Below, piece after piece: positions 1-64,000 of a stretch of 64,000 bases of DNA. The notes under the pieces are model-generated. The model saw nothing but the letters and a program-made list of their open reading frames with translations, ran no database searches and had not been told where the DNA came from. The first letter of the stretch is position 1. Every line of letters begins with the position of its first letter. The DNA is taken from positions 21,865,792-21,929,791 of the forward strand of contig NC_092382.1 of the NCBI RefSeq assembly GCF_030028105.1. Reading direction: 5' to 3'. The translations under genes were made by a program, and so were the position numbers. The stretch is from Mobula birostris. Taxonomy: Eukaryota.

Positions 1-279
1 TCTAGTCAAACTCGCCAGCTCTCTGCCTCTTTCCTCAAAATGTTCTTTGAAATCTCTCCCTCTAGGAAACATGTTTCCCTGTGTCTCACTGTGTTCTCTG
101 TCACAGTCCCAACATTTACCTGGTCAGATTTTTGTGGCTCAACAATTTAACCGCCCGACGTAAAGTACCACCGTTGGTGGAAACAGAGGTCAGGTTTCAA
201 CATTATGAACTCTGCTTCAGCCACATCTGGGCCATTGCGTACCGTTCCAATTTCCCCACTACCGGAGGGATGTTGAGGC

Positions 280-790
280 TTTAGAGAGGGAGCACAAGAG
301 ATTCACCAGGATGCTGTCTGGTTCAGAGGGCATGTGCTATCACGAGAGGCTGGAGAAAATTAGATTGTTTTCTCTGGACCATCAGAGGCCGAGGGAGCTC
401 TGACACAGGTTGACAACATTATGAGAGGCTTAGATAGAGTAGACAGAGAGAATAGGTTTCCTGGGGTTCAAATGTCTATTACTAGAGGGCCTGCAGTGAA
501 GGTGAGAGGGGGTTGGATTATGGGAGATGTGAGAGATAGTTTTTTTTTTAAATCAGAGAGTCGTGGATGCCTGGAATGCACTGCCTGGTACGGTGGTAGA
601 GGCAAATTGTTAGAGACTTCTGAGAGACGTTTGGATAGACACATGGATGTAAGGAAGATGGACGCATATGGACATGGTGTAGGAAGCAGAGATTAGAGCT
701 TGGGTGTGTCTGATTTACTTCTTAGCTGTTTCGGCACAATATGATAGGCCTAATGGCTTATCTCAGTGTTATACTCTGCAATGTTCAATG
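280..790 (+). mobile_element. CR1-type LINE 3' fragment (degenerate)
   Basis: Decayed CR1 ORF2 C-terminus/3' UTR wording (LEREHKRFTRML...; MRGLDRVDRENRFPG...). Boundaries approximate. Confidence 0.65.
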
Positions 791-803
791 CACGGTCACT
801 TAC

Positions 804-869
804 CTTTCAGCTCACTGAGAAACTCTAGTAAAAGTTGAGCGGGAATTGGTCGATGGGAGGGATCACAAC
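804..869 (-). CDS. NLR-family gene, coding exon 4 (linker after the death-fold domain; gene continues off the left edge)
   Basis: ttcatcAG acceptor; 66 nt, phase 1 to phase 1, (G)CDPSHRPIPAQLLLEFLSELK; GTAAGT donor. In frame with the upstream exon. Confidence 0.75.
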
Positions 870-967
870 CTGATGAATTTAAACAAATTGAGGAAATCAT
901 TTTTGTAAATTTGTAAAGTGTGCTGTGTTGTGATCCAAATTTAAATTAATTGCTGATATTATCTCAC

Positions 968-1139
968 CATATATCTGTATTTCCTTCAGTATTTTGTCCA
1001 AATTTGGGACACAGTTCTGCATTTTCACAAAGGTTTCCCACATCACCCTCCGGGCGCGGGAGCCCTTCTCCATCACCAGGCTCAGGAGGAGTTTAGAACT
1101 GTCCGCCCGCTCTCCCTTATCAGCGAGATCAGAGATTTT
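968..1139 (-). CDS. NLR-family gene, coding exon 3 (second half of CARD/death-fold-like domain)
   Basis: cttcacAG acceptor; 172 nt KISDLADKGERADSSKLLLSLVMEKGSRARRVMWETFVKMQNCVPNLDKILKEIQIY-G; GTGAG donor, phase 1. Recognised as the N-terminus typical of elasmobranch NACHT-LRR (NLRC3/NLRP3-like) proteins. Confidence 0.8.
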
Positions 1140-1905
1140 CTGTGAAGAGTAACGGTGAACATATTGGGGACTGACAGATTCACACAGAGAATGAGAAGTA
1201 AATAATGTGCTCTGTAACGGGATCACACTGAGCAGTCAAAATCCATAAATAATTCCTCACTGGATTAGATGGTGTAAACAGAAATCAGAAAATAATGATC
1301 ACTGATGAAGAAGTTAGGAAGATTTTTATAACAGAGTGAACAGTCTCAGAGAAGTTGCAGAGAAGATGTTGTGATTCATTTCCTCAGTCGGCCAGTGTCC
1401 AACATGACAGCGGATTACCGGCTGACACCTGACGCCTTTCCTTTGCCTTTTCTGGTGGAGGTTTATTCAGTGATTACACATTACAACATGGCAGTATTCC
1501 CCGATCCACACTGTTTGCAGTTACAGATTGTAACACAATCATCTCCACCCAGAACAGAACACACTCCAGCTCCTGTGGCATCCATGACTGATGCCCCAAT
1601 TCTCACTGACATCGTACCGTCACGCTGTACAGTCTTCCCAGAATGAAAGTTCCTACCATATTTCCACTTAAACTCCTTTACTGCTACCTCATACAATTGT
1701 TACCGGCTCCCCTCGCTCTGAACATTGAGCCGCCACTGGAGTGTTTACACCTTTTTTTAATCATTCCTTCAAATTCACAGTTTTAAGAATTATATATATT
1801 CATTTCTGATTTATTTTTATGCTTTATTATCCGCTGAGTCAGAGTTCCGACACCCATCAGTCCTGTGACGTGTGAACATTCAAACCCATTCTCCCTCCCA
1901 CTCAC

Positions 1906-2072
1906 CCGATGTTCCTCTCCGCTGAACTGATTCTTGGCCGTTAACGCCAGGCTCACTCCGTGCACCCCTCCTTCCATCGCCTGCTCCAGCCTGTCCCGGT
2001 AGAAATCCGTCAACTGCAGCAGCTGGAAATCGTCCCAGCTTGCCAGGAGCTCGGTGATCACTGAGCTCGGAC
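1906..2072 (-). CDS. NLR-family gene, coding exon 2 (first half of CARD/death-fold-like domain)
   Basis: cttcacAG acceptor; 167 nt (G)PSSVITELLASWDDFQLLQLTDFYRDRLEQAMEGGVHGVSLALTAKNQFSGEEHR; GTGAGT donor, phase 0. Phases match both neighbouring exons. Confidence 0.8.
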
Positions 2073-2155
2073 CTGTGAAGGAAAATGGCGAAAATTAAAG
2101 AATTTACCGACCCCATATTGGGCAGCAACTTTCTCTCTGGAACCTAAAGATCACC

Positions 2156-2470
2156 AAATAATAAAGGCAGCCGTTAGTCTTGCGAGACCATGGATCTGCG
2201 CCCGGAAAGTCTTCACACTCCAGGGCGCAGGTCTGGGCAAATTTGTATGGAAGACAGCAGTTGCCCATGCTGCAAGTCTCCCCTCTCCACGACACTGATG
2301 TTGTCCAAGGGAAGGGCATTAGGACCCATACAGCTTGGCAGCAGTGTCATCGCAGAGCAATGTGTGATTAGGTGTCTTGCTCAAGGACACAACACATTCC
2401 CTCGGCTGGGGCTCGAACTCACGACATTCAGATCGCTAGTCGAATGCCTTAACCACTTGGCCATGTGCCC
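2156..2470 (-). mobile_element. tRNA-derived SINE with CORE-like central domain
   Basis: Minus strand begins GGGCACATGGCCAAGTGGTTAAGGC (Pol III A box), then GAGTTCGAGCCC (B box), then a CORE-like TGTGTCCTTGAGCAAGACACCTAA motif. Confidence 0.75.
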
Positions 2471-2789
2471 ACAAGATCACCAAATACAGTCCGAATATAT
2501 ATACATTGGTTGGGTGGGGGGGGGGGGAGAGGAAAGGGCTTGGGCCGGGGGGGGTGCGTGTTGGGGGGCACCGGGGGTGTAGAAGGGGGTATAGTTCCAT
2601 CTGTGGAAGGCTGCTGTTTCGTGTCCCCGAGAATATACCTCCGTGTTTGGAAAGGACTCTGCCTATTGCTGGGAATATACAGTAGTAACCCATCACCATC
2701 ACTCTCCTGGTACTGCCCATCACCACTGCTTTGCCCTGGGTTACTTTCTGCAATTCCGGTCAACCCCTTCCTCAGAAAATCTCTGGGAT

Positions 2790-3060
2790 ATCTCACAAAT
2801 TTCTGGAGGTACTCAGCATGCCAGGCAGCATCTACGGTGGAGAATAAACAATGAACGTTTCGGGCCAAGGCCCTTCATCAGACTGGAAATGAAGGGGCAG
2901 AAATTCTGGATATTGTCAGATTACTTTCTATTCCTTGTGGTCCTGGTTTGAAACGTTAACTGTTTATTCCTCTCGATGGATGCTGCCTGACCTGCTGAGT
3001 CAGCCAAAATTTTGTGTGTCTTTGTGCTGCTCGAAACTTCCAGCATCTGCAAAATTCCTG
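2790..3060. mobile_element. Inverted pair of Penelope-like terminal (pLTR) fragments, with a hammerhead-like core on the minus strand at 2848-2886
   Basis: Minus: cagt-CTGATGA-agggccttggccc-GAAA-CGTT. Plus arm 2950-3060 carries the same tail (gatgctgcctgacctgctgag...ccagcatctgca) as the Penelope copy ending near 40990. Confidence 0.6.
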
Positions 3061-3291
3061 TGCTCTGGAACACCTCACTGTTTTAATGTGTATCTCAATC
3101 TTCTGGAGGAGCAGGAGCAGACGGTAATTGTACCCCTTCCACGTGTGACTGTGTTTCCCCCAGAGATGGTAACTCTCTCTCTCATCTCTCTGCTCAGTTT
3201 TCACAAATATTTTGTGACTTGCCGATATTGAATTAAATCCAGACACGTAGTCAAGGCAATATTTATAAATTAAAATAATTCGCCAACATAC

Positions 3292-3352
3292 CCGTGTCCT
3301 TTCCCGATGTTGACGTCACTGGAACTCCTCCACTGCTCATTCCGTTATCCAT
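3292..3352 (-). CDS. NLR-family gene, first coding exon
   Basis: aaaATGG start context; MDNGMSSGGVPVTSTSGKDT-G; GTATGT donor, phase 1, matching the phase-1 acceptor at 2072. Confidence 0.72.
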
Positions 3353-4859
3353 TTTGAGGACAGTTCTGGTCAGATTTTTCTGCTTTGTAACAAACAAGAT
3401 TAACAGAATATTCAGCTATTATTTGAGGTGTAAATGAAAGCACTTTAACTGAGTCGTTCTCTTCCAAACATCTTGACATGGCCTGACCTACCCGCGGCCA
3501 GCTACCCACAGCCACACAATGCCCATTTCCACTCTCTCCATGGATTGTACACTGGGCCAGGATTCTCCAGGGTATCTGCTCGCTATATTGTAGGCAATTC
3601 TGTTTTAGGAACCAATCCTGTGTCTTGGACCGGGAGTGATGTGTCCATGGAATGGTTAGACAGGCTGAGCAGACTGCTTTGGTCCTCCTACCACTGGTGG
3701 TGCTATGGTGAGTAATGGACAAATGGGACATCTATTCCTCTCGTCACTGAATTATACAGATTTCTCAGTCACACCTGATTCTCACCGTCTCATTTCAGTT
3801 TAACATCGCCTGACGTTGACGCTTCTGGCAATATGCGGTTTGAGTCTATATAGAAACCCTCTGACATCCTGAACAACGCAGAATCACCCATAACTTCGCG
3901 ACATTTTGTCCTGAAGCACTATAGTTTCTCCAGCAGGACCTTAAGAACATAATTAACGCCTGAACTCCGGTCAAGATTTCTTTGAGCATTCAGATGGCCA
4001 TTATCAGAGTTACATGACACTTGTTAAACACAATGTAGATCCGCCATGCATCCAAAAGAGCGAGCTGACAAAAACGCTTTTAAAATAAATAAACAAAATA
4101 CTAGAATTATTCAACAAAACAGACAGCCTGTTAATATTCCAGGTGGAAAACCCTGTATCAGAGCTGAGCCTGTGTGTGGGAGCCACGTATCTGTTCTCTA
4201 TCTGCATTGTATTCTGCGTTGTGTATTTATGATGCTTTTTATGGTAACTTGTCGCATCAGTGGCGACGTGGTAAACGCGAAGGGATCAGTTACATATTTA
4301 TGCTTTGTTCGGCGCAGTATTCAGCCGGGGGGCGTATCTTCTGCAATCATCGGCTCGTTTACGCTGAGGTTACACTTGTGTACTTGTACGCGTCTTTGCT
4401 TCAAGGTTGTACGTTTGCCGATCGCTAATAAAGGATCGAGTACATACCTTTGACTTTTGAAACAACCTTTATTGGAGCCGAGGGCGCATCATACAAGTAT
4501 ATCAAGTCCGTGGGGATCGCAGGCAATGACAACTTGGTTTGGTTAGAATTGGCCGCTACAGATGTTCCTCAGTTTGCTAATCATTTTAAATACTATCTGT
4601 TTATATGACACATTTCTTTTATATAGTTCTTTATTTTAACAGCGAAAAAGTTATCAAATTGGATGCCCTTCTCCTTGGATTTGCACGCCCAAAATCGCGG
4701 CAGTTCTGCGGACGAAAACGCCTTGTTAATGAGAGAGATCAAGGAGATTGGCCAGACTGATATAATCTGACAGGAAGGCGACAGTAACTCAAATAACCAT
4801 GCGCCCAACAGCGGGGTGCAGAAGGGCGTCACTGAACGCCGAACATTGATTTTGGACGG

Positions 4860-7800
4860 CGTAGAGCAGCAGGAGACCCCGAACACTCTCAGTGCCCACA
4901 CCATTAGGTGCAAGTTGTACAAAGTAAAATGCCCACTGAGAGCAGACTTCCATATTTACTTAAACTGCCGGCGAATTTTATTGCTGGGATTTTTATTTTA
5001 TCACTGACAGATATACACCGTCTTTGCCAATGAAAAAAAAATACACAGAATAAAAAAAAGAGACACGAATCCGTTAATCCACAATATTGAACTGGTAGAA
5101 ACACGAGAAATACTATCGTAATAAAACACCATAACATTTCCCCGTATAGTCTCTGTACTTACCTGTTGCTAGGCTCCTGATTCAGTTTCCTGCAAATCTG
5201 AGCATCTGAGTTTTATATCCCTACCAGTAAGTGAACACACACTGAGCAAAGTTCAGTTGATAACTCGCTCATAAACCTGAACTTCAGCCTATTCAGCTTG
5301 TAACGCCGCACCCTGTTCCACAACGCTTGTGTTAAACCACAGACAGACTCATTATGCTTGAACGCGTCTTTCTAACAAGTGGTCCGAGCCGGATTTAATA
5401 CTTAAGTGCAAGCGGTGCAAAGATTACGTTTCTCTCGAATATTTGAACTGTTTCGGAGAGGAAGAAAACCCGCATCCTGGTCCGCTCCACTGGTGCCGTC
5501 GCTTTGATTTATTGTTCACCTTAGCACCAGTTTATTGTCAGATGATAAACCTCAGCGACAGCTCAGGGCAAAGATCGCCCTGGTTTTATTGCACAGAGAC
5601 AGGGAAAGGAAGGGCGCTCTGAACTCTGATGGAATATTATGTATTTGGAATAATGTTCTCTTCTGAACAGGACGCATTCCCTTTCTCCAGATTTTACTGT
5701 GCCCCCTCTGCCTGGAGCTGACTTCAAGGTCACCCTGTTTATAAAGAGCCATTTTTAACAGTTGTCTGCAGTTGGACCATTACAGTAACTGAGCAACTGT
5801 GCCGAAATAAGCATCTCCCAGAGATAACAAATGGCCAAAGTCGACAGCGATATAAGGACACCCTTCCCCTTCAGTTTATTGCTCACTGACTGGAAACAGG
5901 TTACCATGTCACAGCAGCAATCGTATGAAATTATGATCATTTCCCGCCGGCGAATTTACCTGGCAAACCATTTACTTCACAGATACATCAACCAGCATCG
6001 CATTTATTTACAAATACTTCTACCGTTCCTCCTCAGAGAACGATGGGGAAAAAAAACATTAAATTCACTGCGTTTCTTATCTCTCAGTGTGCTCTGCTGG
6101 TATGTTGAATTAGTAACCGGACATTCACCCCCTCAGTCCTGTTCCGCCATTCACAACAGGACTGGGATCTCAGTGGCACATCCCTGCGACCGCCTGGAAT
6201 AATTCACTGCCTTGTCATTCTCGAATCTGTGCGCTGCGGAATTAAACATATTGGGAAAAAAAAACTCTGCGTGTCGTTTCCCTTGAAAACTGTTCCACCT
6301 CATCTATCTTCACCTGCTTCAGCTTCCCCGGGAACAGCAACTGATAGTATGTATACGGTAGAAAAGTTAGAAATACTTCCGTAACGAATAGGGTTATTAG
6401 AGCACCATAACACAGCCCAGTACAGTTCCTGTTCTTACCTGGTGCTGGACTCCCGAGTCTGTTCTCAGTGAATCCGAGCATCTGAATGTTATGTCCCTAA
6501 CAGTAAGTGATCACACCCTGAGCAATGATCAGTTGATAACTCGCTCATAAACCTGAACTTCAGCTTATTCAGCGTGTCACGCCGCACCCTGTTCCACAAC
6601 GCTTGTAGTGAAAAACGCAAAGACTCATTTTCTTTGAATGAGCCTTTCTAACATGTGGTTCGAGCCAAAAGTACGACTTCAGTGCGCCATGCAATGATTG
6701 CCTTTGTCTGGAAAATTTGATCTGCCCCAGGGAGGGAGCCCAACCCGCATCCTGGATCGGTTCCGCTGGTGTCGTCGCTTTAATTTATTGTTCACCTCGG
6801 GACCAGTTTATTGTCAGATTATAAACTCCAGAGACAGCTCAGGGCAAAGATCGCTGTGGGTTTGTTACTCACAGAGAGGAGAAGGAAGGGCGCCGTCAAC
6901 TCTTGTAAAATACTATGCATTTGGAGTATTTTTTGCTTTTTTTTAACACTGGGCATTCTGTAAGTGCTGCCTGAAGGAGGTAAGTCAATGTCAGCTTGTT
7001 TAGAAAGCCAGTTTTAACAGAAGGCCGCAATTGTACCATTACAGTAATGGGCCGATTGGGGGGCAACTGTGCCGAGATAACCACCTCCCAGAGATAACAA
7101 CCGGTGAAATTCAACAGTAAGATAGAACGCCCTTCCCTTTCAGTTTATTACTCACTTTCTGGAAACAAGCTACCATGTCTCAGTAGAATCATAAGAAATT
7201 ATGATTATTTCCCGATGGCGAATTTGCCTGGCATCGCACTTATTTTACAAATACATCAACCGTTCCTCGTCTGAGATCGATGGAGAAACACCAGACATTA
7301 AATTCACTTTTTCTCTGATCTCTCAGAGTGCGCTGCTGGCATGTTTAAATAGTTATAAGACATTCGCTCCCTCTGTCCTGTTCCGCCATTCTTTATTATC
7401 ACAGGCGCACTGTGATCTCAGTGACACATCCCTGCGAACGCCTGGAACAAACCATTCCCTTGACTGTCAATAATCTGTGTTCAGTGGAATTAAACACATT
7501 GAAAGAAAGCTCTGCTTCTCTTTCCCTTTGCGGAAGAGAATTCCAAAGACACACTAGTTCCACCTCAGTAAAATAACCTCATCTATCTTCACCTGTTTCA
7601 TCTCCCCCTACAGCAGCAAACATGTTTTCCACATTCCTGTCTAGACTCCGCGTGATGTTCAGTGTCCCCAGCAAGGACTCAATTCATTTATCTAACCACT
7701 AGTGGATAAAATCTCCCCTCCTTCATCTCAGTAACAGCGAATACAATAAAATCCCCGTCTTTATCGAATACCAGCCAATACAGCGCAGTGGTCAGCATTG

Positions 7801-9470
7801 AAGCGGACGGGGAACGCAGCAGAATCCCCTGGACGTGCACTCAGTGGCCACATTATTAGGTACAGGAAGTTCATAGCAAAGTGCCTAATGAGTGCAGAAT
7901 TTGCTATTTTAATCTACGGCCAGTGAGAATTACCACAATATTTGTTAATATAAATATCACTGCCAGATCTACCTGGTCTTAGCTAAAAAAAAAACACATA
8001 CAAAATAATCGAGCACACAGATCCGTACAGCCGCGCAATTTCAATGACAATACTGATATAGTAGAAATATTAGTAATACTGTCGTTACAAGTGTGCTTAT
8101 TAAAATACCATAACACTGCCGAATACAGTCCATGTTCCTACCTGATGCAGAACTCATGGGTCTGGTTTCAGGGGATCCGAGTATCTGAATTTTATGGACT
8201 CTAACAGTAAGTGAACACACCCTGAGCAATGTTCAGTTGGTAACACGCTCATAAACCTGAACTTCACGCTATTCGGCATGTAACGCCACACCTTCCTCCA
8301 CAACGATTTTGTTAAACCACACAAAGATTCACCTTGCTTGAATGAGTCTTTCTAACTTGTGGTCCGACCCAGAATTAATACTTCAGTGCGAGAAATTTTA
8401 CCACCTCCAGAGAGGAATCACTACTCGCATCCCGGTTCCGTTCGGTTGGTGCCGTCGCTTTCAGTTATTGTTCACCTTGGGCCCAGTTTATTGTCAGATT
8501 ATAAACTCCAGCGACAGCTCAGGGCAAAGATCGCTGTGGGTTTATTGCACAGAGACAGCAGAAGGAAGGGCGCTCTCAAATCTGATGAAACATTATAAAT
8601 TTGGAATAATGTTCTCTCTTGAACAGTGGACAATCCCTTTCCCAGATTTAACTGTGCCCCCGTAGCCTGGACCTGCTCTGATTTTAAATTGGCCCATTTA
8701 AATACGATCGTTAACAGTTGTCCGCAGTTGTAACATTGTCGGGAGCGGCTGTGCCAAGATTACCATCTCCCAGAGATAACTACCAGTCAAAGTCGTTAAC
8801 AAGATAAGGATACCCTTCTCCTTCAGTTTATTACTCACTGACTGGAAACAAATTGCAGGATCACAGCGCCATCATATGAGATTTGGATCATTTCCCGCTG
8901 GTGAATTTGTCTGACAGCGTATTTACTTTGCGGAAACATCAACGGTTTCTCCTCATTGACTAATAGAAAACGATGTAAACATTAATTACACAGGGCCTGT
9001 TTGTCTGAGATTGATGCTGGCCCTGTTGACTTAGTAGCAGGGCGTTCGGACTCTCAGTTCTGTTCCGCTGTTCTCTGATTCTATGATCACGACTGAACTG
9101 TGATCTCAGCGGCCCAAACCGGCCACAGCCTGCAACACTTCACTCACTTGCCAGTCAAGAATATGTGCTCTGCGGAATTAAACACGAAAAAAAACTCTGC
9201 TTCTCTTTTCTTTTGAAGAAGAGAATTCAAAGACACATTAGCCCCACTTCGTAAAAATAATCTCACCTAGCTTCACCAGTTTCAGCTCCCCTTACAGCAG
9301 CAAACGTATTCTCCACATTCCTGTCAAGATGTCTCATCATGTTGTATAAAACCTGTCACCGCTCTACTCATTTATCTGAACAAGCAGATAAAGTCTCCTC
9401 TCATTCATCTAAATAGCAGCGAATACCATCGTCTTCCATCATTTATCTAATACCTGCGAATGCAGTGAAA
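4860..9470. repeat. Three diverged tandem copies of a ~1.5-kb unit upstream of the NLR gene (~4860-6340, ~6340-7800, ~7800-9470)
   Basis: Colinear shared blocks, e.g. cgctcataaacctgaacttca (~5266, 6543, 8246), ccagtttattgtcagat (~5528, 6803, 8483), ctcccagagataac (~5815, 7086, 8767), cagtttatt (~5872, 7141, 8824). Confidence 0.9.
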
Positions 9471-10329
9471 AATAATCCGACTTTCATCCAGTAACAACGC
9501 AAAAAAAAAACCAAAAGAGATTGAACTCTGTTTCTACTGAATCCGCAAAAACATGTTGAGGTTCACAAACATGTCCTCACAAGAAAATTCAAACAAACCA
9601 GCTGCCAATGTACTAATTACCCTTTGAACTGCGACAACCGTTTGACATAAAGAAAACTGCACCGTATATGCGTTGACCCACATTAGATCTCAGCAACAGT
9701 CTCTATAATGGAATAATCACCTCTTTTCCACCGCTTAATTTTCATTGTCAATGTGGGTAGATTTCCGAATTACCCACCCACCTACGTACTGAAGGGTAGC
9801 CGGGATGGACTGATAGTGACGGCCCCAGCATTGAAGGAGTAAATAACGCGACCCCCAATCCCTCCGTCCGGGAACACTGAAGCACAGAATGTGGAAGGGT
9901 CCGACTCCGGCTGCAAGAAGCATAGAGCTGAAGTCGATTCGGGGCGATGAGGAGCTTTCCCCCTAGTGTGATACTGCACGGAAAGTACAGCGCTTCCAAT
10001 AACATATTCATCCGCATTGAGTCCCCGCTGGAAACGCTCAGAAAGTTGATCCAATGTGCTGAAGGGATCCGTTAATTCCCTTGAGAGCGAATTTTGCACA
10101 GTTCCACTCGTCAATAATCCTATAATTTCTGTCTTCAGAGTTCAGAAAGGTGCCAAGATCGACGGTGTAAAAGGAGAATGAGGCAACGTGACCAGCATTG
10201 GAAGTAAAAGACAAAAATAAAGCAAAAGTAAGAGCTTACCATATAACCAAAATTAGTGAGAAACGAAAATATTGGGCTGATTTGAAAAACAACTGTAACA
10301 GTCAACTAAAAAGTAATAAAGAGAGGAGA

Positions 10330-10700
10330 ATAATAAGAAATTTGCAGGTAAGACAGCCGGTAATATAAAAGAGGATACTTTTGTTTTGAGATATATGAAG
10401 AGTAATAGAGAGGCAAGAGTGGGTATCAGATCGCTGGAGAGGTAGCATTGGCGGACAAAGAAATGGTGGATGAACTTACAAAGTATTTTGTATCAGTCAT
10501 CACGGTGGAAATCACTAGGGATATGTCCAAATTCTAACGTATCTGCAATTGCCTTGACTAAGAACGATGTGACTGGAAGCTGTGACGTTCGAAGTTATAA
10601 AACTCACCTGAACCAGATGGACTTCACCCGAGGTTTCTGCAAAGGGCGGCTGAAGAGATTGTGGAAGCATTCGCAGTGAATTTTCAAGGAAAATCATCAA
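10330..10700 (+). mobile_element. CR1-type LINE ORF2 fragment
   Basis: Degenerate RYMKSNREARVG...DKEMVDEL..YFVSV segment, also present at ~38070-38400 and ~38820-38965. Confidence 0.65.
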
Positions 10701-10939
10701 TAATTACTGTAATCGGGTTTCTGAGCATTCGCTGGTCCACATTCATTCCGTATTGTTAAGTAATTAAAGCTCATCTCTTATTCAAACGAGGCGAAATGAA
10801 CTTATTCTGTGTTTACTTTACTATTTCCTTGACGCCATAGACCTCCGGGTCAAACTGTTTTGTCTATTCTATTGAGCCTTAGTGTCCCGTCTGCAATAGA
10901 AAGTTCGGTACTGTACTGTTGTTATCGTTGTCGTTACGT

Positions 10940-11275
10940 GCCTTGTTGTATGAGGTTGCGACGATGGTCTTTCCAGGACCGTGATTGCTCTTGGCAATTT
11001 TTTCTAAGAAGTGGTTTGCCGTTGCTATTGTGTTTACTAGACGGGTGCTAATATCAATACTCGTCAGAGAGTGTATGCCTGAGTATAACCAGGACTTGTG
11101 ATATTTGCCAGCTGCTCATAGAACAATCCAGTATCTTTTCTCATGCCTTCGAGGGACCTGATTGTGGGGAGTGGGGGGTCGAGCTAACCAGGTTCTGCGC
11201 CTTGTTCTGGGGTGAACTGCAGTCTAGCGGAGAGGAGGAGATTTTAAGAACTCGTTTGGTCGTAACGTATTCCCT
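10940..11275 (-). mobile_element. RTE-related SINE/non-autonomous element
   Basis: Minus strand contains gcaacggcaaaccacttcttagaaaaaattgcc, the same RTE 5' motif seen in the LINE at ~41770. Confidence 0.5.
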
Positions 11276-12463
11276 CCCGGTGGTGCTGAAACTTATTGAA
11301 ATCTATTGGTTAATCGTGATTAATGTGCATGGGTTGTAACGTTGTGCAGGCTTCAACGTCCCCTCTATCTATTTTTTACAGGGGCGCGGACCAACCATTG
11401 CTCGCAACAGGAAATGTTTACACGGCCTGAAAGCTGTGCGGCCCTTGCAACGCGTCGTTTATGAATATTTAGAATGAAATGTAAAATAAATCACATATTT
11501 TCGATTTTACTTGTCAATTGAAGGTATTATAAAATACAGTACAGCAAAAGGAAGCTTTCACGTTTCGAAATTGTTTTCTAGCTGTTCGCAATTCCATCTG
11601 CGCTGCAACAGAGGCCACGTGCGCGGGAGCATTTACGTGACAACACGGCCGCGCACCCGTGGAGCTCAGAGGGAACAATGATTCCCACACCACACCACCA
11701 TAACAGTGTTTGGTGCATTGACATGTCAGCGGCAACATGTTCTTGGAAAACAGGAGGAATTGTAATAATAATGTGTAACTCTTTTCCTGCAAGTACATTG
11801 ACTCTCCAAGACCAAGCCTCATGTGGTGCTTCTCGCTGGCGACACAGGAAAACTGAACACCCTTCAGTCTCAGGCAGGACTATAGAAGACGGGGAGGGGT
11901 CGGCCCACGGACTCGTATCACGCAGACCCACCAGCGTGTGGACACGCCCTGGTGCTCGTGAACCAAATCCCCAGCTATAGGTAATTACCCAACTGGATTG
12001 TGGCAGCCCCGGGAGAGGCGAAGGCGACGGGTGTAAACCAGACGAGAAAATCCGGACTGACGCCTTTAACGTGCTGGACGTCACAGGACATCCGTCCGGC
12101 AGCTCCTGAAGCCAAGCCGGTAGAAACACAGTGCTTCGCTTTCCTCTGGACTACACCGGCGAGACCAGTGTGGGGCCGGGGGTGGATTTTGACGACTGGG
12201 TATCTTAAGATCTCTGTACCTTCCACCCAAACTCTGCCCTGGAGAGCCCACGCTACTGCCGCTGTTTGTAGGGACAGAAACAACAGAAGAAGGAGCTGTT
12301 AAGATCGACGTGGGTCGCCTCCACAGCCTGGCACAACATTCACTGGCAGAAACTGCAGCTAGACCTGCCCCTCCAAAACTGGACTGTACAGATGCAGAAG
12401 GAGGCGGCAGCTCTACTACGGACCGACCCATAGCGCAGACTATATTTCCACTGTCCTTCGAGA

Positions 12464-12634
12464 NNNNNNNNNNNNNNNNNNNNNNNNNNNNNNNNNNNNN
12501 NNNNNNNNNNNNNNNNNNNNNNNNNNNNNNNNNNNNNNNNNNNNNNNNNNNNNNNNNNNNNNNNNNNNNNNNNNNNNNNNNNNNNNNNNNNNNNNNNNNN
12601 NNNNNNNNNNNNNNNNNNNNNNNNNNNNNNNNNN
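12464..12634. other. Assembly gap (171 N)
   Basis: Run of N. Confidence 1.
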
Positions 12635-12752
12635 TATTGTCGAAATATTAAAAAAAGCCACAGCACCTTTAGGTTTTCCGTAGAAATTTGCGAAGATTTG
12701 GCATGGCATCTAAAGCTTAAAAAAAAAGCTATTTTTAGACGCGCGGTGGAGA

Positions 12753-13070
12753 ATACAAGGGGTGATTTTTAAGATCGTGCCCCAAGGTAGAAGAAGTCAA
12801 TTTTAGAAAACCTAGCACATTCATTTTTCAACATAGTCCCCTCCCACATTGACACACTTAGTCCAGCGGTCGTGGAGCATACAGATCCCTTCTTTGTGGG
12901 CGTCAGCGTCTTGGACCTCCAGAGGTGGTGCACCGAGGGGGTGATTGATATGTTCGTGGCCTAAGGTAGAAGGAAATGAGTTATTAACGTCAAATTTTCT
13001 GCATGATCACACAAAGAGTTGAACTATACGTGCATGTAACGAGAGCAGTATAACTCACCACCTTCTGGGA
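12753..13070. mobile_element. Mariner-like non-autonomous DNA transposon remnant
   Basis: Two copies of a (ac)gaggggtgattgata..ttcgtggcctaaggtagaag terminal-like motif (~12755 and ~12935). Family call from motif recognition only. Confidence 0.4.
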
Positions 13071-13389
13071 TGGAAACACGCGACCGAGTCGGGAGATGTG
13101 CGGGACTCACCCCAGCCCATAGAGAGCAAATTGAACACATCGACAAGGAGCCCACCCCAGCAGCTTCAGGAACAGCATTTATCTTTCAACCATCAGGCTC
13201 CAGAAACACGGTGGATACCTTTACTCACCTCAACTCAGTACTGACTCCGCCGTCTATGGACCCTCTTTCCAGGTCTGTACAACTCAGGCTTTCAATATTA
13301 TGAGTTTGTCGGCTTTGTGTGTAGGGTTTTGTTGATCCCATTGTATTTCTCTGTTCTACTGAGAGTGCCAGCAAGAAAGTGAATCAGAC

Positions 13390-14167
13390 ATGCTCGCAGA
13401 AACATAGCAACGCGCACGCACACACACGCAAAAAAAACATACTGGAGACACTCAACGTTCACACTCAGACAGACGCACGCAGGGACACACTCACATACAC
13501 AGGCGCGCACACACAATTACAGAAGCAAACACGCGAAGATCTGCATAGGCACACACGCAAATTGAAAGGTACACACACGTACACACAAACACCCAAACCC
13601 ACACAGAAGCACGGACTCGCGCACACACCAGACACACAGACACGTACACATATATGAACAGACAGCGACACAAACACACGAATACACACAGACACAGCAA
13701 CACGCGAAAACTCACACATACAGGGACACACATGTACACGCGGGCTACTACACAGACACACACACACATAGTCAGGAATGCGTTCACAGGCACACAACAA
13801 CACACTGCCTCACACAGAAACACACGCTTACGCGTTCGCGCGCGCACACGCAAGCACAGATCGAAATACACAACTGACACATACTAACACGCAGATCTTC
13901 ACACTAAAACCAGCACATAGCTGGGCGCAGGCGTACGGAAATACAGCCACAGAAACACACAGGCACACACATAGACAGACAGAAACAGGCAAACGCACAG
14001 ACAAACACAGACTCACACACTGACACACACAAACAATCAAAAAGGGACAAACACAGTCAGGGTAAAACACATAACGAAAACAGATACAGAAACAGAAATG
14101 TACACGACATACAAACACACAGACACGCACACTCTCAAACTAAGGCAGACACGGAGAGGTGCAAACG

Positions 14168-14203
<36 letters not shown>

Positions 14204-14225
14204 GGCGGACGCACACACATACGCG
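13390..14225. repeat. Degenerate (CA)n low-complexity tract ending in (CT)n(CA)n
   Basis: Direct inspection. The His/Thr-rich and Val/Cys-rich ORFs here are artefacts of the repeat. Confidence 0.9.
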
Positions 14226-15167
14226 ACTGCACTTTCTTTTCCACATCTCCATTTCTCCGTCGTGTTTTCTGACAAATACTCACCACTCTGAGTTTGATGG
14301 CCAAGCATTAGGGTTAGAGGGGAAACACGTTGCAATTGATGACGCTTTTGAAGGCTTAGACAATTTTGTTGAGTCCAACTAATTCGAACAAATGGTCAAA
14401 GCCTTCTGAAAGCAGAGAACCCAGGAGCCCAAGATTACTCTTTTCGAAGATTGGACAGGCAGTGAATGCAGGAGACTGATTATGTGCAGATAGGTAGGAT
14501 CGGCTTAATGTGACGTCATGGTCGGCACAGACACTGTGGGCCGAACAACCTGATCCTGTGCTTTAGCTTTCTCTGTTCTCTGTCGGAGTCAGAGAAACAG
14601 CAGGCAGCACGTTCCTGTCTGAGACGGTATATGTCTCTCAATGGTGGTGAACATGTTTCTGACCCAGGGCACTTTCTGGTACACTTCACACAAACAAGCT
14701 GAGGATGGCTGCTGGTAATCGGGAGTGGGAGATAAGGGTAAAGTGCGGTGAGCTGTGATTACAATTGGCGGTGAATCAGAGTGGAATGGCTGTTTTACTC
14801 TCAGTCAATCTCTTCAACCGATGGACGAAACTGAGGTAGAGAGTTGGGTCTGATGGTCATTGAAACAAAACCCCTTTGCTGGAGGACTGCCTCCAGCAAT
14901 ATACACCCTTCAGAACCATCACAATTTCCATTGTTTGCAGTTTCACAATTAATTCCTAAATTAATCACAAACGGTCTCGGCGGGGATTGCACTTGCCTGA
15001 CGTAATCGGAATGTAAATATTTTTTTTAAATCTTTAGTTTTAAAGCTGTTGGAATCTGTCCCCGTGGAGTCGCTGAATGGTATTAAAACCCCAGGCATGC
15101 GCTGCATGAACATTTCATTCCGGGAGATCGCCTGTGGCACAGGAGGACAAATTACTGCACAGGGAAA

Positions 15168-15243
15168 ATGTCTGCAATGTTGGACAGGTACTTGAGTGTG
15201 GATAAAATATTACGAGTGTTCATTGCCGTCATGGGAGGTCCTG
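15168..15243 (+). pseudogene. GPR139-like orphan GPCR pseudogene, exon 1
   Basis: MSAMLDRYLSVDKILRVFIAVMGGP-G then GTGAGT donor, phase 1. Joins TG-AAC at 17985 to give the TM1 motif GGPVNLV. TATTAAAA lies at 15081. Confidence 0.75.
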
Positions 15244-15751
15244 GTGAGTGAGCAGAGCAATTCATGTTTGTTTATTCTGTGTGTTAACCGGCGTGAACCT
15301 GTTTATGATCACTTTCCAAGTTTCTAACTTAATGTTCAGTGCACCGTCAATGATCCGTCAATGGTATCGAACCTGTAAAAAGAACATTCTGAATGTTCAT
15401 ATTTAATGACAAAAGAAAGTACACCTCCGCCTCTCCCCTAACTCACGGGATCGACTCGAACGTTGCTCTTGCCTTTAATGGGACGTTGACCAGAGTGGTG
15501 CCAGTGCTCGGGACGGACATCTCTCCGCGCATGCGTGACTGGGAAAGTTTTACATTGGGGTGTTGACTGCTTATGAGTTATTCATCAGAGCGAGCTCTTG
15601 GGCCTTTGGTGACACCTTGTTCTGAATTGCCCCAGTGCTGGAGACAAGCAGCTCTCCAGGGAGATCTGAATGGGATGGTTTGAGTGGCACCTTGTCTAGA
15701 GTTCTATCGGGGCTTTTGAAAGACAACTCTAAGGGGAAATGTGATTTAGAG

Positions 15752-16939
15752 CAGCGGTCCCCAACCACCGGGCCGCGGACCGAACCAGGCCGCAGAGCAT
15801 GCGCTACCAGGCCGCGAGGAAACGATATGATTTGGCGATAGGAGTCAGCTGCACCTTTCCTCATTCCCTGTCACGCCCTGTTGAGCCATCACGCGCGCGT
15901 CGTCCATGTCAGCGCGGGAAGGAGATCAACTCCTCGAGCTTGCAAATGACGGCGGGCTGAAAAGTCTGTTTGACATAACATCTCTGCCGGCATTCTGGAT
16001 CAAAGTCAAGGCTCCATATCCTGAGATAGCCGCGGAAGCACCGGAAACATTGCTTCCATTTCCAACATATCTCTGCGATGAATGTAACAAAAACTAAATT
16101 GCGGATTAGACTGAACATAAGGAACCCCATTCGAGTATCGCTGTCCCCCATCACCCCTCGATGGGACCGTCTTGTTGCAGGAAAACAAGCCCAGGGCTCC
16201 CACTGATTCCGCGGGTGCATTGCAATGATTTTATAAGTTCATACGGGGAAAATATGCGCTGTGTTTAATATCCAAACGTTACTTCAAATGTTATGATGCT
16301 ATTGACTTATATAACCATATAACAATTACAGCACGGAATCAGGCCATCTCGGCCCTTCTAGTCCGTGCCGAATGCTACTCTCACCTCGCCCCACCGAACT
16401 GCACTCAGCCCATAACCTTTCATTTCTTTCCTGTCCATATACCTATTCAATTTATCTTCAAATGATAATATCGAACCTGCTTCTGACAATTGTACTGGAA
16501 GTTCGTCCAATACTTACTTCAAACTCCCCTGTCCTCCCCTGATCATTGACTTATCGCTATATTCATGCGAGGAAAATGCGCTGTGTGTTTAATATTAAAT
16601 TCGTTAGATAAAGCCTTTTAGAAACGAAATTGAGTGTATTAGCCACTTATCACCCATATTCCGGTCGTGATTAACATCCACCTCCGAATAGAATCGCCAA
16701 AAACGATTTGCGGAAAAAATAATCAACAGGTGCACACATGCGCAAATTACACATGCGCACTGATGCCCGCGCAAGGCTTCATGGTCATTGTAGTCTTCAC
16801 TGGGTAAACGCAACGTATTTGACCGGTACTCTTGTCCGTTGGCAACCATCCCGCCCCTCCGGTCGGCTGGTCCGTCGGTCCGCAAGAATATTGTCAACAT
16901 GAAACCGGTCCGCACTGCAAAAAAGGTTGGGGACCCCTG
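15752..16939 (+). mobile_element. hAT-Charlie/Buster-type internally deleted DNA transposon in the GPCR intron
   Basis: TIRs CAGCGGTCCCCAACC (15752) and GGTTGGGGACCCCTG (ends 16939). Transposase C-terminal remnant at 15906-16206: DQLLELANDGGLKSLFDITSLPAFWIKVK.YPEIA...LLPFPTYLC...ITPRWDRLVAGKQAQGSH*. Confidence 0.85.
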
Positions 16940-17660
16940 CAGTACAAGGCGATAAATAGATTGCATTATTCAAAAGCAAGACTGAATCGCATCTTCCCAT
17001 CCGTGTCTCCTGAATGCGACAAGTGCCGCTCTGCCGAGGGCTCACTAGCGCATCTTTTCTGGTTTTGCCCTACATTATACAACTTTTGGACTGCAATCTT
17101 TGAGTGGGTCTCAAAAGTCTATTCCAGAGACATTCAGCCCAATCACGACCTCGCCATCTTTGGATGCTCTGCAGAGACTCTTGAGTTGCCGGGACATGCA
17201 GATTGCTCTGCATCTGGGAATGGTGGTGGCGAAGAAACTTATTCTTCTGAGCTGGAAGTCTGCTACTCCACCCACCTTCGCACACTGGCTCAAGCAGATG
17301 TTGTCTGTTATACAAATGGAAAGACTGCGTCCGCACAAACCCAATACACAGAATACATTTGAGAGAATATGGGGACCCTTATTGGCTCAGTGTCACATTA
17401 CCTCACATACACAGTGACCTTGACCTGCATAGTCTCATGAGCGGGTGTGGTGCCTAACCGGATTCCTTCATTCACTTTACTGCACATTGCTTATGTAATC
17501 TTGTAAATTGTCTGGCAACCTTTTTGTTTTTTTTTTTTTTGGTTTTTGATTTGTTTTGTCTGTTCTCCGCCTGGCGCGGTATTTCCTTTGTATTGTTTTG
17601 TCTTCAATATATTTTGTCTTTGTAAAACTGAAAATTGTAGGTAAAGTAATTTAAAAAAAA
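16940..17660 (+). mobile_element. L1-clade LINE 3' end
   Basis: QYKAINRLHYSKARL...CDKC....SLAHLFWFC (CCHC zf-RVT region of L1 ORF2), frameshifted, followed by a T-rich 3' UTR and an A-rich tail. Confidence 0.8.
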
Positions 17661-17984
17661 CTTACCCCTGACATCTCCTCTGCACCTACTTCCAGCCACA
17701 TGAGTGTTGGGTTTTCCAGAGGCCCGGTCAGTCAAGGTTAAATCAGTGAAACTGGCCCCATCGGAACTGGATCGCTGTTGTTCCCGACGATTACCCACAT
17801 CTCGTCATATCTCCACAGTGGGGAAGGCAGGTCTGAGACAGTGTGACCCGTGCTTGGTGTTAGTTGAGCAGCTGTTCACCGCCTCTGGCGCTCATGGCCA
17901 TTGGCGGAAACCCGAACCCGTGTCCATTCCCGGAGTATGTGTTCAATAATTCCCAGTGTCTGTTCTCTGTCTCTCTCCCTGCAG

Positions 17985-18888
17985 TGAACTTAGTGGCGAT
18001 TGTGATCCTGTCCCGGGGAAAGTGTGGCCTCTCTACCTGTACCACCCGCTACCTGGTGGCCACGGCAGCGGCGGATCTACTGACCGTTGTCACCGAGGTC
18101 TTTGTGCGTCAAGTCATAAGTTATTACTTTCCGTGGAATTTTTTGAACACTACCCCGATGTGCAGAGTTGTCGAGGTACTGAGGTTCACAGCCACATACT
18201 GTTCTGTCTGGTTCACCGTCATGTTCACTGTTGATCGCTTTGTCGCTATTTGCTGTCAGAAACTAAAAACAAAATATTGCACCGGGAAAACTGCGGCTGT
18301 GGTTCTAACAACAACCGCCGTGCTGTCCTTTCTGAAAAAATGTTCCCCGTTACTTCCTCTGGGAACCCAGAGAGATCATCGAGAATGTAACATGGTTCTG
18401 CAAGCTTATGGAATATACTTTCACTGACCCCGGGTGGGTAGTATACGATTAGCTTGATATAGTTTTGAATCCGTTCATTCGTTGTGATCCTGTTACTCAA
18501 CGCTCTGACATTCAGGCACATTTTAGTGGCCAGTCAGGTCCGTAAGGGGCTGAGAGGTCAGGGCAAAGGCGAGAATCGCAGTGACCCGGAGATGGAGAGC
18601 AGGAGGAGGTCTGTGATCTTACTCCTCGCCATCTCCGGAAGCTTCATCACCCTATGGCTGACACTAGTTGTAAATTTCATGTATTATGAGATCAAAGGAA
18701 TTGGATTCGATTTCAATGATTCTGAGGTGATCTTTCACAACGCCAGGATGTTGCTGAAGAATTTCAGCTGCTGCACGAGCACATTTATTTACGCTGTGAC
18801 TCAGTCGAAATTCAGGGAGCAGGTGATCAGCGCGGTGAAATATTCGTTCAACTGGGTGCGACAGGTCATTAATAAAGCCGCGTCCTGA
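17985..18888 (+). pseudogene. GPR139-like orphan class-A GPCR pseudogene, exon 2
   Basis: 7TM motifs AADLL, FTVDRFVAICC, DPEMESRRRSVILL, SCCTSTFIY. Lesions: +1 in the A6 run at 18335-18340, in-frame TAG at 18450-18452, and a second frameshift near 18477. Confidence 0.88.
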
Positions 18889-19127
18889 GCACAACCCAGA
18901 TTCACCGCCCGATCCCAGGTGTTATTCCCGGGCGAACTGTCCCATCGACCGGCAGCTCCGGGAAATTAGTAACAACAGTGATGTGGACCGTAAAAATAGG
19001 AAATGAGGGGAAAGAGAGGGAGGGAGACAGGGACGCGAGTGTGAGGGAGAGACGTGAGAGAGTGGCTGAATGAGGTGATGAAACGAGAGCGGTGCACGCG
19101 TGGGGTTGGGAGAACAGGAGAGATATT

Positions 19128-19170
19128 GTGTTTGTGTGTGTGTGTATATATGTGCGCGCCTGTCTGTCTG

Positions 19171-19204
<34 letters not shown>
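19128..19204. repeat. (GT)n microsatellite
   Basis: Direct inspection. Confidence 0.9.
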
Positions 19205-22200
19205 AAAAAGAGCGGACTGTGGTTAGACCGGGAGGAATGTAGAAAAGATATTTAAGGATGTTGCTTGGACATTGGGGCTCTTTTATGGGGAGAGTTTGCC
19301 AGGATGGGTATTTATCTCTTGGATCTTCGAAGAGTGAGAGGCAACCAAATGGAAACGATTAAAGTTGCCATCGGTTCTGGGAAGCTGGACAATGAGAGTT
19401 CAGGTTCCCGCTGATATAGCTCCACTAGAGTGTCCCATCCTGTTGGTAAGTTCTACCCACAGTCACTGTGTGGCTGGAGGTGAGGGAGGGGAGGCAATTC
19501 ACATGCATTTTCTTAGTTATGCTGTCAGTACTGTGGGCTGCAGGCGCGGGTTCAAATTCTGGAATCAGAGCTCATTTACTGCCAGCTCGTAAGATTTGCG
19601 AACAAAACATGCCCCGTTCGTGTGCCTTTACTTCCATTATGAGGAAACCTAAAAATAATCCCCTCAGACTCTGGTCATTACGTCACGCACCACCTCTCAT
19701 TGCGAGCACAACAACTCAATGACGGTGTTTGTGAATTACGTCACGCCGCTTCCATTATGGGCCAGTTGTGCCATTTGCCACCATTAACGTCACCTACAAT
19801 TGAATCTGAGGGTAGGGTCGGGGAGGATAATCGGTGCTGCATCGCCCTCGGTGTTGGGATCATTGCACAGTCACTGTACCGTCTCCTTTTGATTCGAGTC
19901 CTCCGGTCCCAGCAAACAAATCCGTGAGTCATTTCTGCGCCTTTCTAGATTAAACACGTCCTCCCTGAGGCGGGCGACCAGAAATGCGCACAGTTACTCC
20001 GCTGTGGTCTCGCCTGCATGGAAAAGTACAGCAGGGGAACAGGCCCTCCTGCTCACTGCGTTGTTCTGAACTAATCGAACGGACAATTTCATGACTAACT
20101 ACAGCCATTCCTTCTGCCTACACAAGATGCTGCCAAGCCTGCTGAGTCCCTGCAGCAATTTGTGTGCGTTGCTTGGATTTCCAGCATCGGAAGATTTTCT
20201 GTTGTTTGTAATGAGATGCTGTTTCCCCCATTCACCTTAAATACATTCCCTCTGGTATCAGACATTTCTTCCTCAAGGAAAAAAGGAAGCGTCTATCCAC
20301 TCTGTCTGCGACTCTCATATACCCATACTCCTCGGTGTGGCCTTCCTCAGCCTCTACTGTTCCCGAGCAAATATCCCTCGATTGCTCAATCTCTCCTTAT
20401 CCAGGCAGCGTCATGTTTACCCTCTTCTACTCACTGTCCAAAGCATCGACATTTTCAAGGTAACATAATGCAATATGCCAGATGCGGTTCATCTAGAGAT
20501 TTAGTAAACTGCAACCCAGCTACCTGACATTGGGGCTCACTGCCACGCTTATTAAAAGTAAACAGACCGTACGCCTTCTTTACCATCTCATTGTCCCATG
20601 CAGCCACTTTCCGGGAGCGATGAACTGGATCCTGGGATCCTTCTGCACATTAACACTGGACTTCAACACAATCCAATCTCACCCCATGACACGTATCCCG
20701 GAGTCCCGGTAAACCTCCTCTGCATTCTCCCAGCACAAGACATCTTCTCGACTGAATGTTGACCAGAACGGGATGCAAAAAATTCAAGAAACTTAGCAGG
20801 TCAGGCAGCATCTATTGAAAGATACAGAATCAATGTCTCGGAAGAGATCCATCCCTTTCAACATTGGCACGGGTCCTTCAACACAGCCCTTCCATGCCGA
20901 CCAGGTGAGCACCTAAACTAGTTCTGTCTGTCTGCGTCTGACCCATTCCCCCTGAAACTGGAATTAAATCGAATGCAGATCTCGGTCGCTTTGGCACATG
21001 GGCTGAAGGGTATTTTCCCTGCTGTAAATACCGCACCAGTAAGGAGGTCTTGTCCACTGACTTAAAGAGAATTAAGTTCGAGAACCTTCCAGAGCCTGGG
21101 GGGCTACACTGCACATTATTGTGAGATGGAGTAGATGACATTACTGGGGACTTCAGCAATACATTTGTCCTCTCTCTAGCCACAAGCAAGATCCCAGAAA
21201 GCCAGGGATAAATGTTATTATATTATTTAGGAAGCCGGATGAATAATATTGGAATACAATGACCCACCTCACGTCAGAATATGTAAATTACTGGAGAGCA
21301 TTCTTTGGGATGGGATGTACTTATTGAACAAAACACACATAAACATACACCTTGTTTCTTCCAAACTGTTCTGACCTGTTCCCTGCTCTAGTCCCATCGG
21401 CCTGCACCCGGAAAAGAGTCTTTCCTACTATCCACCCCTCCCCCCCCAATCCATGTAGCTGTCCAAGTGGCTACAGAATGTTGCAATTGAACCTACGTTC
21501 TCCACTTCCCCAGACAACTCATTCCACACTCACACCGACATCTGAGTGAACTTCCCTCTCCTCTGACCCTTAAGTATTTCATCTTTTACCCTTAACCTAT
21601 GATCTCCTCTAGAGTCATCCAACCTGAAGTGGTAAAGCCTCATTTGGGCAAGACCCAACCTATTGAATATTACCCTATAACGCAGATCCCAAAGTCCTGG
21701 GAACATCATTAAAATTTTCTCTGCAATCTTTCAAATTATCCACATATTTCCTGTAGATTGTTGATCAGAACGACAAACAATAGAAGTTTGTCCTCACTGA
21801 CGTCACATTCAACTGCAATATAACGTCACAATTCTTGTACTCAGTAGTTTGATTTATGAAGGCCAAGGTGTCGAAAGCTTTTTTGTGACCCTGTCTCGGG
21901 ATTATGGGACTGTATTCCCAGATCTCTCTGTTCCCCCGCACGCCACAATTCACTACCGTTTACTGTGTAATTCCTACCGGGGTTGGAGCTCCCAAAGCGC
22001 AACACCTTACACTTTCCTGCATTGAATCACATCTGCAAAGTTTTCAGCCCATTTTCCAGTGGCTCCACTCATGCTGGTCGGCACAACTTTGTGGGCCGAG
22101 TGGCCGGTTCCTGTGCTGCACAGTGCTATGGTCAATGTTGGACGTTTAGGACTGAGCACAATACTCTAAATGTATTCTAACCATAGTCTTGTAGACCTGC

Positions 22201-22536
22201 AACATCATGTCACGGAATTTGGTTTGGCTCTAGAGGTAGTACCGAGGAATTGATTATAGTGATGACGGGGTTAAGCCTATGTGTCTCCTGGGAGTAAACT
22301 GACTGCACTTCAGAAGAAAGAGAGGGGATCGGACTGAAATGAACCAAGTAATGAAAGAGGGATGGGTAAATCAGAGGCAGGGAAATCATTACCACTGGCG
22401 GGTGAGACTACACTTGGGGATCACAGCCTCAAGATTCGGGAATTAGATTTAGGACGGAGATGAGGGGGAAGTGCATTTCCCATAAGGTGGTGAACCTGTT
22501 GACTCCTCAGCAGTTGAAGCTACTTCAGTAAACACC

Positions 22537-22930
22537 CACTCAGTGGCCCGGTTGTCAGGTACAGGAGTGGAAGCCGGTGCCGCCTTTTGCCGCTGCAGCC
22601 CATCCACGACAAGGCTCGACGTGTTGTGTGTTCAGGAATGCTCTTCCGCAGCCGCTGTGGCAACGTGTAGTTATTTGATTCACTGATGTGCGTGAAAATC
22701 CCAGAAGCTGAGTCGCTTCAGAAATTCTCAAACCATTCCGTCTGGCATCAATAATTATCCCACGCTCAAAGTCAGTTCAATCACATTTCTTCCCTTGTCT
22801 GACGTTTGGTCTCAACAGGGACTGAACCTCGTCATCATATCTGCACAATGTTTATGTGTTGAGATGCTGCCGCATGATTGACTGATTCGCTATTTGCATC
22901 AACGCACAGGTATACAGGTGTACCAAATGC
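22537..22930. mobile_element. Tc1-like MITE remnant
   Basis: Begins cactcagtggcc...aggtaca, the same terminal motif seen at ~4885 and ~7838. Confidence 0.4.
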
Positions 22931-23429
22931 TGCGTGTAGTTCAGACACGGGCAGGTTTCCGCACAGCAGGGAATTTATGAGTGCAGGGTGAAAGGCAGAT
23001 AGTGTTACTGTGGTCACCGGCAGGACATTGGAGAAATGGCAGACTTTGTCCCGGTGAGGGGTGACCACAACTCAACACAGGTTTGGGGGAATATAAGATC
23101 CCCCGTCGAGACAGAAACAAAGGAATAGAAAGACAGCATCAGAGGCGTTACTAAACGGCAGCGCGAGGAAAATAATTCTTCCAGACACAAGGACGTTTGC
23201 ACGATATATTTCTCTGTGAACATTCGGTGTTTGATAGTCTTTTTTTCACTTTGATTTGCCGAGAGTTTGACACTATGCCCGAATGCTTGAACTGTGGACA
23301 GTTAGAAGATGAGGTGTTGTTCCTCCAAATTGTTTTGAGCTGTGACAGAGTTTTTAATCAGAGATCACCATGGAGACCAAAATTATCTCAGCTGAAATGT
23401 CCTTCGCCCACTTGGCGTGCTTTGTAAAC

Positions 23430-24130
23430 TTTTAACTGGGTAGAAGAGGCAAAGGATTTGTGTATGGGAATCTCAAACACAACAGCACGTTAGTTCCGCT
23501 GTATCTGTCAGTTCACCAGCGCTTGAATGCCGCCGATCCTTGAATGTGGAGGCGAAGATGCTGGAGAAGACAGCGCCCCACTCGCTACAAGGAGATCCCG
23601 ATCACGTGTCCATGTCCGTGATCTGATTGGATACATTGCCATGACGTTATAGCAGTGTGATGTCATTCACTGGCTCTCATTTTGGAAGGGATTCAGTCGG
23701 ACATCCCAGATACACCAACAGCTTCGCACTGGGAAGCGGCCGTTCACCTGCTCCGTGTGTGCGAAGAGACTCATTCAGTTAACCCACCTTGTGATGCTCC
23801 GGTGAGTTCACAATAAATAGAGACCACATTTCTGTCCGGAGTGAGTAAGGAGTTTTACTCAATCATCCCAGCTGCTGCAACACCAGCAACTTCACATCAG
23901 GGAGGAAGGTCAAATCAGCTCTGTGTTAAATCACGGTGACTGAAGGCAGCTGCAGGTTCATGAGGGACTGTTACTGTCAGATTCTGCAGTTCGTGCGGCT
24001 GCTCATCGCACCCAGTACTGAACCCTGGTCACTGAGCATTGGAGGAGTCTGTTCTGCTGATGTTAGCCTCAAACTAGACTGGTGTTTAATATTGTGGATC
24101 TGTGAAAGATAAATCAGTTCTGTATCAAAT
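23430..24130 (+). pseudogene. Decayed C2H2 zinc-finger last exon
   Basis: Starts with ggaatctcaaacacaac (compare 34784 in the intact ZNF gene). Remnant fingers [22 protein letters not shown] and FCPE*VRSFTQSSQLLQHQQLHIREE. The 3' part resembles 37980-38060. Confidence 0.7.
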
Positions 24131-24235
24131 CCCGTGTCGCAGGTGCTTACTGTCTCTACCACACTCACAACGTACACTAGAGAGGCCACTCAGTCTATCC
24201 GGTCCCTGCCCATGTTTCTGTCACTGCCCTATCAT

Positions 24236-25780
24236 TGCCGCTCCCCTCTCACTCTCCCTGTGATGACAGTCTATAACTAGTCACCACTCCGTGGGAGAAG
24301 AGATTTCGCTTGAATTCCATAGAATCACATAAATCTACGCCGCATTACAGGCCTTTCGGCCCACAGTGTTGTGCCGACCATGTAACCAACTCAAGAAACC
24401 TACCACATAGCGCTCTATTTTTCTAAGCTCCATGTACCAATTGAGGAGTCTCTTTGTATCCGCCTCTACCACCGTCGCTGGCAGTGGGTTTCATACACAC
24501 ACCACTGTGTTTAAAAAAACTCAGCTCTGACATCTCCTCTGTACCTACTTCCAAGCAGCTTAAAACTATTCTCCCTCGTGTTAAACATTTCAGCCCTGGG
24601 AAAAAGTCTCTGGCTATTCACAAGACCAATGCCTCTAATCACCTGCATGATTTTCTCCAGGCTGAATAAGACGATGAGCACACTGTGGTTTTGACGTTCC
24701 CCAGGGCTCCGGACTCTTTTCAACGTTTTGGGTCACTTTCACTCATTTCAAAGGTCTATGCCTCAGGCAGCCGGGTTGTTGCAATGCGCCTCTAAAGTCT
24801 GACAGCAGACTAGCGAGTGAATCTTCGATGGAGTAGAGTCAGAAAACAACGAGTTGCCAGCCTGAGTCAGGGCTTTGGGACTCCAGAAAGAGATGGGACC
24901 TAAAGTTTACAAGGAGGAGGAAGAAGAGGAATCAGACCAGCGGGATGTGGCTACAAATGAAAGATCAGAAACATTTCGAAAGTGGTTCATAGAAAAATGG
25001 TGGTTAATTTCCGCAATTTACTGGTGGAAATCGACAGATCAGGCAGCAAATGTGGAGAGGAATAAATAGACAACGTTTTTAGGCCGAGCCCCTTCAGCAT
25101 TCCTAGACTGTGTACTCCTCTGCTTAGTTGTTGCCTGAACTGGAGATTTCCTCCTGCATTTTGTGTTTACGTGTCTGTATTTCCAGCAGCTGCAGAATCT
25201 CTTGTGTTTCATATCTGCATCTGCGTTAAAATAGATACTGAATTTTCGATACACACACAAAAAAACTGAGGTACGGACATGAAACCGGTGCTTGCAAATA
25301 CACTTAATGGTATCGTGATTACCCATAAAGCGCTGCGTTAAAAAATTTCGCCATCGCGGAAGCACCGATCAAATGCGCAGGCGTCAGGATTGTTGCGGTT
25401 CCCGGATATCACGCATGCGCACAGTACACAAAAGGCCTCGGGATAACGGCAGCAGGAGCGGACGCAGGTAAGCGAGTATCTTGGGCGACAATTTTCAACA
25501 CCGACTTCGGGTAGTTGCTGTGACTCCGGACTCCGTGACCCGCAATCCCGGGACAGTCCTGCTCTCTTCCCTCTCTCTCAGCCCCACCATCCGTACACGG
25601 GCCCCGGGGAGCTTCCGGCTGATGAGGGAATGGGAACCGATGGGTCTCTCAGACAGAGCTGAGCTCCAGCTGTCTAAATGCAAGGATCGGGAACTCGGAG
25701 AAAGGGAACAAAATCTTTTACATCAGCTGTTGTGAAAATCACCTTTGTTCTGCCTCCAGTCACAAACAAGAGAAAATCTG
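24236..25780 (+). repeat. Segmental duplication copy A (ZNF upstream region, promoter and first exon); paralogous to 59525-62492
   Basis: Colinear similarity from tgccgctcccctctcac to cacaaacaagagaaaatct. Confidence 0.9.
25310..25469 (+). promoter_or_regulatory. Putative CpG-rich promoter and non-coding first exon of the ZNF gene
   Basis: Local CpG enrichment, NRF1-like ACGCATGCGCA at 25411-25421, strong donor CAG|GTAAG at 25468. All are conserved in the paralogue at 61467/61511. Confidence 0.55.
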
Positions 25781-25989
25781 CAGATGCTGGAAATCCGAGC
25801 AACACACACAAATTGCTGGAGGAACTCAGCATTAGTACTCTTTTCCATAGATGCTGCCTGGCCTGCTGAGTTCCTCCAGCATTTTGTGTCTGTTGCTTGT
25901 TCTACCTCCTCTTGTTCTGGACTTTTCTACCCGTGAGAACATGTTTTGTCCCACTCTCTCTGGGTAAATAATGATATCAAACACCTTTG

Positions 25990-26510
25990 CCCTGGGCAAC
26001 AAGTAGCTTTCACATCACAAATGTGCCAGACTCCAATGAGACAGACTACTGCCCTTCCCTTCATATTCATTGGCATTGCCATCACTGAGTTCACCACCGT
26101 CAGTCACCTGGGGGAGGGTTCAGGGGAAATATTTATGTACAATACAGAAACTGGTGTTACCTGTGTGTATTGTGGTGATGTAAAAGTTACTGGAGAATTT
26201 GCAAGTGGGAAGAAGTGGAGTGATATTTGGAAATCTGACCTTTTTAAGTGTCATTTAGCAAGCAAATCGCATATGGATGGTGTGGAACAGCTGTGGAGAG
26301 AAAATCCTTCATTACCTGCTGCAGGCCTACTGTACAGGTTGTGTGAGAGTGCAGATGAACTTCATCAAACCCAGAGGACATCAAAGTTCTTATTGACAGT
26401 GATTTGCTAGCTGTTAAAATGAATACCTCTCTACTTAAAGTATACTCTACCCATGTTGTCACTGAGTTAAAAAAAATGCATAGTAAAAGCTTTATGTGCA
26501 CACTGGTCAT
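25990..26510 (+). mobile_element. hAT-type transposase N-terminal fragment (TTF/BED-like zinc finger)
   Basis: EIFMYNTETGVTCVYC...EFASGKKW...FKCHLASKSH (CxxC...H....H pattern). Truncated. Confidence 0.5.
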
Positions 26511-27139
26511 TATAAAGTAGAGGGGACATTGGTGGGAAGGTGGGGAGACCTCCAGTGTCCCTGATGCCCTCACCTACAGGATGTACATCCAGCTGCAGCT
26601 TGTAACCCTGCACTTTAACGAGTTGAAACTTGAAATGGATGAATTCCGGATCATCCAGGAGTTGGGGTGGGTGATTGATATGACATGAAGTAAAGTGAGA
26701 TACACCCAAAGTAAATGTCCGCTTTCTGATTTATTTCCATTTCCCTCTGAGGGAACAAAATCTTTTACATCAGCTGTTGAGAAAATCACCTTTGTTCTAC
26801 CTCCATGTGACATGAAGAGAGGTGAGTTACACCCAAGGTGCAGGACACAGGAAACTGGGTGTGAGTCAGGAAGGGGAGTGAGGTTAAATAGCCATCGCAG
26901 AGTAATCTTGTGTCCATCCCGCACAACAACAGGTGTATCCACTTTAGAAACTGTTGGGGGGATTACTGACAGAGGAAAGTCAAAGGGGTGATAGGGGATT
27001 TGTTAGTTTGGGGAACAGAACAAGTGGGGACTAATATCCCAGTGGTAAGGCTCACTAGTGCTAGTGTGGGGAGAGGGGTGATGTGGTTAAAATAAATTGT
27101 AGGGGGAATGGGAGCCAGACAGGACAGATAGTGGAGAGG

Positions 27140-28075
27140 GTGAATTGAATTGACTTTATTACATACATCCTTCATATACATGAGGAGTAGAAATCTTTAC
27201 GTTACGTCTCTGTCTGAATGTGCAATGTGTAATTTATAGTAATTTATGATAAATAATTTGTACATAGGACAGTCAATATAACATATAAATGCAATTGTAT
27301 CAGCATGAATTAATCAGTCTGATGGCCTGGTGGAAGATGATTTCCTGGAGCCTGTTGGTCCTTTCGCTGTGGTACCGTTTCCTGGATGGTAGCAGCAGGA
27401 ACAGTTTGTGGTTGTGGTGAATTGGGGCCCAATATCCTTTGGGCCCTTTCTCACACAGAGGGTTGTGGTTCTGTGGATTGCTCTGCCTCAGAAGGCAGTG
27501 GAGGCTGATTCTCTGGATTCTTCCAAAAAAGAGTTAGATAGAGCTCTTGAAGATAACGGAGTGAAGGGATATGGGGAGAAGGCAGGAGGAGGGTACTGAT
27601 TGTGGATGATCAGCCATGATCACAGTGAATGGTGGTGCTGGCTCGAAGGGCTGAATGGCCTACTCCTGCACCTATTGTCTATTGTCTACACACCTGTCTC
27701 TGTAAGTGTCCTGAATAGTGGGAAGTTCACATCTACAGATGCGCTGGGCTGTCCACACCACTCTCTGCAGGTTCCTGCGATTAAGGGAAGTACAGTTCCC
27801 ATACCAGGCAGTGATGCAGCCAGTCAGGATGCTCCCTGTAGAAAGTTCTTAGGATTTGGGGCCCATCCCAAACTTCTTCAGCCGTCTGAGGTGAGCAAGG
27901 TGCTGTTGTGCTTTTTTCACAACACAGCCGGTATGTACAGACCATGTGAGATCCTCGGTGATGTTTATGCTGAGGAGCTTAAAGCTGTTCACCCTCTCAA
28001 CCCCAGATCCATTGATGTCAATAGGGGTTAGCCTGTCTCCATTCCTCCTGTCATCCACAATCAGCTCCTTTGCTT
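27140..28075 (-). mobile_element. Rex/Babar-type LINE 3' fragment, interrupted by a CR1 3' end (+, ~27450-27690)
   Basis: PIDINGSGVERVNSFKLLSINITEDLTWSVHT..VVKKAQQHL..LRRLKKFG. Closely similar to 32080-32790. Confidence 0.8.
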
Positions 28076-28081
28076 TTTTTT

Positions 28082-28470
28082 TAGATTAGATTAGATACAA
28101 CTTTATTGTCATTGTGCCAAGTACAGATACAAAGCCAATGAAATGCAGTTAGCATCTGACAGGAAATGCAAAGAATAGTGTTATTTACAAAATAACTGAG
28201 AATAAAAAGTAAGTACTACAGCACACAAATATAAAAGTACTGAGACAATACAATACGGATGCAATACTGCTTAGTGCTGTGATGTGAGGTTCAGCAGGGT
28301 CACAGCCTCAGGGAAGAAGCTCTTCCTGTGCCTGCTGGTGTGGGAGCGGAGGCTCCTGTAGCACCTACTGGATGAGAGGAGAGTAAAAAGTCCATGGTTA
28401 AGGTGAGATGCATCCTTGATAATGCATTTCGCCCTGCCCAGGCAGCGTTTATGGTAGATGTTCTCAATGG
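28082..28470 (-). mobile_element. Rex/Babar-type LINE 3' fragment
   Basis: IENIYHKRCLGRAKCIIKDASHLNHGLFTLLSSSR.YRSL...SFFPEAV, followed by an (aatct)n tail. Confidence 0.8.
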
Positions 28471-28477
28471 TGGACAA

Positions 28478-31400
28478 TTATACTTTTATACTTTATACTT
28501 CATCGTTGCCAAACAGTTGGTACTAGAACATACAATCATCACAGCAATATTTGATTCTACGCTTCACACTCCCTGGATTACAAATATTAAATATTAAAAA
28601 TAGTTAAAATTAGTAAATATAAAAAATTTAAATTATAAGTCATAAATAGAAAATAGAAAAATGGGAAGTAAGGTAGTGCAAAAAAACTGAGAGGCAGGTC
28701 TGTATATTTGGAGGGTACGGCCCAGAGCTGGGTCAGGATCCATTCAGCAGTCTTATGACATTTGGAAAGAAGCTGTTCCCAAATCTGGCCGTACGAGTCT
28801 TCAAGCTCCTGAACCTTCTCCCGGAGGGAAGAGGGATGAAAAGTGTGTTGGCTGGGTGGGTCGTGTCCTTGATTATCCTGTCAGCACTGCTCCGACAGCG
28901 TGCGGTGTAAAGTGAGTCCACGAATGGAAGATTGGTTTGTGTGATGTGCTGCACCGTGTTCACGATCTTCTGCAGCTTCTTCCGGTCTTGGACCAGACAA
29001 CTTCCATACCAGGTTGTGATGCACCCTAGAACAATGCTTTCTACGGTGCATCTATAAAAATTAATGAGGGTTTTAGGGGACAGGCCAAATTTCTTTAGTT
29101 TTCTCAGGAAGTAAAGGTGCTGGTGGGCCTTCTTGGCAGTGGACTCTGCTTGGTTGGACCAAGTCGGGTCATTTGTGATATTGACACCGAGGAACTTAAA
29201 GCTTTTGACCTGTTCCACTTGCGCACCACCAATGTAAATTGGGTCGTTCAGTCCGCTACTCTTTCTGAAGTCAACAACCAATTCCTTCGTCTTGCTGACA
29301 TTGAGGGATAGGTTATTGTCTTCGCACCATGCCACCAGGTTCTTAATTTCCTCTCTGTACTCAAACTCGTCATTACCCGAGCTACGGCCTACAATTGTTG
29401 TGTCATCAGCAAACTTATATATTGAGTGTGAAGGAAACTTGGCTACACAATCATGGGTGTACAGTGAGTACAGCAGGGGGCTGAGTAGTTTGTCCCCTAT
29501 TTTTAGAGCCTGGGTCCTGTCTGTGAGGAAGTTGAAGATCCAGCTGCAGATCTGAGTGCTAAGGCCCAGGTTACGGAGCTTAGGAATCAGTTTATTTGGA
29601 ATGATGGTATCAAAAGCAGAGCTGTAGTCAATGAAAAGGAGTCTTACGTAAGCGTCTTTATTGTCCAGGTGTTGTAAGGAGGAATGTAGGGCCAGAGAGA
29701 TGGCATCTGCCGTTGACCTGTTGCTCCGGTAGGCGAATTACAAAGCGTCGAGGTTGACCGGTAGGCTGTGGTTGATGTGTGCCATAACCAATCTCTCGAA
29801 GCACTTCATAGCAATTGATGTCAGAGCCACAGGTCGATAGTGATTCAGGCACGCCACCTTGCTCTTCTTCGGCACTGGGATTATCGTTGCCTTCTTAAAA
29901 CACGAGGGGATCTTAGACTGAAGCAAGGAGCCGTTGAAGATGTCAGCAAACACTCCAGCTAGCTCGCTTGCTCAGGCCCGGAAAACCCATCCTGGGACGC
30001 CATCTGGGCCCGTCGCCTTCCTTGGATTTATCTTCAGGGAGGCCCTTCTAACGTCCTCCTGAGTGACGATGAATCTCGATGTCACCAGGTCCGGTTCATC
30101 CGGAGGGAGCTGGACGCTCCTCTTCTGTTCGAATCTTGTGTAGAATAGGTTAAGTTCGTCAGGAAGAGAAGTGCCGCAGTTATTGATATTCCCAGCCTTT
30201 TCTTTGCACCCAGTGATCTCACTTAGACCCTGCCATAGTCTACTGGCATCCCTCTGGTTAGCCTGGGCTTCCAACTTGGCTCGATATTGCCTCTTGGCGC
30301 CCTTAATGGCTTTCCGGGGTTCACGCCTGGATTCTGTGTAGCGACTGGTATCCCCGGACCTAAAAGCCGCAGCTCCAGCCTTTAAAAGAGACTTGACCTC
30401 ATAATTCATCCAAGGTTTCCGGTTAGGGAATACCCGGATCATCTTGCGAGACACACAGTCCCCCGTGCATTTCCAAATAAAGTCCGTGACAGCTGAGGCA
30501 TACTCATCGAGGTTAGCTGCCGAGTCCTTGTATACTAACCAGTCCACCAATTCAAAACAGTCACGGAGGACCTCATCCGTTTCCTCCGTCCAATGTGACA
30601 CTACTTTTGACACCGTGACCTCCCGCTTCAGTTTCTGTTTGTAAGCCGGGAGGAGGAGAACGGCCTGATGGTCCGATTTTCCGAAGTGAGGTCGTGGGAC
30701 GGAACGGTAGGCATCCTTGACTGCTGTGTAGCAGTGGTCAAGTATATTCGGGCCTCTAGTGGGGCAGGAGACATGTTGGTATAACTTTGGCAGCGCCTTT
30801 CTGAGGTTGGCCTGGTTAAAGTTCCCGGCTGTAATGAGCAAAGCCTCCGGATACCTGGTCTCAAGTTCACTGATGTTGGCATACAGTATGTTCAGAGCAC
30901 ACTCCACGTCCGCCTGGGGGGGAATGTAGACCGCTGTCAGTATGACCGAGGTGAATTCCCGTGGCAGATAGTAGGGATGACACTTCACCGACAGGTGTTC
31001 CAGGTCCGGGCTGCAGGAACTTGTCAGTGCCACTGTGTCCGAGCACCACCCAGTGTTGATCAGTAGGCAGACACCACCTCCCCTCGCCTTGCCCGAAGAT
31101 GCCGTGTGGTCCCTGCAATGGATCGAAAATCTCTCTGGTCGGATAGCACAGTCGGGGGTGGCAGGGGAGAGCCAGGTCTCGGTGAAACAGAATACACAGC
31201 AGTTCTGCATCTCCCTGCAGTAGGTGAGTCTCCCTTTAGGATCATTCACCTTGTTCTCTCTGGCTTGCACATTAGCTGGTAGGTTGGTGGGCATAGGGAC
31301 TCTGAAGCCCCTTGGCTTCAATCTGTTCAGCAGCCCAGTTCTTTTCCCACGTTTCCTTGGTAAATAGTGCATCTTTCCAGGTCTCCATCGATGCAGTGTG

Positions 31401-32077
31401 TTGTTGTCAGCTCTTTGAGGTTGGTGGACGCATCCCACTGGGTTGGATCAGTGGGTTTCGTCGTTGGGAGCTCCAGGTCGGACCAAGTGACGGGGGAGGC
31501 TCCGCTGCCACTTCCAGCTGCCGGGGGCCCGGGCTGTCGATTGGGTCGGGCCCCGAAGCCGACACTTAATCCCGGATGGCCGGGCTCCTGGTTGAAACAA
31601 GTCCGTAAGCCGAGTCACTGTTGTGGAGGCCTCTGCTCCAGCCGAGCCTCGGGCTCGATTTCCGAGGTCGGCGGCGGAGGCCTCACTTCCGGCAGCTGTG
31701 GATAGCCACCAATGGGGTTTTACGGTGGTCGCCCTGGGGAAGCGTCTGGGGTTCCTTGAGGTCTCTGCCGTCACTTCTGTGTGGTCGTCTGCTCTGGAGA
31801 GTTGCTGGTCGAAATGGGCCGTGTCTCTAAGTGCTTCGGCACGGTAGCAGACCACAGATCTCCGGGAATGTGGTGGGCCTCGCTGGTTAGGTCCAGGTGT
31901 GGTCCGGAGTCTAAGAAGCAATTCTGGCGTGGTGGTCTCCAGCTGGGTCAGTAGCTTCGCCAAGGTGTTGTTGATCTTGCTAGATGTAGCAGATTGGAGG
32001 TTTAGAAGGGTTTCTTGTGTATAGGACAGTGGAGAGGGCAGTTTGCTCAGCAGAGCATGCACAGAGTCGCCAGTCAT
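28478..32077 (-). mobile_element. Near full-length Rex/Babar-type LINE (APE endonuclease + RT), inactivated
   Basis: APE at 29972-31438 (FCFTETWL, GGGVCLLIN, GNFN, LDHCY, SDH). RT pieces at 29738-29953 and 28733-29335 (YRPVALTS...KCFERLV; FADDT). Stop at 29972, internal deletion near 29485, (aagtataa)n-like tail. Confidence 0.92.
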
Positions 32078-32079
32078 TT

Positions 32080-32790
32080 ACATGAGTAGAAATCTTTACG
32101 TTACATCTCCATCTAAATGTGCAATGTGTAATTTTCATAATTTACAACAGATATTTTATACATAGGATCGCCAATATATCATAGAAATGCAATTGTATCA
32201 GCATGAATTAATCAGTCTGATGGCCTGGTGGAAGATGATGTCCCGGAGCCTGTTGGTCATTTTGCTGTGGTACCGTTTCCTGGATGGTAACAGCAGGGAC
32301 AGTTTGTGGTTGTGGTGAATTGGGTCCCCAATATCCTTTGGGCCCTTTTTACACACCTGTCTCTGTAAATGTCCTGAATAGTGGGAAGTTCACATCTACA
32401 GATGCGCTGGGCTGTCCGCACCACTCTCTGCAGGTTCCTGCGATTAAGGGAAGTACAGTTCCCATACCAGGCAGTGATGCAGCCAGTCAGGATGCTCCCA
32501 ATTGTGTCCCTGTAGAAAGTTCCTAGGATTTGCGGCCCCATCCCAAACTTCTTCAACCGTCTGAGGTGAAAGAGGTGCTGGTGTGCTTTTTTCACAACAC
32601 AGCCGGTATGTACAGACCATGTGAGATCCTTGGTGATGTTTATGCTGAGGAACTTAAAGCTGTTCACCCTCTCAACCCCAGATCCATTGATGTCAATAGG
32701 GGTTAGCCTGTCTCCATTCCTCCTGTCATCCACAATCAGCCCCTTTGTTTTTGTGACAATGGGGGAGAGTCTGTTTTCTTGGCACCAGTC
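32080..32790 (-). mobile_element. Rex/Babar-type LINE 3' fragment
   Basis: ORF 32257-32733: VERVNSFKFLSINIT...FYRDTIGSILTGCITAWYGNC. Confidence 0.85.
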
Positions 32791-32829
32791 AGATGTTGTT
32801 CAGACCTCAGACACAGTCAGCAATCAAAT

Positions 32830-34420
32830 GGTTGAGCATGGTGTGATGAATGTGCTGAGCTGTGTATATCACAATGCAAGAAGCATCGTAGGAAAGCCAG
32901 ATGAGCTTAGGACAGGGAATTATGTTATTGCAGCCATTATTGGTACTTGGTTGCACTCAACAATCTGAGGGATTTAGAGGAACAAATTTGTAGAGAGATC
33001 GCAGACCATGTCAAGAAACAAAGGTTGATTCAGTAAGAGATTTTAACTTTCCATATACTGACTGGGACTCCCATACTGTAAAAGGACTAGATGGGGTAGA
33101 GTTTGTCAAATGTGCCCTTAATCAGTAAGTAGAATTCCTGACGTAGAAGCTGTTAGGAAATGATCCAGGGCTGGTGACAGAAATTAATGATCATAATGCC
33201 ATGAGATTCAAAGTAAATATGGCAAAAAGGAGGTCTGGACCACAGGTTGAGATTCTAAATCGGAGAAAGGTCAATTTTGATGGTATCAGAAAGGATCTGA
33301 CAAGTGTGGTTTGGGACCGGCTGATTCCTGGCAAAGGAGTACTTGTAAGTGGGAAGCCTTCAGAAGTGAAATTTTGAGGGTGTCTAGTTTGTCTGTGCCT
33401 GTCAAAATAAAAGTTGAAAGGTAACTGGTGCAGGGAACTTGCCTTTCAAGAGATATTGAGGCCCCAGATATTTTATTCCTCTAAATTCCTCAGACTATTG
33501 GGTGCTAACAAGACTCATTTAATGACTACAATATCATAGTTCCACGCCCTGTGCTCATCTGACTTTATATTTAGTCGTCTTCTGTTGGTTTCTAAAAGCT
33601 TCCCAATAGGTTTTTCCTCTTTTGTTTGCCCTCTCTTTTGCTTTTATGTTGGCTTTGGCTTCTCATTTCATCCACAGTTGTGTCCTCCTGTCTTTCCAAT
33701 GCTTCCACTTCTTTGGGATGTATCGGTCACTCAGCTCCGGAATTGCTCCCAGAAACTCCAGCCGTTGCTGCTCCGTTGTCACTCCCAACTCTTCCCTTCC
33801 AGACAAGTTTGGCCAGCTTCTCTGTCATAGAAACATGGAGAAGTTCAGTATGGAAAAAGGCTATTTGGCCCATCTAGTCAATGCTGGAAAAAACATTTAA
33901 GCTGTCTACTGCAACTACCTGCACTGTGACCTTCGCCCTTCAGACCCCTACCATCCAGGCTCCCATCCAAATCTCTTTTAAATGGTGAAACTGAGCTCAT
34001 ATTCACTACTTGTGCTGACATCTCATTCCGCACGCTCACGACCATTTCTGTAAAACGCTTTTCCAAATACTCCTGTTAAATTTTCACCTTTCCCACTTAC
34101 CCATGACTTCGGGTTGTCATCCCACCCAACCTCTGGAAAAAGCTGCTTGCATTTATCCTATTCATACCCTTATAATTTTGTATACTTCTAACAAATCCTC
34201 AAAGCAATGTATAATTTCTTGTTTATGGTTGGAGCCTTTTTTGATGTATAAGATGATGAGGGCATTGATCGTGTGGATAGCCAGAGGTTTATTCCCAGGG
34301 CTGAAATGGCTAACACGAGGGGGCATAGTTTTAAGGTGTTTGTTAATAGATACCGAGGGGATGTCAGGGGTAAGTTTTTTTACACAGAGAGTGGTGGGTG
34401 CGTGGAATGCACTGCCGGCT
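32830..34420. mobile_element. Mosaic of CR1-type LINE fragments (both strands)
   Basis: CVYHNARSIVGK, DHNAMRFKV...NFDGIRKDL, and FIPRAEMANTRGHSFKV motifs. Confidence 0.6.
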
Positions 34421-34439
34421 ATTTGTGTGAGTATTTCAG

Positions 34440-34516
34440 TTACTGTGGGGCCAGGAGCCCATGCAGCTCAGTGGGAACAGGGAATAATACCAATGGAGAG
34501 AGTCAAACTGAGCCAG
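34440..34516 (+). other. Putative internal 5' exon of the ZNF gene (contains upstream ATG at 34493, MERVKLSQ)
   Basis: tatttcAG acceptor and weak CAG|GTCACA donor. In frame with the last-exon acceptor ttttttttacAG at 34755. Confidence 0.45.
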
Positions 34517-35171
34517 GTCACAGATTGGAGATGGCAGAAATGCCCCATTCTTATAGAGACAGAAAGAGCATCAGAGAGTTTGATGGTCACTCCAGATACC
34601 AGCTCTGTGCCCTGTTACAAGATGATTTCTCTCTCCAACTTGTGTTGAACTTCACTGTAACAATATGATGCCAGAATAGACCTTGACAACTCAAGTGACC
34701 TCATCTGAAAGGTTGTCCAACACTGATTGATGGATTTTGTAAATTTTTTTTACAGGTTAAAAATGACAAGGAATTTGTCTACAGGAATCTCGAACACAAC
34801 ACGCCAGTTTTGCTGTCTCTGTCCAGATATTTAAGAAGTGGAGTAAGGGATTCACTCGATCATCCTTCCTGTTCAGACTGTGGGGAGGGATTCACTCGAT
34901 CATCTGACCGACTGGCATGCCCGTCATTTTACACGGGGGGGGGGGGGAAGATCCCATTCATCTGCTCAGACAGTGGGAATGGATTCACTCGGTCATCTCA
35001 ACTGAAGATCCACCAGCAAGTTCACACTGGGCAAGTCCGTTCACTTGTTCTGTGGGTGAGAAGGGATTCAGTCGGTCTTCCCATCTGTGGACACACCAGT
35101 CAGTTCACACTGGGCGGAGGCTGGTCATCTGCTGAATTTGTGGGGAAGGATTCACTCGGTCATCTGACCTA

Positions 35172-36362
35172 ATGGCTCACCAGCGAGTTTACACCGAGGA
35201 GCGGCCGTTCACCTGCTCGGACTGTGGGAAGGGATTCACTTGCTCGTCTCAGCTGAAGGTGCATCAGCGAGTTCACAGTGGAGAGAGGCCTTTCACCTGC
35301 TCAGATTGTGGAAAACGATTCGCTTGCTCATCTGAACTGAAGGTGCATCAGCGAGTTCACACTGGAGAGAGGCCGTTCACCTGCTCAGACTGTGGGAAGG
35401 GATTCACTCAGTCATCTCATCTGAAAGTACATCAGAGAGTTCACACTGGGGAGAGGCCATTCACCTGCTCAGACTGCGGGAAGGGATTCACTCAGTCATC
35501 CAACCTACTGGTACACATGTCAGTTCATGCTGGGGAGAGGCCATTCACCTGCTCAGACTGTGGGAAAGGATTCATTCGGGCATCTGAACTGAAGTTACAT
35601 CAGCGAGTTCACACTGGGGAGAGACCGTTCATCTGCTCAGACTGTGGGAGGAGATTCACTTGGTCATCTGAACTGAAGGTGCATCAGCGAGCTCACACTG
35701 GAGAGAGGCCATTTACCTGCTCAGATTGTGGAAAGCGATTCACTTGCTCATCTGAACTGAAGGTGCATCAGCAAGTTCACACGGGAGAGAGGCCGTTCAC
35801 CTGCTCAGACTGTGGAAAGGGATTCACTCGGTCATCCCAGCTGCTGGTACACAGGTCAGTTCACACTGGGGAGTGGCCGTTCACCTGCTCAGACTGTGGA
35901 AAGGGATTCACTCGGTCATCCCAGCTGCTGGTACACAGGTCAGTTCACACTGGGGAGAGGCCATTCACCTGCTCAGACTGTGGAAAAGGATTCACTCAGT
36001 CATCTCATCTGAAGGTACATCAGAGAGTTCACACTGGGGAGAGGCCATTCACCTGCTCAGACTGTGGGAAAGGATTCTCACGGTCATCTGAACTGAAGTT
36101 ACATCAGCGAGTTCACACTGGGGAGAGGCCATTCACCTGCTCAGACTGTGGGAGGAGATTCACTCGGTCATCTGAACTGAAGGTACATCAGCGAGTTCAC
36201 ATTGAACAGAGGCCGTTCACCTGCTCAGACTGTGGGAAAGGATTCACTCAGTCATCCGAACTGAAGGTACATCAGCGAGTTCACACTGGGGAGAGGCTGA
36301 TCACCTGCTCAGACTTTCTGAAGAGATTCTCTCAGCCACATCAACCAAATGTGCATCATTGA
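35172..36362 (+). CDS. C2H2 (Kruppel-type) zinc-finger protein, 396 aa, 13 intact tandem fingers plus 1 degenerate finger, no KRAB/SCAN domain
   Basis: 28-aa repeats CSDCGKGF.xSSxLxxHQRVH with TGERPF linkers in an uninterrupted ORF. Confidence 0.93.
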
Positions 36363-36432
36363 GTTCACACTAGGGAGAGGTTGTTCACCTGCTGTGAATG
36401 TGGGAAGCGATTCACGCAGTCATCTAACATAA

Positions 36433-37213
36433 TGTAACTCTCACTTCAGCTAGTAGCTTAATATAGGGGCTGATAGCCCCCCAGCCCGGCCAAACTTCAG
36501 AAATCTCGTTTGGGTGGTGCTGCGCCATGTGTCCCCTGTTACAAATCAGTACCCTGTGTGACGTGGTCCTGAATTACCCCTATGAACTGTGCTCAATTAC
36601 CCCTATTGACTGTGCTTTTGAAAAGAGAGAGAGAGAGAGTTATTTAACATCGATATCTTGTTTTGAAAGAGAGAGAGACAAAGACTAACTGTTGGACTGT
36701 CACTTGAAGGCACGAGAAAGAACTGGTTAACTTTAGGATTTCTGCTCAGTTGGAGACAGCACTGAGCAGCTCGTAACTTGCTCTGGTGACTGAAGGTGGT
36801 GTTATTTAATGGACACTCGATGTTATGATTTTCAGCAGGTTGTTGACACTTTCTTCAAGGATTTTTGCCTGCTTGGATTTCTTTCACAGAGAGAGGAGGG
36901 AGAAGTTATTTGAATGACAGTTGATGGTCAGCACGGGAAGGTAAAATAGGAAGTCCGATGATAGATCTCAGACACATGTTTGGACACTGAATGAGCATTG
37001 TTGTGGCTGCAGGAAAAGTGGGTTTTGGAGGATCGATCTGGCGGATTGATCTGTCGCTCTTGCAGTGGAAAGAGGAAAGGGGTTGACTGGTGGGGAGTTG
37101 TCCATGAGTCCACCACAGAAAACCGGTACCCTTTGTTAAAGTTACAGTCAATGACTTTTAAAGGATTTTGAAGGACAATGAGAAGATCGACGGCATCAGC
37201 TCACCTGAAGACT

Positions 37214-37265
<52 letters not shown>

Positions 37266-37872
37266 ACTGCCAAACTCAATACCCTGAACTGAACTGAACT
37301 TTACTCATCATCGTAAGACTGTATCTTTTTACCCTTAGACTTAAAGAAGCTTGGTTTTTTGTACATATATATTCCACACTTACTTTTATGTAATCATTAC
37401 TAACCTCTTTGGTTTATCTACATTTATATTACTGTATTGCATAGTTACTAATAAATATTGTTAGTTTCTAATGATACTGGACTCCAAAGTGTTTTCCATC
37501 TCTGCTGGTTCTTCATTCCCGTCATGGAGTACGTGACACCTGAAATTACAAACGGTACACAATGTACGATGAAACGATTGAGCTTTATAATTCTTACTTT
37601 GACTATATGGTTACTGAAGTAAACAAAATAGAGAAAAAGGGCCCACTCTCTCCATTCACATCTTCTCATCTCTCCCCAGCAAAAGACCATGAAAATCTCT
37701 CTTCCAAACTCACAAGAAAGAACATTTCTCTCATTGAATAGCCCCGCACTCCAAAATCCTGTTATCTCTAGACATAACCTAAACATTGCTGCTACAGAGA
37801 AACCATTACCTCAGCAGTGAAACATTGCAGAGAGGCCATTACATGAGCAGTGAAACCTAACAGCATGTTACA
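36433..37872. mobile_element. Solo LTR (outer, ~455 bp excluding the nested insert) in the ZNF 3' region
   Basis: TGTAAC...GTTACA inverted termini. Splits a relic finger (..QSSN | LVTHCQVHTGEKV). No clean TSD seen. Confidence 0.65.
36557..37538. mobile_element. Nested solo LTR (982 bp) with 4-bp TSD CCTG
   Basis: TGTGACG...CGTGACA termini; CCTG at 36553-36556 and 37539-37542; internal (GA)n/(CT)n tracts and AATAAA. Confidence 0.85.
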
Positions 37873-38508
37873 CTTGTGACACACTGCCAGGTTCACACTG
37901 GGGAGAAAGTTTCAATAAGCTGCATGCTGGATATTTGTCCATCACCGTTGCCGAATGCAATTTCGAGAGTGACTGTCGGTGCTGAACTCTGCAATTATTG
38001 CTGCTGCTCACCACACCCAGTTCTGCACCCTGGTCACTGGGCATGGGAGGAGTTTCTTCTGCACACAGTGTAAAGGAGCGGCGGATGTGGATATCAAACC
38101 ACTGGAAAATGATGCTGGAGAGGTAGTAATGGGGTGGGGGTGCAAGCTGATGGCAGATGATCTGAATAAGTATTGTACATCATTCATACTTGTCAAAGAC
38201 ACTGGCAGGAATATGGAGCTCGCAGATGTCAGTGGTCAGAATGTGTAAAGTTACCTTACTCAGGAGAAGGTTCCTGGGAAACAGAGATGGTCTGAAGTTT
38301 TAAATAGATCACCTGGACCTGATGGTGATCTGAAAGAGGTGGCTGAAGAGATGTGGACGCATTAGCAATGATCTTTCGAGAATTGTTAAGGAAATTATGT
38401 CTGAAGAAGTTTTTTCCTTCACTACTCCCCCTCTCCCAGTTTCACCTATCACCTACCACTTCTTTCACCCCCACACTTCTTCCTCTGACTTCTCATCTTT
38501 TTTTCCCC

Positions 38509-38546
38509 CAGTCCTGATGAAGGGTCTTGGCCTGAAACGGCGCCTG
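38509..38546 (+). ncRNA. Degenerate minimal hammerhead ribozyme motif in a Penelope tail fragment
   Basis: cagtc-CTGATGA-agggtcttggcct-GAAA-CGGC-gcctg. The cleavage-site region is mutated. Confidence 0.45.
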
Positions 38547-39689
38547 TTTACTATTTCCCATATATGCTGCCTGGCCTCCTAGGTTCCTCCAGCATTTTGT
38601 GTATGTGTTACTTGGATTTCCAGCATCCACAGAGTTTCTCCTGTTATTGATAAAAGCAAAAGCAGGGTCATATAATATAGCAAGAAAACAGTGGGAATGA
38701 GAGGATTGGAAAGCTTTTACAAACATACATAACCAACAGGAGACAACTGAAAAAAAAACACACACAGGAGAGACAAGATGAAAAATAAAGGTAAGTGAGC
38801 CAATAATATCAAGTATCAAAAGTTGTTCAGATATATTAAGAGTAAAAGAGAGGCAAGAGTTGATATTGTACCGCTGGAAGATGATGCTGGCGAGTTAGTA
38901 ATAGAGCAAAGAAATAGGGGCCAAATGTAATAAGTATTTTGTGTCAATCTTCACTGTGCAAGACACTAGTAGTATAAGACCATAAGACAAAGGAGCAGAA
39001 TTAGGCCATTCAGCCCCATCGAGTCTGCTCCGCCGTTCTATCATGGCTGATCCCAGTTCTCACTCAACCCCAACACCTGCCTCCTTGGCACATCCTGTAA
39101 TGCCCTGACTGATCAGCAAACTATTAGCTTCTGCCTTAAATGTACCCATAGACTTGGCCACCACCACTGTCTGTGTCAGAGAATTCCACAGATTCACTGC
39201 TCTCTGACAAAATAAAATCCTCCTTAACTACTGTAAAAGGTCGCTCCTCAGTTTTGAGGCTGTGCCCTCTGTTATGGCTACCCCCACCATACGAAAAGTC
39301 CTCTCCTCATCCACTCCATCGAGACCTTTCCACATTCGGTGGGTTTCAGTGAGATTTAACACCCCCCCCGCCAGCGTTTATTAAACATAGGTCAGTGCAG
39401 GAGTACAGGACCAAGGCTGGCAAACACTCCTCATATCTTAACCCCTTCATTCCCGGAATCATCTTCTTGAACATCCTCTGTACTCTCTCCAATGACAACA
39501 CACCTTTTCTGAGATATGGGTCCCAAATACTCTTAAGTAGAGTTTAGAAAGTACCAGCATTATCTCCTTCCTTATATATGCTACTTCACTTTAAATAAAT
39601 GCCAGCGTTGCATTTGCCTCCTTTACCACAAACTCAACCTGTAAATTAACCTGCTGGGCGTCTTGCCCGAAGACTCATATTTCATATTT

Positions 39690-40990
39690 CCGAGGACTCG
39701 GAAGTTTACTATAAGCTTACTGACTCTCACAGCTATCTGGACTATTCCTCTTCTCACCTTGTCTCTTGCAAAAATGCCATCCCCTTCTCACAATTCCTCC
39801 AACTCCACTGTACCTGCTGTCAGGATGACGCTTTTCATTCCAGGATGAGGGAGATGACCTTTTTTAAGTAAGGGGGCTTCCCTTCCTCCACCACCAACTC
39901 TGCTCTCAAATGCGTATCCCCCATTTCACGCACATCTGCTCTCACTCCATCCTCCCGCCACCCCACTAGGAAAAGGGTTCCCCTTGACCTCACCTGCCAC
40001 CCCACCAGCCTCCGGGTCCAACATATTACTCTCCGTAACTTCCGCCATCTCCAACAAGATCGCACCACTAAGCACATCTTTCCCTTGCCCCCTCTGCTTT
40101 CCACAGGGATCGCTCCCTACGCAACTCCCTTGTCCATTCGTCCCTCCCAACCCTCCCCACCGATCTCCCTCCTGGCACTTATCCTTGTAAGCGGAACAAG
40201 TACTACACATGCCCTTACACTTCCTCCCTCACCACCATTCAGGGCCCCAGACAGTCCTTCCAGGTGAGGCGACACTTCACCTGTGAGTCGGCTGGGGTGA
40301 TATACTGCGTTCGGTGCTTCCAATGCAGCCTTCTATATATTGGCGAGACCCGACACAGACTGGGAGATAATTTCGCTGAACACCGACGCTCTGTCTGCCA
40401 GAGAAAGCAGGATCTCCCAGTGGCCGCACATTTTAATTCCACGTCCCATTCCCATTCTGATATGTCTATCCATGGCCTCCCCTACTGTAAAGATGAAGCC
40501 ACACTCAGGTTGGAGGAACAACACCTTATATTCTGTCCGGGTAGCCTCCAACCTGATGGCATGAACATTGACTTCTCAAACTTCTGCTAATGCCCCACCT
40601 CCCCCTCGTACCCCATCTGAAATGTATCTATATACAGACATTCTTTTTCTCTCTCTCCTTTTTCTCCCTCTGCCCCTCTCTATATACCCCTGGCCCATCC
40701 TCTGGGTTTCCCCCCCCTCCCCCTTTTCTTTCTCCGTGGGCCTCCTGTTCCATGATCCTCTCATATCCCTTTTGCCAATCAACTGTCCAGCTCTTGGCTC
40801 CATTCCTCCCCCTCCTATCTTCTCCTATCATTTTGGATCTCCCCCTCCCCCTCCCACTTTCAGATCTCTTACTCGTTCTTCCTTCAGTTAGTCCTGACGA
40901 AGGGTCTCGGCCGGAAACGTTGACTGTACCTCTTCCTAGAGATGCTGACTGGCCTGCTGCGTTCACCAGCAACTTTGATGTGTGTTACTT
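39690..40990 (+). mobile_element. Penelope-like retroelement 3' portion (RT C-terminus remnant, GIY-YIG endonuclease, pLTR)
   Basis: ORF 40264-40590: FTCESAGVIYCVRC..C..LYIGET..RL..F.EH...PVAAHFN...E..LI.......PDGMN. Confidence 0.92.
40889..40926 (+). ncRNA. Minimal type-I hammerhead ribozyme motif in the Penelope pLTR
   Basis: tagtc-CTGACGA-agggtctcggccg-GAAA-CGTT-gactg: catalytic boxes CUGANGA and GAAA, stem I agtc/gact, short stem II, palindromic AACGTT in place of stem III. Confidence 0.7.
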
Positions 40991-41029
40991 ATATTTCCTT
41001 CTGTTGTTTGAACCGTCTGTCCAATCAGA

Positions 41030-41400
41030 TAATAGTTCTCTAATGTTGCTTTTGCCAAAATGCATTATTGTACATTTCCCAATATTGTACACCATCTGCC
41101 ACTTTGTTGCCCATTCTTCAAATTTGTCTGTGTCCTGCTGCAATCGCATTGCTTCCTCAGCACTACCAACGCATCCACCTATCCTTGTATCATCCGCAAA
41201 CCTTCCCACAAAGCCATCAATTCCTTTATCCAAATCATCGACAAATAATGTGAAAAATAGCGGACAGAATACTGACCCCTGGAGACCACTAGCCACTGTT
41301 AGCTAACCAGAAAAAGGCTCTTTTTATTTCCACTCGCTGCCTCTTGGCTGCCAGACATTCCTCTATCCATGCCAGTATTTCTTCTGATTTTTATCCTGTT
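41030..41400 (-). mobile_element. CR1-type LINE RT fragment
   Basis: LQGSVFCPLFFTLFVDDLDKGIDGFVGRFADDTRIGG...KCTIMHFG. The element resumes left of the Penelope insertion (~39000-39660). Confidence 0.85.
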
Positions 41401-41409
41401 AAGCAATGG

Positions 41410-44400
41410 GGGTGTATGGGGTGGTTGGGTCCTGACTAAATATCAGGAAATGCCAATAGCGATTATATAGCTTCTGCCGCCCAAGACAACTCCGCCTTCA
41501 CGGAGGGCTCAGGTCCGGGTGCAGCCTGTCTCGCTGAAGGAGCTCTGTCTATGGCGAGTGTTTAGCACCAGAGAAATAACCAGACCGACGCTGGTGGTGT
41601 CACCTAAAATCACTGAAGGCTCTGGCAGCAGGGAGATTGATTTCAAGCTGTGGTGGAGGATTGTCTTTGTACAACAACAGCAAAGGTAGGGCGATGCCTA
41701 GTGTATGATTCCCAATCGGGAACACCAGTAGAGGTCAAATGCTCTAGTTAGATGAGCACTGCGGCAACAGAAGGCAACGGCAAACCAATGTTGAAATTTC
41801 TGCCTCTTCAGTCATGAAAAGAAACAAAAGAAGGAAACCAGACAACAGCGTGAATGGGGTTTATTCTAATGAACAGAACAACACCTCGCTCGGTCGGGGT
41901 AGTCACGTGCTGCAGGTGACACCAGACCGTCATCCAGAGACTGTAAGCAATAGGGAAAGGCTAAGGGTAGCAACATGGAACATCCGTATACTTTACCAGA
42001 AAGGAAGTTGGACAACACTTTAACTGAAATGTAAAGGTTGGAAGTTGATATCTTCGGCGTGTCAGAAATTAGATGGACCGATAGTGGCAAATTCACTGAG
42101 AATAGTTCTCTGATCATGTACTCTGGAGGTCAACAGCGTATGTATGGAGCTGGGATTATTTTAAACAAACGCGTATCAGAATGTGTTATGGGATCTTGGG
42201 CTGCTTTTAGTTAAATTGAGGGGTAACCCTTTCAACATTAGCGTAATCCAAGCCTGTGCGCAAACAAATGATGCGGATGAAGAAGATATCAGCAAGTTTT
42301 ATGAAGGTCTCGACAGTGCTTATGAGCAATGTAAATCTCAGGATATAAATCTAGTCATGGGAGACTTTAACTCCAAAGTGGACAGGAAAGCGTTGATAAC
42401 ATCATAAAACATTTGGATTAGGGGAGGAAAATGAAAATGAAGAAAGGTTTACTGATTGGTTTGTCAGAACCAACCAAGTGATCACCAATTCTTGGTATAA
42501 AAACCATCCATGTAGATTGTGTACTTGGATTAGCCGTGGAGATAGACAAGGAATCAAATAGATTTCATTACCATCAGTGAACGCTTTAGAAATAATATCA
42601 CAAATTGTAAAGCCTACCCAGGAGCAGAGCACCATCCAGTAATAGCTACCATTAACACAAATTTAAAGAAACTGAAACGTGGAAAAAAGAGAAAGGAGTA
42701 TATGTTGGGAGAACATAAAAATGATAGCATACTTAAGCAGCAATTCAAAACAGCTGTAGAAGAGCACCTCACCGAACACGAAACATACCTATTTGGGACA
42801 GATTTAAATATGCTGTACAGCAATCAGCAGAGGAGATAATCCCAGTACAAGAAATCCAACATACCAACAAGGGGTGGATAACCCGAGAAATCCGAGATCT
42901 GATGGAACAAAGAAGAATAATGAAGTGTAACACAGAGAACGAGACAGATAGACCAGACAATTGTGCAATATTGCAAAGGAAGAATGGCTGAATCAAAAAT
43001 GCAATGAAGTAGAAAGCCATATTAACAATAACAATGAAATGCACAAGAAAATTTAGGAAATTAATGTAATTAAGAAAACTTCTACAGGATGCATAAGATC
43101 AGCAGACAGATCCATACTAACAGACCCAGGTAAAGTATGTGAGAGGTGTATTCAGTACATAGATCTGCTTTTTCAAGAAAATAGAGGGGAATCCCCGGAT
43201 ATTAAACACCCTAATTCTGGCCCACCTATTACCAAAGAAGAAATAACTAAAGCAATGAAAAGCCTAAAACCTAGTAAAGCCACTGGACCTGATGAAATTT
43301 CAGTGGAAATGATACAAGCCCTGGAGGATCTGGGCATAGATATTCCTTATGAACTGTTTCATTTCATATATGAGTCTGCTGTATGCTCTGACGATCTCTT
43401 GAAATCAGTATTTATAACTCTTCAAAAATTCCTGGAACTCTTGACTGTGGAAATTATAGAACCGTCAGTCTTATGAGCCACATAATAAAGATTTTGTTGA
43501 GAGTTGTTCTGAGTCGAATGAAAAATAAGTTAAGTCTAGCAACTTCTAAACTGCAGTGTGGGTTTATTGAGGATAAACGAACTAGGAACACAATTTTCAT
43601 ACTACGAATGCTTTCAGAAGGGGCAATTGAATATCAAAATGATGTATTTTTATGTTTTATCGATTTCACTAAAGCATTCGACAAAGTGAAACATGAAAAA
43701 TTCTTTCAAATTCTCTCTAAACTAGACACTGATGGAAGGAACCAACAACTGCTTCAAAATTTATATTGGAATCAAACAGCAGCGGTAAAGAAGTATGATA
43801 ATATAAGCAGTTGGACTAACATTCAAAGAGGAGTTAGACAGGGATGCGTTGCCTCACCGAAATTATTTGATATCTACAACGAAATGATTCTCAGAGAAAT
43901 AGAAGGCCTCGATGGGATAAAAATTGGAGTTGTTAACATCAACAATATAAGATATGCAGACGATACCACTCTAATAGCAAGTGCTGCAGAAGACCTACAC
44001 ATCCTCCTAGACAAAGTAGTACAAGCAAGTGCAGATTTTGTTCTAACCACCAACTGTTAAAAAAAAACAAATGTATGGTAATATCAAAACAGCAGGATAT
44101 TCCCAACTGCCAATTGTACATCGGTAACCAAGAGATTGAACAAAAGACCAGCTTTAATTACATGAGTAGCTTTATATCAGAAAATTCTGGAAGTAAAGCA
44201 GAAATAAAAAAGAAGAATTGCCATTGCCAAAACCAACTTCCAAAAAATGAAACCCATTTTTACCAACAGACACATTTCTATGACAACAAGGCTTAGGCTA
44301 CTAAAATGTTGCATCTGGTCAATCTTGCTGTATGCTTCTGAAACATGGACTATAACACCAGAACTCCAAAGAAACTTAGAAGCAACAGAAATGTGGTTTC

Positions 44401-44725
44401 TTAGAAGAATGCTGAAAGTATCATACAGAGATATGGTAACTAATGAGACAGTACTCCAACGTGCCCATACAAAAAAGATCTTTAATGAGAGCATTAAATG
44501 AGAGGAAATTTAAATTCCCTGGCCATGTCATCAGAAAGGGAGAAATAGAATGCCTTACATTACAAGGCCATATGCCTGGGAAACGCAGAGGAGAAATGCA
44601 AGGAAGAATATATTTGGACACTGGGAAAGATCAGATTTAAATGTGCGAGATATCATTGACGCTGCGACGTGGAAAGCCATGACCGCCCAAGCGTGTAACA
44701 CGCAAGGCACACGAAGAAGATGATC
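41410..44725 (+). mobile_element. Near full-length RTE-clade (BovB-like) LINE, heavily mutated
   Basis: 5' motif gaaggcaacggcaaacca; APE RLRVATWNIR...GVSEIRW...VMGDFNSKV; RT FLCFIDFTKAFDKV, RGVRQGCVASP, NNIRYADDT; LLYASETWT; short gaagaagat tail. Many stops and frameshifts. Confidence 0.9.
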
Positions 44726-45553
44726 AAAAAGTTATGTTCTCCCAGTGCATGCCTGGACACCGAGTCCTCATGATGAATTTGGGTCTACCAGGGAAGTATA
44801 AGTTGGCTCACTGCTGGGAGGCTACGACCTATGTAATGGAGAGTCAACTGCAAAATGTACTAGTTTTCTGAATGATACCAGAGGATGGGAATGGACCTGT
44901 CAGGATTCTGCATCGGAACCACCTTCTACCTCTGGGGCAAGAGGTGCGTGTTAACCCAGAGCCTGGCCTGGACCCTACACCTAGTAAGAGGACTCTGCCA
45001 CAACGCGGAGAGACTGAAGGACTCGGAGGATGAGGTAAAGGGGTTGTGGTATATGCTGCATTTCACCAACTTGCCAAAAATTGATGAAGGGGTTCTCAGC
45101 CTTTCTCTCACCGAGGCAGGTGACCTGGGCGGGGCGGGGGGTGGGGGTTGGTGGGGGATTAGCAGTGCTCAGGCAGGCTTGCAGCTGGACCAGGAAGCGG
45201 GTCTCGGCTCCAGAGTAACTGGGGATGAAGCTGAGCTGAGGGATCCGGGTTGCAGGAAGGCACGAGTGATAGAGCGGGGGAACCCTCGTCATGTACACCA
45301 GAGGTACCCCAAGGAGTGTCTGAAACGGAAGTAGTTGATGGGGTAAGGAGGTCTCAAAGAATCAGCTTGCCTATGTAGGGCCAGGGTAACAGAGTGCTCC
45401 GACTACCCCCCCCCCCCAGTGAGATATGTCACTACCTTTTACAAATGATTGGAGTTGCTGACATCTCGAAATTCCATTGAAAGCGGTGTTATTAATGTGA
45501 GAGGACAAATTATTTCCAGTCATGATGACATGACTATTTCGGTGTGGGGAGGG

Positions 45554-46192
45554 TGTAATGCCCTGGTTATTACTTTTACTGTTACGCTGTATGTATTTCA
45601 TATTGGCAGTTCTGTAAAAGCAGCTTGTTTTCAGCTGTTTTGGCTGATGGTTGAACATAAGAGATGAGGAGAAATGTGTGCTATCCATTTAGGATGGTTG
45701 AATGAAGGGGCTGTTTCTCTGGTGAGGGACACTAAGGTTGGGCTTGGGTTTTGTCCGGCGGGAGGTGGGGAGAGGAGACGCTGTAGCGAACCGGTCGAAG
45801 CGCAGGATCCGGCGGGAGACCCGTTTGTTCGAGGTGGGTTGCGAGCGACGTTCGGAAGGTGGTGTGAGCTTTCACGTTGACCGAGGACCCAGCGCCCGAG
45901 TGACAGAGAAGTTCCAGATGAGCTCCAACGTGTGCACGTGTGACCGTTTGATTGGAATTGGGCAGTTTATTTTTGTTATTCTTCACTGACCTTTCAGTTA
46001 AGATTCATAAGTATAATTCCTTTAATCGTATGCAGTGTACAGTCTGTTATTTGTCACAGGATAGCAAATTACACAGCATTCACACAACCCGGGGTTTGGG
46101 GTGGGATCGAGCCGTCCCAGTCTCACCAGTTTGGCGGGAATTGAGAGTGTTTTCCTTCGACTTACGCGGCCAAGGAAACCAGAGTGTTTCAC
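45554..46192 (+). mobile_element. Probable solo LTR
   Basis: Starts TGTAAT and ends ...gtgtttCA; shares the 'tttaatcgt...cagtgtac...tgttattt' tract with the outer LTR near 37540-37590 (reverse complement). No TSD found. Confidence 0.45.
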
Positions 46193-46434
46193 CTGTATAT
46201 CAGTACATGCGGCCGGACACACAAAGATCAGAACTTACAAGGAATAGGGAATTAAAGTAGCAGGAACAAAAAGGCCGGCGATCAGCAGGAGCCGTTACTC
46301 ATCCGCCTGTCGTTTGTCCAGAACACAGGCGACGTGTCTTTAAACGTTCAATGAAGTACACAAAATTAACAGCTGTACCTCTCCATTACTGTTGTCTCTG
46401 GATGGAGTGAGAAAACTGTATGAACATAGAACAT

Positions 46435-47285
46435 TAGTCAATACTTCCTCAATGTGTGCCAGACACGCCTGGATACAGTTCAAGGCGGTTCACTGGGCTC
46501 ATATGTCCAAGAATAAGTCAGCTCGTTTTTATTGCCATATAAATCCTATTTGTGACAAATGTAATTCTGAGGTAGCTTCCTTCACACATATGTTCTGGTC
46601 TTGTCCTCTTTTAGAAAAATATTTTAAAGATATTTTTGATATTATTTCAGTGGTTCTGTGTATTGATTTACAACCTCATCCTATTACTGCAAATTCTGGA
46701 CGACCGGTGATAGACTCTAGTCGTTTATCCATGTCAGCTTGTCGTCTGATTGCATTTGTTACATTAATAGCCAGAAGATCCATTTTATTTAAATCGGAAG
46801 ATTGTAATTCCCCCATTTCAATGGTTTTCCCAAACGATAGCATGCCCAAACTTGGAAAAAAATTAGGAGCGGTACTATGGATCCTTCGGTTAAATTTGAA
46901 GAAACTTGGAGCCATTGATTCAATATTTTCATATGATGTAAGTTGACCCTTTCGGAATCCTTTGTAGTTTTTTGTTGTTTATGTATAGAGGAGCGGAGTT
47001 AACGAAAAATAATTCTGGCCGATGTAATATGACAGCCCAAGCTTTATTTGTATGTCTTGTTTTTTTAGTTTAGTTTCTTTTTAGTTCAGAGAGTTTTCTT
47101 TTTCTCTCTTTATAAAATATATTTTTCATGGTCAATTACTATGAGGTTGCGAGGCTAAACTATATTTGCTACTTGGAATTTGTGCTTGTACATGTTAACT
47201 GTTATTATTGCAATCCCGATCTCTATGTATCATTACTATTATTGTTATGTTTAATTTTGAAAGTTAATAAAAAGATTGAAAAAGA
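46435..47285 (+). mobile_element. L1-clade LINE 3' end
   Basis: VNTSSMCARHAWIQFKAVH...PICDKC....SFTHMFWSC, T-rich 3' UTR, then AATAAA and an A-rich tail. Confidence 0.85.
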
Positions 47286-48959
47286 ACATAGATATTTACC
47301 GCACATTACAGGCCCTTCGGCCCACAGCGGAGAGACCTACTCCAGAGACAGCCAAGAATTTCGCCAGCGCACAGCCCGGTATTTTGCTCAGCTCCATGTC
47401 CCTGGATCACAGTGGATGTGTCTCATCCAGGACCAGCACATAATGGTGGCGAGGGCCGAATACTTCAGAAAATCACGTAAAAAAAAAATGTTCCTTTCAA
47501 AATGCTGAAAGACGTGGAGTGACAGAGAAAATAAAAAGAGTTGTGGAGGTTGGTAGAATCTTGCTGACAAATAAAAATTGAAGAGCATGAAGACCGGGCG
47601 GATCTCACCGTGCTGAACTCGGGAGAGGTGTGGGGAGAACAAGCAGAGGAAATAACTGAGATGCAGGAAGGAATTTCTCTCCATTGGCAGAGGGATGGAA
47701 CTTCAGAGAAACCTGTGTGGAGAATCTTCCAACATTGGAAAAGTACAGCGGAGACATGGAGACTGTGAGAATGGAATGAAGCTCCAAAGGAGGAGTGTGA
47801 GGGTGTGGAATGGATGCAGGAGGCCAGAGCTGAGGAGATCCACGGAGTGAATACAAGAGACAGAAATGAACTGAATCAAACTTCCACACTGACGACAGGA
47901 TACAAAAGAAAGGATGCAGAGGGAATTTTTCCCAGGTGGGGAGTTAAGAAACGGGATAATTTGGAACTGTGACGGGGAGAATACCCTTCAGGAAATGAAG
48001 TGAACGCTTGCAGCATTTCACCTGAAGTTCTGCGGAGGCGCAGTCTTTGAAATACTTCATAATATTCATTTTTTATATAAATCAATGAGATTAGATGCGG
48101 AAGAAGAAAATGCTTCTTCAAGGGAAAATATTAGCGGTGATAATGTCTCCTTAAGGAATAGCTTCTGTTTGTATTTCATATGCCCACCCGGATTGCCGCG
48201 AATTTTCGCAGTGTGATCGCTATTCCCCAGTTATTACCCAGGACGCTATGCTCTATTTGCCCCATTCGTTCTCCTGGAACGTTTTCAGTTACGTGTCCAT
48301 TACCATATAGCTTGGCGCATTCTTGTGGATCAGTTGTTGACGGGATGCGTATCTCGCCCAGTTTTCCACTGAGAGAATGCTCAGAAGTGGAAGGGATAGG
48401 CAGGCTACTGAGCTGACGGATGGGACTGCGGAAATTTCACCTCAGGTAGCTGAAGGATGACGTCAGGAGGGAGGGCCGTGCGGGCGTGACTGAAAAAGCG
48501 CTGAGCTCTGGGATCGTGGGACTGATTTGGACGGGACCTTGCAGTGATTTGGATACAAGTGCATAGAATTATAAACCCAGCCATCTCGATTTAGTTGTGC
48601 AGTTAGTCATGCAAACACCTGTCTTTAATTTATCCCCCAAACCTCGTTTACCGTCTGTACCTCCTTAAATGTCTTTTTCTCCCTTCTTCACCGTTTCCAC
48701 ATCGCTACCCTTATCACTTCATACTGAGATGAGTTCTCTTTATATTGGTATGGGAATGTCATGGGAGAAAATTCCGGTTAACAAAATATATGTATATGCA
48801 GCTCGGAAGGCAGTTCAACGAAGCGAATAAGGAGACAAGGCTTATTTATAATTGTGTCAAATCGACGCCGTAAGTACGGCGTCGCCGCGAACCATACGAA
48901 CCATACGCAGAGCTATGCGGATCCCTACGCCGTGGCCGTGTGTCTTGTGCTGGCGGCGT

Positions 48960-49620
48960 CATGTGTCACAAATATGATTGTGCTTTTAAAGGAATGATCT
49001 CGACGATTTAACGAAGCAGGAAGGTAGATAGAGTTTGGATGGACTTTAGTAATGTTCCTAACAAAGCACCCATGGCAGATGCAGGGACGCCGAGATGAAT
49101 GAGAAAACTAGTCACACAATTAGCTTGGTAAGTGGATGCGAATGGCAGTGTGCGAGCGTGTCTCTCCTCCCGGACACCGGCAATAAGCGGCGAGCTGTAG
49201 ATTTGCTGCTGGGTCCTTTATTGTTTGTAAAAGAGTATGTGAAACAAAATGTGACTTATCCACATTGTGAAATAAAATTCTGGGAGGACATATAGACCTT
49301 TGGGGGGTCGTTTTTAGTTGTAACCTTGCAATGCTAGGCCACACCTTTCTGAATGGAGGAGGACAGTACAGCGAAAGTAAATTTTGTTATTCTTGCAGTG
49401 TCCACCGAGGCTTTGAGTGGAAGAATTCCGACTCGGTCTTACAGCTATACGGAGCACTGGTTATAACAGACTGAGAGCAATGGGTGCAATTCTGATTGCC
49501 ACGCCATGGGAAGGATGTTGTAAGAACTGATGGAAGATCAATATTCACTAGATTGTTTCCTGGACTGTGGGAAAGGGGATAAACTATAAGAAGAAGTTTG
49601 ATTGTCTGAAATAGCAAATA
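48960..49620 (+). mobile_element. Old CR1-type LINE RT fragment
   Basis: Decayed LLGPLLF, LQLYGALV..LEQWVQF..P-type motifs. Confidence 0.5.
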
Positions 49621-50318
49621 AAATGAATGGTCCCTGTAAAAGTTTATACAACTATGAGGAGGTGTATATTGTACAGATAGCCAATAACTTTGTCTTCTCC
49701 ATTGTCAGCAGTGGCACGTCCATACACAGATCTGAAGACATTCTTTTTCTCGCCCAGTGCGGCGTGGTCATGTCTACAGCAGACGTGCTGAATGCAGGTG
49801 ATAATAAAACAATGGAAACGTGTCTGGAGAACCCTTGGTTAACAAAGGTAGAGAGGGATACGGGCTGCATTATGGCTCTGGGGATTGGCATAGGTCGCCA
49901 TAGTCGAGCTGGGGCAGAATCTATGCAATATTGATTCCGCACTGCAATCTACAAGAAGGTAGCTCTGTCACAGCGCTGACCGCAGCGAATCTGCACTGCC
50001 AGTGCAAAAGTCATTCCGATGACTCCACCTTTACCCGAGTTACCCAGCGGCCAAATGAGCCCGACTGTCAACACAGCTGTCAAACGCAACGAGTGAATGA
50101 AATCAACTGAGGATACCAGGATTGTTGGTGACGTCACGGCTATCAAGGTCGCTCCTGCACGGAAATGGAGTTATATTTTATTTCAAGTCAATTTAATAGC
50201 GGGACACATTACACTGAAACACATAAAACCCAGATATACATCACGACCCAATAACAGATTCCCGATGCGGAGAATTAGTAGTTAATGAACATTCGACTTT
50301 AGGAATATGTGCTTTGCT

Positions 50319-51229
50319 TTACCTGTGTTTTTTAACCAATTTTAAAAATAAAGTCCAAGGGTATTTTAACACCAGCCGCATTTCCTCTCTAAACTTAGTC
50401 TGGGTCGCTGTATAAATGCAGGCGTTCGTGCAGGAACTCAGATACATGATCATGTAGCCGGCTTCAGTGGCGACATAGGCGGAGTCGGTGTAATCGCCGT
50501 CGTAATGCGCGGTTCCTGCGAGTCGGGTGATCTGAAAGATCACAGTGACCGACAGCCATAACAGAATGAAACTGCCGGACACACTAAAGAGTAAAATGAT
50601 GGATTTCCGGCGGCCTTCCATCTCCGGATCCTTCTGTGTTTGACTGCCTTGACCGCGCAGTCCGCGGCGCACTTTACTGGCTAATAAAATGCGCCTTACC
50701 GTCAGACAGTTAAACAGGGTTATCAGAACAAAAGGTGATATAACCGTTAAAATACTCTGCAGAAAGGAGAATGCGACGCCCACAAGAGACGTAATGAACC
50801 ATGAGCTCGACTGACAGCCCCATTGAATACCGTTAATTACACGCTCAGGTTTATACTGAAATAGATACGGGACGTTCTGTAAATGCATCAGGAGCGGCAC
50901 GGTTATAATGCCAGCAACAGCTGTCCTCACCGTGCAATATTTCGTTTTAAGCTTCTCACAACAGATCGCTACAAACCGATCGGCTGTGAACAGGACAGTG
51001 TACCAGACCGAGGTTTGCAGGCAGGTCGAATTGAAGTACAGGACGACCTTACAGGCGGATGTGTAGGACAGGAAGGAGAATGGAAACTGGTACGTGACGA
51101 TATGATACACAATTACAGAGACGATCATCACCAGGAAATCTGCCATTGCCATGAAAGCCATGTAGAGCGATATACATTTGGAAAGGCCACAATTCCCTCG
51201 GAAGAGGACCACCATTGTCAATAGGTTCG
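50319..51229 (-). CDS. GPR139-like orphan class-A GPCR, exon 2 (intact; 326 aa after splicing)
   Basis: tctttccctAG acceptor, then (A)NLLTMVVL...AMADFLV...FTADRFVAICC...DPEMEGRRKSIILL...SSCTNACIY...FREE...KHR*. Seven hydrophobic segments and no lesions. Confidence 0.92.
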
Positions 51230-52114
51230 CTAGGGAAAGAGTCACAAATTGTGAGTTACAAACAGGGCGAGGAGAAACGTTCTCGGAATCCAAAGTGAAA
51301 ATACTAATCCGACTGTGATCGGCAAAATTACCGGGTAAATATGTTCCAAGAGAGAATAAAAACTCCTCATTCAGTGAACTAAAACAGTTTGCATTCGAAC
51401 TGCGCATTTGCTCCTGGTAAAGTTGCTGGTGACGTGCTCTCGATGTCACCTTGGCGATGTAACCGAGAGGGGGCAGCACTGCTGCTCATTTGCCTTCACA
51501 ACCCAGAAAAATAGAGGAGATCACCATCTTCTCCCATACCTCCCTTGCGCCCTACTTTCCCTACCCGTGGGATCGTCATTTCAATGGCCCTTATCCTCGA
51601 AGCCCCATTCAGACACCAGCCGTAGGGAATGAGAGCCGTGACAGAGCTGAACACAGTGGCTGTAGGAGGATCGGCTGATGTGCAGCTGACAGATTCCACT
51701 CAACGGAACTCTCAGTATTATTGAGCCGGTACTGGCCCGGGGTAACTGGGGTCGTGCCCGCTGTCGGTCATCAGCCCCAGGGTGAAACCGATGCACTCGT
51801 TCCCTCCGTTTAGTCAATGAATGAGCGCAGGGCCCGGTGAACAGAATCGGACTTCACTGACTCGTTTAGTGTCGCTTGTACGCAATCTAGCTTAAACTCG
51901 AATAATTTCAGAAACGTCTATCAATGAATAAGTTCTTCCACTTGGATATATCCGCCATTTTTGATCACATTCGTTATCATCTTAAAGGTGCGATAGGGAG
52001 AAATTAATTCAAATCTCCAGGTGGGCACCCCATTCTTGTGCTAGCTATATTTACTATAATTCCCAACTGGTTCGGGTAAGACATCTAATGAAAGGTTTGA
52101 TCGGAAATGCACAA

Positions 52115-52150
52115 AGGGGGGAGGGAAGGAGAGGGAGAGAGTGAGTGAGC

Positions 52151-52200
<50 letters not shown>

Positions 52201-52275
52201 CAGAGAGACAGAACAAGAGAGATTGTGCGAGAGGGAGAGAGACAGAGATGAGAGAGAGTGACAGTGAGAGAGAAA
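52115..52275. repeat. (GA)n-rich microsatellite in the GPCR intron
   Basis: Direct inspection. Confidence 0.9.
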
Positions 52276-52669
52276 ATTCAGCTACGGTGGCAGTTGGTAC
52301 AATCCGCAACGCTCCCACAAATCGTCCTGTTGTACTGCTCCTTCACCAAAAGTTAGGTCACAAAATACATTTCAATCTGCAACAATCCCGGTATCAGATT
52401 TACGCTGACAGTGGTGAACAGCGGAGAGGACTGATCTCCCTGAATTTCAGCAGCATCGTCTACGATGAACTCTGGGGGTGGGATGGGGGGGTCGGGGTGA
52501 CAGTGAACTTGACCCTGCATCAGCGTGTGGAGCGGAGACGAACCGTTCAGCAGCGGTAGTCTGCCGTGTGTCCGCGCTGGGTCGGTTTCGCCGGGAAACA
52601 ACACCCAGTGAAATGACTGTTAATAGAAGTCCGTCGCTAACATTTCAGACAGAGGATGTGTCGACTTAC

Positions 52670-52739
52670 CCGGAACACCGAAAGCTGCGAGAATAGGGTA
52701 AAATACAATCGTCACATGCCGGATTGTTGGTAGAGCCAT
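52670..52739 (-). CDS. GPR139-like orphan GPCR, exon 1
   Basis: aaaATGG start context; MALPTIRHVTIVFYPILAAFGVP-G; GTAAGT donor, phase 1. Completes the TM1 motif GVPANLL. Confidence 0.9.
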
Positions 52740-52813
52740 TTTCGGGTGTTGTACAAAATGCACCGCACTGCTCGCACTGAGAGCCACTCGCCTGCGTTCT
52801 GACCTCGCTGCCC

Positions 52814-52820
52814 TTTTATA
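52814..52820 (-). promoter_or_regulatory. TATA box of the intact GPCR gene
   Basis: TATAAAA about 75 nt upstream of the ATG. Confidence 0.6.
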
Positions 52821-53649
52821 CATTAATCTATACCCCGGTGAAAAAAACACAGAGGCTGCACAATAACTCGAGTTAGTTACAGTCAGTTAACAAACAAGGC
52901 GCCGTTTCTCTCGGCACCGCGGGGAATACTTAAAGCTCAGTCCAGAACACCGTCTAGTAAAGTAGACAATCAGAAAGTTTTTAAAGCTGTTCCACGCACT
53001 CCGGATTGAAATGCCAGTCATGACCTATCACCTGCTTATATTAACACACACAAAACGCTGCGTTACACCAGCATTTTACGTATGTTGCTTGAATTTCCAG
53101 CATCTGCAGATTCTCTCGTATCTACTTCTATTGTTGCCTTCACATTCATTTTATCTGATATTAATTGTATGATATCTCGCTCCATAGCTCTCAAAGCAAA
53201 TGTTAGCTCTGAGCGATCTCACAATTTATCCTGAAACCAACCCCACATTATATGAACATTACAGCGGGCCTGCACAGTCTGCGTTATTTGCCCAATCTAA
53301 TTGTAGACCACACGGATTCCATCACCTTACTCCAAATTTGTCCATACTTCTTCAGTCACAGTGAACTCAGCAGCCCGTTGTGCGGGCATGATTGATAAGG
53401 GCAACACGAAATGTATTTAAGTAGTCCCTGCTTTTTGACATTGAAGGTTAAAAATCTCTATAATAACATCTGTGACAAATATTCCCGATACCGAATGTGC
53501 ATCGGCTTTTCCGGCTCCGAATAAGGTCTCAGTAAATGGCGGCGCATATTATGGATCACCACTGGCTCCTCATTTCCATCATCAGCATCGCAACCAGCAT
53601 CACGTTTACTGTCTCCAGTAAATGCCGTGAAATGTGTGTACAGTGCAAT

Positions 53650-56600
53650 ACGTCCAAAAGCACCGAAATAAACAATAAATAAATAAACAAGAGAGGCAGG
53701 GCTAAAAGAATGCAAACAGTGACGTAGTATTGTTTAATTTAGAAAAGTTTAGAAATAATTTAGAAAGCCGATGCTTGAAGAGAATAAGCTCAACTAAGAT
53801 ATGCGAGGCTTAGCGAGTATTTTGGTGATACTGACGACAACTCCCTGAACTTTTACATAGCCATGGACAAGGATATGAGCGGAAAGTATCGGGACGTGTT
53901 TAATTTGGGGAGTACCCATCATGACGCTATGAGGCAGGAACCTGGGGATGTAAACCAGGAACGGATGTGTTCAGGGAAATGCCCAACAGAAATGTGCAGG
54001 TTGTTCCGGGTGCCCTTGCTTGGCGTTCTGGGTAGGTTTGTCCCGCTGAGGTGGGGAAAGGACGCTAACTCGAAGGGGTCACGGCTGTGACGAGATGTGG
54101 AGCATCCATTCCCGAGGAAGAAAGAAGCATGCTTAAGGCTTAAGAAGCAGAGATCATCAGAGAGGGTTCTGGAGAGTTACGAGGTCGCCAAGAAGGAGCC
54201 AAACTGTGGACATAAGTGTTAGGAGTGTGCATTGGCGAGGAGGAGAACAGGAGGATGAGAGGGTAGAAGCGATGAAGGATACAAGAGGAACGAAACATGC
54301 GCCTGGAGTCGGGGGCGGTAGTGGATGTCGGTAATGAACGCTTTGCTTCAGTATTCACCAGTGCAGAGCTTCCTGACAGATCAGATGCCGCGGACCAGCA
54401 CTATTCAGCCAGGACTCCGCAGACCACAGAGTAGGAATCCCAGAGGGAACTTGATGAATGTGGGGGCAGCGTGAACAGCCTGATATGCTGGAATATGTCA
54501 AGGTTTCGAAGGAAGATGCATTGGAGAATTTGAAGAGCATGAGGATAGATAAGACCCTGAGACCGAAAGGAATATCGCACATGATACTAATGGATGCGTG
54601 GGAAGAGATTTCCTCGGCTTTGGTGATGACATGTGCGTCCTCAGTGGCCACAGGAATAGGTGCGAAGCATCAGACGGTGGGAGGTTCTGACAAATATCAT
54701 TATTGTGTTCAAGAAAGGTACCTGGATTAACCCTGGGAATGATAGACCAATTACTCTTACTTCAGAGACGGGCAAATTTGGGGGGAATTTCTGGAGATGA
54801 CGTTCAGGAGCTCCACAAGTCTCGGCACATCAGCCTGTAATTGGAACTCAGACCTCCTCAGTCATCGTACCCGAACGGTGAAACTAAGCAAGTGCACATC
54901 AAACCCCCAAAACTCCAGCACAGGCGCCCCGCAGTGGCGTGTACAGAGACACGTCTCTACTCTCTCTTTTCGCCCATGACTGCACTCCCGCTCCTGCTAC
55001 AAACTCAGTCATCATAGTGGCAGAGGACACAACAGTGACTGGCCTCATCACAAACACTGATGAATCTGCATATAGAGAGGATGAACCTCAATATTCGACC
55101 AGCACTAAGAAGACAATAGAAATGGTAATCGACTTCAAAATTACAAGAAGTGTCGAAAGCCCCCTATCCCTGCATGGTGAAGTAATGGGGAGCGTTCAGA
55201 GGTTCAAGTTTTTGGGGATGAATATCACCGAGGAGTTCTCTCGGCCCATCAGCAAAACCTCGTCAGCAACGAAAGCACAACAGTGACTATACTATATGAG
55301 GTGATTAGGGAGAGCTGATCTGTCTCAGAAATAGCTGGTCAACATTTTAAGTGCGGTAGAGAGCAGACTGACACACGGAATGGCAGTGCTGTGCTCCAGA
55401 TGCAGCGAGACAGATTGCAAACCACTCAAAGGGTTGATTAGGACGGCTCCGATCATCACCGGGTCTCAACTACCGGACTGGGAGACAATCTAACTCCGGA
55501 TGCTCACGGCAACAGTAAAAACCCATCCGATCCCTGACACTGTCTGGTTAATTTCCTGCCACCTGGTAGGAGATAGGGAAACCTCTTCGCCATGCTATTA
55601 GACGGAAATATCTTCATCCGAGGGCCGTTGTTGTGCTGAATAATGCAACACCCTGCCTTGCCAATGGCCTTTGAGTGCCACTGAAATCATTTGTTTCTGT
55701 AAATACAGTTTTTTTTCTTGTTTGAATGAATCCGGACCGCACGCATTGCAAATATCTGTTTTGTGCGGTCTGGAGCAGCGCCGCCATTTTGTTGTCTTCA
55801 GCCATGACAATACAGTTCCATTGTATTCTATTGATTTGCCGAAGCACAGTCTGATTAGGGATAGTCGACAGGACTTTCAGAAGAGCAGAACATGTCTCAC
55901 GAAGATGATTGAATACCGTGAGGAATGGGCGAGACATATTGTTTAAAACCGAGGATTGGAGGTTGTGGATATGGATTTTAGTATGGTATGTTCGCCGAAC
56001 GATAAGCTCATTCAGGAAGGTGGGAGGCACCAGTTCCAGGGAAAATTGCCCGTGTGGATTCAGAATTGGTTTGGCCGCAAAAGGCAGAGGCTGCGGTGGT
56101 CTTCATTAGACGGGGGAATGAGGGTAAGAGCCGTGAAATAATTTTGTAGCCTTAGAAAACCCTGCTGAATCCGCACTTCCTGTCTTCTGTTCCGTTCCGG
56201 TGGTCACATTATAGGAAGGATGTCGAATCGTTAGAGATGGAGCAGAGGAGTTTCACTGCGATGACACCAGGATTATGAAGAGTGGTTGACAGAGCTAGGG
56301 TTTTGCTTTAGGAGGACAGAAAATGAGCTGTGATGTTGGGAAGGTGTACACAATGATAAGAGACAGCGGTCGATTGTACAGCAAGAGATACTGTATGTTT
56401 CCCAGGCGGAAATGGCGAATACATGGAAGTATTGTGGTGATGGCGGAAGCATTTCTTTTACACACTGAGGGGTGTGTACGTGTGACGCTTGTAATCAGCG
56501 GCGTGGCGTCATTTCCGTTATGGACATTCCACAGACTCTCAGATAGGCGGGTGGATGAATGGGAAAGATGAGGGCGATGTAGTCGGAAAGGGTCAGATTG

Positions 56601-56930
56601 ATCTTGGAATGGACTAAAACATGGGCACAACCGAGTGCCTACGATGCCATATTGCTGTATGCACTGTACGATCATGTGTTAGTGAAACGTTCAGGGTGTG
56701 TCTTGTGACCAGGTACCTCCTTACTGATGTCAGCAATGCAAAGTGTTCTGGATCTTCAGGGTCCTCAATGGTGGACGCCGTCTTCTTCAGACATTGCTTT
56801 TTGAATATGGCGGGGAACCTGATGCCTTTGCTGGAGCTGACTGACTTTACAACGCGTTGTGGCTTTTTCCGATCTTCTGCGTTAGCGCCTCCACACCTGA
56901 CCGGATGCAATAGCCCGCACACTGTCCGGG
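53650..56930. mobile_element. Mosaic of old CR1 and Rex/Babar LINE fragments
   Basis: LENLKSMRIDK..PKGI (CR1); HDC.....NSVII.AEDTTVTGLITNTDESAYRE (Rex-type RT, 54939-55286); WIQNWF (CR1); DRKKPQRVVK (Rex, minus strand). Confidence 0.65.
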
Positions 56931-57829
56931 GTACATCACTAATCTTCTCAAACCTTTCCGTAATTGCATCAATTCTTCATCTCCAACTCATCACCTACAG
57001 AGCTGTGGACACACGGGAAATTGAAGCTCCTCGGCCTTTCCTCTGCTGACCCGTCGATGAAGACGTACCTGTTCACAGTTCAAAATTCAAAGTGCATTTA
57101 TTTTCAAGGTAGACTTTTTCAACATTTAGATTCGGCTCCTTACTAATAACCACGAAACAAAGAAAACCAATAGGACCGGTTAAGAAAGAAAATCGTCAAA
57201 CACCCGACGCGCAGAGAATAAAATACAAAAAGACCAAATCTGCAAACGATAAACTTCACCAAATAACATTCAGAACTGAAGTTCGGAAAATTGAGTCCCC
57301 CCACGGTTAGGAAGCCAGGTATTGCAACAACCGATTCGAGAACGTATCCCTGCCTCTGTGGGACGTAGCGCCGAGAAAACGTCGCGGAGCACCGAGCCGA
57401 AGCGTCCCGTCCATCGTTCAATCTGCTCCGTCGTTGAAAACGTTTGAACATCGCGTCGTTCCTCGCTTTCGGACCCGGGCCGTGCTGTTTCGTTATTCCC
57501 TCGGGCCTGGCCTCACCGCCTCGATTCTGCTCGTTCCAATCTTTCCAATTCGGCCCCACTTTAAAATCGATCAAATCTCGGATCTGTCCTCGCTGTCGGG
57601 CACGGGGCCGGTCTCTGCCTCGCCTCCGCTCGCCTCTGTTCCGCCACATCGAATCGCCTCTATGTCGGCGCCGGCAATTGGCTCGTTCTCGGATCTCCGA
57701 CCCGGACCCCGACGGCTGGATTCGGCTTTCAAGGCAGCACTGTCCAGCGCTTTCGAGCTTTCAGATCACACCGCATTTATGGAATGGTGACATACATCAA
57801 CAGTGAATTTCAACACCTCTTTTTTTGCA

Positions 57830-58986
57830 TTGGATTTGATGAGTGTCCTACTGTCAACACTCGGGGAAAGTGGACTTGGTCACCATTGACCAGAACGTAG
57901 CTTGGTCAGACACGTCATGATCAATAAGAAGAGATCAGATGCTGTGGAACGTTTTGATTTGGATGGAGGCCGAGATCGGCAAACTCTGGTCAAGTGTCCT
58001 TTCTTTCGGCAAGTAAAGCGGAATGAGTCTCGGTGTCAACAGTCTGTAGGCTTCCGGTGAAATTCAGCGCAAAGGTAACATCGGAAACCCCGGAGTATAA
58101 TTCTTTTGATTCTTAGCTGGGGACACTTTGTTAGCGTCAGTACAATCTGCGGCAGTTGTAGGTGATGGAGACGTCACCGCTCTTTGTACGTGGGACTCTT
58201 GCGACAAAACTGCATTTTTATCTGCCGTTTGCATGCCATTTGCGATATCAAAAGCTGACTGAAGTGAGAGCTCCGATTCTGCCGATAAGCGACGCTGAAT
58301 GCGAACATCACGCCGACGACTGAGCGATCTCGTATCGTTACTTCTCGAACATCAACGTAAACACAAAGTTCAGTCAGTTTTCTTCATTCAGCAACAAACG
58401 TTGCTGTTGGTTCGTTTTCTAACTGAAAACGAGAGCTGAATCTAACGCGCTGCACAATATAGGATTGTACAATATAGGACAGTTTAGGATTGTAATGAGA
58501 TCAAATCTCAGAAGTCCCACATACGATTTCGAAGAGAGCAAATCGGGATTCATCAAACCTCGGACGATATTGTGTGTTTCCGGACCGCAACAACCAAGCA
58601 AGATACTATCCTTTTGATTGGGCTCAGTGATGTTGTTTGCCGCGAATAACTTGCCAAACATTTCAATGTAAATCTTCCCGTGGTCTGTGAATCATAATAT
58701 TCCTGAGCTTGTCCAATGATGGTCATTGTTCAAATGTGAACATCGATTCCAAAAGAGCGAGTGTCACACATCCCATCCCCGTCACCACTGTTTTACTAAG
58801 AACGTTAATCGTGTCCATTGCAGCTGAACAGGTCTGCTTGACTCGTAATCACGCAGAAAAAAAACATGTTCACACGCACAGAATTTGCAGGTCAAACGCG
58901 AATCGATAGATGGAGAAACCGGCGACATCGACAGATCCCGTGATGTCAGATGACAGACTAATAACGCCCACACAGTGGATAGGACA
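57830..58986 (-). mobile_element. Gypsy LTR retrotransposon 5' remnant (LTR, tRNA-Ser-type PBS, decayed gag/protease)
   Basis: LTR end ...AAAACA at 58789; PBS TGGTGACGGGGATGGGAT at 58770-58787; gag MTIIGQ.../YIEMFGKLFAANNITE...ILLGCCGPETHNIVRGLMNP....KSY. Outer boundaries approximate. Confidence 0.75.
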
Positions 58987-58994
58987 CTCCACTC

Positions 58995-59265
58995 TCACCT
59001 CTATCTCTTCCTCCCTTTTAACCCCATTCTCCCTCTGCCTCCCCATCCCTCTTCCTCTACCGCTGTCTCAGCATTCTCTCCCACCCTTCTCACCCTCTCT
59101 CTCCCTTCTCTCTCACCTTCCATCTCGCCACCCATCTACTGTATCTCTCGATCTCTCGCTATCCCCCCGTCTCTGCCTCTCGGTCTATCCCTCTCTCTAC
59201 TCTACCGGCCGAGTTCCTCCCAACATCTCCTTCTCCAACCTTTCCCCGCTCCCCTCTCTCTCTCA
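58995..59265. repeat. CT-rich low-complexity tract
   Basis: Direct inspection. Confidence 0.85.
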
Positions 59266-59900
59266 GCGTGAGTGTGGTCACGGTGACTTTGCTGGTAAGC
59301 TGTTTCGTGTCGCTGATGGTGTCCCGGGTTCTTGCAAATGGGGATTTCAGCAACCCCTCCAGTTTCCAGCGTCGCAGTCCCGTTGGAAATGAACGGAAAG
59401 AGATCTCATTGAGAGTGCAAATGGTGGGAGTGGGTGGGAAGGGATGGAGTCCACGGGGGGTGCGGATGATGGTAGTGAATGAGAAGGGGTGCGATCCCAA
59501 TGGGAGTTCAAGTTCGGACAATCCTGCCGCTCCCCTCTCACCCTCCCTGTGATGACAGGTTGCAGCTGGTCACCACACCGTGGGAGAAGAGATTTCCCTT
59601 GAATTTCATGGAATCATAGAAATCTACAGCACGTTACAGGCCCTTCGGCCCGCAGTGTTGTGCCGACCATGTTACCTACTCCAGAAACTGCCACGAATTA
59701 CCCTCCCGCATCGCCCTCTATTTTTCTAGGCTCCATGTACTATCTAACATCTATGTAATATCTAAGAGTCTCTGAAAAGACCCTATTGTATCCGCCTCTA
59801 CCACTGTCGCTGGCAGTGCATTCCACACACACACCACTTAGCTCTGACATCTGCTCTGCACCTACTTCCAAACAAGTTAAAACTCTGCCCCCTCGTGTTC

Positions 59901-60537
59901 TGCCGGTTCGGCGGGAGGGGCGAGTGCAGGTTCCGCGCGTGCAGTCCTTCGGTGAAAAACGATATCGTATCCGTTAAATAGGGGCCGTGGACAATTCTGA
60001 TTTGATGGAGAGGGGCGTGAAAGTACAGAGGAACATCTGGACAAATTTCTGAAACGCCCGTTCGCTGCTGTCGTTACTGCGCGATCGTGAATCTTCCAGA
60101 GGGAAGGCCTCAAAATCCACGGCTGTGCCTGCTGTTGGCGACCGAGATTGAAGTCAAATCGCTCGGATAGACATGACACTCAGTACTCGGTGTCGGAAAG
60201 CTGATCGGAGGCTCGAAGTTTTCGGACGACTCGGAGTCGGACTGTGGTTGGCATGGCAGGGAGAGTTTTTTCTTCTTTCTCCCGTCTGCGTGAGATGTGG
60301 GACATTTGAGAGACTTTGAACTTTTTACTGTGCTCATGGACTTCTTCATCAAGTTATGGTATTGTTGCACTGTTGTAACTATATGTTATAATTATGTGAT
60401 TTTGTTAGATTTTTCAGTCTTGTTCTGTCCTGTGTTTTGTGATATCACACTGGAGGAAATATTGTATCATTTCTTAATGCATGCATTACTAAATGACAAT
60501 AAGAGAGGACTGTGTGTCTTCATAATCTAAATCTAAA
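59901..60537 (+). mobile_element. Retroelement 3' end inserted only in duplication copy B
   Basis: Absent at the homologous site near 24580-24590; ends in an aatctaaatctaa tail. Confidence 0.6.
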
Positions 60538-61532
60538 GCCCTAGGAACAAGCCTGTAGCTATCCACACGACCAATGTCTCTCATCATCCTGTACACCTGC
60601 ATGAATTTCCTGCATGTTTCTCTCCAGGCTGAATAAGACGATAAGCTCACTGTGCTTTTGACGTCCTTCAGGGCTCTGGATGAAGTTGGTTAAACTCCTT
60701 CCTCCCCGCTCTTTTCAACGTCTTGTATCATTTTCACTCATTTCAAAGGACTGTGTCTCAGACAGCTGGGTTGTTGCAATGCACCTCTAAAGTCTGACAG
60801 CAGACTAGTGAGTGAATCATCGATGGAGTAGAGTCAGAAATCAGCCTGAATCAGGGCTTTGGGGCTCCTGAAAGAGATGGGACCTAGAGTTTACCAGGAG
60901 GAGCAGGAAGAGGAATCAGACTGGTAGGATGTGGCTGCAAATGAAAGATCAGAAACATTTTCAAACAGTTTGAAAAAAAAAGGTGGTTAATTTCTGCAGA
61001 ATACTGGAGGAAATCAACAGATCTGGCTGCAAATGCGGAGAGGAATAAATAGACAATATTTATGCTGAGCCCCTTCAGCATGTCTAGACTGTGTACTCCT
61101 CTGCTTTGTAGCTGCCTGAACTGCGGAGTTCCTCCAGCATTTTGTGTGCGCGTCTCTGTACCGTATTTCCTGCAACTGCAGAATCTCTTGTGTTTTATAT
61201 CTACACTTGTAAAAGGATTGTACTTTGGCATTAGATACACGTTGATATTGAGTATACTGTTTATGGGAAACGCTTTCTGCGCTAAAACAGCTGCTGAATT
61301 TTCTATGCACACACACACAAAAACTGAGCTACGAACATGGAACTGGTGCTTGCAGAAACTTTTAATGGCACCGTGATTACCCATAAATCCCTGCGTTACA
61401 AATATCGCCGTCGCCGAAGCACCGATCAAATGCACAGGCGTCAGCGTTGTGACGTTCCCGAATATCACGCATGCGCGCAGTGCACAAAGGCCTCAGAAGA
61501 GCAGCGGCAGGTAAGAGCGACTCTCCGGGGGT

Positions 61533-62190
61533 AGGGGAGAAGGGAGAGAGGGTGAGGGGGGGGAGAAGGGAGAGAGGGTGAGGGGGGGAGAAGGGAGAGA
61601 GGGTGAGGGGGGGAGAAGGGAGAGAGGGTGAGGGGGGGGAGAAGGGAGAGAGGGTGAGGGGGGGAGAGAAGGGAGAGAGGGTGGGGGGGCGGAGAAGGGA
61701 GAGAGGGTGGGGGGGAGAAGGGAGAGAGGGTGAGGGGGGAGAAGGGAGAGAGGGTGAGGGGGGGGAGAAGGGAGAGAGGGTGAGGGGGGGGAGAAGGGAG
61801 AGAGGGTGAGGGGGGGGAGAAGGGAGAGAGGGTGAGGGGGGAGAAGGGAGAGAGGGTGAGGGGGGGGAGAAGGGAGAGAGGGTGAGGGGGGGAGAAGGGA
61901 GAGAGGGTGAGGGGGGAGAAGGGAGAGAGGGTGAGGGGGGGAGAAGGGAGAGAGGGTGAGGGGGGGAGAAGGGAGAGAGGGTGAGGGGGGGGAGAAGGGA
62001 GAGAGGGTGAGGGGTGGAGAGAGGGTGAGGGGTGGAGAGAGGGTGAGGGGGGGAGAAGGGAGAGAGGGTGAGGGGGGGGAGAAGGGAGAGAGGGTGAGGG
62101 GGGGAGAAGGGAGAGAGGGTGAGGGGGGGAGAAGGGAGAGAGGGTGAGGGGGGGAAGAAGGGAGAGAGGGTGAGGGGGGCAGGGGGAGGG
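61533..62190 (+). repeat. G-rich minisatellite, unit ~GAGAAGGGAGAGAGGGTGA(G)6-8, roughly 25 copies
   Basis: Direct inspection. Almost pure purine on the + strand. Confidence 0.95.
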
Positions 62191-62549
62191 GGGGTTGGGG
62201 GGTGTTTCAACACTGACTTCGGGACAATTACTGTGACTCCAGACACCGTGAGCCGCAATCCCGGGACAGTCCTGCTCTCTTCCCTCTCTCTCAGCCCCAC
62301 GATCCGTACACGGGCCCCGGGGAGCTTCCGGCTGATGAGGGAATGGGAACCGATGGATCTCTCAGACAAAGCTGAGCTCCAACTGTCTAAATGCAAGGAT
62401 CGGGAACCCGGAGAAAGGGAACAAAATCTTTTACATCAGCTGTTGAGAAAATCACCTTTGTTCTGCCTCCAATCACAAACAAGAGAAAATCTTCAGAGAG
62501 GGCACAGTTTTAAGGTGCTTGTTAGTAGGTACGAGGGAGATATCAGGGG

Positions 62550-62728
62550 TGTTGTGTTCTTTATACGTACCGTGGGTTACTAATAACAAACCATATTCTG
62601 GCAGAATTGAACTTTTATTTAACAGCAACAAAACCACGGTTTACACTGCCATGCTTCTCGATCAGTCTTCATTTCTGCGCATGCTGGGAACTCTGTCCAG
62701 TCACGTCCTGACACGTGATATCACCTCA
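62550..62728. mobile_element. Short solo LTR (179 bp) with 5-bp TSD AGGGG
   Basis: TG...CA termini; AGGGG at 62545-62549 and 62729-62733. Interrupts a CR1 3' sequence that is contiguous elsewhere (e.g. 34360-34390). Confidence 0.8.
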
Positions 62729-64000
62729 AGGGGTGCGTTTTTTTTACACAGAGTGGTGAGTGCGTGGAATGGGCTGCCGGCGACTGTGATGAAGCCGGAT
62801 ACAATAGGGTCTTTTAAGAGGTTCCTGGATAGGTACATGGTGCGTAGAAAAATAGAGGGCTATGGGGAACTCCAGATAATTTCTAAAGTAATGTTCGGCA
62901 CAGCATTGTGGGCCGAAGGGCCTGTATTGTGCTGTATTGTATTCTGTATTCTGTATTGTATACATGGGGAAGTCACTTACCCATGACCTCTGGTTGTCGT
63001 CCCACCCAACATCAATGGAAAAAGCTGCTTGCATTTACCCTATCTATACCCTCATACTTTTGTACACTTCCAACAAGTCCTCAAAACAATGTATAATTTC
63101 CTTGTTTATGCTTAGAGCCTTTTTCAGATGGATAAGATGATGAGGGGCATTGATCATGTGGATAGCCAGAGGTTTTTACCCAGGGCTGAAATGGCTAACA
63201 CGAGGGGCATAGTTTTAAAGTGCTTGGAAGTAGGTACCGAGGGGATGTCAGGGGTATCTTTTCTTACACAGAGAGTGGTGGATGCGTGGAATGCACTGCC
63301 AGCAGCGGTGGTCGAGGCTGATAAAATAGGGTATTTTAACAGCCTCCTAGATAGGTATATAGAGCTCAGTAAAATAGAGGTCTATGTGCTAGGGAAATTC
63401 TAGGCAGTTTCCAGAGTAAGTTTCATGGTTGGCACAACATTGTGGGCTGAATGGCCTGGAATATGCTGTAGATTTCTATGTTCGATGTTGAACAGTGAAA
63501 TAACTTTGACTATCCTACAATCCTCTGATTACTCTCCTGTCACTAAGGATGATTTAATTATCTCTGCTGGGGCCCTGACAATTTCTGCACTTGCCTCCCG
63601 TAGGGTCCGAGGGAGCACCCTGTCATGCCCCGGAGATTTATCCAGCCTAATCTGCCTCAGGATAGCAAACATCTCCTCTTCTTTAATCTGTACAGGGCCC
63701 ACGATTTTAATGCCGCTTTTCCACACTCCCATACACTCTTTGTCCACCTCCTGAGTAGAAACCATAGAAAAACTACAGCACAGAAACAGGCCTTTTGGCC
63801 CTGCTTGGCTGTGCCAAACCATTTTCTGCCTAGTCCCACTGACCTGCACACGGACCATATCTCTCCATACACCTCCCATCCATGTAGCTGTCCAATTTAT
63901 TCTTAAATGTTAAAATAGAACCCGCATTTACCACCTCGTTTGCCAGCTTATTCCATACTCCCACCACTCTCTGTGTGAAGAAGCCCACCCCTAATGTTCC

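What the first reader, a model, noticed from the sequence alone, without database searches (positions are those of the whole stretch)
804..62492. Interdigitated NLR / orphan GPR139-like GPCR / effector-less ZNF cluster under birth-and-death evolution
Seen: three unrelated multigene families alternate within 64 kb in the order NLR(-), GPCR pseudogene(+), ZNF relic(+), ZNF(+), GPCR(-), ZNF promoter(+). Live and dead members sit side by side with local duplications in dense TE debris. Known: zebrafish chromosome 4q holds intermixed NLR and C2H2-ZNF expansions, and GPR139 is normally a single conserved gene. Inference: this is a chondrichthyan counterpart of such a fast-evolving defence region, with an added receptor arm made of an expanded orphan GPCR family. 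Sensors (NLR, GPCR) and DNA-binding TE-recognition arrays (ZNF) may be co-amplified and possibly co-regulated. This is the best candidate for an undescribed system here, but one window cannot show function.
Basis: partly seen in the sequence, partly recalled or inferred. Interest (0 to 1): 0.8.

Follow-up and report, generated by a model that had tools for sequence, protein, structure and literature searches.

The report
Three-family duplicated gene arm in rays
This stretch of a ray's genome is one of many recent copies of a block holding immune sensor, cell-surface receptor and zinc-finger genes, part of a chromosome region of about 90 million bases packed with these three families; they are copied together, but nothing here shows that they work together.

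Summary
The gene order is real. The window is one copy of a mosaic segmental duplication inside a ~90 Mb domain (G000:C17, 0-90 Mb). That domain holds 136 of 142 scored NLR hits and 140 of 150 scored ZNF hits. Most of the window recurs, inverted, at two sites 9 and 20 Mb away (92-99%). The receptor pseudogene has 17 copies with the same lesions; 13 of the 16 others lie head-to-head with an NLR (0.4 expected). So co-amplification is shown, and a dead gene rode along. The receptors are not GPR139: the true orthologue sits alone on C11, and the family is 19-29% identical to it. The family motif occurs 1,360 times, also in clusters where no NLR was sampled. NLR and receptor homologues share a chromosome or scaffold in 6 of 10 other elasmobranchs. 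Co-regulation is untested. Closest precedents: zebrafish 4q (NLR+ZNF) and mouse chr7 (Nlrp4+V1r). Nine paper searches found no description of this domain or receptor expansion. An earlier scan note saw the receptor family, not the domain, in another shark-type genome. Verdict: new variant of a known kind.

The parts
804..3352 (-). NLR gene, four 5' coding exons (3352-3292, 2072-1906, 1139-968, 869-804); CARD-like N-terminus; NACHT and LRR exons lie left of the window
   Evidence: CARD-like is a lead only (atlas 0.89 on the homologue P0121)
4888..9465 (.). Three ~1.4 kb copies (70-74% alike) of a non-coding element found upstream of NLR genes; probably promoter plus untranslated first exon (splice donor on the minus strand)
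   Evidence: 57 of 57 rows on C17; no codon periodicity; role inferred
15168..18888 (+). Orphan class A GPCR pseudogene, two exons; two frameshifts and one stop shared by 17 genomic copies
23451..23900 (+). Decayed C2H2-ZNF exon (leader plus 2-3 broken fingers)
   Evidence: same position behind intact receptor paralogues at 84% identity
24592..25784 (+). ZNF promoter module and non-coding first exon (CpG-rich, CGCATGCGC motif, donor near 25469) of the ZNF gene at 34.7 kb
   Evidence: near-identical copies 4-10 kb upstream of the identical-leader ZNFs; NRF1 reading of the motif is recalled
28736..31447 (-). LINE retroelement ORF2 remains (endonuclease and reverse transcriptase pieces); largest of 15 retroelement pieces
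34756..36434 (+). C2H2-ZNF last exon: decayed-finger leader, conserved TGA (35133), ATG 35172, 13 fingers, stop 36362; no effector domain in frame
50319..52739 (-). Intact orphan class A GPCR, 326 aa, two exons, TATA box ~80 bases upstream
60537..62497 (+). Second ZNF promoter module with a 26-bp array (61534-62179) behind its first exon; gene body at window+69.0-70.2 kb
2123..64000 (.). Segmental duplication block, repeated inverted at C17:1.42-1.49 Mb and C17:31.18-31.25 Mb (the latter also covers 1-2123 and the NACHT exon)

Best explanation
The window is a tile of an old, repeat-rich, unstable chromosomal domain (about C17:0-90 Mb) in which blocks of tens of kb are copied to distant sites in either orientation and then patched by recombination between paralogues (shown: copying and mosaic identity; inferred: the recombination mechanism). 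NLR, C2H2-ZNF and orphan GPCR genes are neighbours because they descend from the same blocks, so dead genes are copied along with live ones (shown). Selection acts on each family on its own: NLR NACHT exons and one receptor subfamily stay open under moderate purifying selection, receptor extracellular loops change fastest, and ZNF arrays gain, lose and reorder whole fingers (shown). The likely jobs are intracellular sensing (NLR), repeat or TE binding (ZNF) and detection of varied small or peptide ligands by a large chemosensory or immune receptor repertoire (GPCR) (inferred from relatives). The domain is the elasmobranch parallel of zebrafish 4q and mouse proximal chr7, not a demonstrated functional unit.
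For: Duplicated block. Pseudogene: 17 copies at 98-100%; 16 of 16 other copies carry the same lesions; 13 of 16 head-to-head with an NLR, 0.42 expected, maximum 4 in 5,000 shuffles. Intact GPCR with a convergent ZNF 14-18 kb away: 6 of 29, 0.09 expected. Domain: 136 of 142 NACHT hits, 140 of 150 ZNF-leader hits, 66 of 71 GPCR hits at 75% or more on C17; 95 of the first 100 of 277 NACHT-motif matches and 96 of the first 100 of 122 ZNF-motif matches on C17. Mosaic: window and its two block-mates are mostly 98-99.95% alike between 4 and 48 kb, but the receptor exon is 96.6-96.8% like theirs and 99.2% like a copy at 29.7 Mb. Selection: 0 stops in 14 NACHT exons, pN/pS 0.40; 0 stops in 37 receptor exons, pN/pS 0.47-0.55; loops 19 N/3 S against 33/25 elsewhere, Fisher p 0.018; same-leader ZNFs have 12, 12, 12, 13, 14, 15 fingers. 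Age: NLR and receptor homologues share a contig length in 6 of 10 other species.
Against: Hit lists are the best-scoring part only (142 of 424, 150 of 1,943, 121 of 4,961 candidates), ranked by likeness to this window, so they favour C17. The unbiased tile contrast is weak: NLR or ZNF in 5 of 18 C17 tiles against 1 of 20 on C24/C33, p 0.08. Four species share no contig (1-2 proteins each). No cross-species test for ZNFs succeeded. The one block end inspected has no long homology, so not all ends fit homologous recombination. Long persistence of NLR-receptor linkage is more than pure hitch-hiking needs. Order and orientation of blocks in such a region may be mis-scaffolded.
Confidence: 0.72

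Rival explanations
1. Coupled defence system: NLRs, receptors and ZNFs are kept together because they are co-regulated (shared enhancers or one chromatin state) and act in one response.
For: NLR-receptor synteny in 6 of 10 other elasmobranchs, for example 19 of 19 NLR and 20 of 27 receptor clusters in Heterodontus, 10 of 11 and 6 of 6 in S. canicula. Fixed head-to-head NLR-receptor layout with a conserved non-coding element between them. Receptor-then-ZNF order kept at 84% identity.
Against: The head-to-head receptor is dead in 17 of 17 copies. The intact subfamily avoids NLRs (0 of 20 within 50 kb). Receptor clusters elsewhere gave no NLR in 20 tiles. Promoter types look different. No expression data were obtained.
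Confidence: 0.15
2. Independent expansions that only settled in the same repeat-rich, gene-poor sink; adjacency is incidental.
For: Receptors also form clusters on C3, C5, C6, C9, C12, C24, C33. Repeats are dense.
Against: Fixed distance and orientation between paralogous neighbours and whole-block copies at 92-99% show joint copying. This may still describe how the families first met.
Confidence: 0.08
3. Assembly artefact: haplotypes or repeats duplicated and scattered by scaffolding.
For: Intergenic identity reaches 99.9%. Many related batoid proteins lie on small scaffolds. Read depth was not tested.
Against: 17 copies exceed two haplotypes. Copies differ by insertions, finger number and receptor allele. 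Other species' assemblies show the same linkage.
Confidence: 0.05

Closest known systems
Zebrafish chromosome 4 long arm: NLR-B30.2 genes interspersed with multi-ZNF (FiNZ-ZNF) genes (10.1101/027151; 10.1101/2022.11.29.518450; passages read)
   Same: Most of an expanded NLR family on one chromosomal stretch, irregularly mixed with multi-finger C2H2 genes; signs of exchange between paralogues.
   Different: No B30.2 in 12 NLR proteins scanned; no N-terminal domain in frame in most ZNFs; best 5S rRNA arrays on C3, not C17; a third family of receptors is mixed in; fixed neighbour modules recur.
Mouse proximal chromosome 7: Nlrp4 and V1r genes co-duplicated in segmental duplications (PMC2735741; passages read)
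   Same: NLR plus GPCR copied together over tens of Mb; pseudogenes share a lesion that predates their duplication.
   Different: Receptor is a 7tm_1 class A orphan, not V1R; the scale is far larger (at least 182 NLR loci on C17); the dead passenger here is the receptor.
GPR139/GPR142 and their protostome sister group (MIP, FMRFamide-type, proctolin receptors; PMC8557429; passages read)
   Same: Family profile's best solved-structure match is human GPR139 (61 bits against 53 for CCR1); atlas neighbours are FMRFamide/Srw-type receptors.
   Different: True GPR139 orthologue is separate (545 bits); family members are 19-29% identical to it. Possible link to the gar/coelacanth 'GPR210' orphans listed under GPR139/142 in PMC6504862: not tested.
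NLRP-related expansion reported in whale shark (PMC8455134; passages read)
   Same: Chondrichthyan-expanded NACHT-LRR family; database names are 'NLRP3-like'.
   Different: That paper counts 43 NLRs in all; the passages I read give no genomic context; here 277 motif matches. Membership in that clade was not tested by a tree.

Membership tests
Zebrafish-4q-type domain | Most members of an expanded NLR family on one chromosomal stretch | tested here: met
   136 of 142 scored hits; 95 of first 100 of 277 motif matches; at least 182 loci on C17. Contigs after C17 are not visible in the motif listing.
Zebrafish-4q-type domain | Multi-finger C2H2 genes interspersed among the NLRs | tested here: met
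Zebrafish-4q-type domain | NLR-B30.2 architecture | tested here: not met
   No PRY/SPRY family in 12 of 12 proteins scanned (11 homologues and this gene's NACHT exon)
Zebrafish-4q-type domain | 5S rRNA clusters on the same arm | tested here: not met
   47 scored matches: 45 on C3, 2 on C4333; only the best were scored
Zebrafish-4q-type domain | Heterochromatic, late replicating, low recombination | not testable with these tools
   none
FiNZ-ZNF / KRAB-ZNF | N-terminal effector exon in frame with the finger array | tested here: not met
   In-frame stop just before the array in 12 of 13 evaluable arrays, ATG 12 codons later in 11 of these. One copy on C4 has an open leader, so an ancestral upstream exon is not excluded.
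FiNZ-ZNF / KRAB-ZNF | Binds and silences transposable elements | not testable with these tools
   Finger shuffling fits; binding not tested
GPR139 | One-to-one orthology with human GPR139 | tested here: not met
   Orthologue at C11:126.6 Mb; window receptor 30% over 115 aa to it; long branch
Mouse Nlrp4-V1r type duplicon | NLR and GPCR copied in one block; lesion older than the copies | tested here: met
Mouse Nlrp4-V1r type duplicon | Receptor is a vomeronasal type 1 receptor | tested here: not met
   Only 7tm_1 matched in Pfam
NLR (NACHT-LRR) | NACHT, winged helix, HD2, LRR in one open frame | tested here: met
NLR (NACHT-LRR) | N-terminal death-fold domain | tested here: inconclusive
   No Pfam hit; atlas CARD clusters at 0.88-0.89, a lead only

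The most novel reading that the evidence does not exclude
Sharks and rays have kept, since before their split, a chromosomal domain that amplifies NLRs, effector-less ZNFs and an unrecognised receptor family of about a thousand genes as one regulated defence or sensing unit. The receptors would be a missing large receptor repertoire of cartilaginous fishes, and the domain might share descent with zebrafish 4q or mouse proximal chr7.
Probability: 0.15. Interest if true: 0.85.

Novelty: new variant of a known kind. Interest (0 to 1): 0.62.

Why it matters
Cartilaginous fishes are described as poor in GPCRs and olfactory receptors, with 43 NLRs in whale shark (PMC8455134, passages). Here one motif finds 1,360 loci of a single orphan receptor family and another finds 277 NLR loci. 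Automatic annotation hides the receptors under the name of a single-copy brain receptor. If most are live (5 of 6 whole copies in evenly spaced tiles), this would be among the largest vertebrate GPCR families (comparison from my own knowledge), and asking where it is expressed is now a direct test. The domain is also a third case, beside zebrafish and mouse, of NLRs expanding among ZNF or receptor genes, which makes 'convergence or common descent' testable by synteny.

Tried and rejected
Expression: no RNA holder listed; contigs of 4 of 7 listed runs laid on the intact receptor covered intron and promoter with no splice joint, so they look like DNA and say nothing on expression. Exact look-up of two window proteins: not in the collection (the receptor query included intron-derived residues). 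ZNF cross-species search with the leader region: 9 proteins, none a close batoid match, uninformative. tRNA and Rfam scans of the window: 0. Triplicated 1.4 kb unit as a decayed exon: no codon periodicity, rejected. Single-sequence PDB search ranked orexin receptor first and GPR139 low; the profile search reversed this. Identity dips at genes as a sign of positive selection: rejected for the receptor, whose coding exon is more conserved than its 3' flank (96-99% against 93-96%); replacement from another paralogue fits better. Loop pN/pS of 1.8 rests on 3 synonymous changes and falls to 0.78 with all 37 sequences: not claimed as positive selection. SINE-mediated block end: the one junction read lies outside the SINE and has no long homology. 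Tree: GPR139 and the outgroup are long branches that meet, so the root is unsure. Literature: searches found no paper on this domain or receptor expansion; catshark (PMC11979771) and zebra shark (10.1101/2022.10.17.512540) main texts have 0 occurrences of GPR139, NLR, NACHT or zinc finger. No supplements were read; gene-family tables in genome papers could bear on novelty. Scan look-ups by place and by sequence: nothing.
Full report
Source. The window is G000:C17:21,865,792-21,929,791 in a 4.0 Gb genome. The closest named proteins are from Mobula, then other batoids, then sharks, so it is a ray.

Observation. The order NLR(-), receptor pseudogene(+), ZNF relic(+), ZNF(+), receptor(-), ZNF promoter(+) is correct. 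Only the NLR's 5' exons are inside the window. Its NACHT exon is a 599-aa open frame 5.9-7.7 kb to the left, with LRR exons beyond it; Pfam gives NACHT, winged helix and HD2. The 70 kb of flank hold two more receptors on the left (one open, one broken) and two more ZNF arrays on the right. The ZNF frame starts at an ATG 12 codons after an in-frame stop. Of 14 arrays examined, 13 could be judged: 12 have that stop and 11 of the 12 have the ATG; one copy on C4 is open. 'Effector-less' therefore holds for this subfamily.

The domain. Searches of the own genome score only the best candidates, ranked by likeness to this window. Of those scored, 136 of 142 NACHT hits, 140 of 150 ZNF-leader hits and 66 of the 71 receptor hits at 75% identity or more lie on C17 between 0 and 90 Mb. 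Exact motif counts are whole: 277 for the NACHT motif, 122 for a ZNF-leader motif, 1,360 for the receptor motif, with 0 for each reversed control. Only the first 100 places are listed, in contig order: 95, 96 and 13 of them are on C17, and contigs after C17 are not seen. At least 182 NLR loci are on C17. Ninety Mb is about 2% of the genome. Two sub-domains (0-32 Mb and 33-90 Mb) carry different subfamilies. Evenly spaced 10 kb tiles give a weaker but unbiased view. C17: 18 readable of 20, with receptor in 3, ZNF in 4, NLR in 1. C24 and C33 receptor clusters: 20 tiles, receptor in 4, ZNF relic in 1, NLR in 0. Fisher p for NLR or ZNF is 0.08.

Co-amplification. Window 2,123 to beyond its right end recurs inverted at C17:1.42-1.49 Mb (97-99%), and -11 kb to +67 kb recurs inverted at C17:31.18-31.25 Mb (92-99%), with the same gene order. 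The pseudogene has 17 copies at 98-100%. All 16 others carry the same insertion, deletion and stop; 3 of 4 paralogues at 84% are open. Thirteen of the 16 lie head-to-head with an NLR 20-32 kb away (0.42 expected; maximum 4 in 5,000 shuffles). Six of 29 close paralogues of the intact receptor have a convergent ZNF 14-18 kb away (0.09 expected; the ZNF list is 140 of 1,943 candidates). In the second sub-domain 10 of 36 have a ZNF 5-9 kb downstream (0.10 expected; bin chosen after seeing the data). The intact subfamily has an NLR within 50 kb at 0 of 20 sites below 20 Mb (9.6 expected) (all). These copies share descent, so the numbers show joint copying and not joint selection.

Turnover and selection. 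The window and its two block-mates are mostly 98-99.95% alike from 4 to 48 kb, with dips at the ZNF array and the receptor. The receptor exon is 96.6-96.8% like its block-mates' but 99.2% like a copy at 29.7 Mb, which points to exchange between paralogues (inference). No stops occur in 29 young and 8 older receptor exons; pN/pS is 0.55 and 0.47. These were picked from the top of a protein search, which favours open copies; in the tiles, 5 of 6 whole copies are open. Extracellular loops carry 19 non-synonymous and 3 synonymous changes against 33 and 25 elsewhere (p 0.018); this may be relaxed constraint. Fourteen NACHT exons have no stop, pN/pS 0.40; 139 of 142 hits have no stop in the matched part. 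Six ZNFs with near-identical leaders have 12, 12, 12, 13, 14 and 15 fingers in reshuffled order; a seventh is broken.

The receptor. Database names say 'probable GPR139' for most of the 120 listed homologues, which come from sharks and rays where named. A family profile ranks human GPR139 first among solved structures, but at 61 bits. A motif I recalled from GPR139 found two loci: an olfactory-type receptor (my reading) and a true orthologue at C11:126.6 Mb scoring 545 bits. Family members are 19-29% identical to it. The ray genome holds several deep subfamilies, one grouping with shark proteins (94/94, not starred). Atlas neighbours are FMRFamide/Srw-type receptors. PMC8557429 (passages) places GPR139/142 as sister to protostome receptors for aromatic-ended peptides, so small aromatic or peptide ligands are my guess. 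Function is untested.

Other species. Shared contigs: Heterodontus 19 of 19 NLR and 20 of 27 receptor clusters; S. canicula 10 of 11 and 6 of 6; S. torazame 5 of 5 and 6 of 6; Cetorhinus 8 of 10 and 1 of 1; Mustelus 3 of 26 and 1 of 1; Heptranchias 3 of 25 and 8 of 22 (shared scaffolds of 9.3 and 4.7 Mb). None shared in Carcharodon, Chiloscyllium, Pristis and Rhinoraja (1-2 proteins each). Species lacking one of the two families or a contig length in these lists were left out. Same chromosome does not mean adjacent, but two database gene models join a receptor piece to a NACHT (P0381, S. torazame; P0125, Hypanus) and one joins NACHT to four fingers (P0210). ZNF linkage outside this genome was not established.

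Mechanism and rivals. Best reading (0.72): a long-lived unstable domain amplifies mixed blocks; each family is then filtered separately. A coupled, co-regulated system (0.15) has the old linkage and fixed layouts in its favour, and against it the dead passenger, the NLR-free receptor clusters, and a TATA-type receptor promoter beside CpG-rich ZNF promoters. Chance settling (0.08) and assembly artefact (0.05) fit poorly. No expression evidence was obtained.

What is known. Zebrafish 4q mixes NLR-B30.2 and multi-ZNF genes (10.1101/027151, passages); those ZNFs carry a FiNZ domain and repress young TEs (10.1101/2022.11.29.518450, passages). Mouse Nlrp4 and V1r genes were co-duplicated, with pseudogenes sharing a lesion older than their copies (PMC2735741, passages). 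Whale shark has an NLRP-related expansion and cartilaginous fishes are called poor in GPCRs (PMC8455134, passages and one section). PMC6504862 (passages) lists unnamed gar and coelacanth orphans near GPR139/142. The ray domain works like these but fails their specific marks (B30.2, FiNZ, 5S arrays, V1R). Nine searches of an open-access library found no account of the domain or of the receptor expansion; subscription papers and supplements were not seen. One earlier scan note (e1-7939187) reports hundreds of such receptors in another shark-type genome.

Verdict. Real, and much larger than the window. New variant of a known kind of genome domain. The receptor family's size and mistaken name are the most surprising part. 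Interest 0.62.

Noticed in passing
window 61534-62179: 26-bp array behind the ZNF first exon; present in the 1.4 Mb block copy, collapsed in the 31.2 Mb copy and absent from the paralogous promoter at 25.5 kb.
   Followed up: partly
window 25493-25784 and 62205-62497: A ~290-base box behind the ZNF first exon is 94.5% alike between the two promoters while the promoters are 78-83% alike; it has a strong splice-acceptor-like tract and a 38-codon frame.
   Followed up: no
G000:C4:0-2 Mb: The tip of C4 also mixes all three families (13 receptor, 3 NLR, several ZNF matches). L123 there has an open ZNF leader.
   Followed up: partly
P0381, P0125, P0210: Database gene models joining a receptor piece or zinc fingers to a NACHT domain; probably merged neighbours, a real fusion not excluded.
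   Followed up: no
L005, L007, L068, L069 (behind ZNF arrays): Gypsy-like gag or integrase ORF pieces lie within a few kb downstream of several ZNF arrays; naming is from my own reading of the translations.
   Followed up: no
window 3352-3292: The NLR starts MDNG where the homologue P0121 has MGNG at the aligned place; a possible myristoylation site (recalled motif) differs between paralogues.
   Followed up: no
L001 (about 1-5.5 kb left of the window): A multi-kb minisatellite fills the NLR intron in front of the NACHT exon; it is only 74-88% alike in the 31.2 Mb copy.
   Followed up: no
P0139, P0145: Caecilian and newt NLRs are 47-50% identical to this NACHT exon, so the family extends to amphibians.
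   Followed up: no
C17:0-20 Mb: 106 NLR loci are never closer than 47 kb (median 154 kb) and neighbours share a strand in 51 of 105 cases: dispersed, not tandem.
   Followed up: partly
window 25937-26407: 157-aa frame with a cysteine pattern that I read, from memory, as a DNA-transposon relic; no Pfam hit.
   Followed up: no

Follow-up and report, generated by a model that had tools for sequence, protein, structure and literature searches.

GPR139 and GPR142 are class A orphan receptors activated by L-Trp and L-Phe. For GPR139 it has been reported that the human gene has two exons (PMC7318219), that the receptor couples to Gq (PMC6367278) and that its Trp/Phe site is formed by F109, H187, W241 and N271, together with R244 (PMC5430874). 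Beside these two receptors, Rinne et al. (2019) distinguished three orphan subtypes of fishes and the coelacanth, namely GPR210A, GPR210B and an unnamed one (PMC6504862). Cartilaginous fishes are described as having the smallest olfactory receptor repertoire of all vertebrates, with a mean of 43.8 genes, despite their many sensory neurons (PMC10869828), and shark chemoreceptor surveys, as far as their available text goes, list solely the known families (65 genes in the catshark; PMC6368271). An expansion of GPR139-like receptors in sharks or rays was not found described in the literature within our coverage, outside of which lie most subscription journals and bioRxiv supplements: it is absent from the supplements of PMC10115646, PMC13188829 and PMC12361510 (a picture-only file excepted in two of them) and likewise from the accessible text of PMC10620051 and PMC12294341, 'receptor 139' occurs 0 times in the accessible main text of PMC11979771, and the word 'shark' occurs 0 times in the accessible parts of PMC12208981 and of the main text of PMC6504862.

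The window, by which we mean the whole 64-kb stretch of Mobula birostris DNA that was analysed, carries one intact receptor gene and one paralogous pseudogene (Table 1). The intact gene is a class A (rhodopsin-like) GPCR gene: its reading frame, free of stops and frameshifts, yields a product of 326 aa, in which Pfam recognises 7tm_1 (E 9.7e-20, 71.6 bits against a cut-off of 30.5) and in which the class A marks N1.50, D2.50, C3.25, D-R3.50, P5.50 and Y7.53 are present. The exon-2 product, modelled by AlphaFold from 68 family sequences, reaches a pLDDT of 87.5, its helices corresponding to the C-terminal part of TM1 through TM7 plus helix 8, with an ECL2 hairpin; all matches in a fold search with this model were class A receptors, GPR139 ranking second. 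The earlier note on this DNA had described an intact two-exon 7TM receptor behind a TATA box and a favourable start context, with almost no extracellular N-terminus and with a phase-1 intron in G-x-P^A-N of TM1, and all of this was borne out: the ATG at 52739 is flanked by A at -3 and G at +4 (AAAATGG), 24 residues precede N1.50, which is also the mode of the family (154 of 214 members), and the N-terminus encoded by exon 1 matches the Mobula models P0002 and P0005. The motifs DRF, NACIY and FILLWLS are present exactly as claimed. The nearest named protein, 96% identical, is likewise from Mobula birostris. An AG-type microsatellite lies inside the intron, near 52130-52270. Contigs of four sequencing runs over 50000-52100 span exon and intron equally, without a splice joint, and are therefore uninformative on expression; none of the sequencing runs containing the window gene is recorded as RNA.

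Table 1 Features of the intact receptor gene and of the pseudogene, in window positions
Feature	Position	Strand	Remarks
TATA box TATAAAA	52814..52820	-	81 nt 5' of ATG; sequence; putative element
Coding exon 1, 70 nt (23 codons + 1 nt)	52670..52739	-	short N-terminus and first half of TM1
Intron, 1440 nt, GT..AG, phase 1	51230..52669	-	splits Ala codon of G-V-P^A-N, TM1
Coding exon 2, 911 nt	50319..51229	-	end of TM1, TM2-TM7, helix 8; N1.50 to stop
Candidate polyadenylation signal AATAAA	50177..50182	-	about 137 nt past stop; sequence
Alternative candidate polyadenylation signal ATTAAA	50197-50192	-	sequence
Paralogous pseudogene, exon 1	15168..15243	+	TATTAAA 87 nt upstream
Paralogous pseudogene, exon 2	17985..18888	+	other subfamily than intact gene

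The pseudogene is real, with frameshifts near 18335-18341 and 18477-18480 and an in-frame TAG stop at 18450, and it has in common with the intact gene the site and phase of the intron as well as, in agreement with the earlier note, the ICL3 signature DPEMExRRxS. Since only 128 of 302 residues are identical between the two, it is to be regarded as an old paralogue and not as a recent copy. The claim that the extracellular loops of the two are highly divergent held for ECL2 (5/27 identical) and ECL3 (4/14), but not for ECL1, where 5/10 identical residues resemble the overall level. Promoter elements common to both were sought in 600 nt, with only short chance-level matches as a result, and tblastn with family proteins gave no third family copy in the window. 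Among the open frames of at least 75 aa, 226 of 257 were scanned for other genes, the others being repeats or the frames of the GPCR and zinc fingers, in part covered by the Pfam scan above, and the outcome was solely RT/LINE and zinc-finger matches and one weak match below its cut-off; the window is LINE-rich and also carries a C2H2 zinc-finger array.

Judging from its relatives, the window gene is one member of an expanded elasmobranch receptor family. A search with the window protein matched 805 of 1837 candidates (clusters at the 90% level) at E<=1e-5, and all 118 proteins that carry names among the best 120 of these 805 matches are from sharks and rays. Among 50% representatives, 96 proteins were matched at E<=1e-30, and a further search brought in additional subfamilies; the elasmobranch set comprises at least 216 named proteins from 20 species, with no chimaera among these 216 in the matches listed. 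Distinct members (<95% identity) number at least 49 in the horn shark, at least 44 in the sawshark and at least 41 in the sevengill shark, all of them lower bounds taken from two lists of best 120 matches, and the expansion that the earlier note had supposed, as opposed to a low-copy gene, is thereby confirmed. In the horn shark, the members are spread over many records of differing length, several on each, which points to several genomic clusters. Many copies, subfamilies in the tree and a pseudogene together mark it as a birth-and-death multigene family; related family copies with frame-breaking deletions were also seen in contigs of another organism. Of the pattern matches obtained when coding DNA of relatives was sought, 0/80 in viral, 0/46 in prokaryote and 0/55 in metagenome collections were confirmed.

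The kinship with GPR139 proposed in the earlier note emerges from profile comparison. When used alone against the PDB, the window protein has 20 matches at E<=0.001, the orexin receptor being first and GPR139 absent; with a profile of 68 family members, human GPR139 is first of 480 (E 4.6e-23, 84.8 bits, the next match having 64.6), and it likewise ranks first when a protein of the clade here called X is the query. On this basis, GPR139 is taken as the nearest characterised receptor and the family as lying within the broad GPR139/GPR142 group. A closer sister group is found elsewhere. Clade X, from which mammals and birds are absent among the named matches listed, has mostly one gene per species; its members come from the coelacanth, three sharks, ray-finned fishes, amphibians, turtles and squamates. 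Clade Y, also mostly single-copy, consists of 21 proteins, 20 of them amphibian and one from a sturgeon. Our trees comprise the elasmobranch family and clades X and Y, without true GPR139 or GPR142, and 13 (92-row tree) and 4 (36-row tree) of their representatives are unnamed and labelled elasmobranch by assumption. In these trees the elasmobranch family forms one clade (support 96 in the quick 92-row tree, 93/96 in the careful 36-row tree), which contains subfamilies common to sharks and rays, and clade Y is its sister (99 and 100/99, respectively), the alternative grouping of the family with clade X being rejected (p-AU 0.002); strict monophyly of the elasmobranch family relative to Y appears well but not fully supported. 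The distribution of a loose ICL3 motif, DxE[MILV]xx[RK][RK], agrees with a tree that places Y, and not X, beside the family: it is present in 195/216 family members (the exact DPEMExRRxS in 90/216), in 20/21 proteins of Y and in 0/120 of X. A restriction of the lineage to cartilaginous fishes is not supported, the sister gene occurring in amphibians and a sturgeon. In clade X, 32 of 91 gene models depart from the consensus exactly before N1.50, which may indirectly point to an intron at the same site there. Our guess is that clades X and Y are what Rinne et al. (2019) described as GPR210 subtypes.

The earlier note had further called the activation motifs non-canonical, and here a distinction should be made. 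Human GPR139 has DRY, W-A-P in TM6, N-F-F-L-Y in TM7 and Asn at 5.58; because it shows both the absence of the NPxxY proline and Asn5.58, these are best regarded as traits of the whole GPR139 group. DRF, a mild variant of DRY, is the family norm (191/216). NACIY and DRF are thus group or family traits, whereas the loss of Pro6.50 is special and the one real departure: Pro6.50 is present in 13 of the 216 members and NPxxY in 19 others, both in none and neither in 184, and all clade Y rows as well as some early-branching elasmobranch members have kept Pro6.50. Conservation within the family amounts to 100% for R3.50, N5.58 and Y7.53, 98% for W6.48 and C3.25 and 94% for F6.44, and the G-protein-facing columns have an identity of 0.78. 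At the Trp/Phe site, F3.33, H5.43, W6.48, R6.51 and N7.38 correspond to S, Q, W, V and Y in the window protein, which retains W6.48 alone (1/5); all five residues are found in 0/216 family members and four in 4/216. With four of the five residues replaced, the sensing of aromatic amino acids is not transferable from GPR139 to the window gene, and the amino-acid sensing considered in the earlier note was overstated. An acidic residue at 7.36 is found in 169/216 members, Glu in the window protein, and Asp occupies this position in clade X and GPR139.

More attention should be drawn to the residues forming the ligand pocket. The pocket columns were set before the test, following class A pocket positions and a helix numbering which we take to be the standard ones, and 20 upper-pocket columns were compared with 61 others of the same depth and with 82 of the cytoplasmic half; the statistics are at the protein level and treat alignment columns as independent. 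In the family (216 members), identity is 0.23 in the pocket, 0.43 in the rest of the extracellular half and 0.68 in the cytoplasmic half, and 0 of 10000 random column sets had an identity as low as that of the pocket. Each of the three sharks taken singly repeats the pattern, and the window gene's own subfamily gives 0.38, 0.54 and 0.74 in the same order (p 0.002), although in overall divergence it matches clade X (0.63 in the subfamily, 0.67 in X). Clade X (116/120 rows), with 0.76, 0.63 and 0.70, and clade Y (21 rows), with 0.95, 0.77 and 0.79, have the pocket as their most conserved part. The 20-residue pocket signatures are distinct in 49/49 members of the horn shark, 44/44 of the sawshark and 40/42 of the sevengill shark. 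A pocket that is hypervariable among paralogues yet conserved in single-copy relatives supports differing ligands.

Shared ancestry was limited by considering reciprocal nearest pairs, which were picked without the pocket columns. Among 32 same-species pairs, 144/640 pocket cells differ against 277/1951 others (p 1.8e-6), while the 25 pairs of clade X go in the opposite direction (20/498 pocket against 131/1521 other differences, p 0.0005) and the 4 pairs of clade Y give 3/80 against 27/244 (p 0.07). For 19 between-species pairs, pocket and other differences amount to 61/379 and 163/1156 (p 0.36), a null result that fits conservation among orthologues and at the same time shows that the pocket signal is not universal; some subfamilies have near-identical pockets even between distant species, as P0468 and P0489 with 0/20 differences. 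Set against the 20 columns with the greatest freedom in X and Y, the pocket again varies more, both in family identity (0.23 against 0.44, p 0.0005) and in 28 same-species pairs (138/560 against 96/560 differences, p 0.0025), a comparison in which the elasmobranch side alone counts, the free columns having been chosen on X and Y and the test being circular there; this argues against mere relaxation. By BLOSUM62, pocket substitutions are not more radical than those of the free columns (p 0.42), and the charge changes, 25 in the pocket against 4, are partly explained by the hydrophobic nature of the free columns. The three most variable positions of the extracellular half, 3.33, 3.32 and 6.51, also shape the GPR139 site. 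Hence, the conserved signalling face with a variable ligand face that the earlier note had postulated is seen in the pocket columns, with controls. The divergence of ECL2 is no hallmark by itself: the identity of this loop in the family, 0.39, is nearly that in the mostly single-copy clade X, 0.38, and loop divergence was rejected as a diagnostic.

Taken at the level of sequence, these data support a repertoire of receptors for different ligands built on one signalling face, a reading to which we assign a probability of about 0.85. The window gene would then encode a functional rhodopsin-class GPCR, one of tens per genome in a birth-and-death repertoire of sharks and rays that may derive from a single GPR139-related orphan, the bony-vertebrate counterpart of which would persist, mostly single-copy, in amphibians and a sturgeon. 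Each member probably binds a small ligand of its own deep within the helices, the N-terminus being only 24 residues long up to N1.50, and the disulfide between TM3 and ECL2 may be part of this binding architecture; Glu7.36 may anchor an amine of the ligand, and the signal could run from the F6.44/W6.48 core to D-R3.50. By analogy with GPR139, one shared G protein might serve all members; the GPR139 structure among the fold matches was solved with Gi.

What such a repertoire is used for is a separate question. Given diversified ligands, we would put chemosensory use at roughly even odds, and a sensory role proper, with sensory epithelia or dispersed chemosensory cells registering chemicals that are water-borne, come from food or are social signals, falls slightly short of that; the few known olfactory receptors of cartilaginous fishes, despite their many sensory neurons, are counted in its favour. 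The same diversified repertoire could, however, be at work in leukocytes or barrier epithelia, sensing microbial or parasite peptides and metabolites in the style of formyl-peptide or Mas-related receptors. Immune receptor families have the same sequence pattern, so that the pocket evidence applies equally and nothing in it picks a sensory over an immune role, and recent lineage-specific duplicates and pseudogenes would fit host-pathogen turnover. Chemokine receptors do appear among the next PDB matches of the family profile, although far more weakly and not as a sign of kinship, and the family is without their long acidic type of N-terminus, having 24 residues before N1.50; as, moreover, GPR139 is a neural receptor (PMC7318219) and the closest relative with a characterisation, we consider an immune role possible but doubtful. 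Receptors for diverse endogenous peptides or metabolites of brain, gut or gonad, comparable to the invertebrate FMRFamide- and MIP-type receptors, appear unlikely to us. In their favour, GPR139 is placed in one group with the receptors for FMRFamide and for MIP/sex peptide and answers some peptides (PMC12208981, PMC7318219), and the pockets of P0468 and P0489 are identical in distant species, but fixed ligands should preserve pockets throughout, as in clades X and Y, and at least 40 distinct pockets per genome would demand an equally large, hitherto undescribed set of ligands.

Two further readings do without a repertoire of differing ligands. Passive amplification in repeat- and zinc-finger-rich regions, with relaxed pockets and ligand-free or modulatory receptors, would suit the surroundings of the gene (LINEs, zinc-finger array, pseudogene) and the 184/216 members that lack both helix prolines. 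Relaxation, on the other hand, predicts a pocket equal to the free columns, which it is not; together with the conserved switch residues and G-protein face (100%, 98% and 0.78, as given above) and the subfamilies common to sharks and rays, this makes such an origin of the pattern very unlikely. That the window gene is orthologous to GPR139 or GPR142 proper and senses Trp/Phe, finally, is what the automatic name implies, 110 of the 118 named matches being called probable or putative GPR139, and it can point to GPR139 as first match of the family profile and second of the fold search and to the two exons of both genes. Yet GPR139 is missing from the 20 PDB matches of the window protein itself, identity in the structural alignment is 18%, as compared to 70% between zebrafish and human GPR139 (PMC7318219), two other vertebrate clades, X and Y, are closer to the family, and the Trp/Phe site is complete in none of its members. 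Orthology, for which high identity and low copy number would be expected, was rejected on that 18% and on the number of paralogues, at least 41-49 per species in three sharks, and is hardly conceivable.

Returning to the diversified repertoire as the preferred reading, what appears to be new here is a lineage-specific set of receptors that share a GPR139-type scaffold and whose pockets, by the controlled comparisons above, appear diversified. The genes are annotated at NCBI, but under the automatic name alone, and this 'GPR139' label, borne by hundreds of family genes, misleads functional annotation. The lower bound alone, 41-49 distinct pockets in each shark genome, already matches the mean of 43.8 olfactory receptors (PMC10869828). 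Were the family sensory, a vertebrate chemoreceptor family of independent origin would be added and the picture of a small repertoire in cartilaginous fishes would have to be revised; were it immune, a large and unrecognised set of innate sensors of an early jawed-vertebrate lineage would come into view. Only tentatively, and against the greater part of our own expectation, do we formulate the farthest-reaching version: an extra chemoreceptor family of sharks and rays, arisen from a GPR139-type orphan independently of OR, TAAR, V1R, V2R and taste receptors, in size no smaller than the entire known olfactory repertoire and sparsely expressed in olfactory or skin chemosensory cells. Experiments on the ancestral ligand could start from the single-copy sister gene of amphibians.

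Compared with known systems, the family is closest to GPR139 by profile and shares with it G-x-P-A-N in TM1, Asn5.58, W6.48 and an acidic 7.36; common to both are also the absence of the NPxxY proline and a gene of two exons. While GPR139 is a highly conserved receptor of the brain (PMC7318219), the family is large and variable; it has a TM3-ECL2 cysteine pair (C3.25, and the ECL2 Cys in 205/216) that the aligned GPR139 is without, has lost Pro6.50 and, in the window protein, lacks most of the Trp/Phe site. Clades X and Y fit the description of the GPR210-type orphans in PMC6504862 and, unlike the family, have mostly one gene per species and conserved pockets, Y sharing with the family the ICL3 motif and the sister position. 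The likeness to formyl-peptide and Mas-related receptors is one of pattern, with no sequence kinship implied. These are expanded class A receptors with diversified pockets, which are found in immune as well as sensory cells. With the chemoreceptors of vertebrates (OR, TAAR, V1R/ORA, V2R, T1R and T2R), the family has in common compact genes, birth-and-death evolution, pseudogenes and lineage-specific subfamilies, but it belongs to none of these six families, its nearest kin being GPR139-type receptors. A variable pocket on a conserved signalling face is also the design of the OR families, and the TAARs provide a precedent for a chemoreceptor repertoire born from a receptor for endogenous ligands.

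Two mostly single-copy relatives of the expanded shark-ray receptor family can be distinguished among vertebrates. One of them, clade X (proteins P0220, P0228 and P0270-P0387), represents a conserved GPR139-like orphan of non-mammalian jawed vertebrates, in which, on the helix-numbered alignment, both W6.48 and P6.50 are absent, while the residues aligned in its pocket are strongly conserved (E2.61, R3.28, D3.29, Q5.42, R6.51 and Q6.55). Two clade X models carry the name TMEM183A isoform, hinting at a possible linkage. On its own account, this orphan is a target for deorphanisation. The second, clade Y (P0215, P0389-P0408 and P0472), is sister to the shark-ray family and comprises members from amphibians and sturgeon; according to the alignment, Asn replaces Asp at position 2.50, and the pocket is near-invariant and basic (R2.61, K6.51, K6.55, R7.35), suggesting that clade Y recognises a single fixed acidic ligand.

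Turning to the intact receptor gene of the window, its exon-2 product (window 50322-51227, minus strand) contains five cytoplasmic cysteines in ICL1 and ICL2, which are retained in most of the 216 shark-ray family proteins: C13 in 211, C18 in 202, C89 in 213, C90 in 172 and C98 in 210. These residues could serve for lipidation or form a metal site. The Mobula birostris model P0002 possesses a longer C-terminus than the window gene; its final 16 residues match window 50014-50061 (minus strand) exactly, and a possible splice donor overlaps the last codons of the window gene, so that the extension may stem from an alternative 3' exon or be an artefact of the model. Contigs of another organism (runs X1 and X4, low depth) contain related copies with a net 31-base deletion and a 10-base deletion, at window 50575-50608 and 50891, respectively; these are broken paralogues or alleles of the window gene's subfamily.

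Further features of the window are listed below. Degenerate fingers lie directly upstream of the C2H2 zinc-finger exon.

Other features of the window
Feature	Position	Strand	Remark
C2H2 zinc-finger exon, ~14 fingers	35136-36362	+	between the two receptor copies
Isolated zinc-finger remnant	23708-23817		between the two receptor copies
LINE-type reverse-transcriptase fragment	28736-29737	-	
LINE-type reverse-transcriptase fragment	40988-41302	-	
LINE-type reverse-transcriptase fragment	43392-44057	+	
Minisatellite, 25-nt period	61451-62244		
Three-copy unit, 1.3-1.7 kb	5119-9196		
N gap, 171 bases	12464-12634		

Deeper relatives, P0251 and P0252 (25-27% identity), branch immediately outside clades X and Y and the shark-ray family in a tree of 36 rows. 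Within the family, four shark members (P0414, P0449, P0475 and P0451) match four of the five residues of the GPR139 Trp/Phe site (F3.33, H5.43, W6.48, R6.51, N7.38). If aromatic amino acids are sensed anywhere in the family, as they are by GPR139, these four are the strongest candidates.
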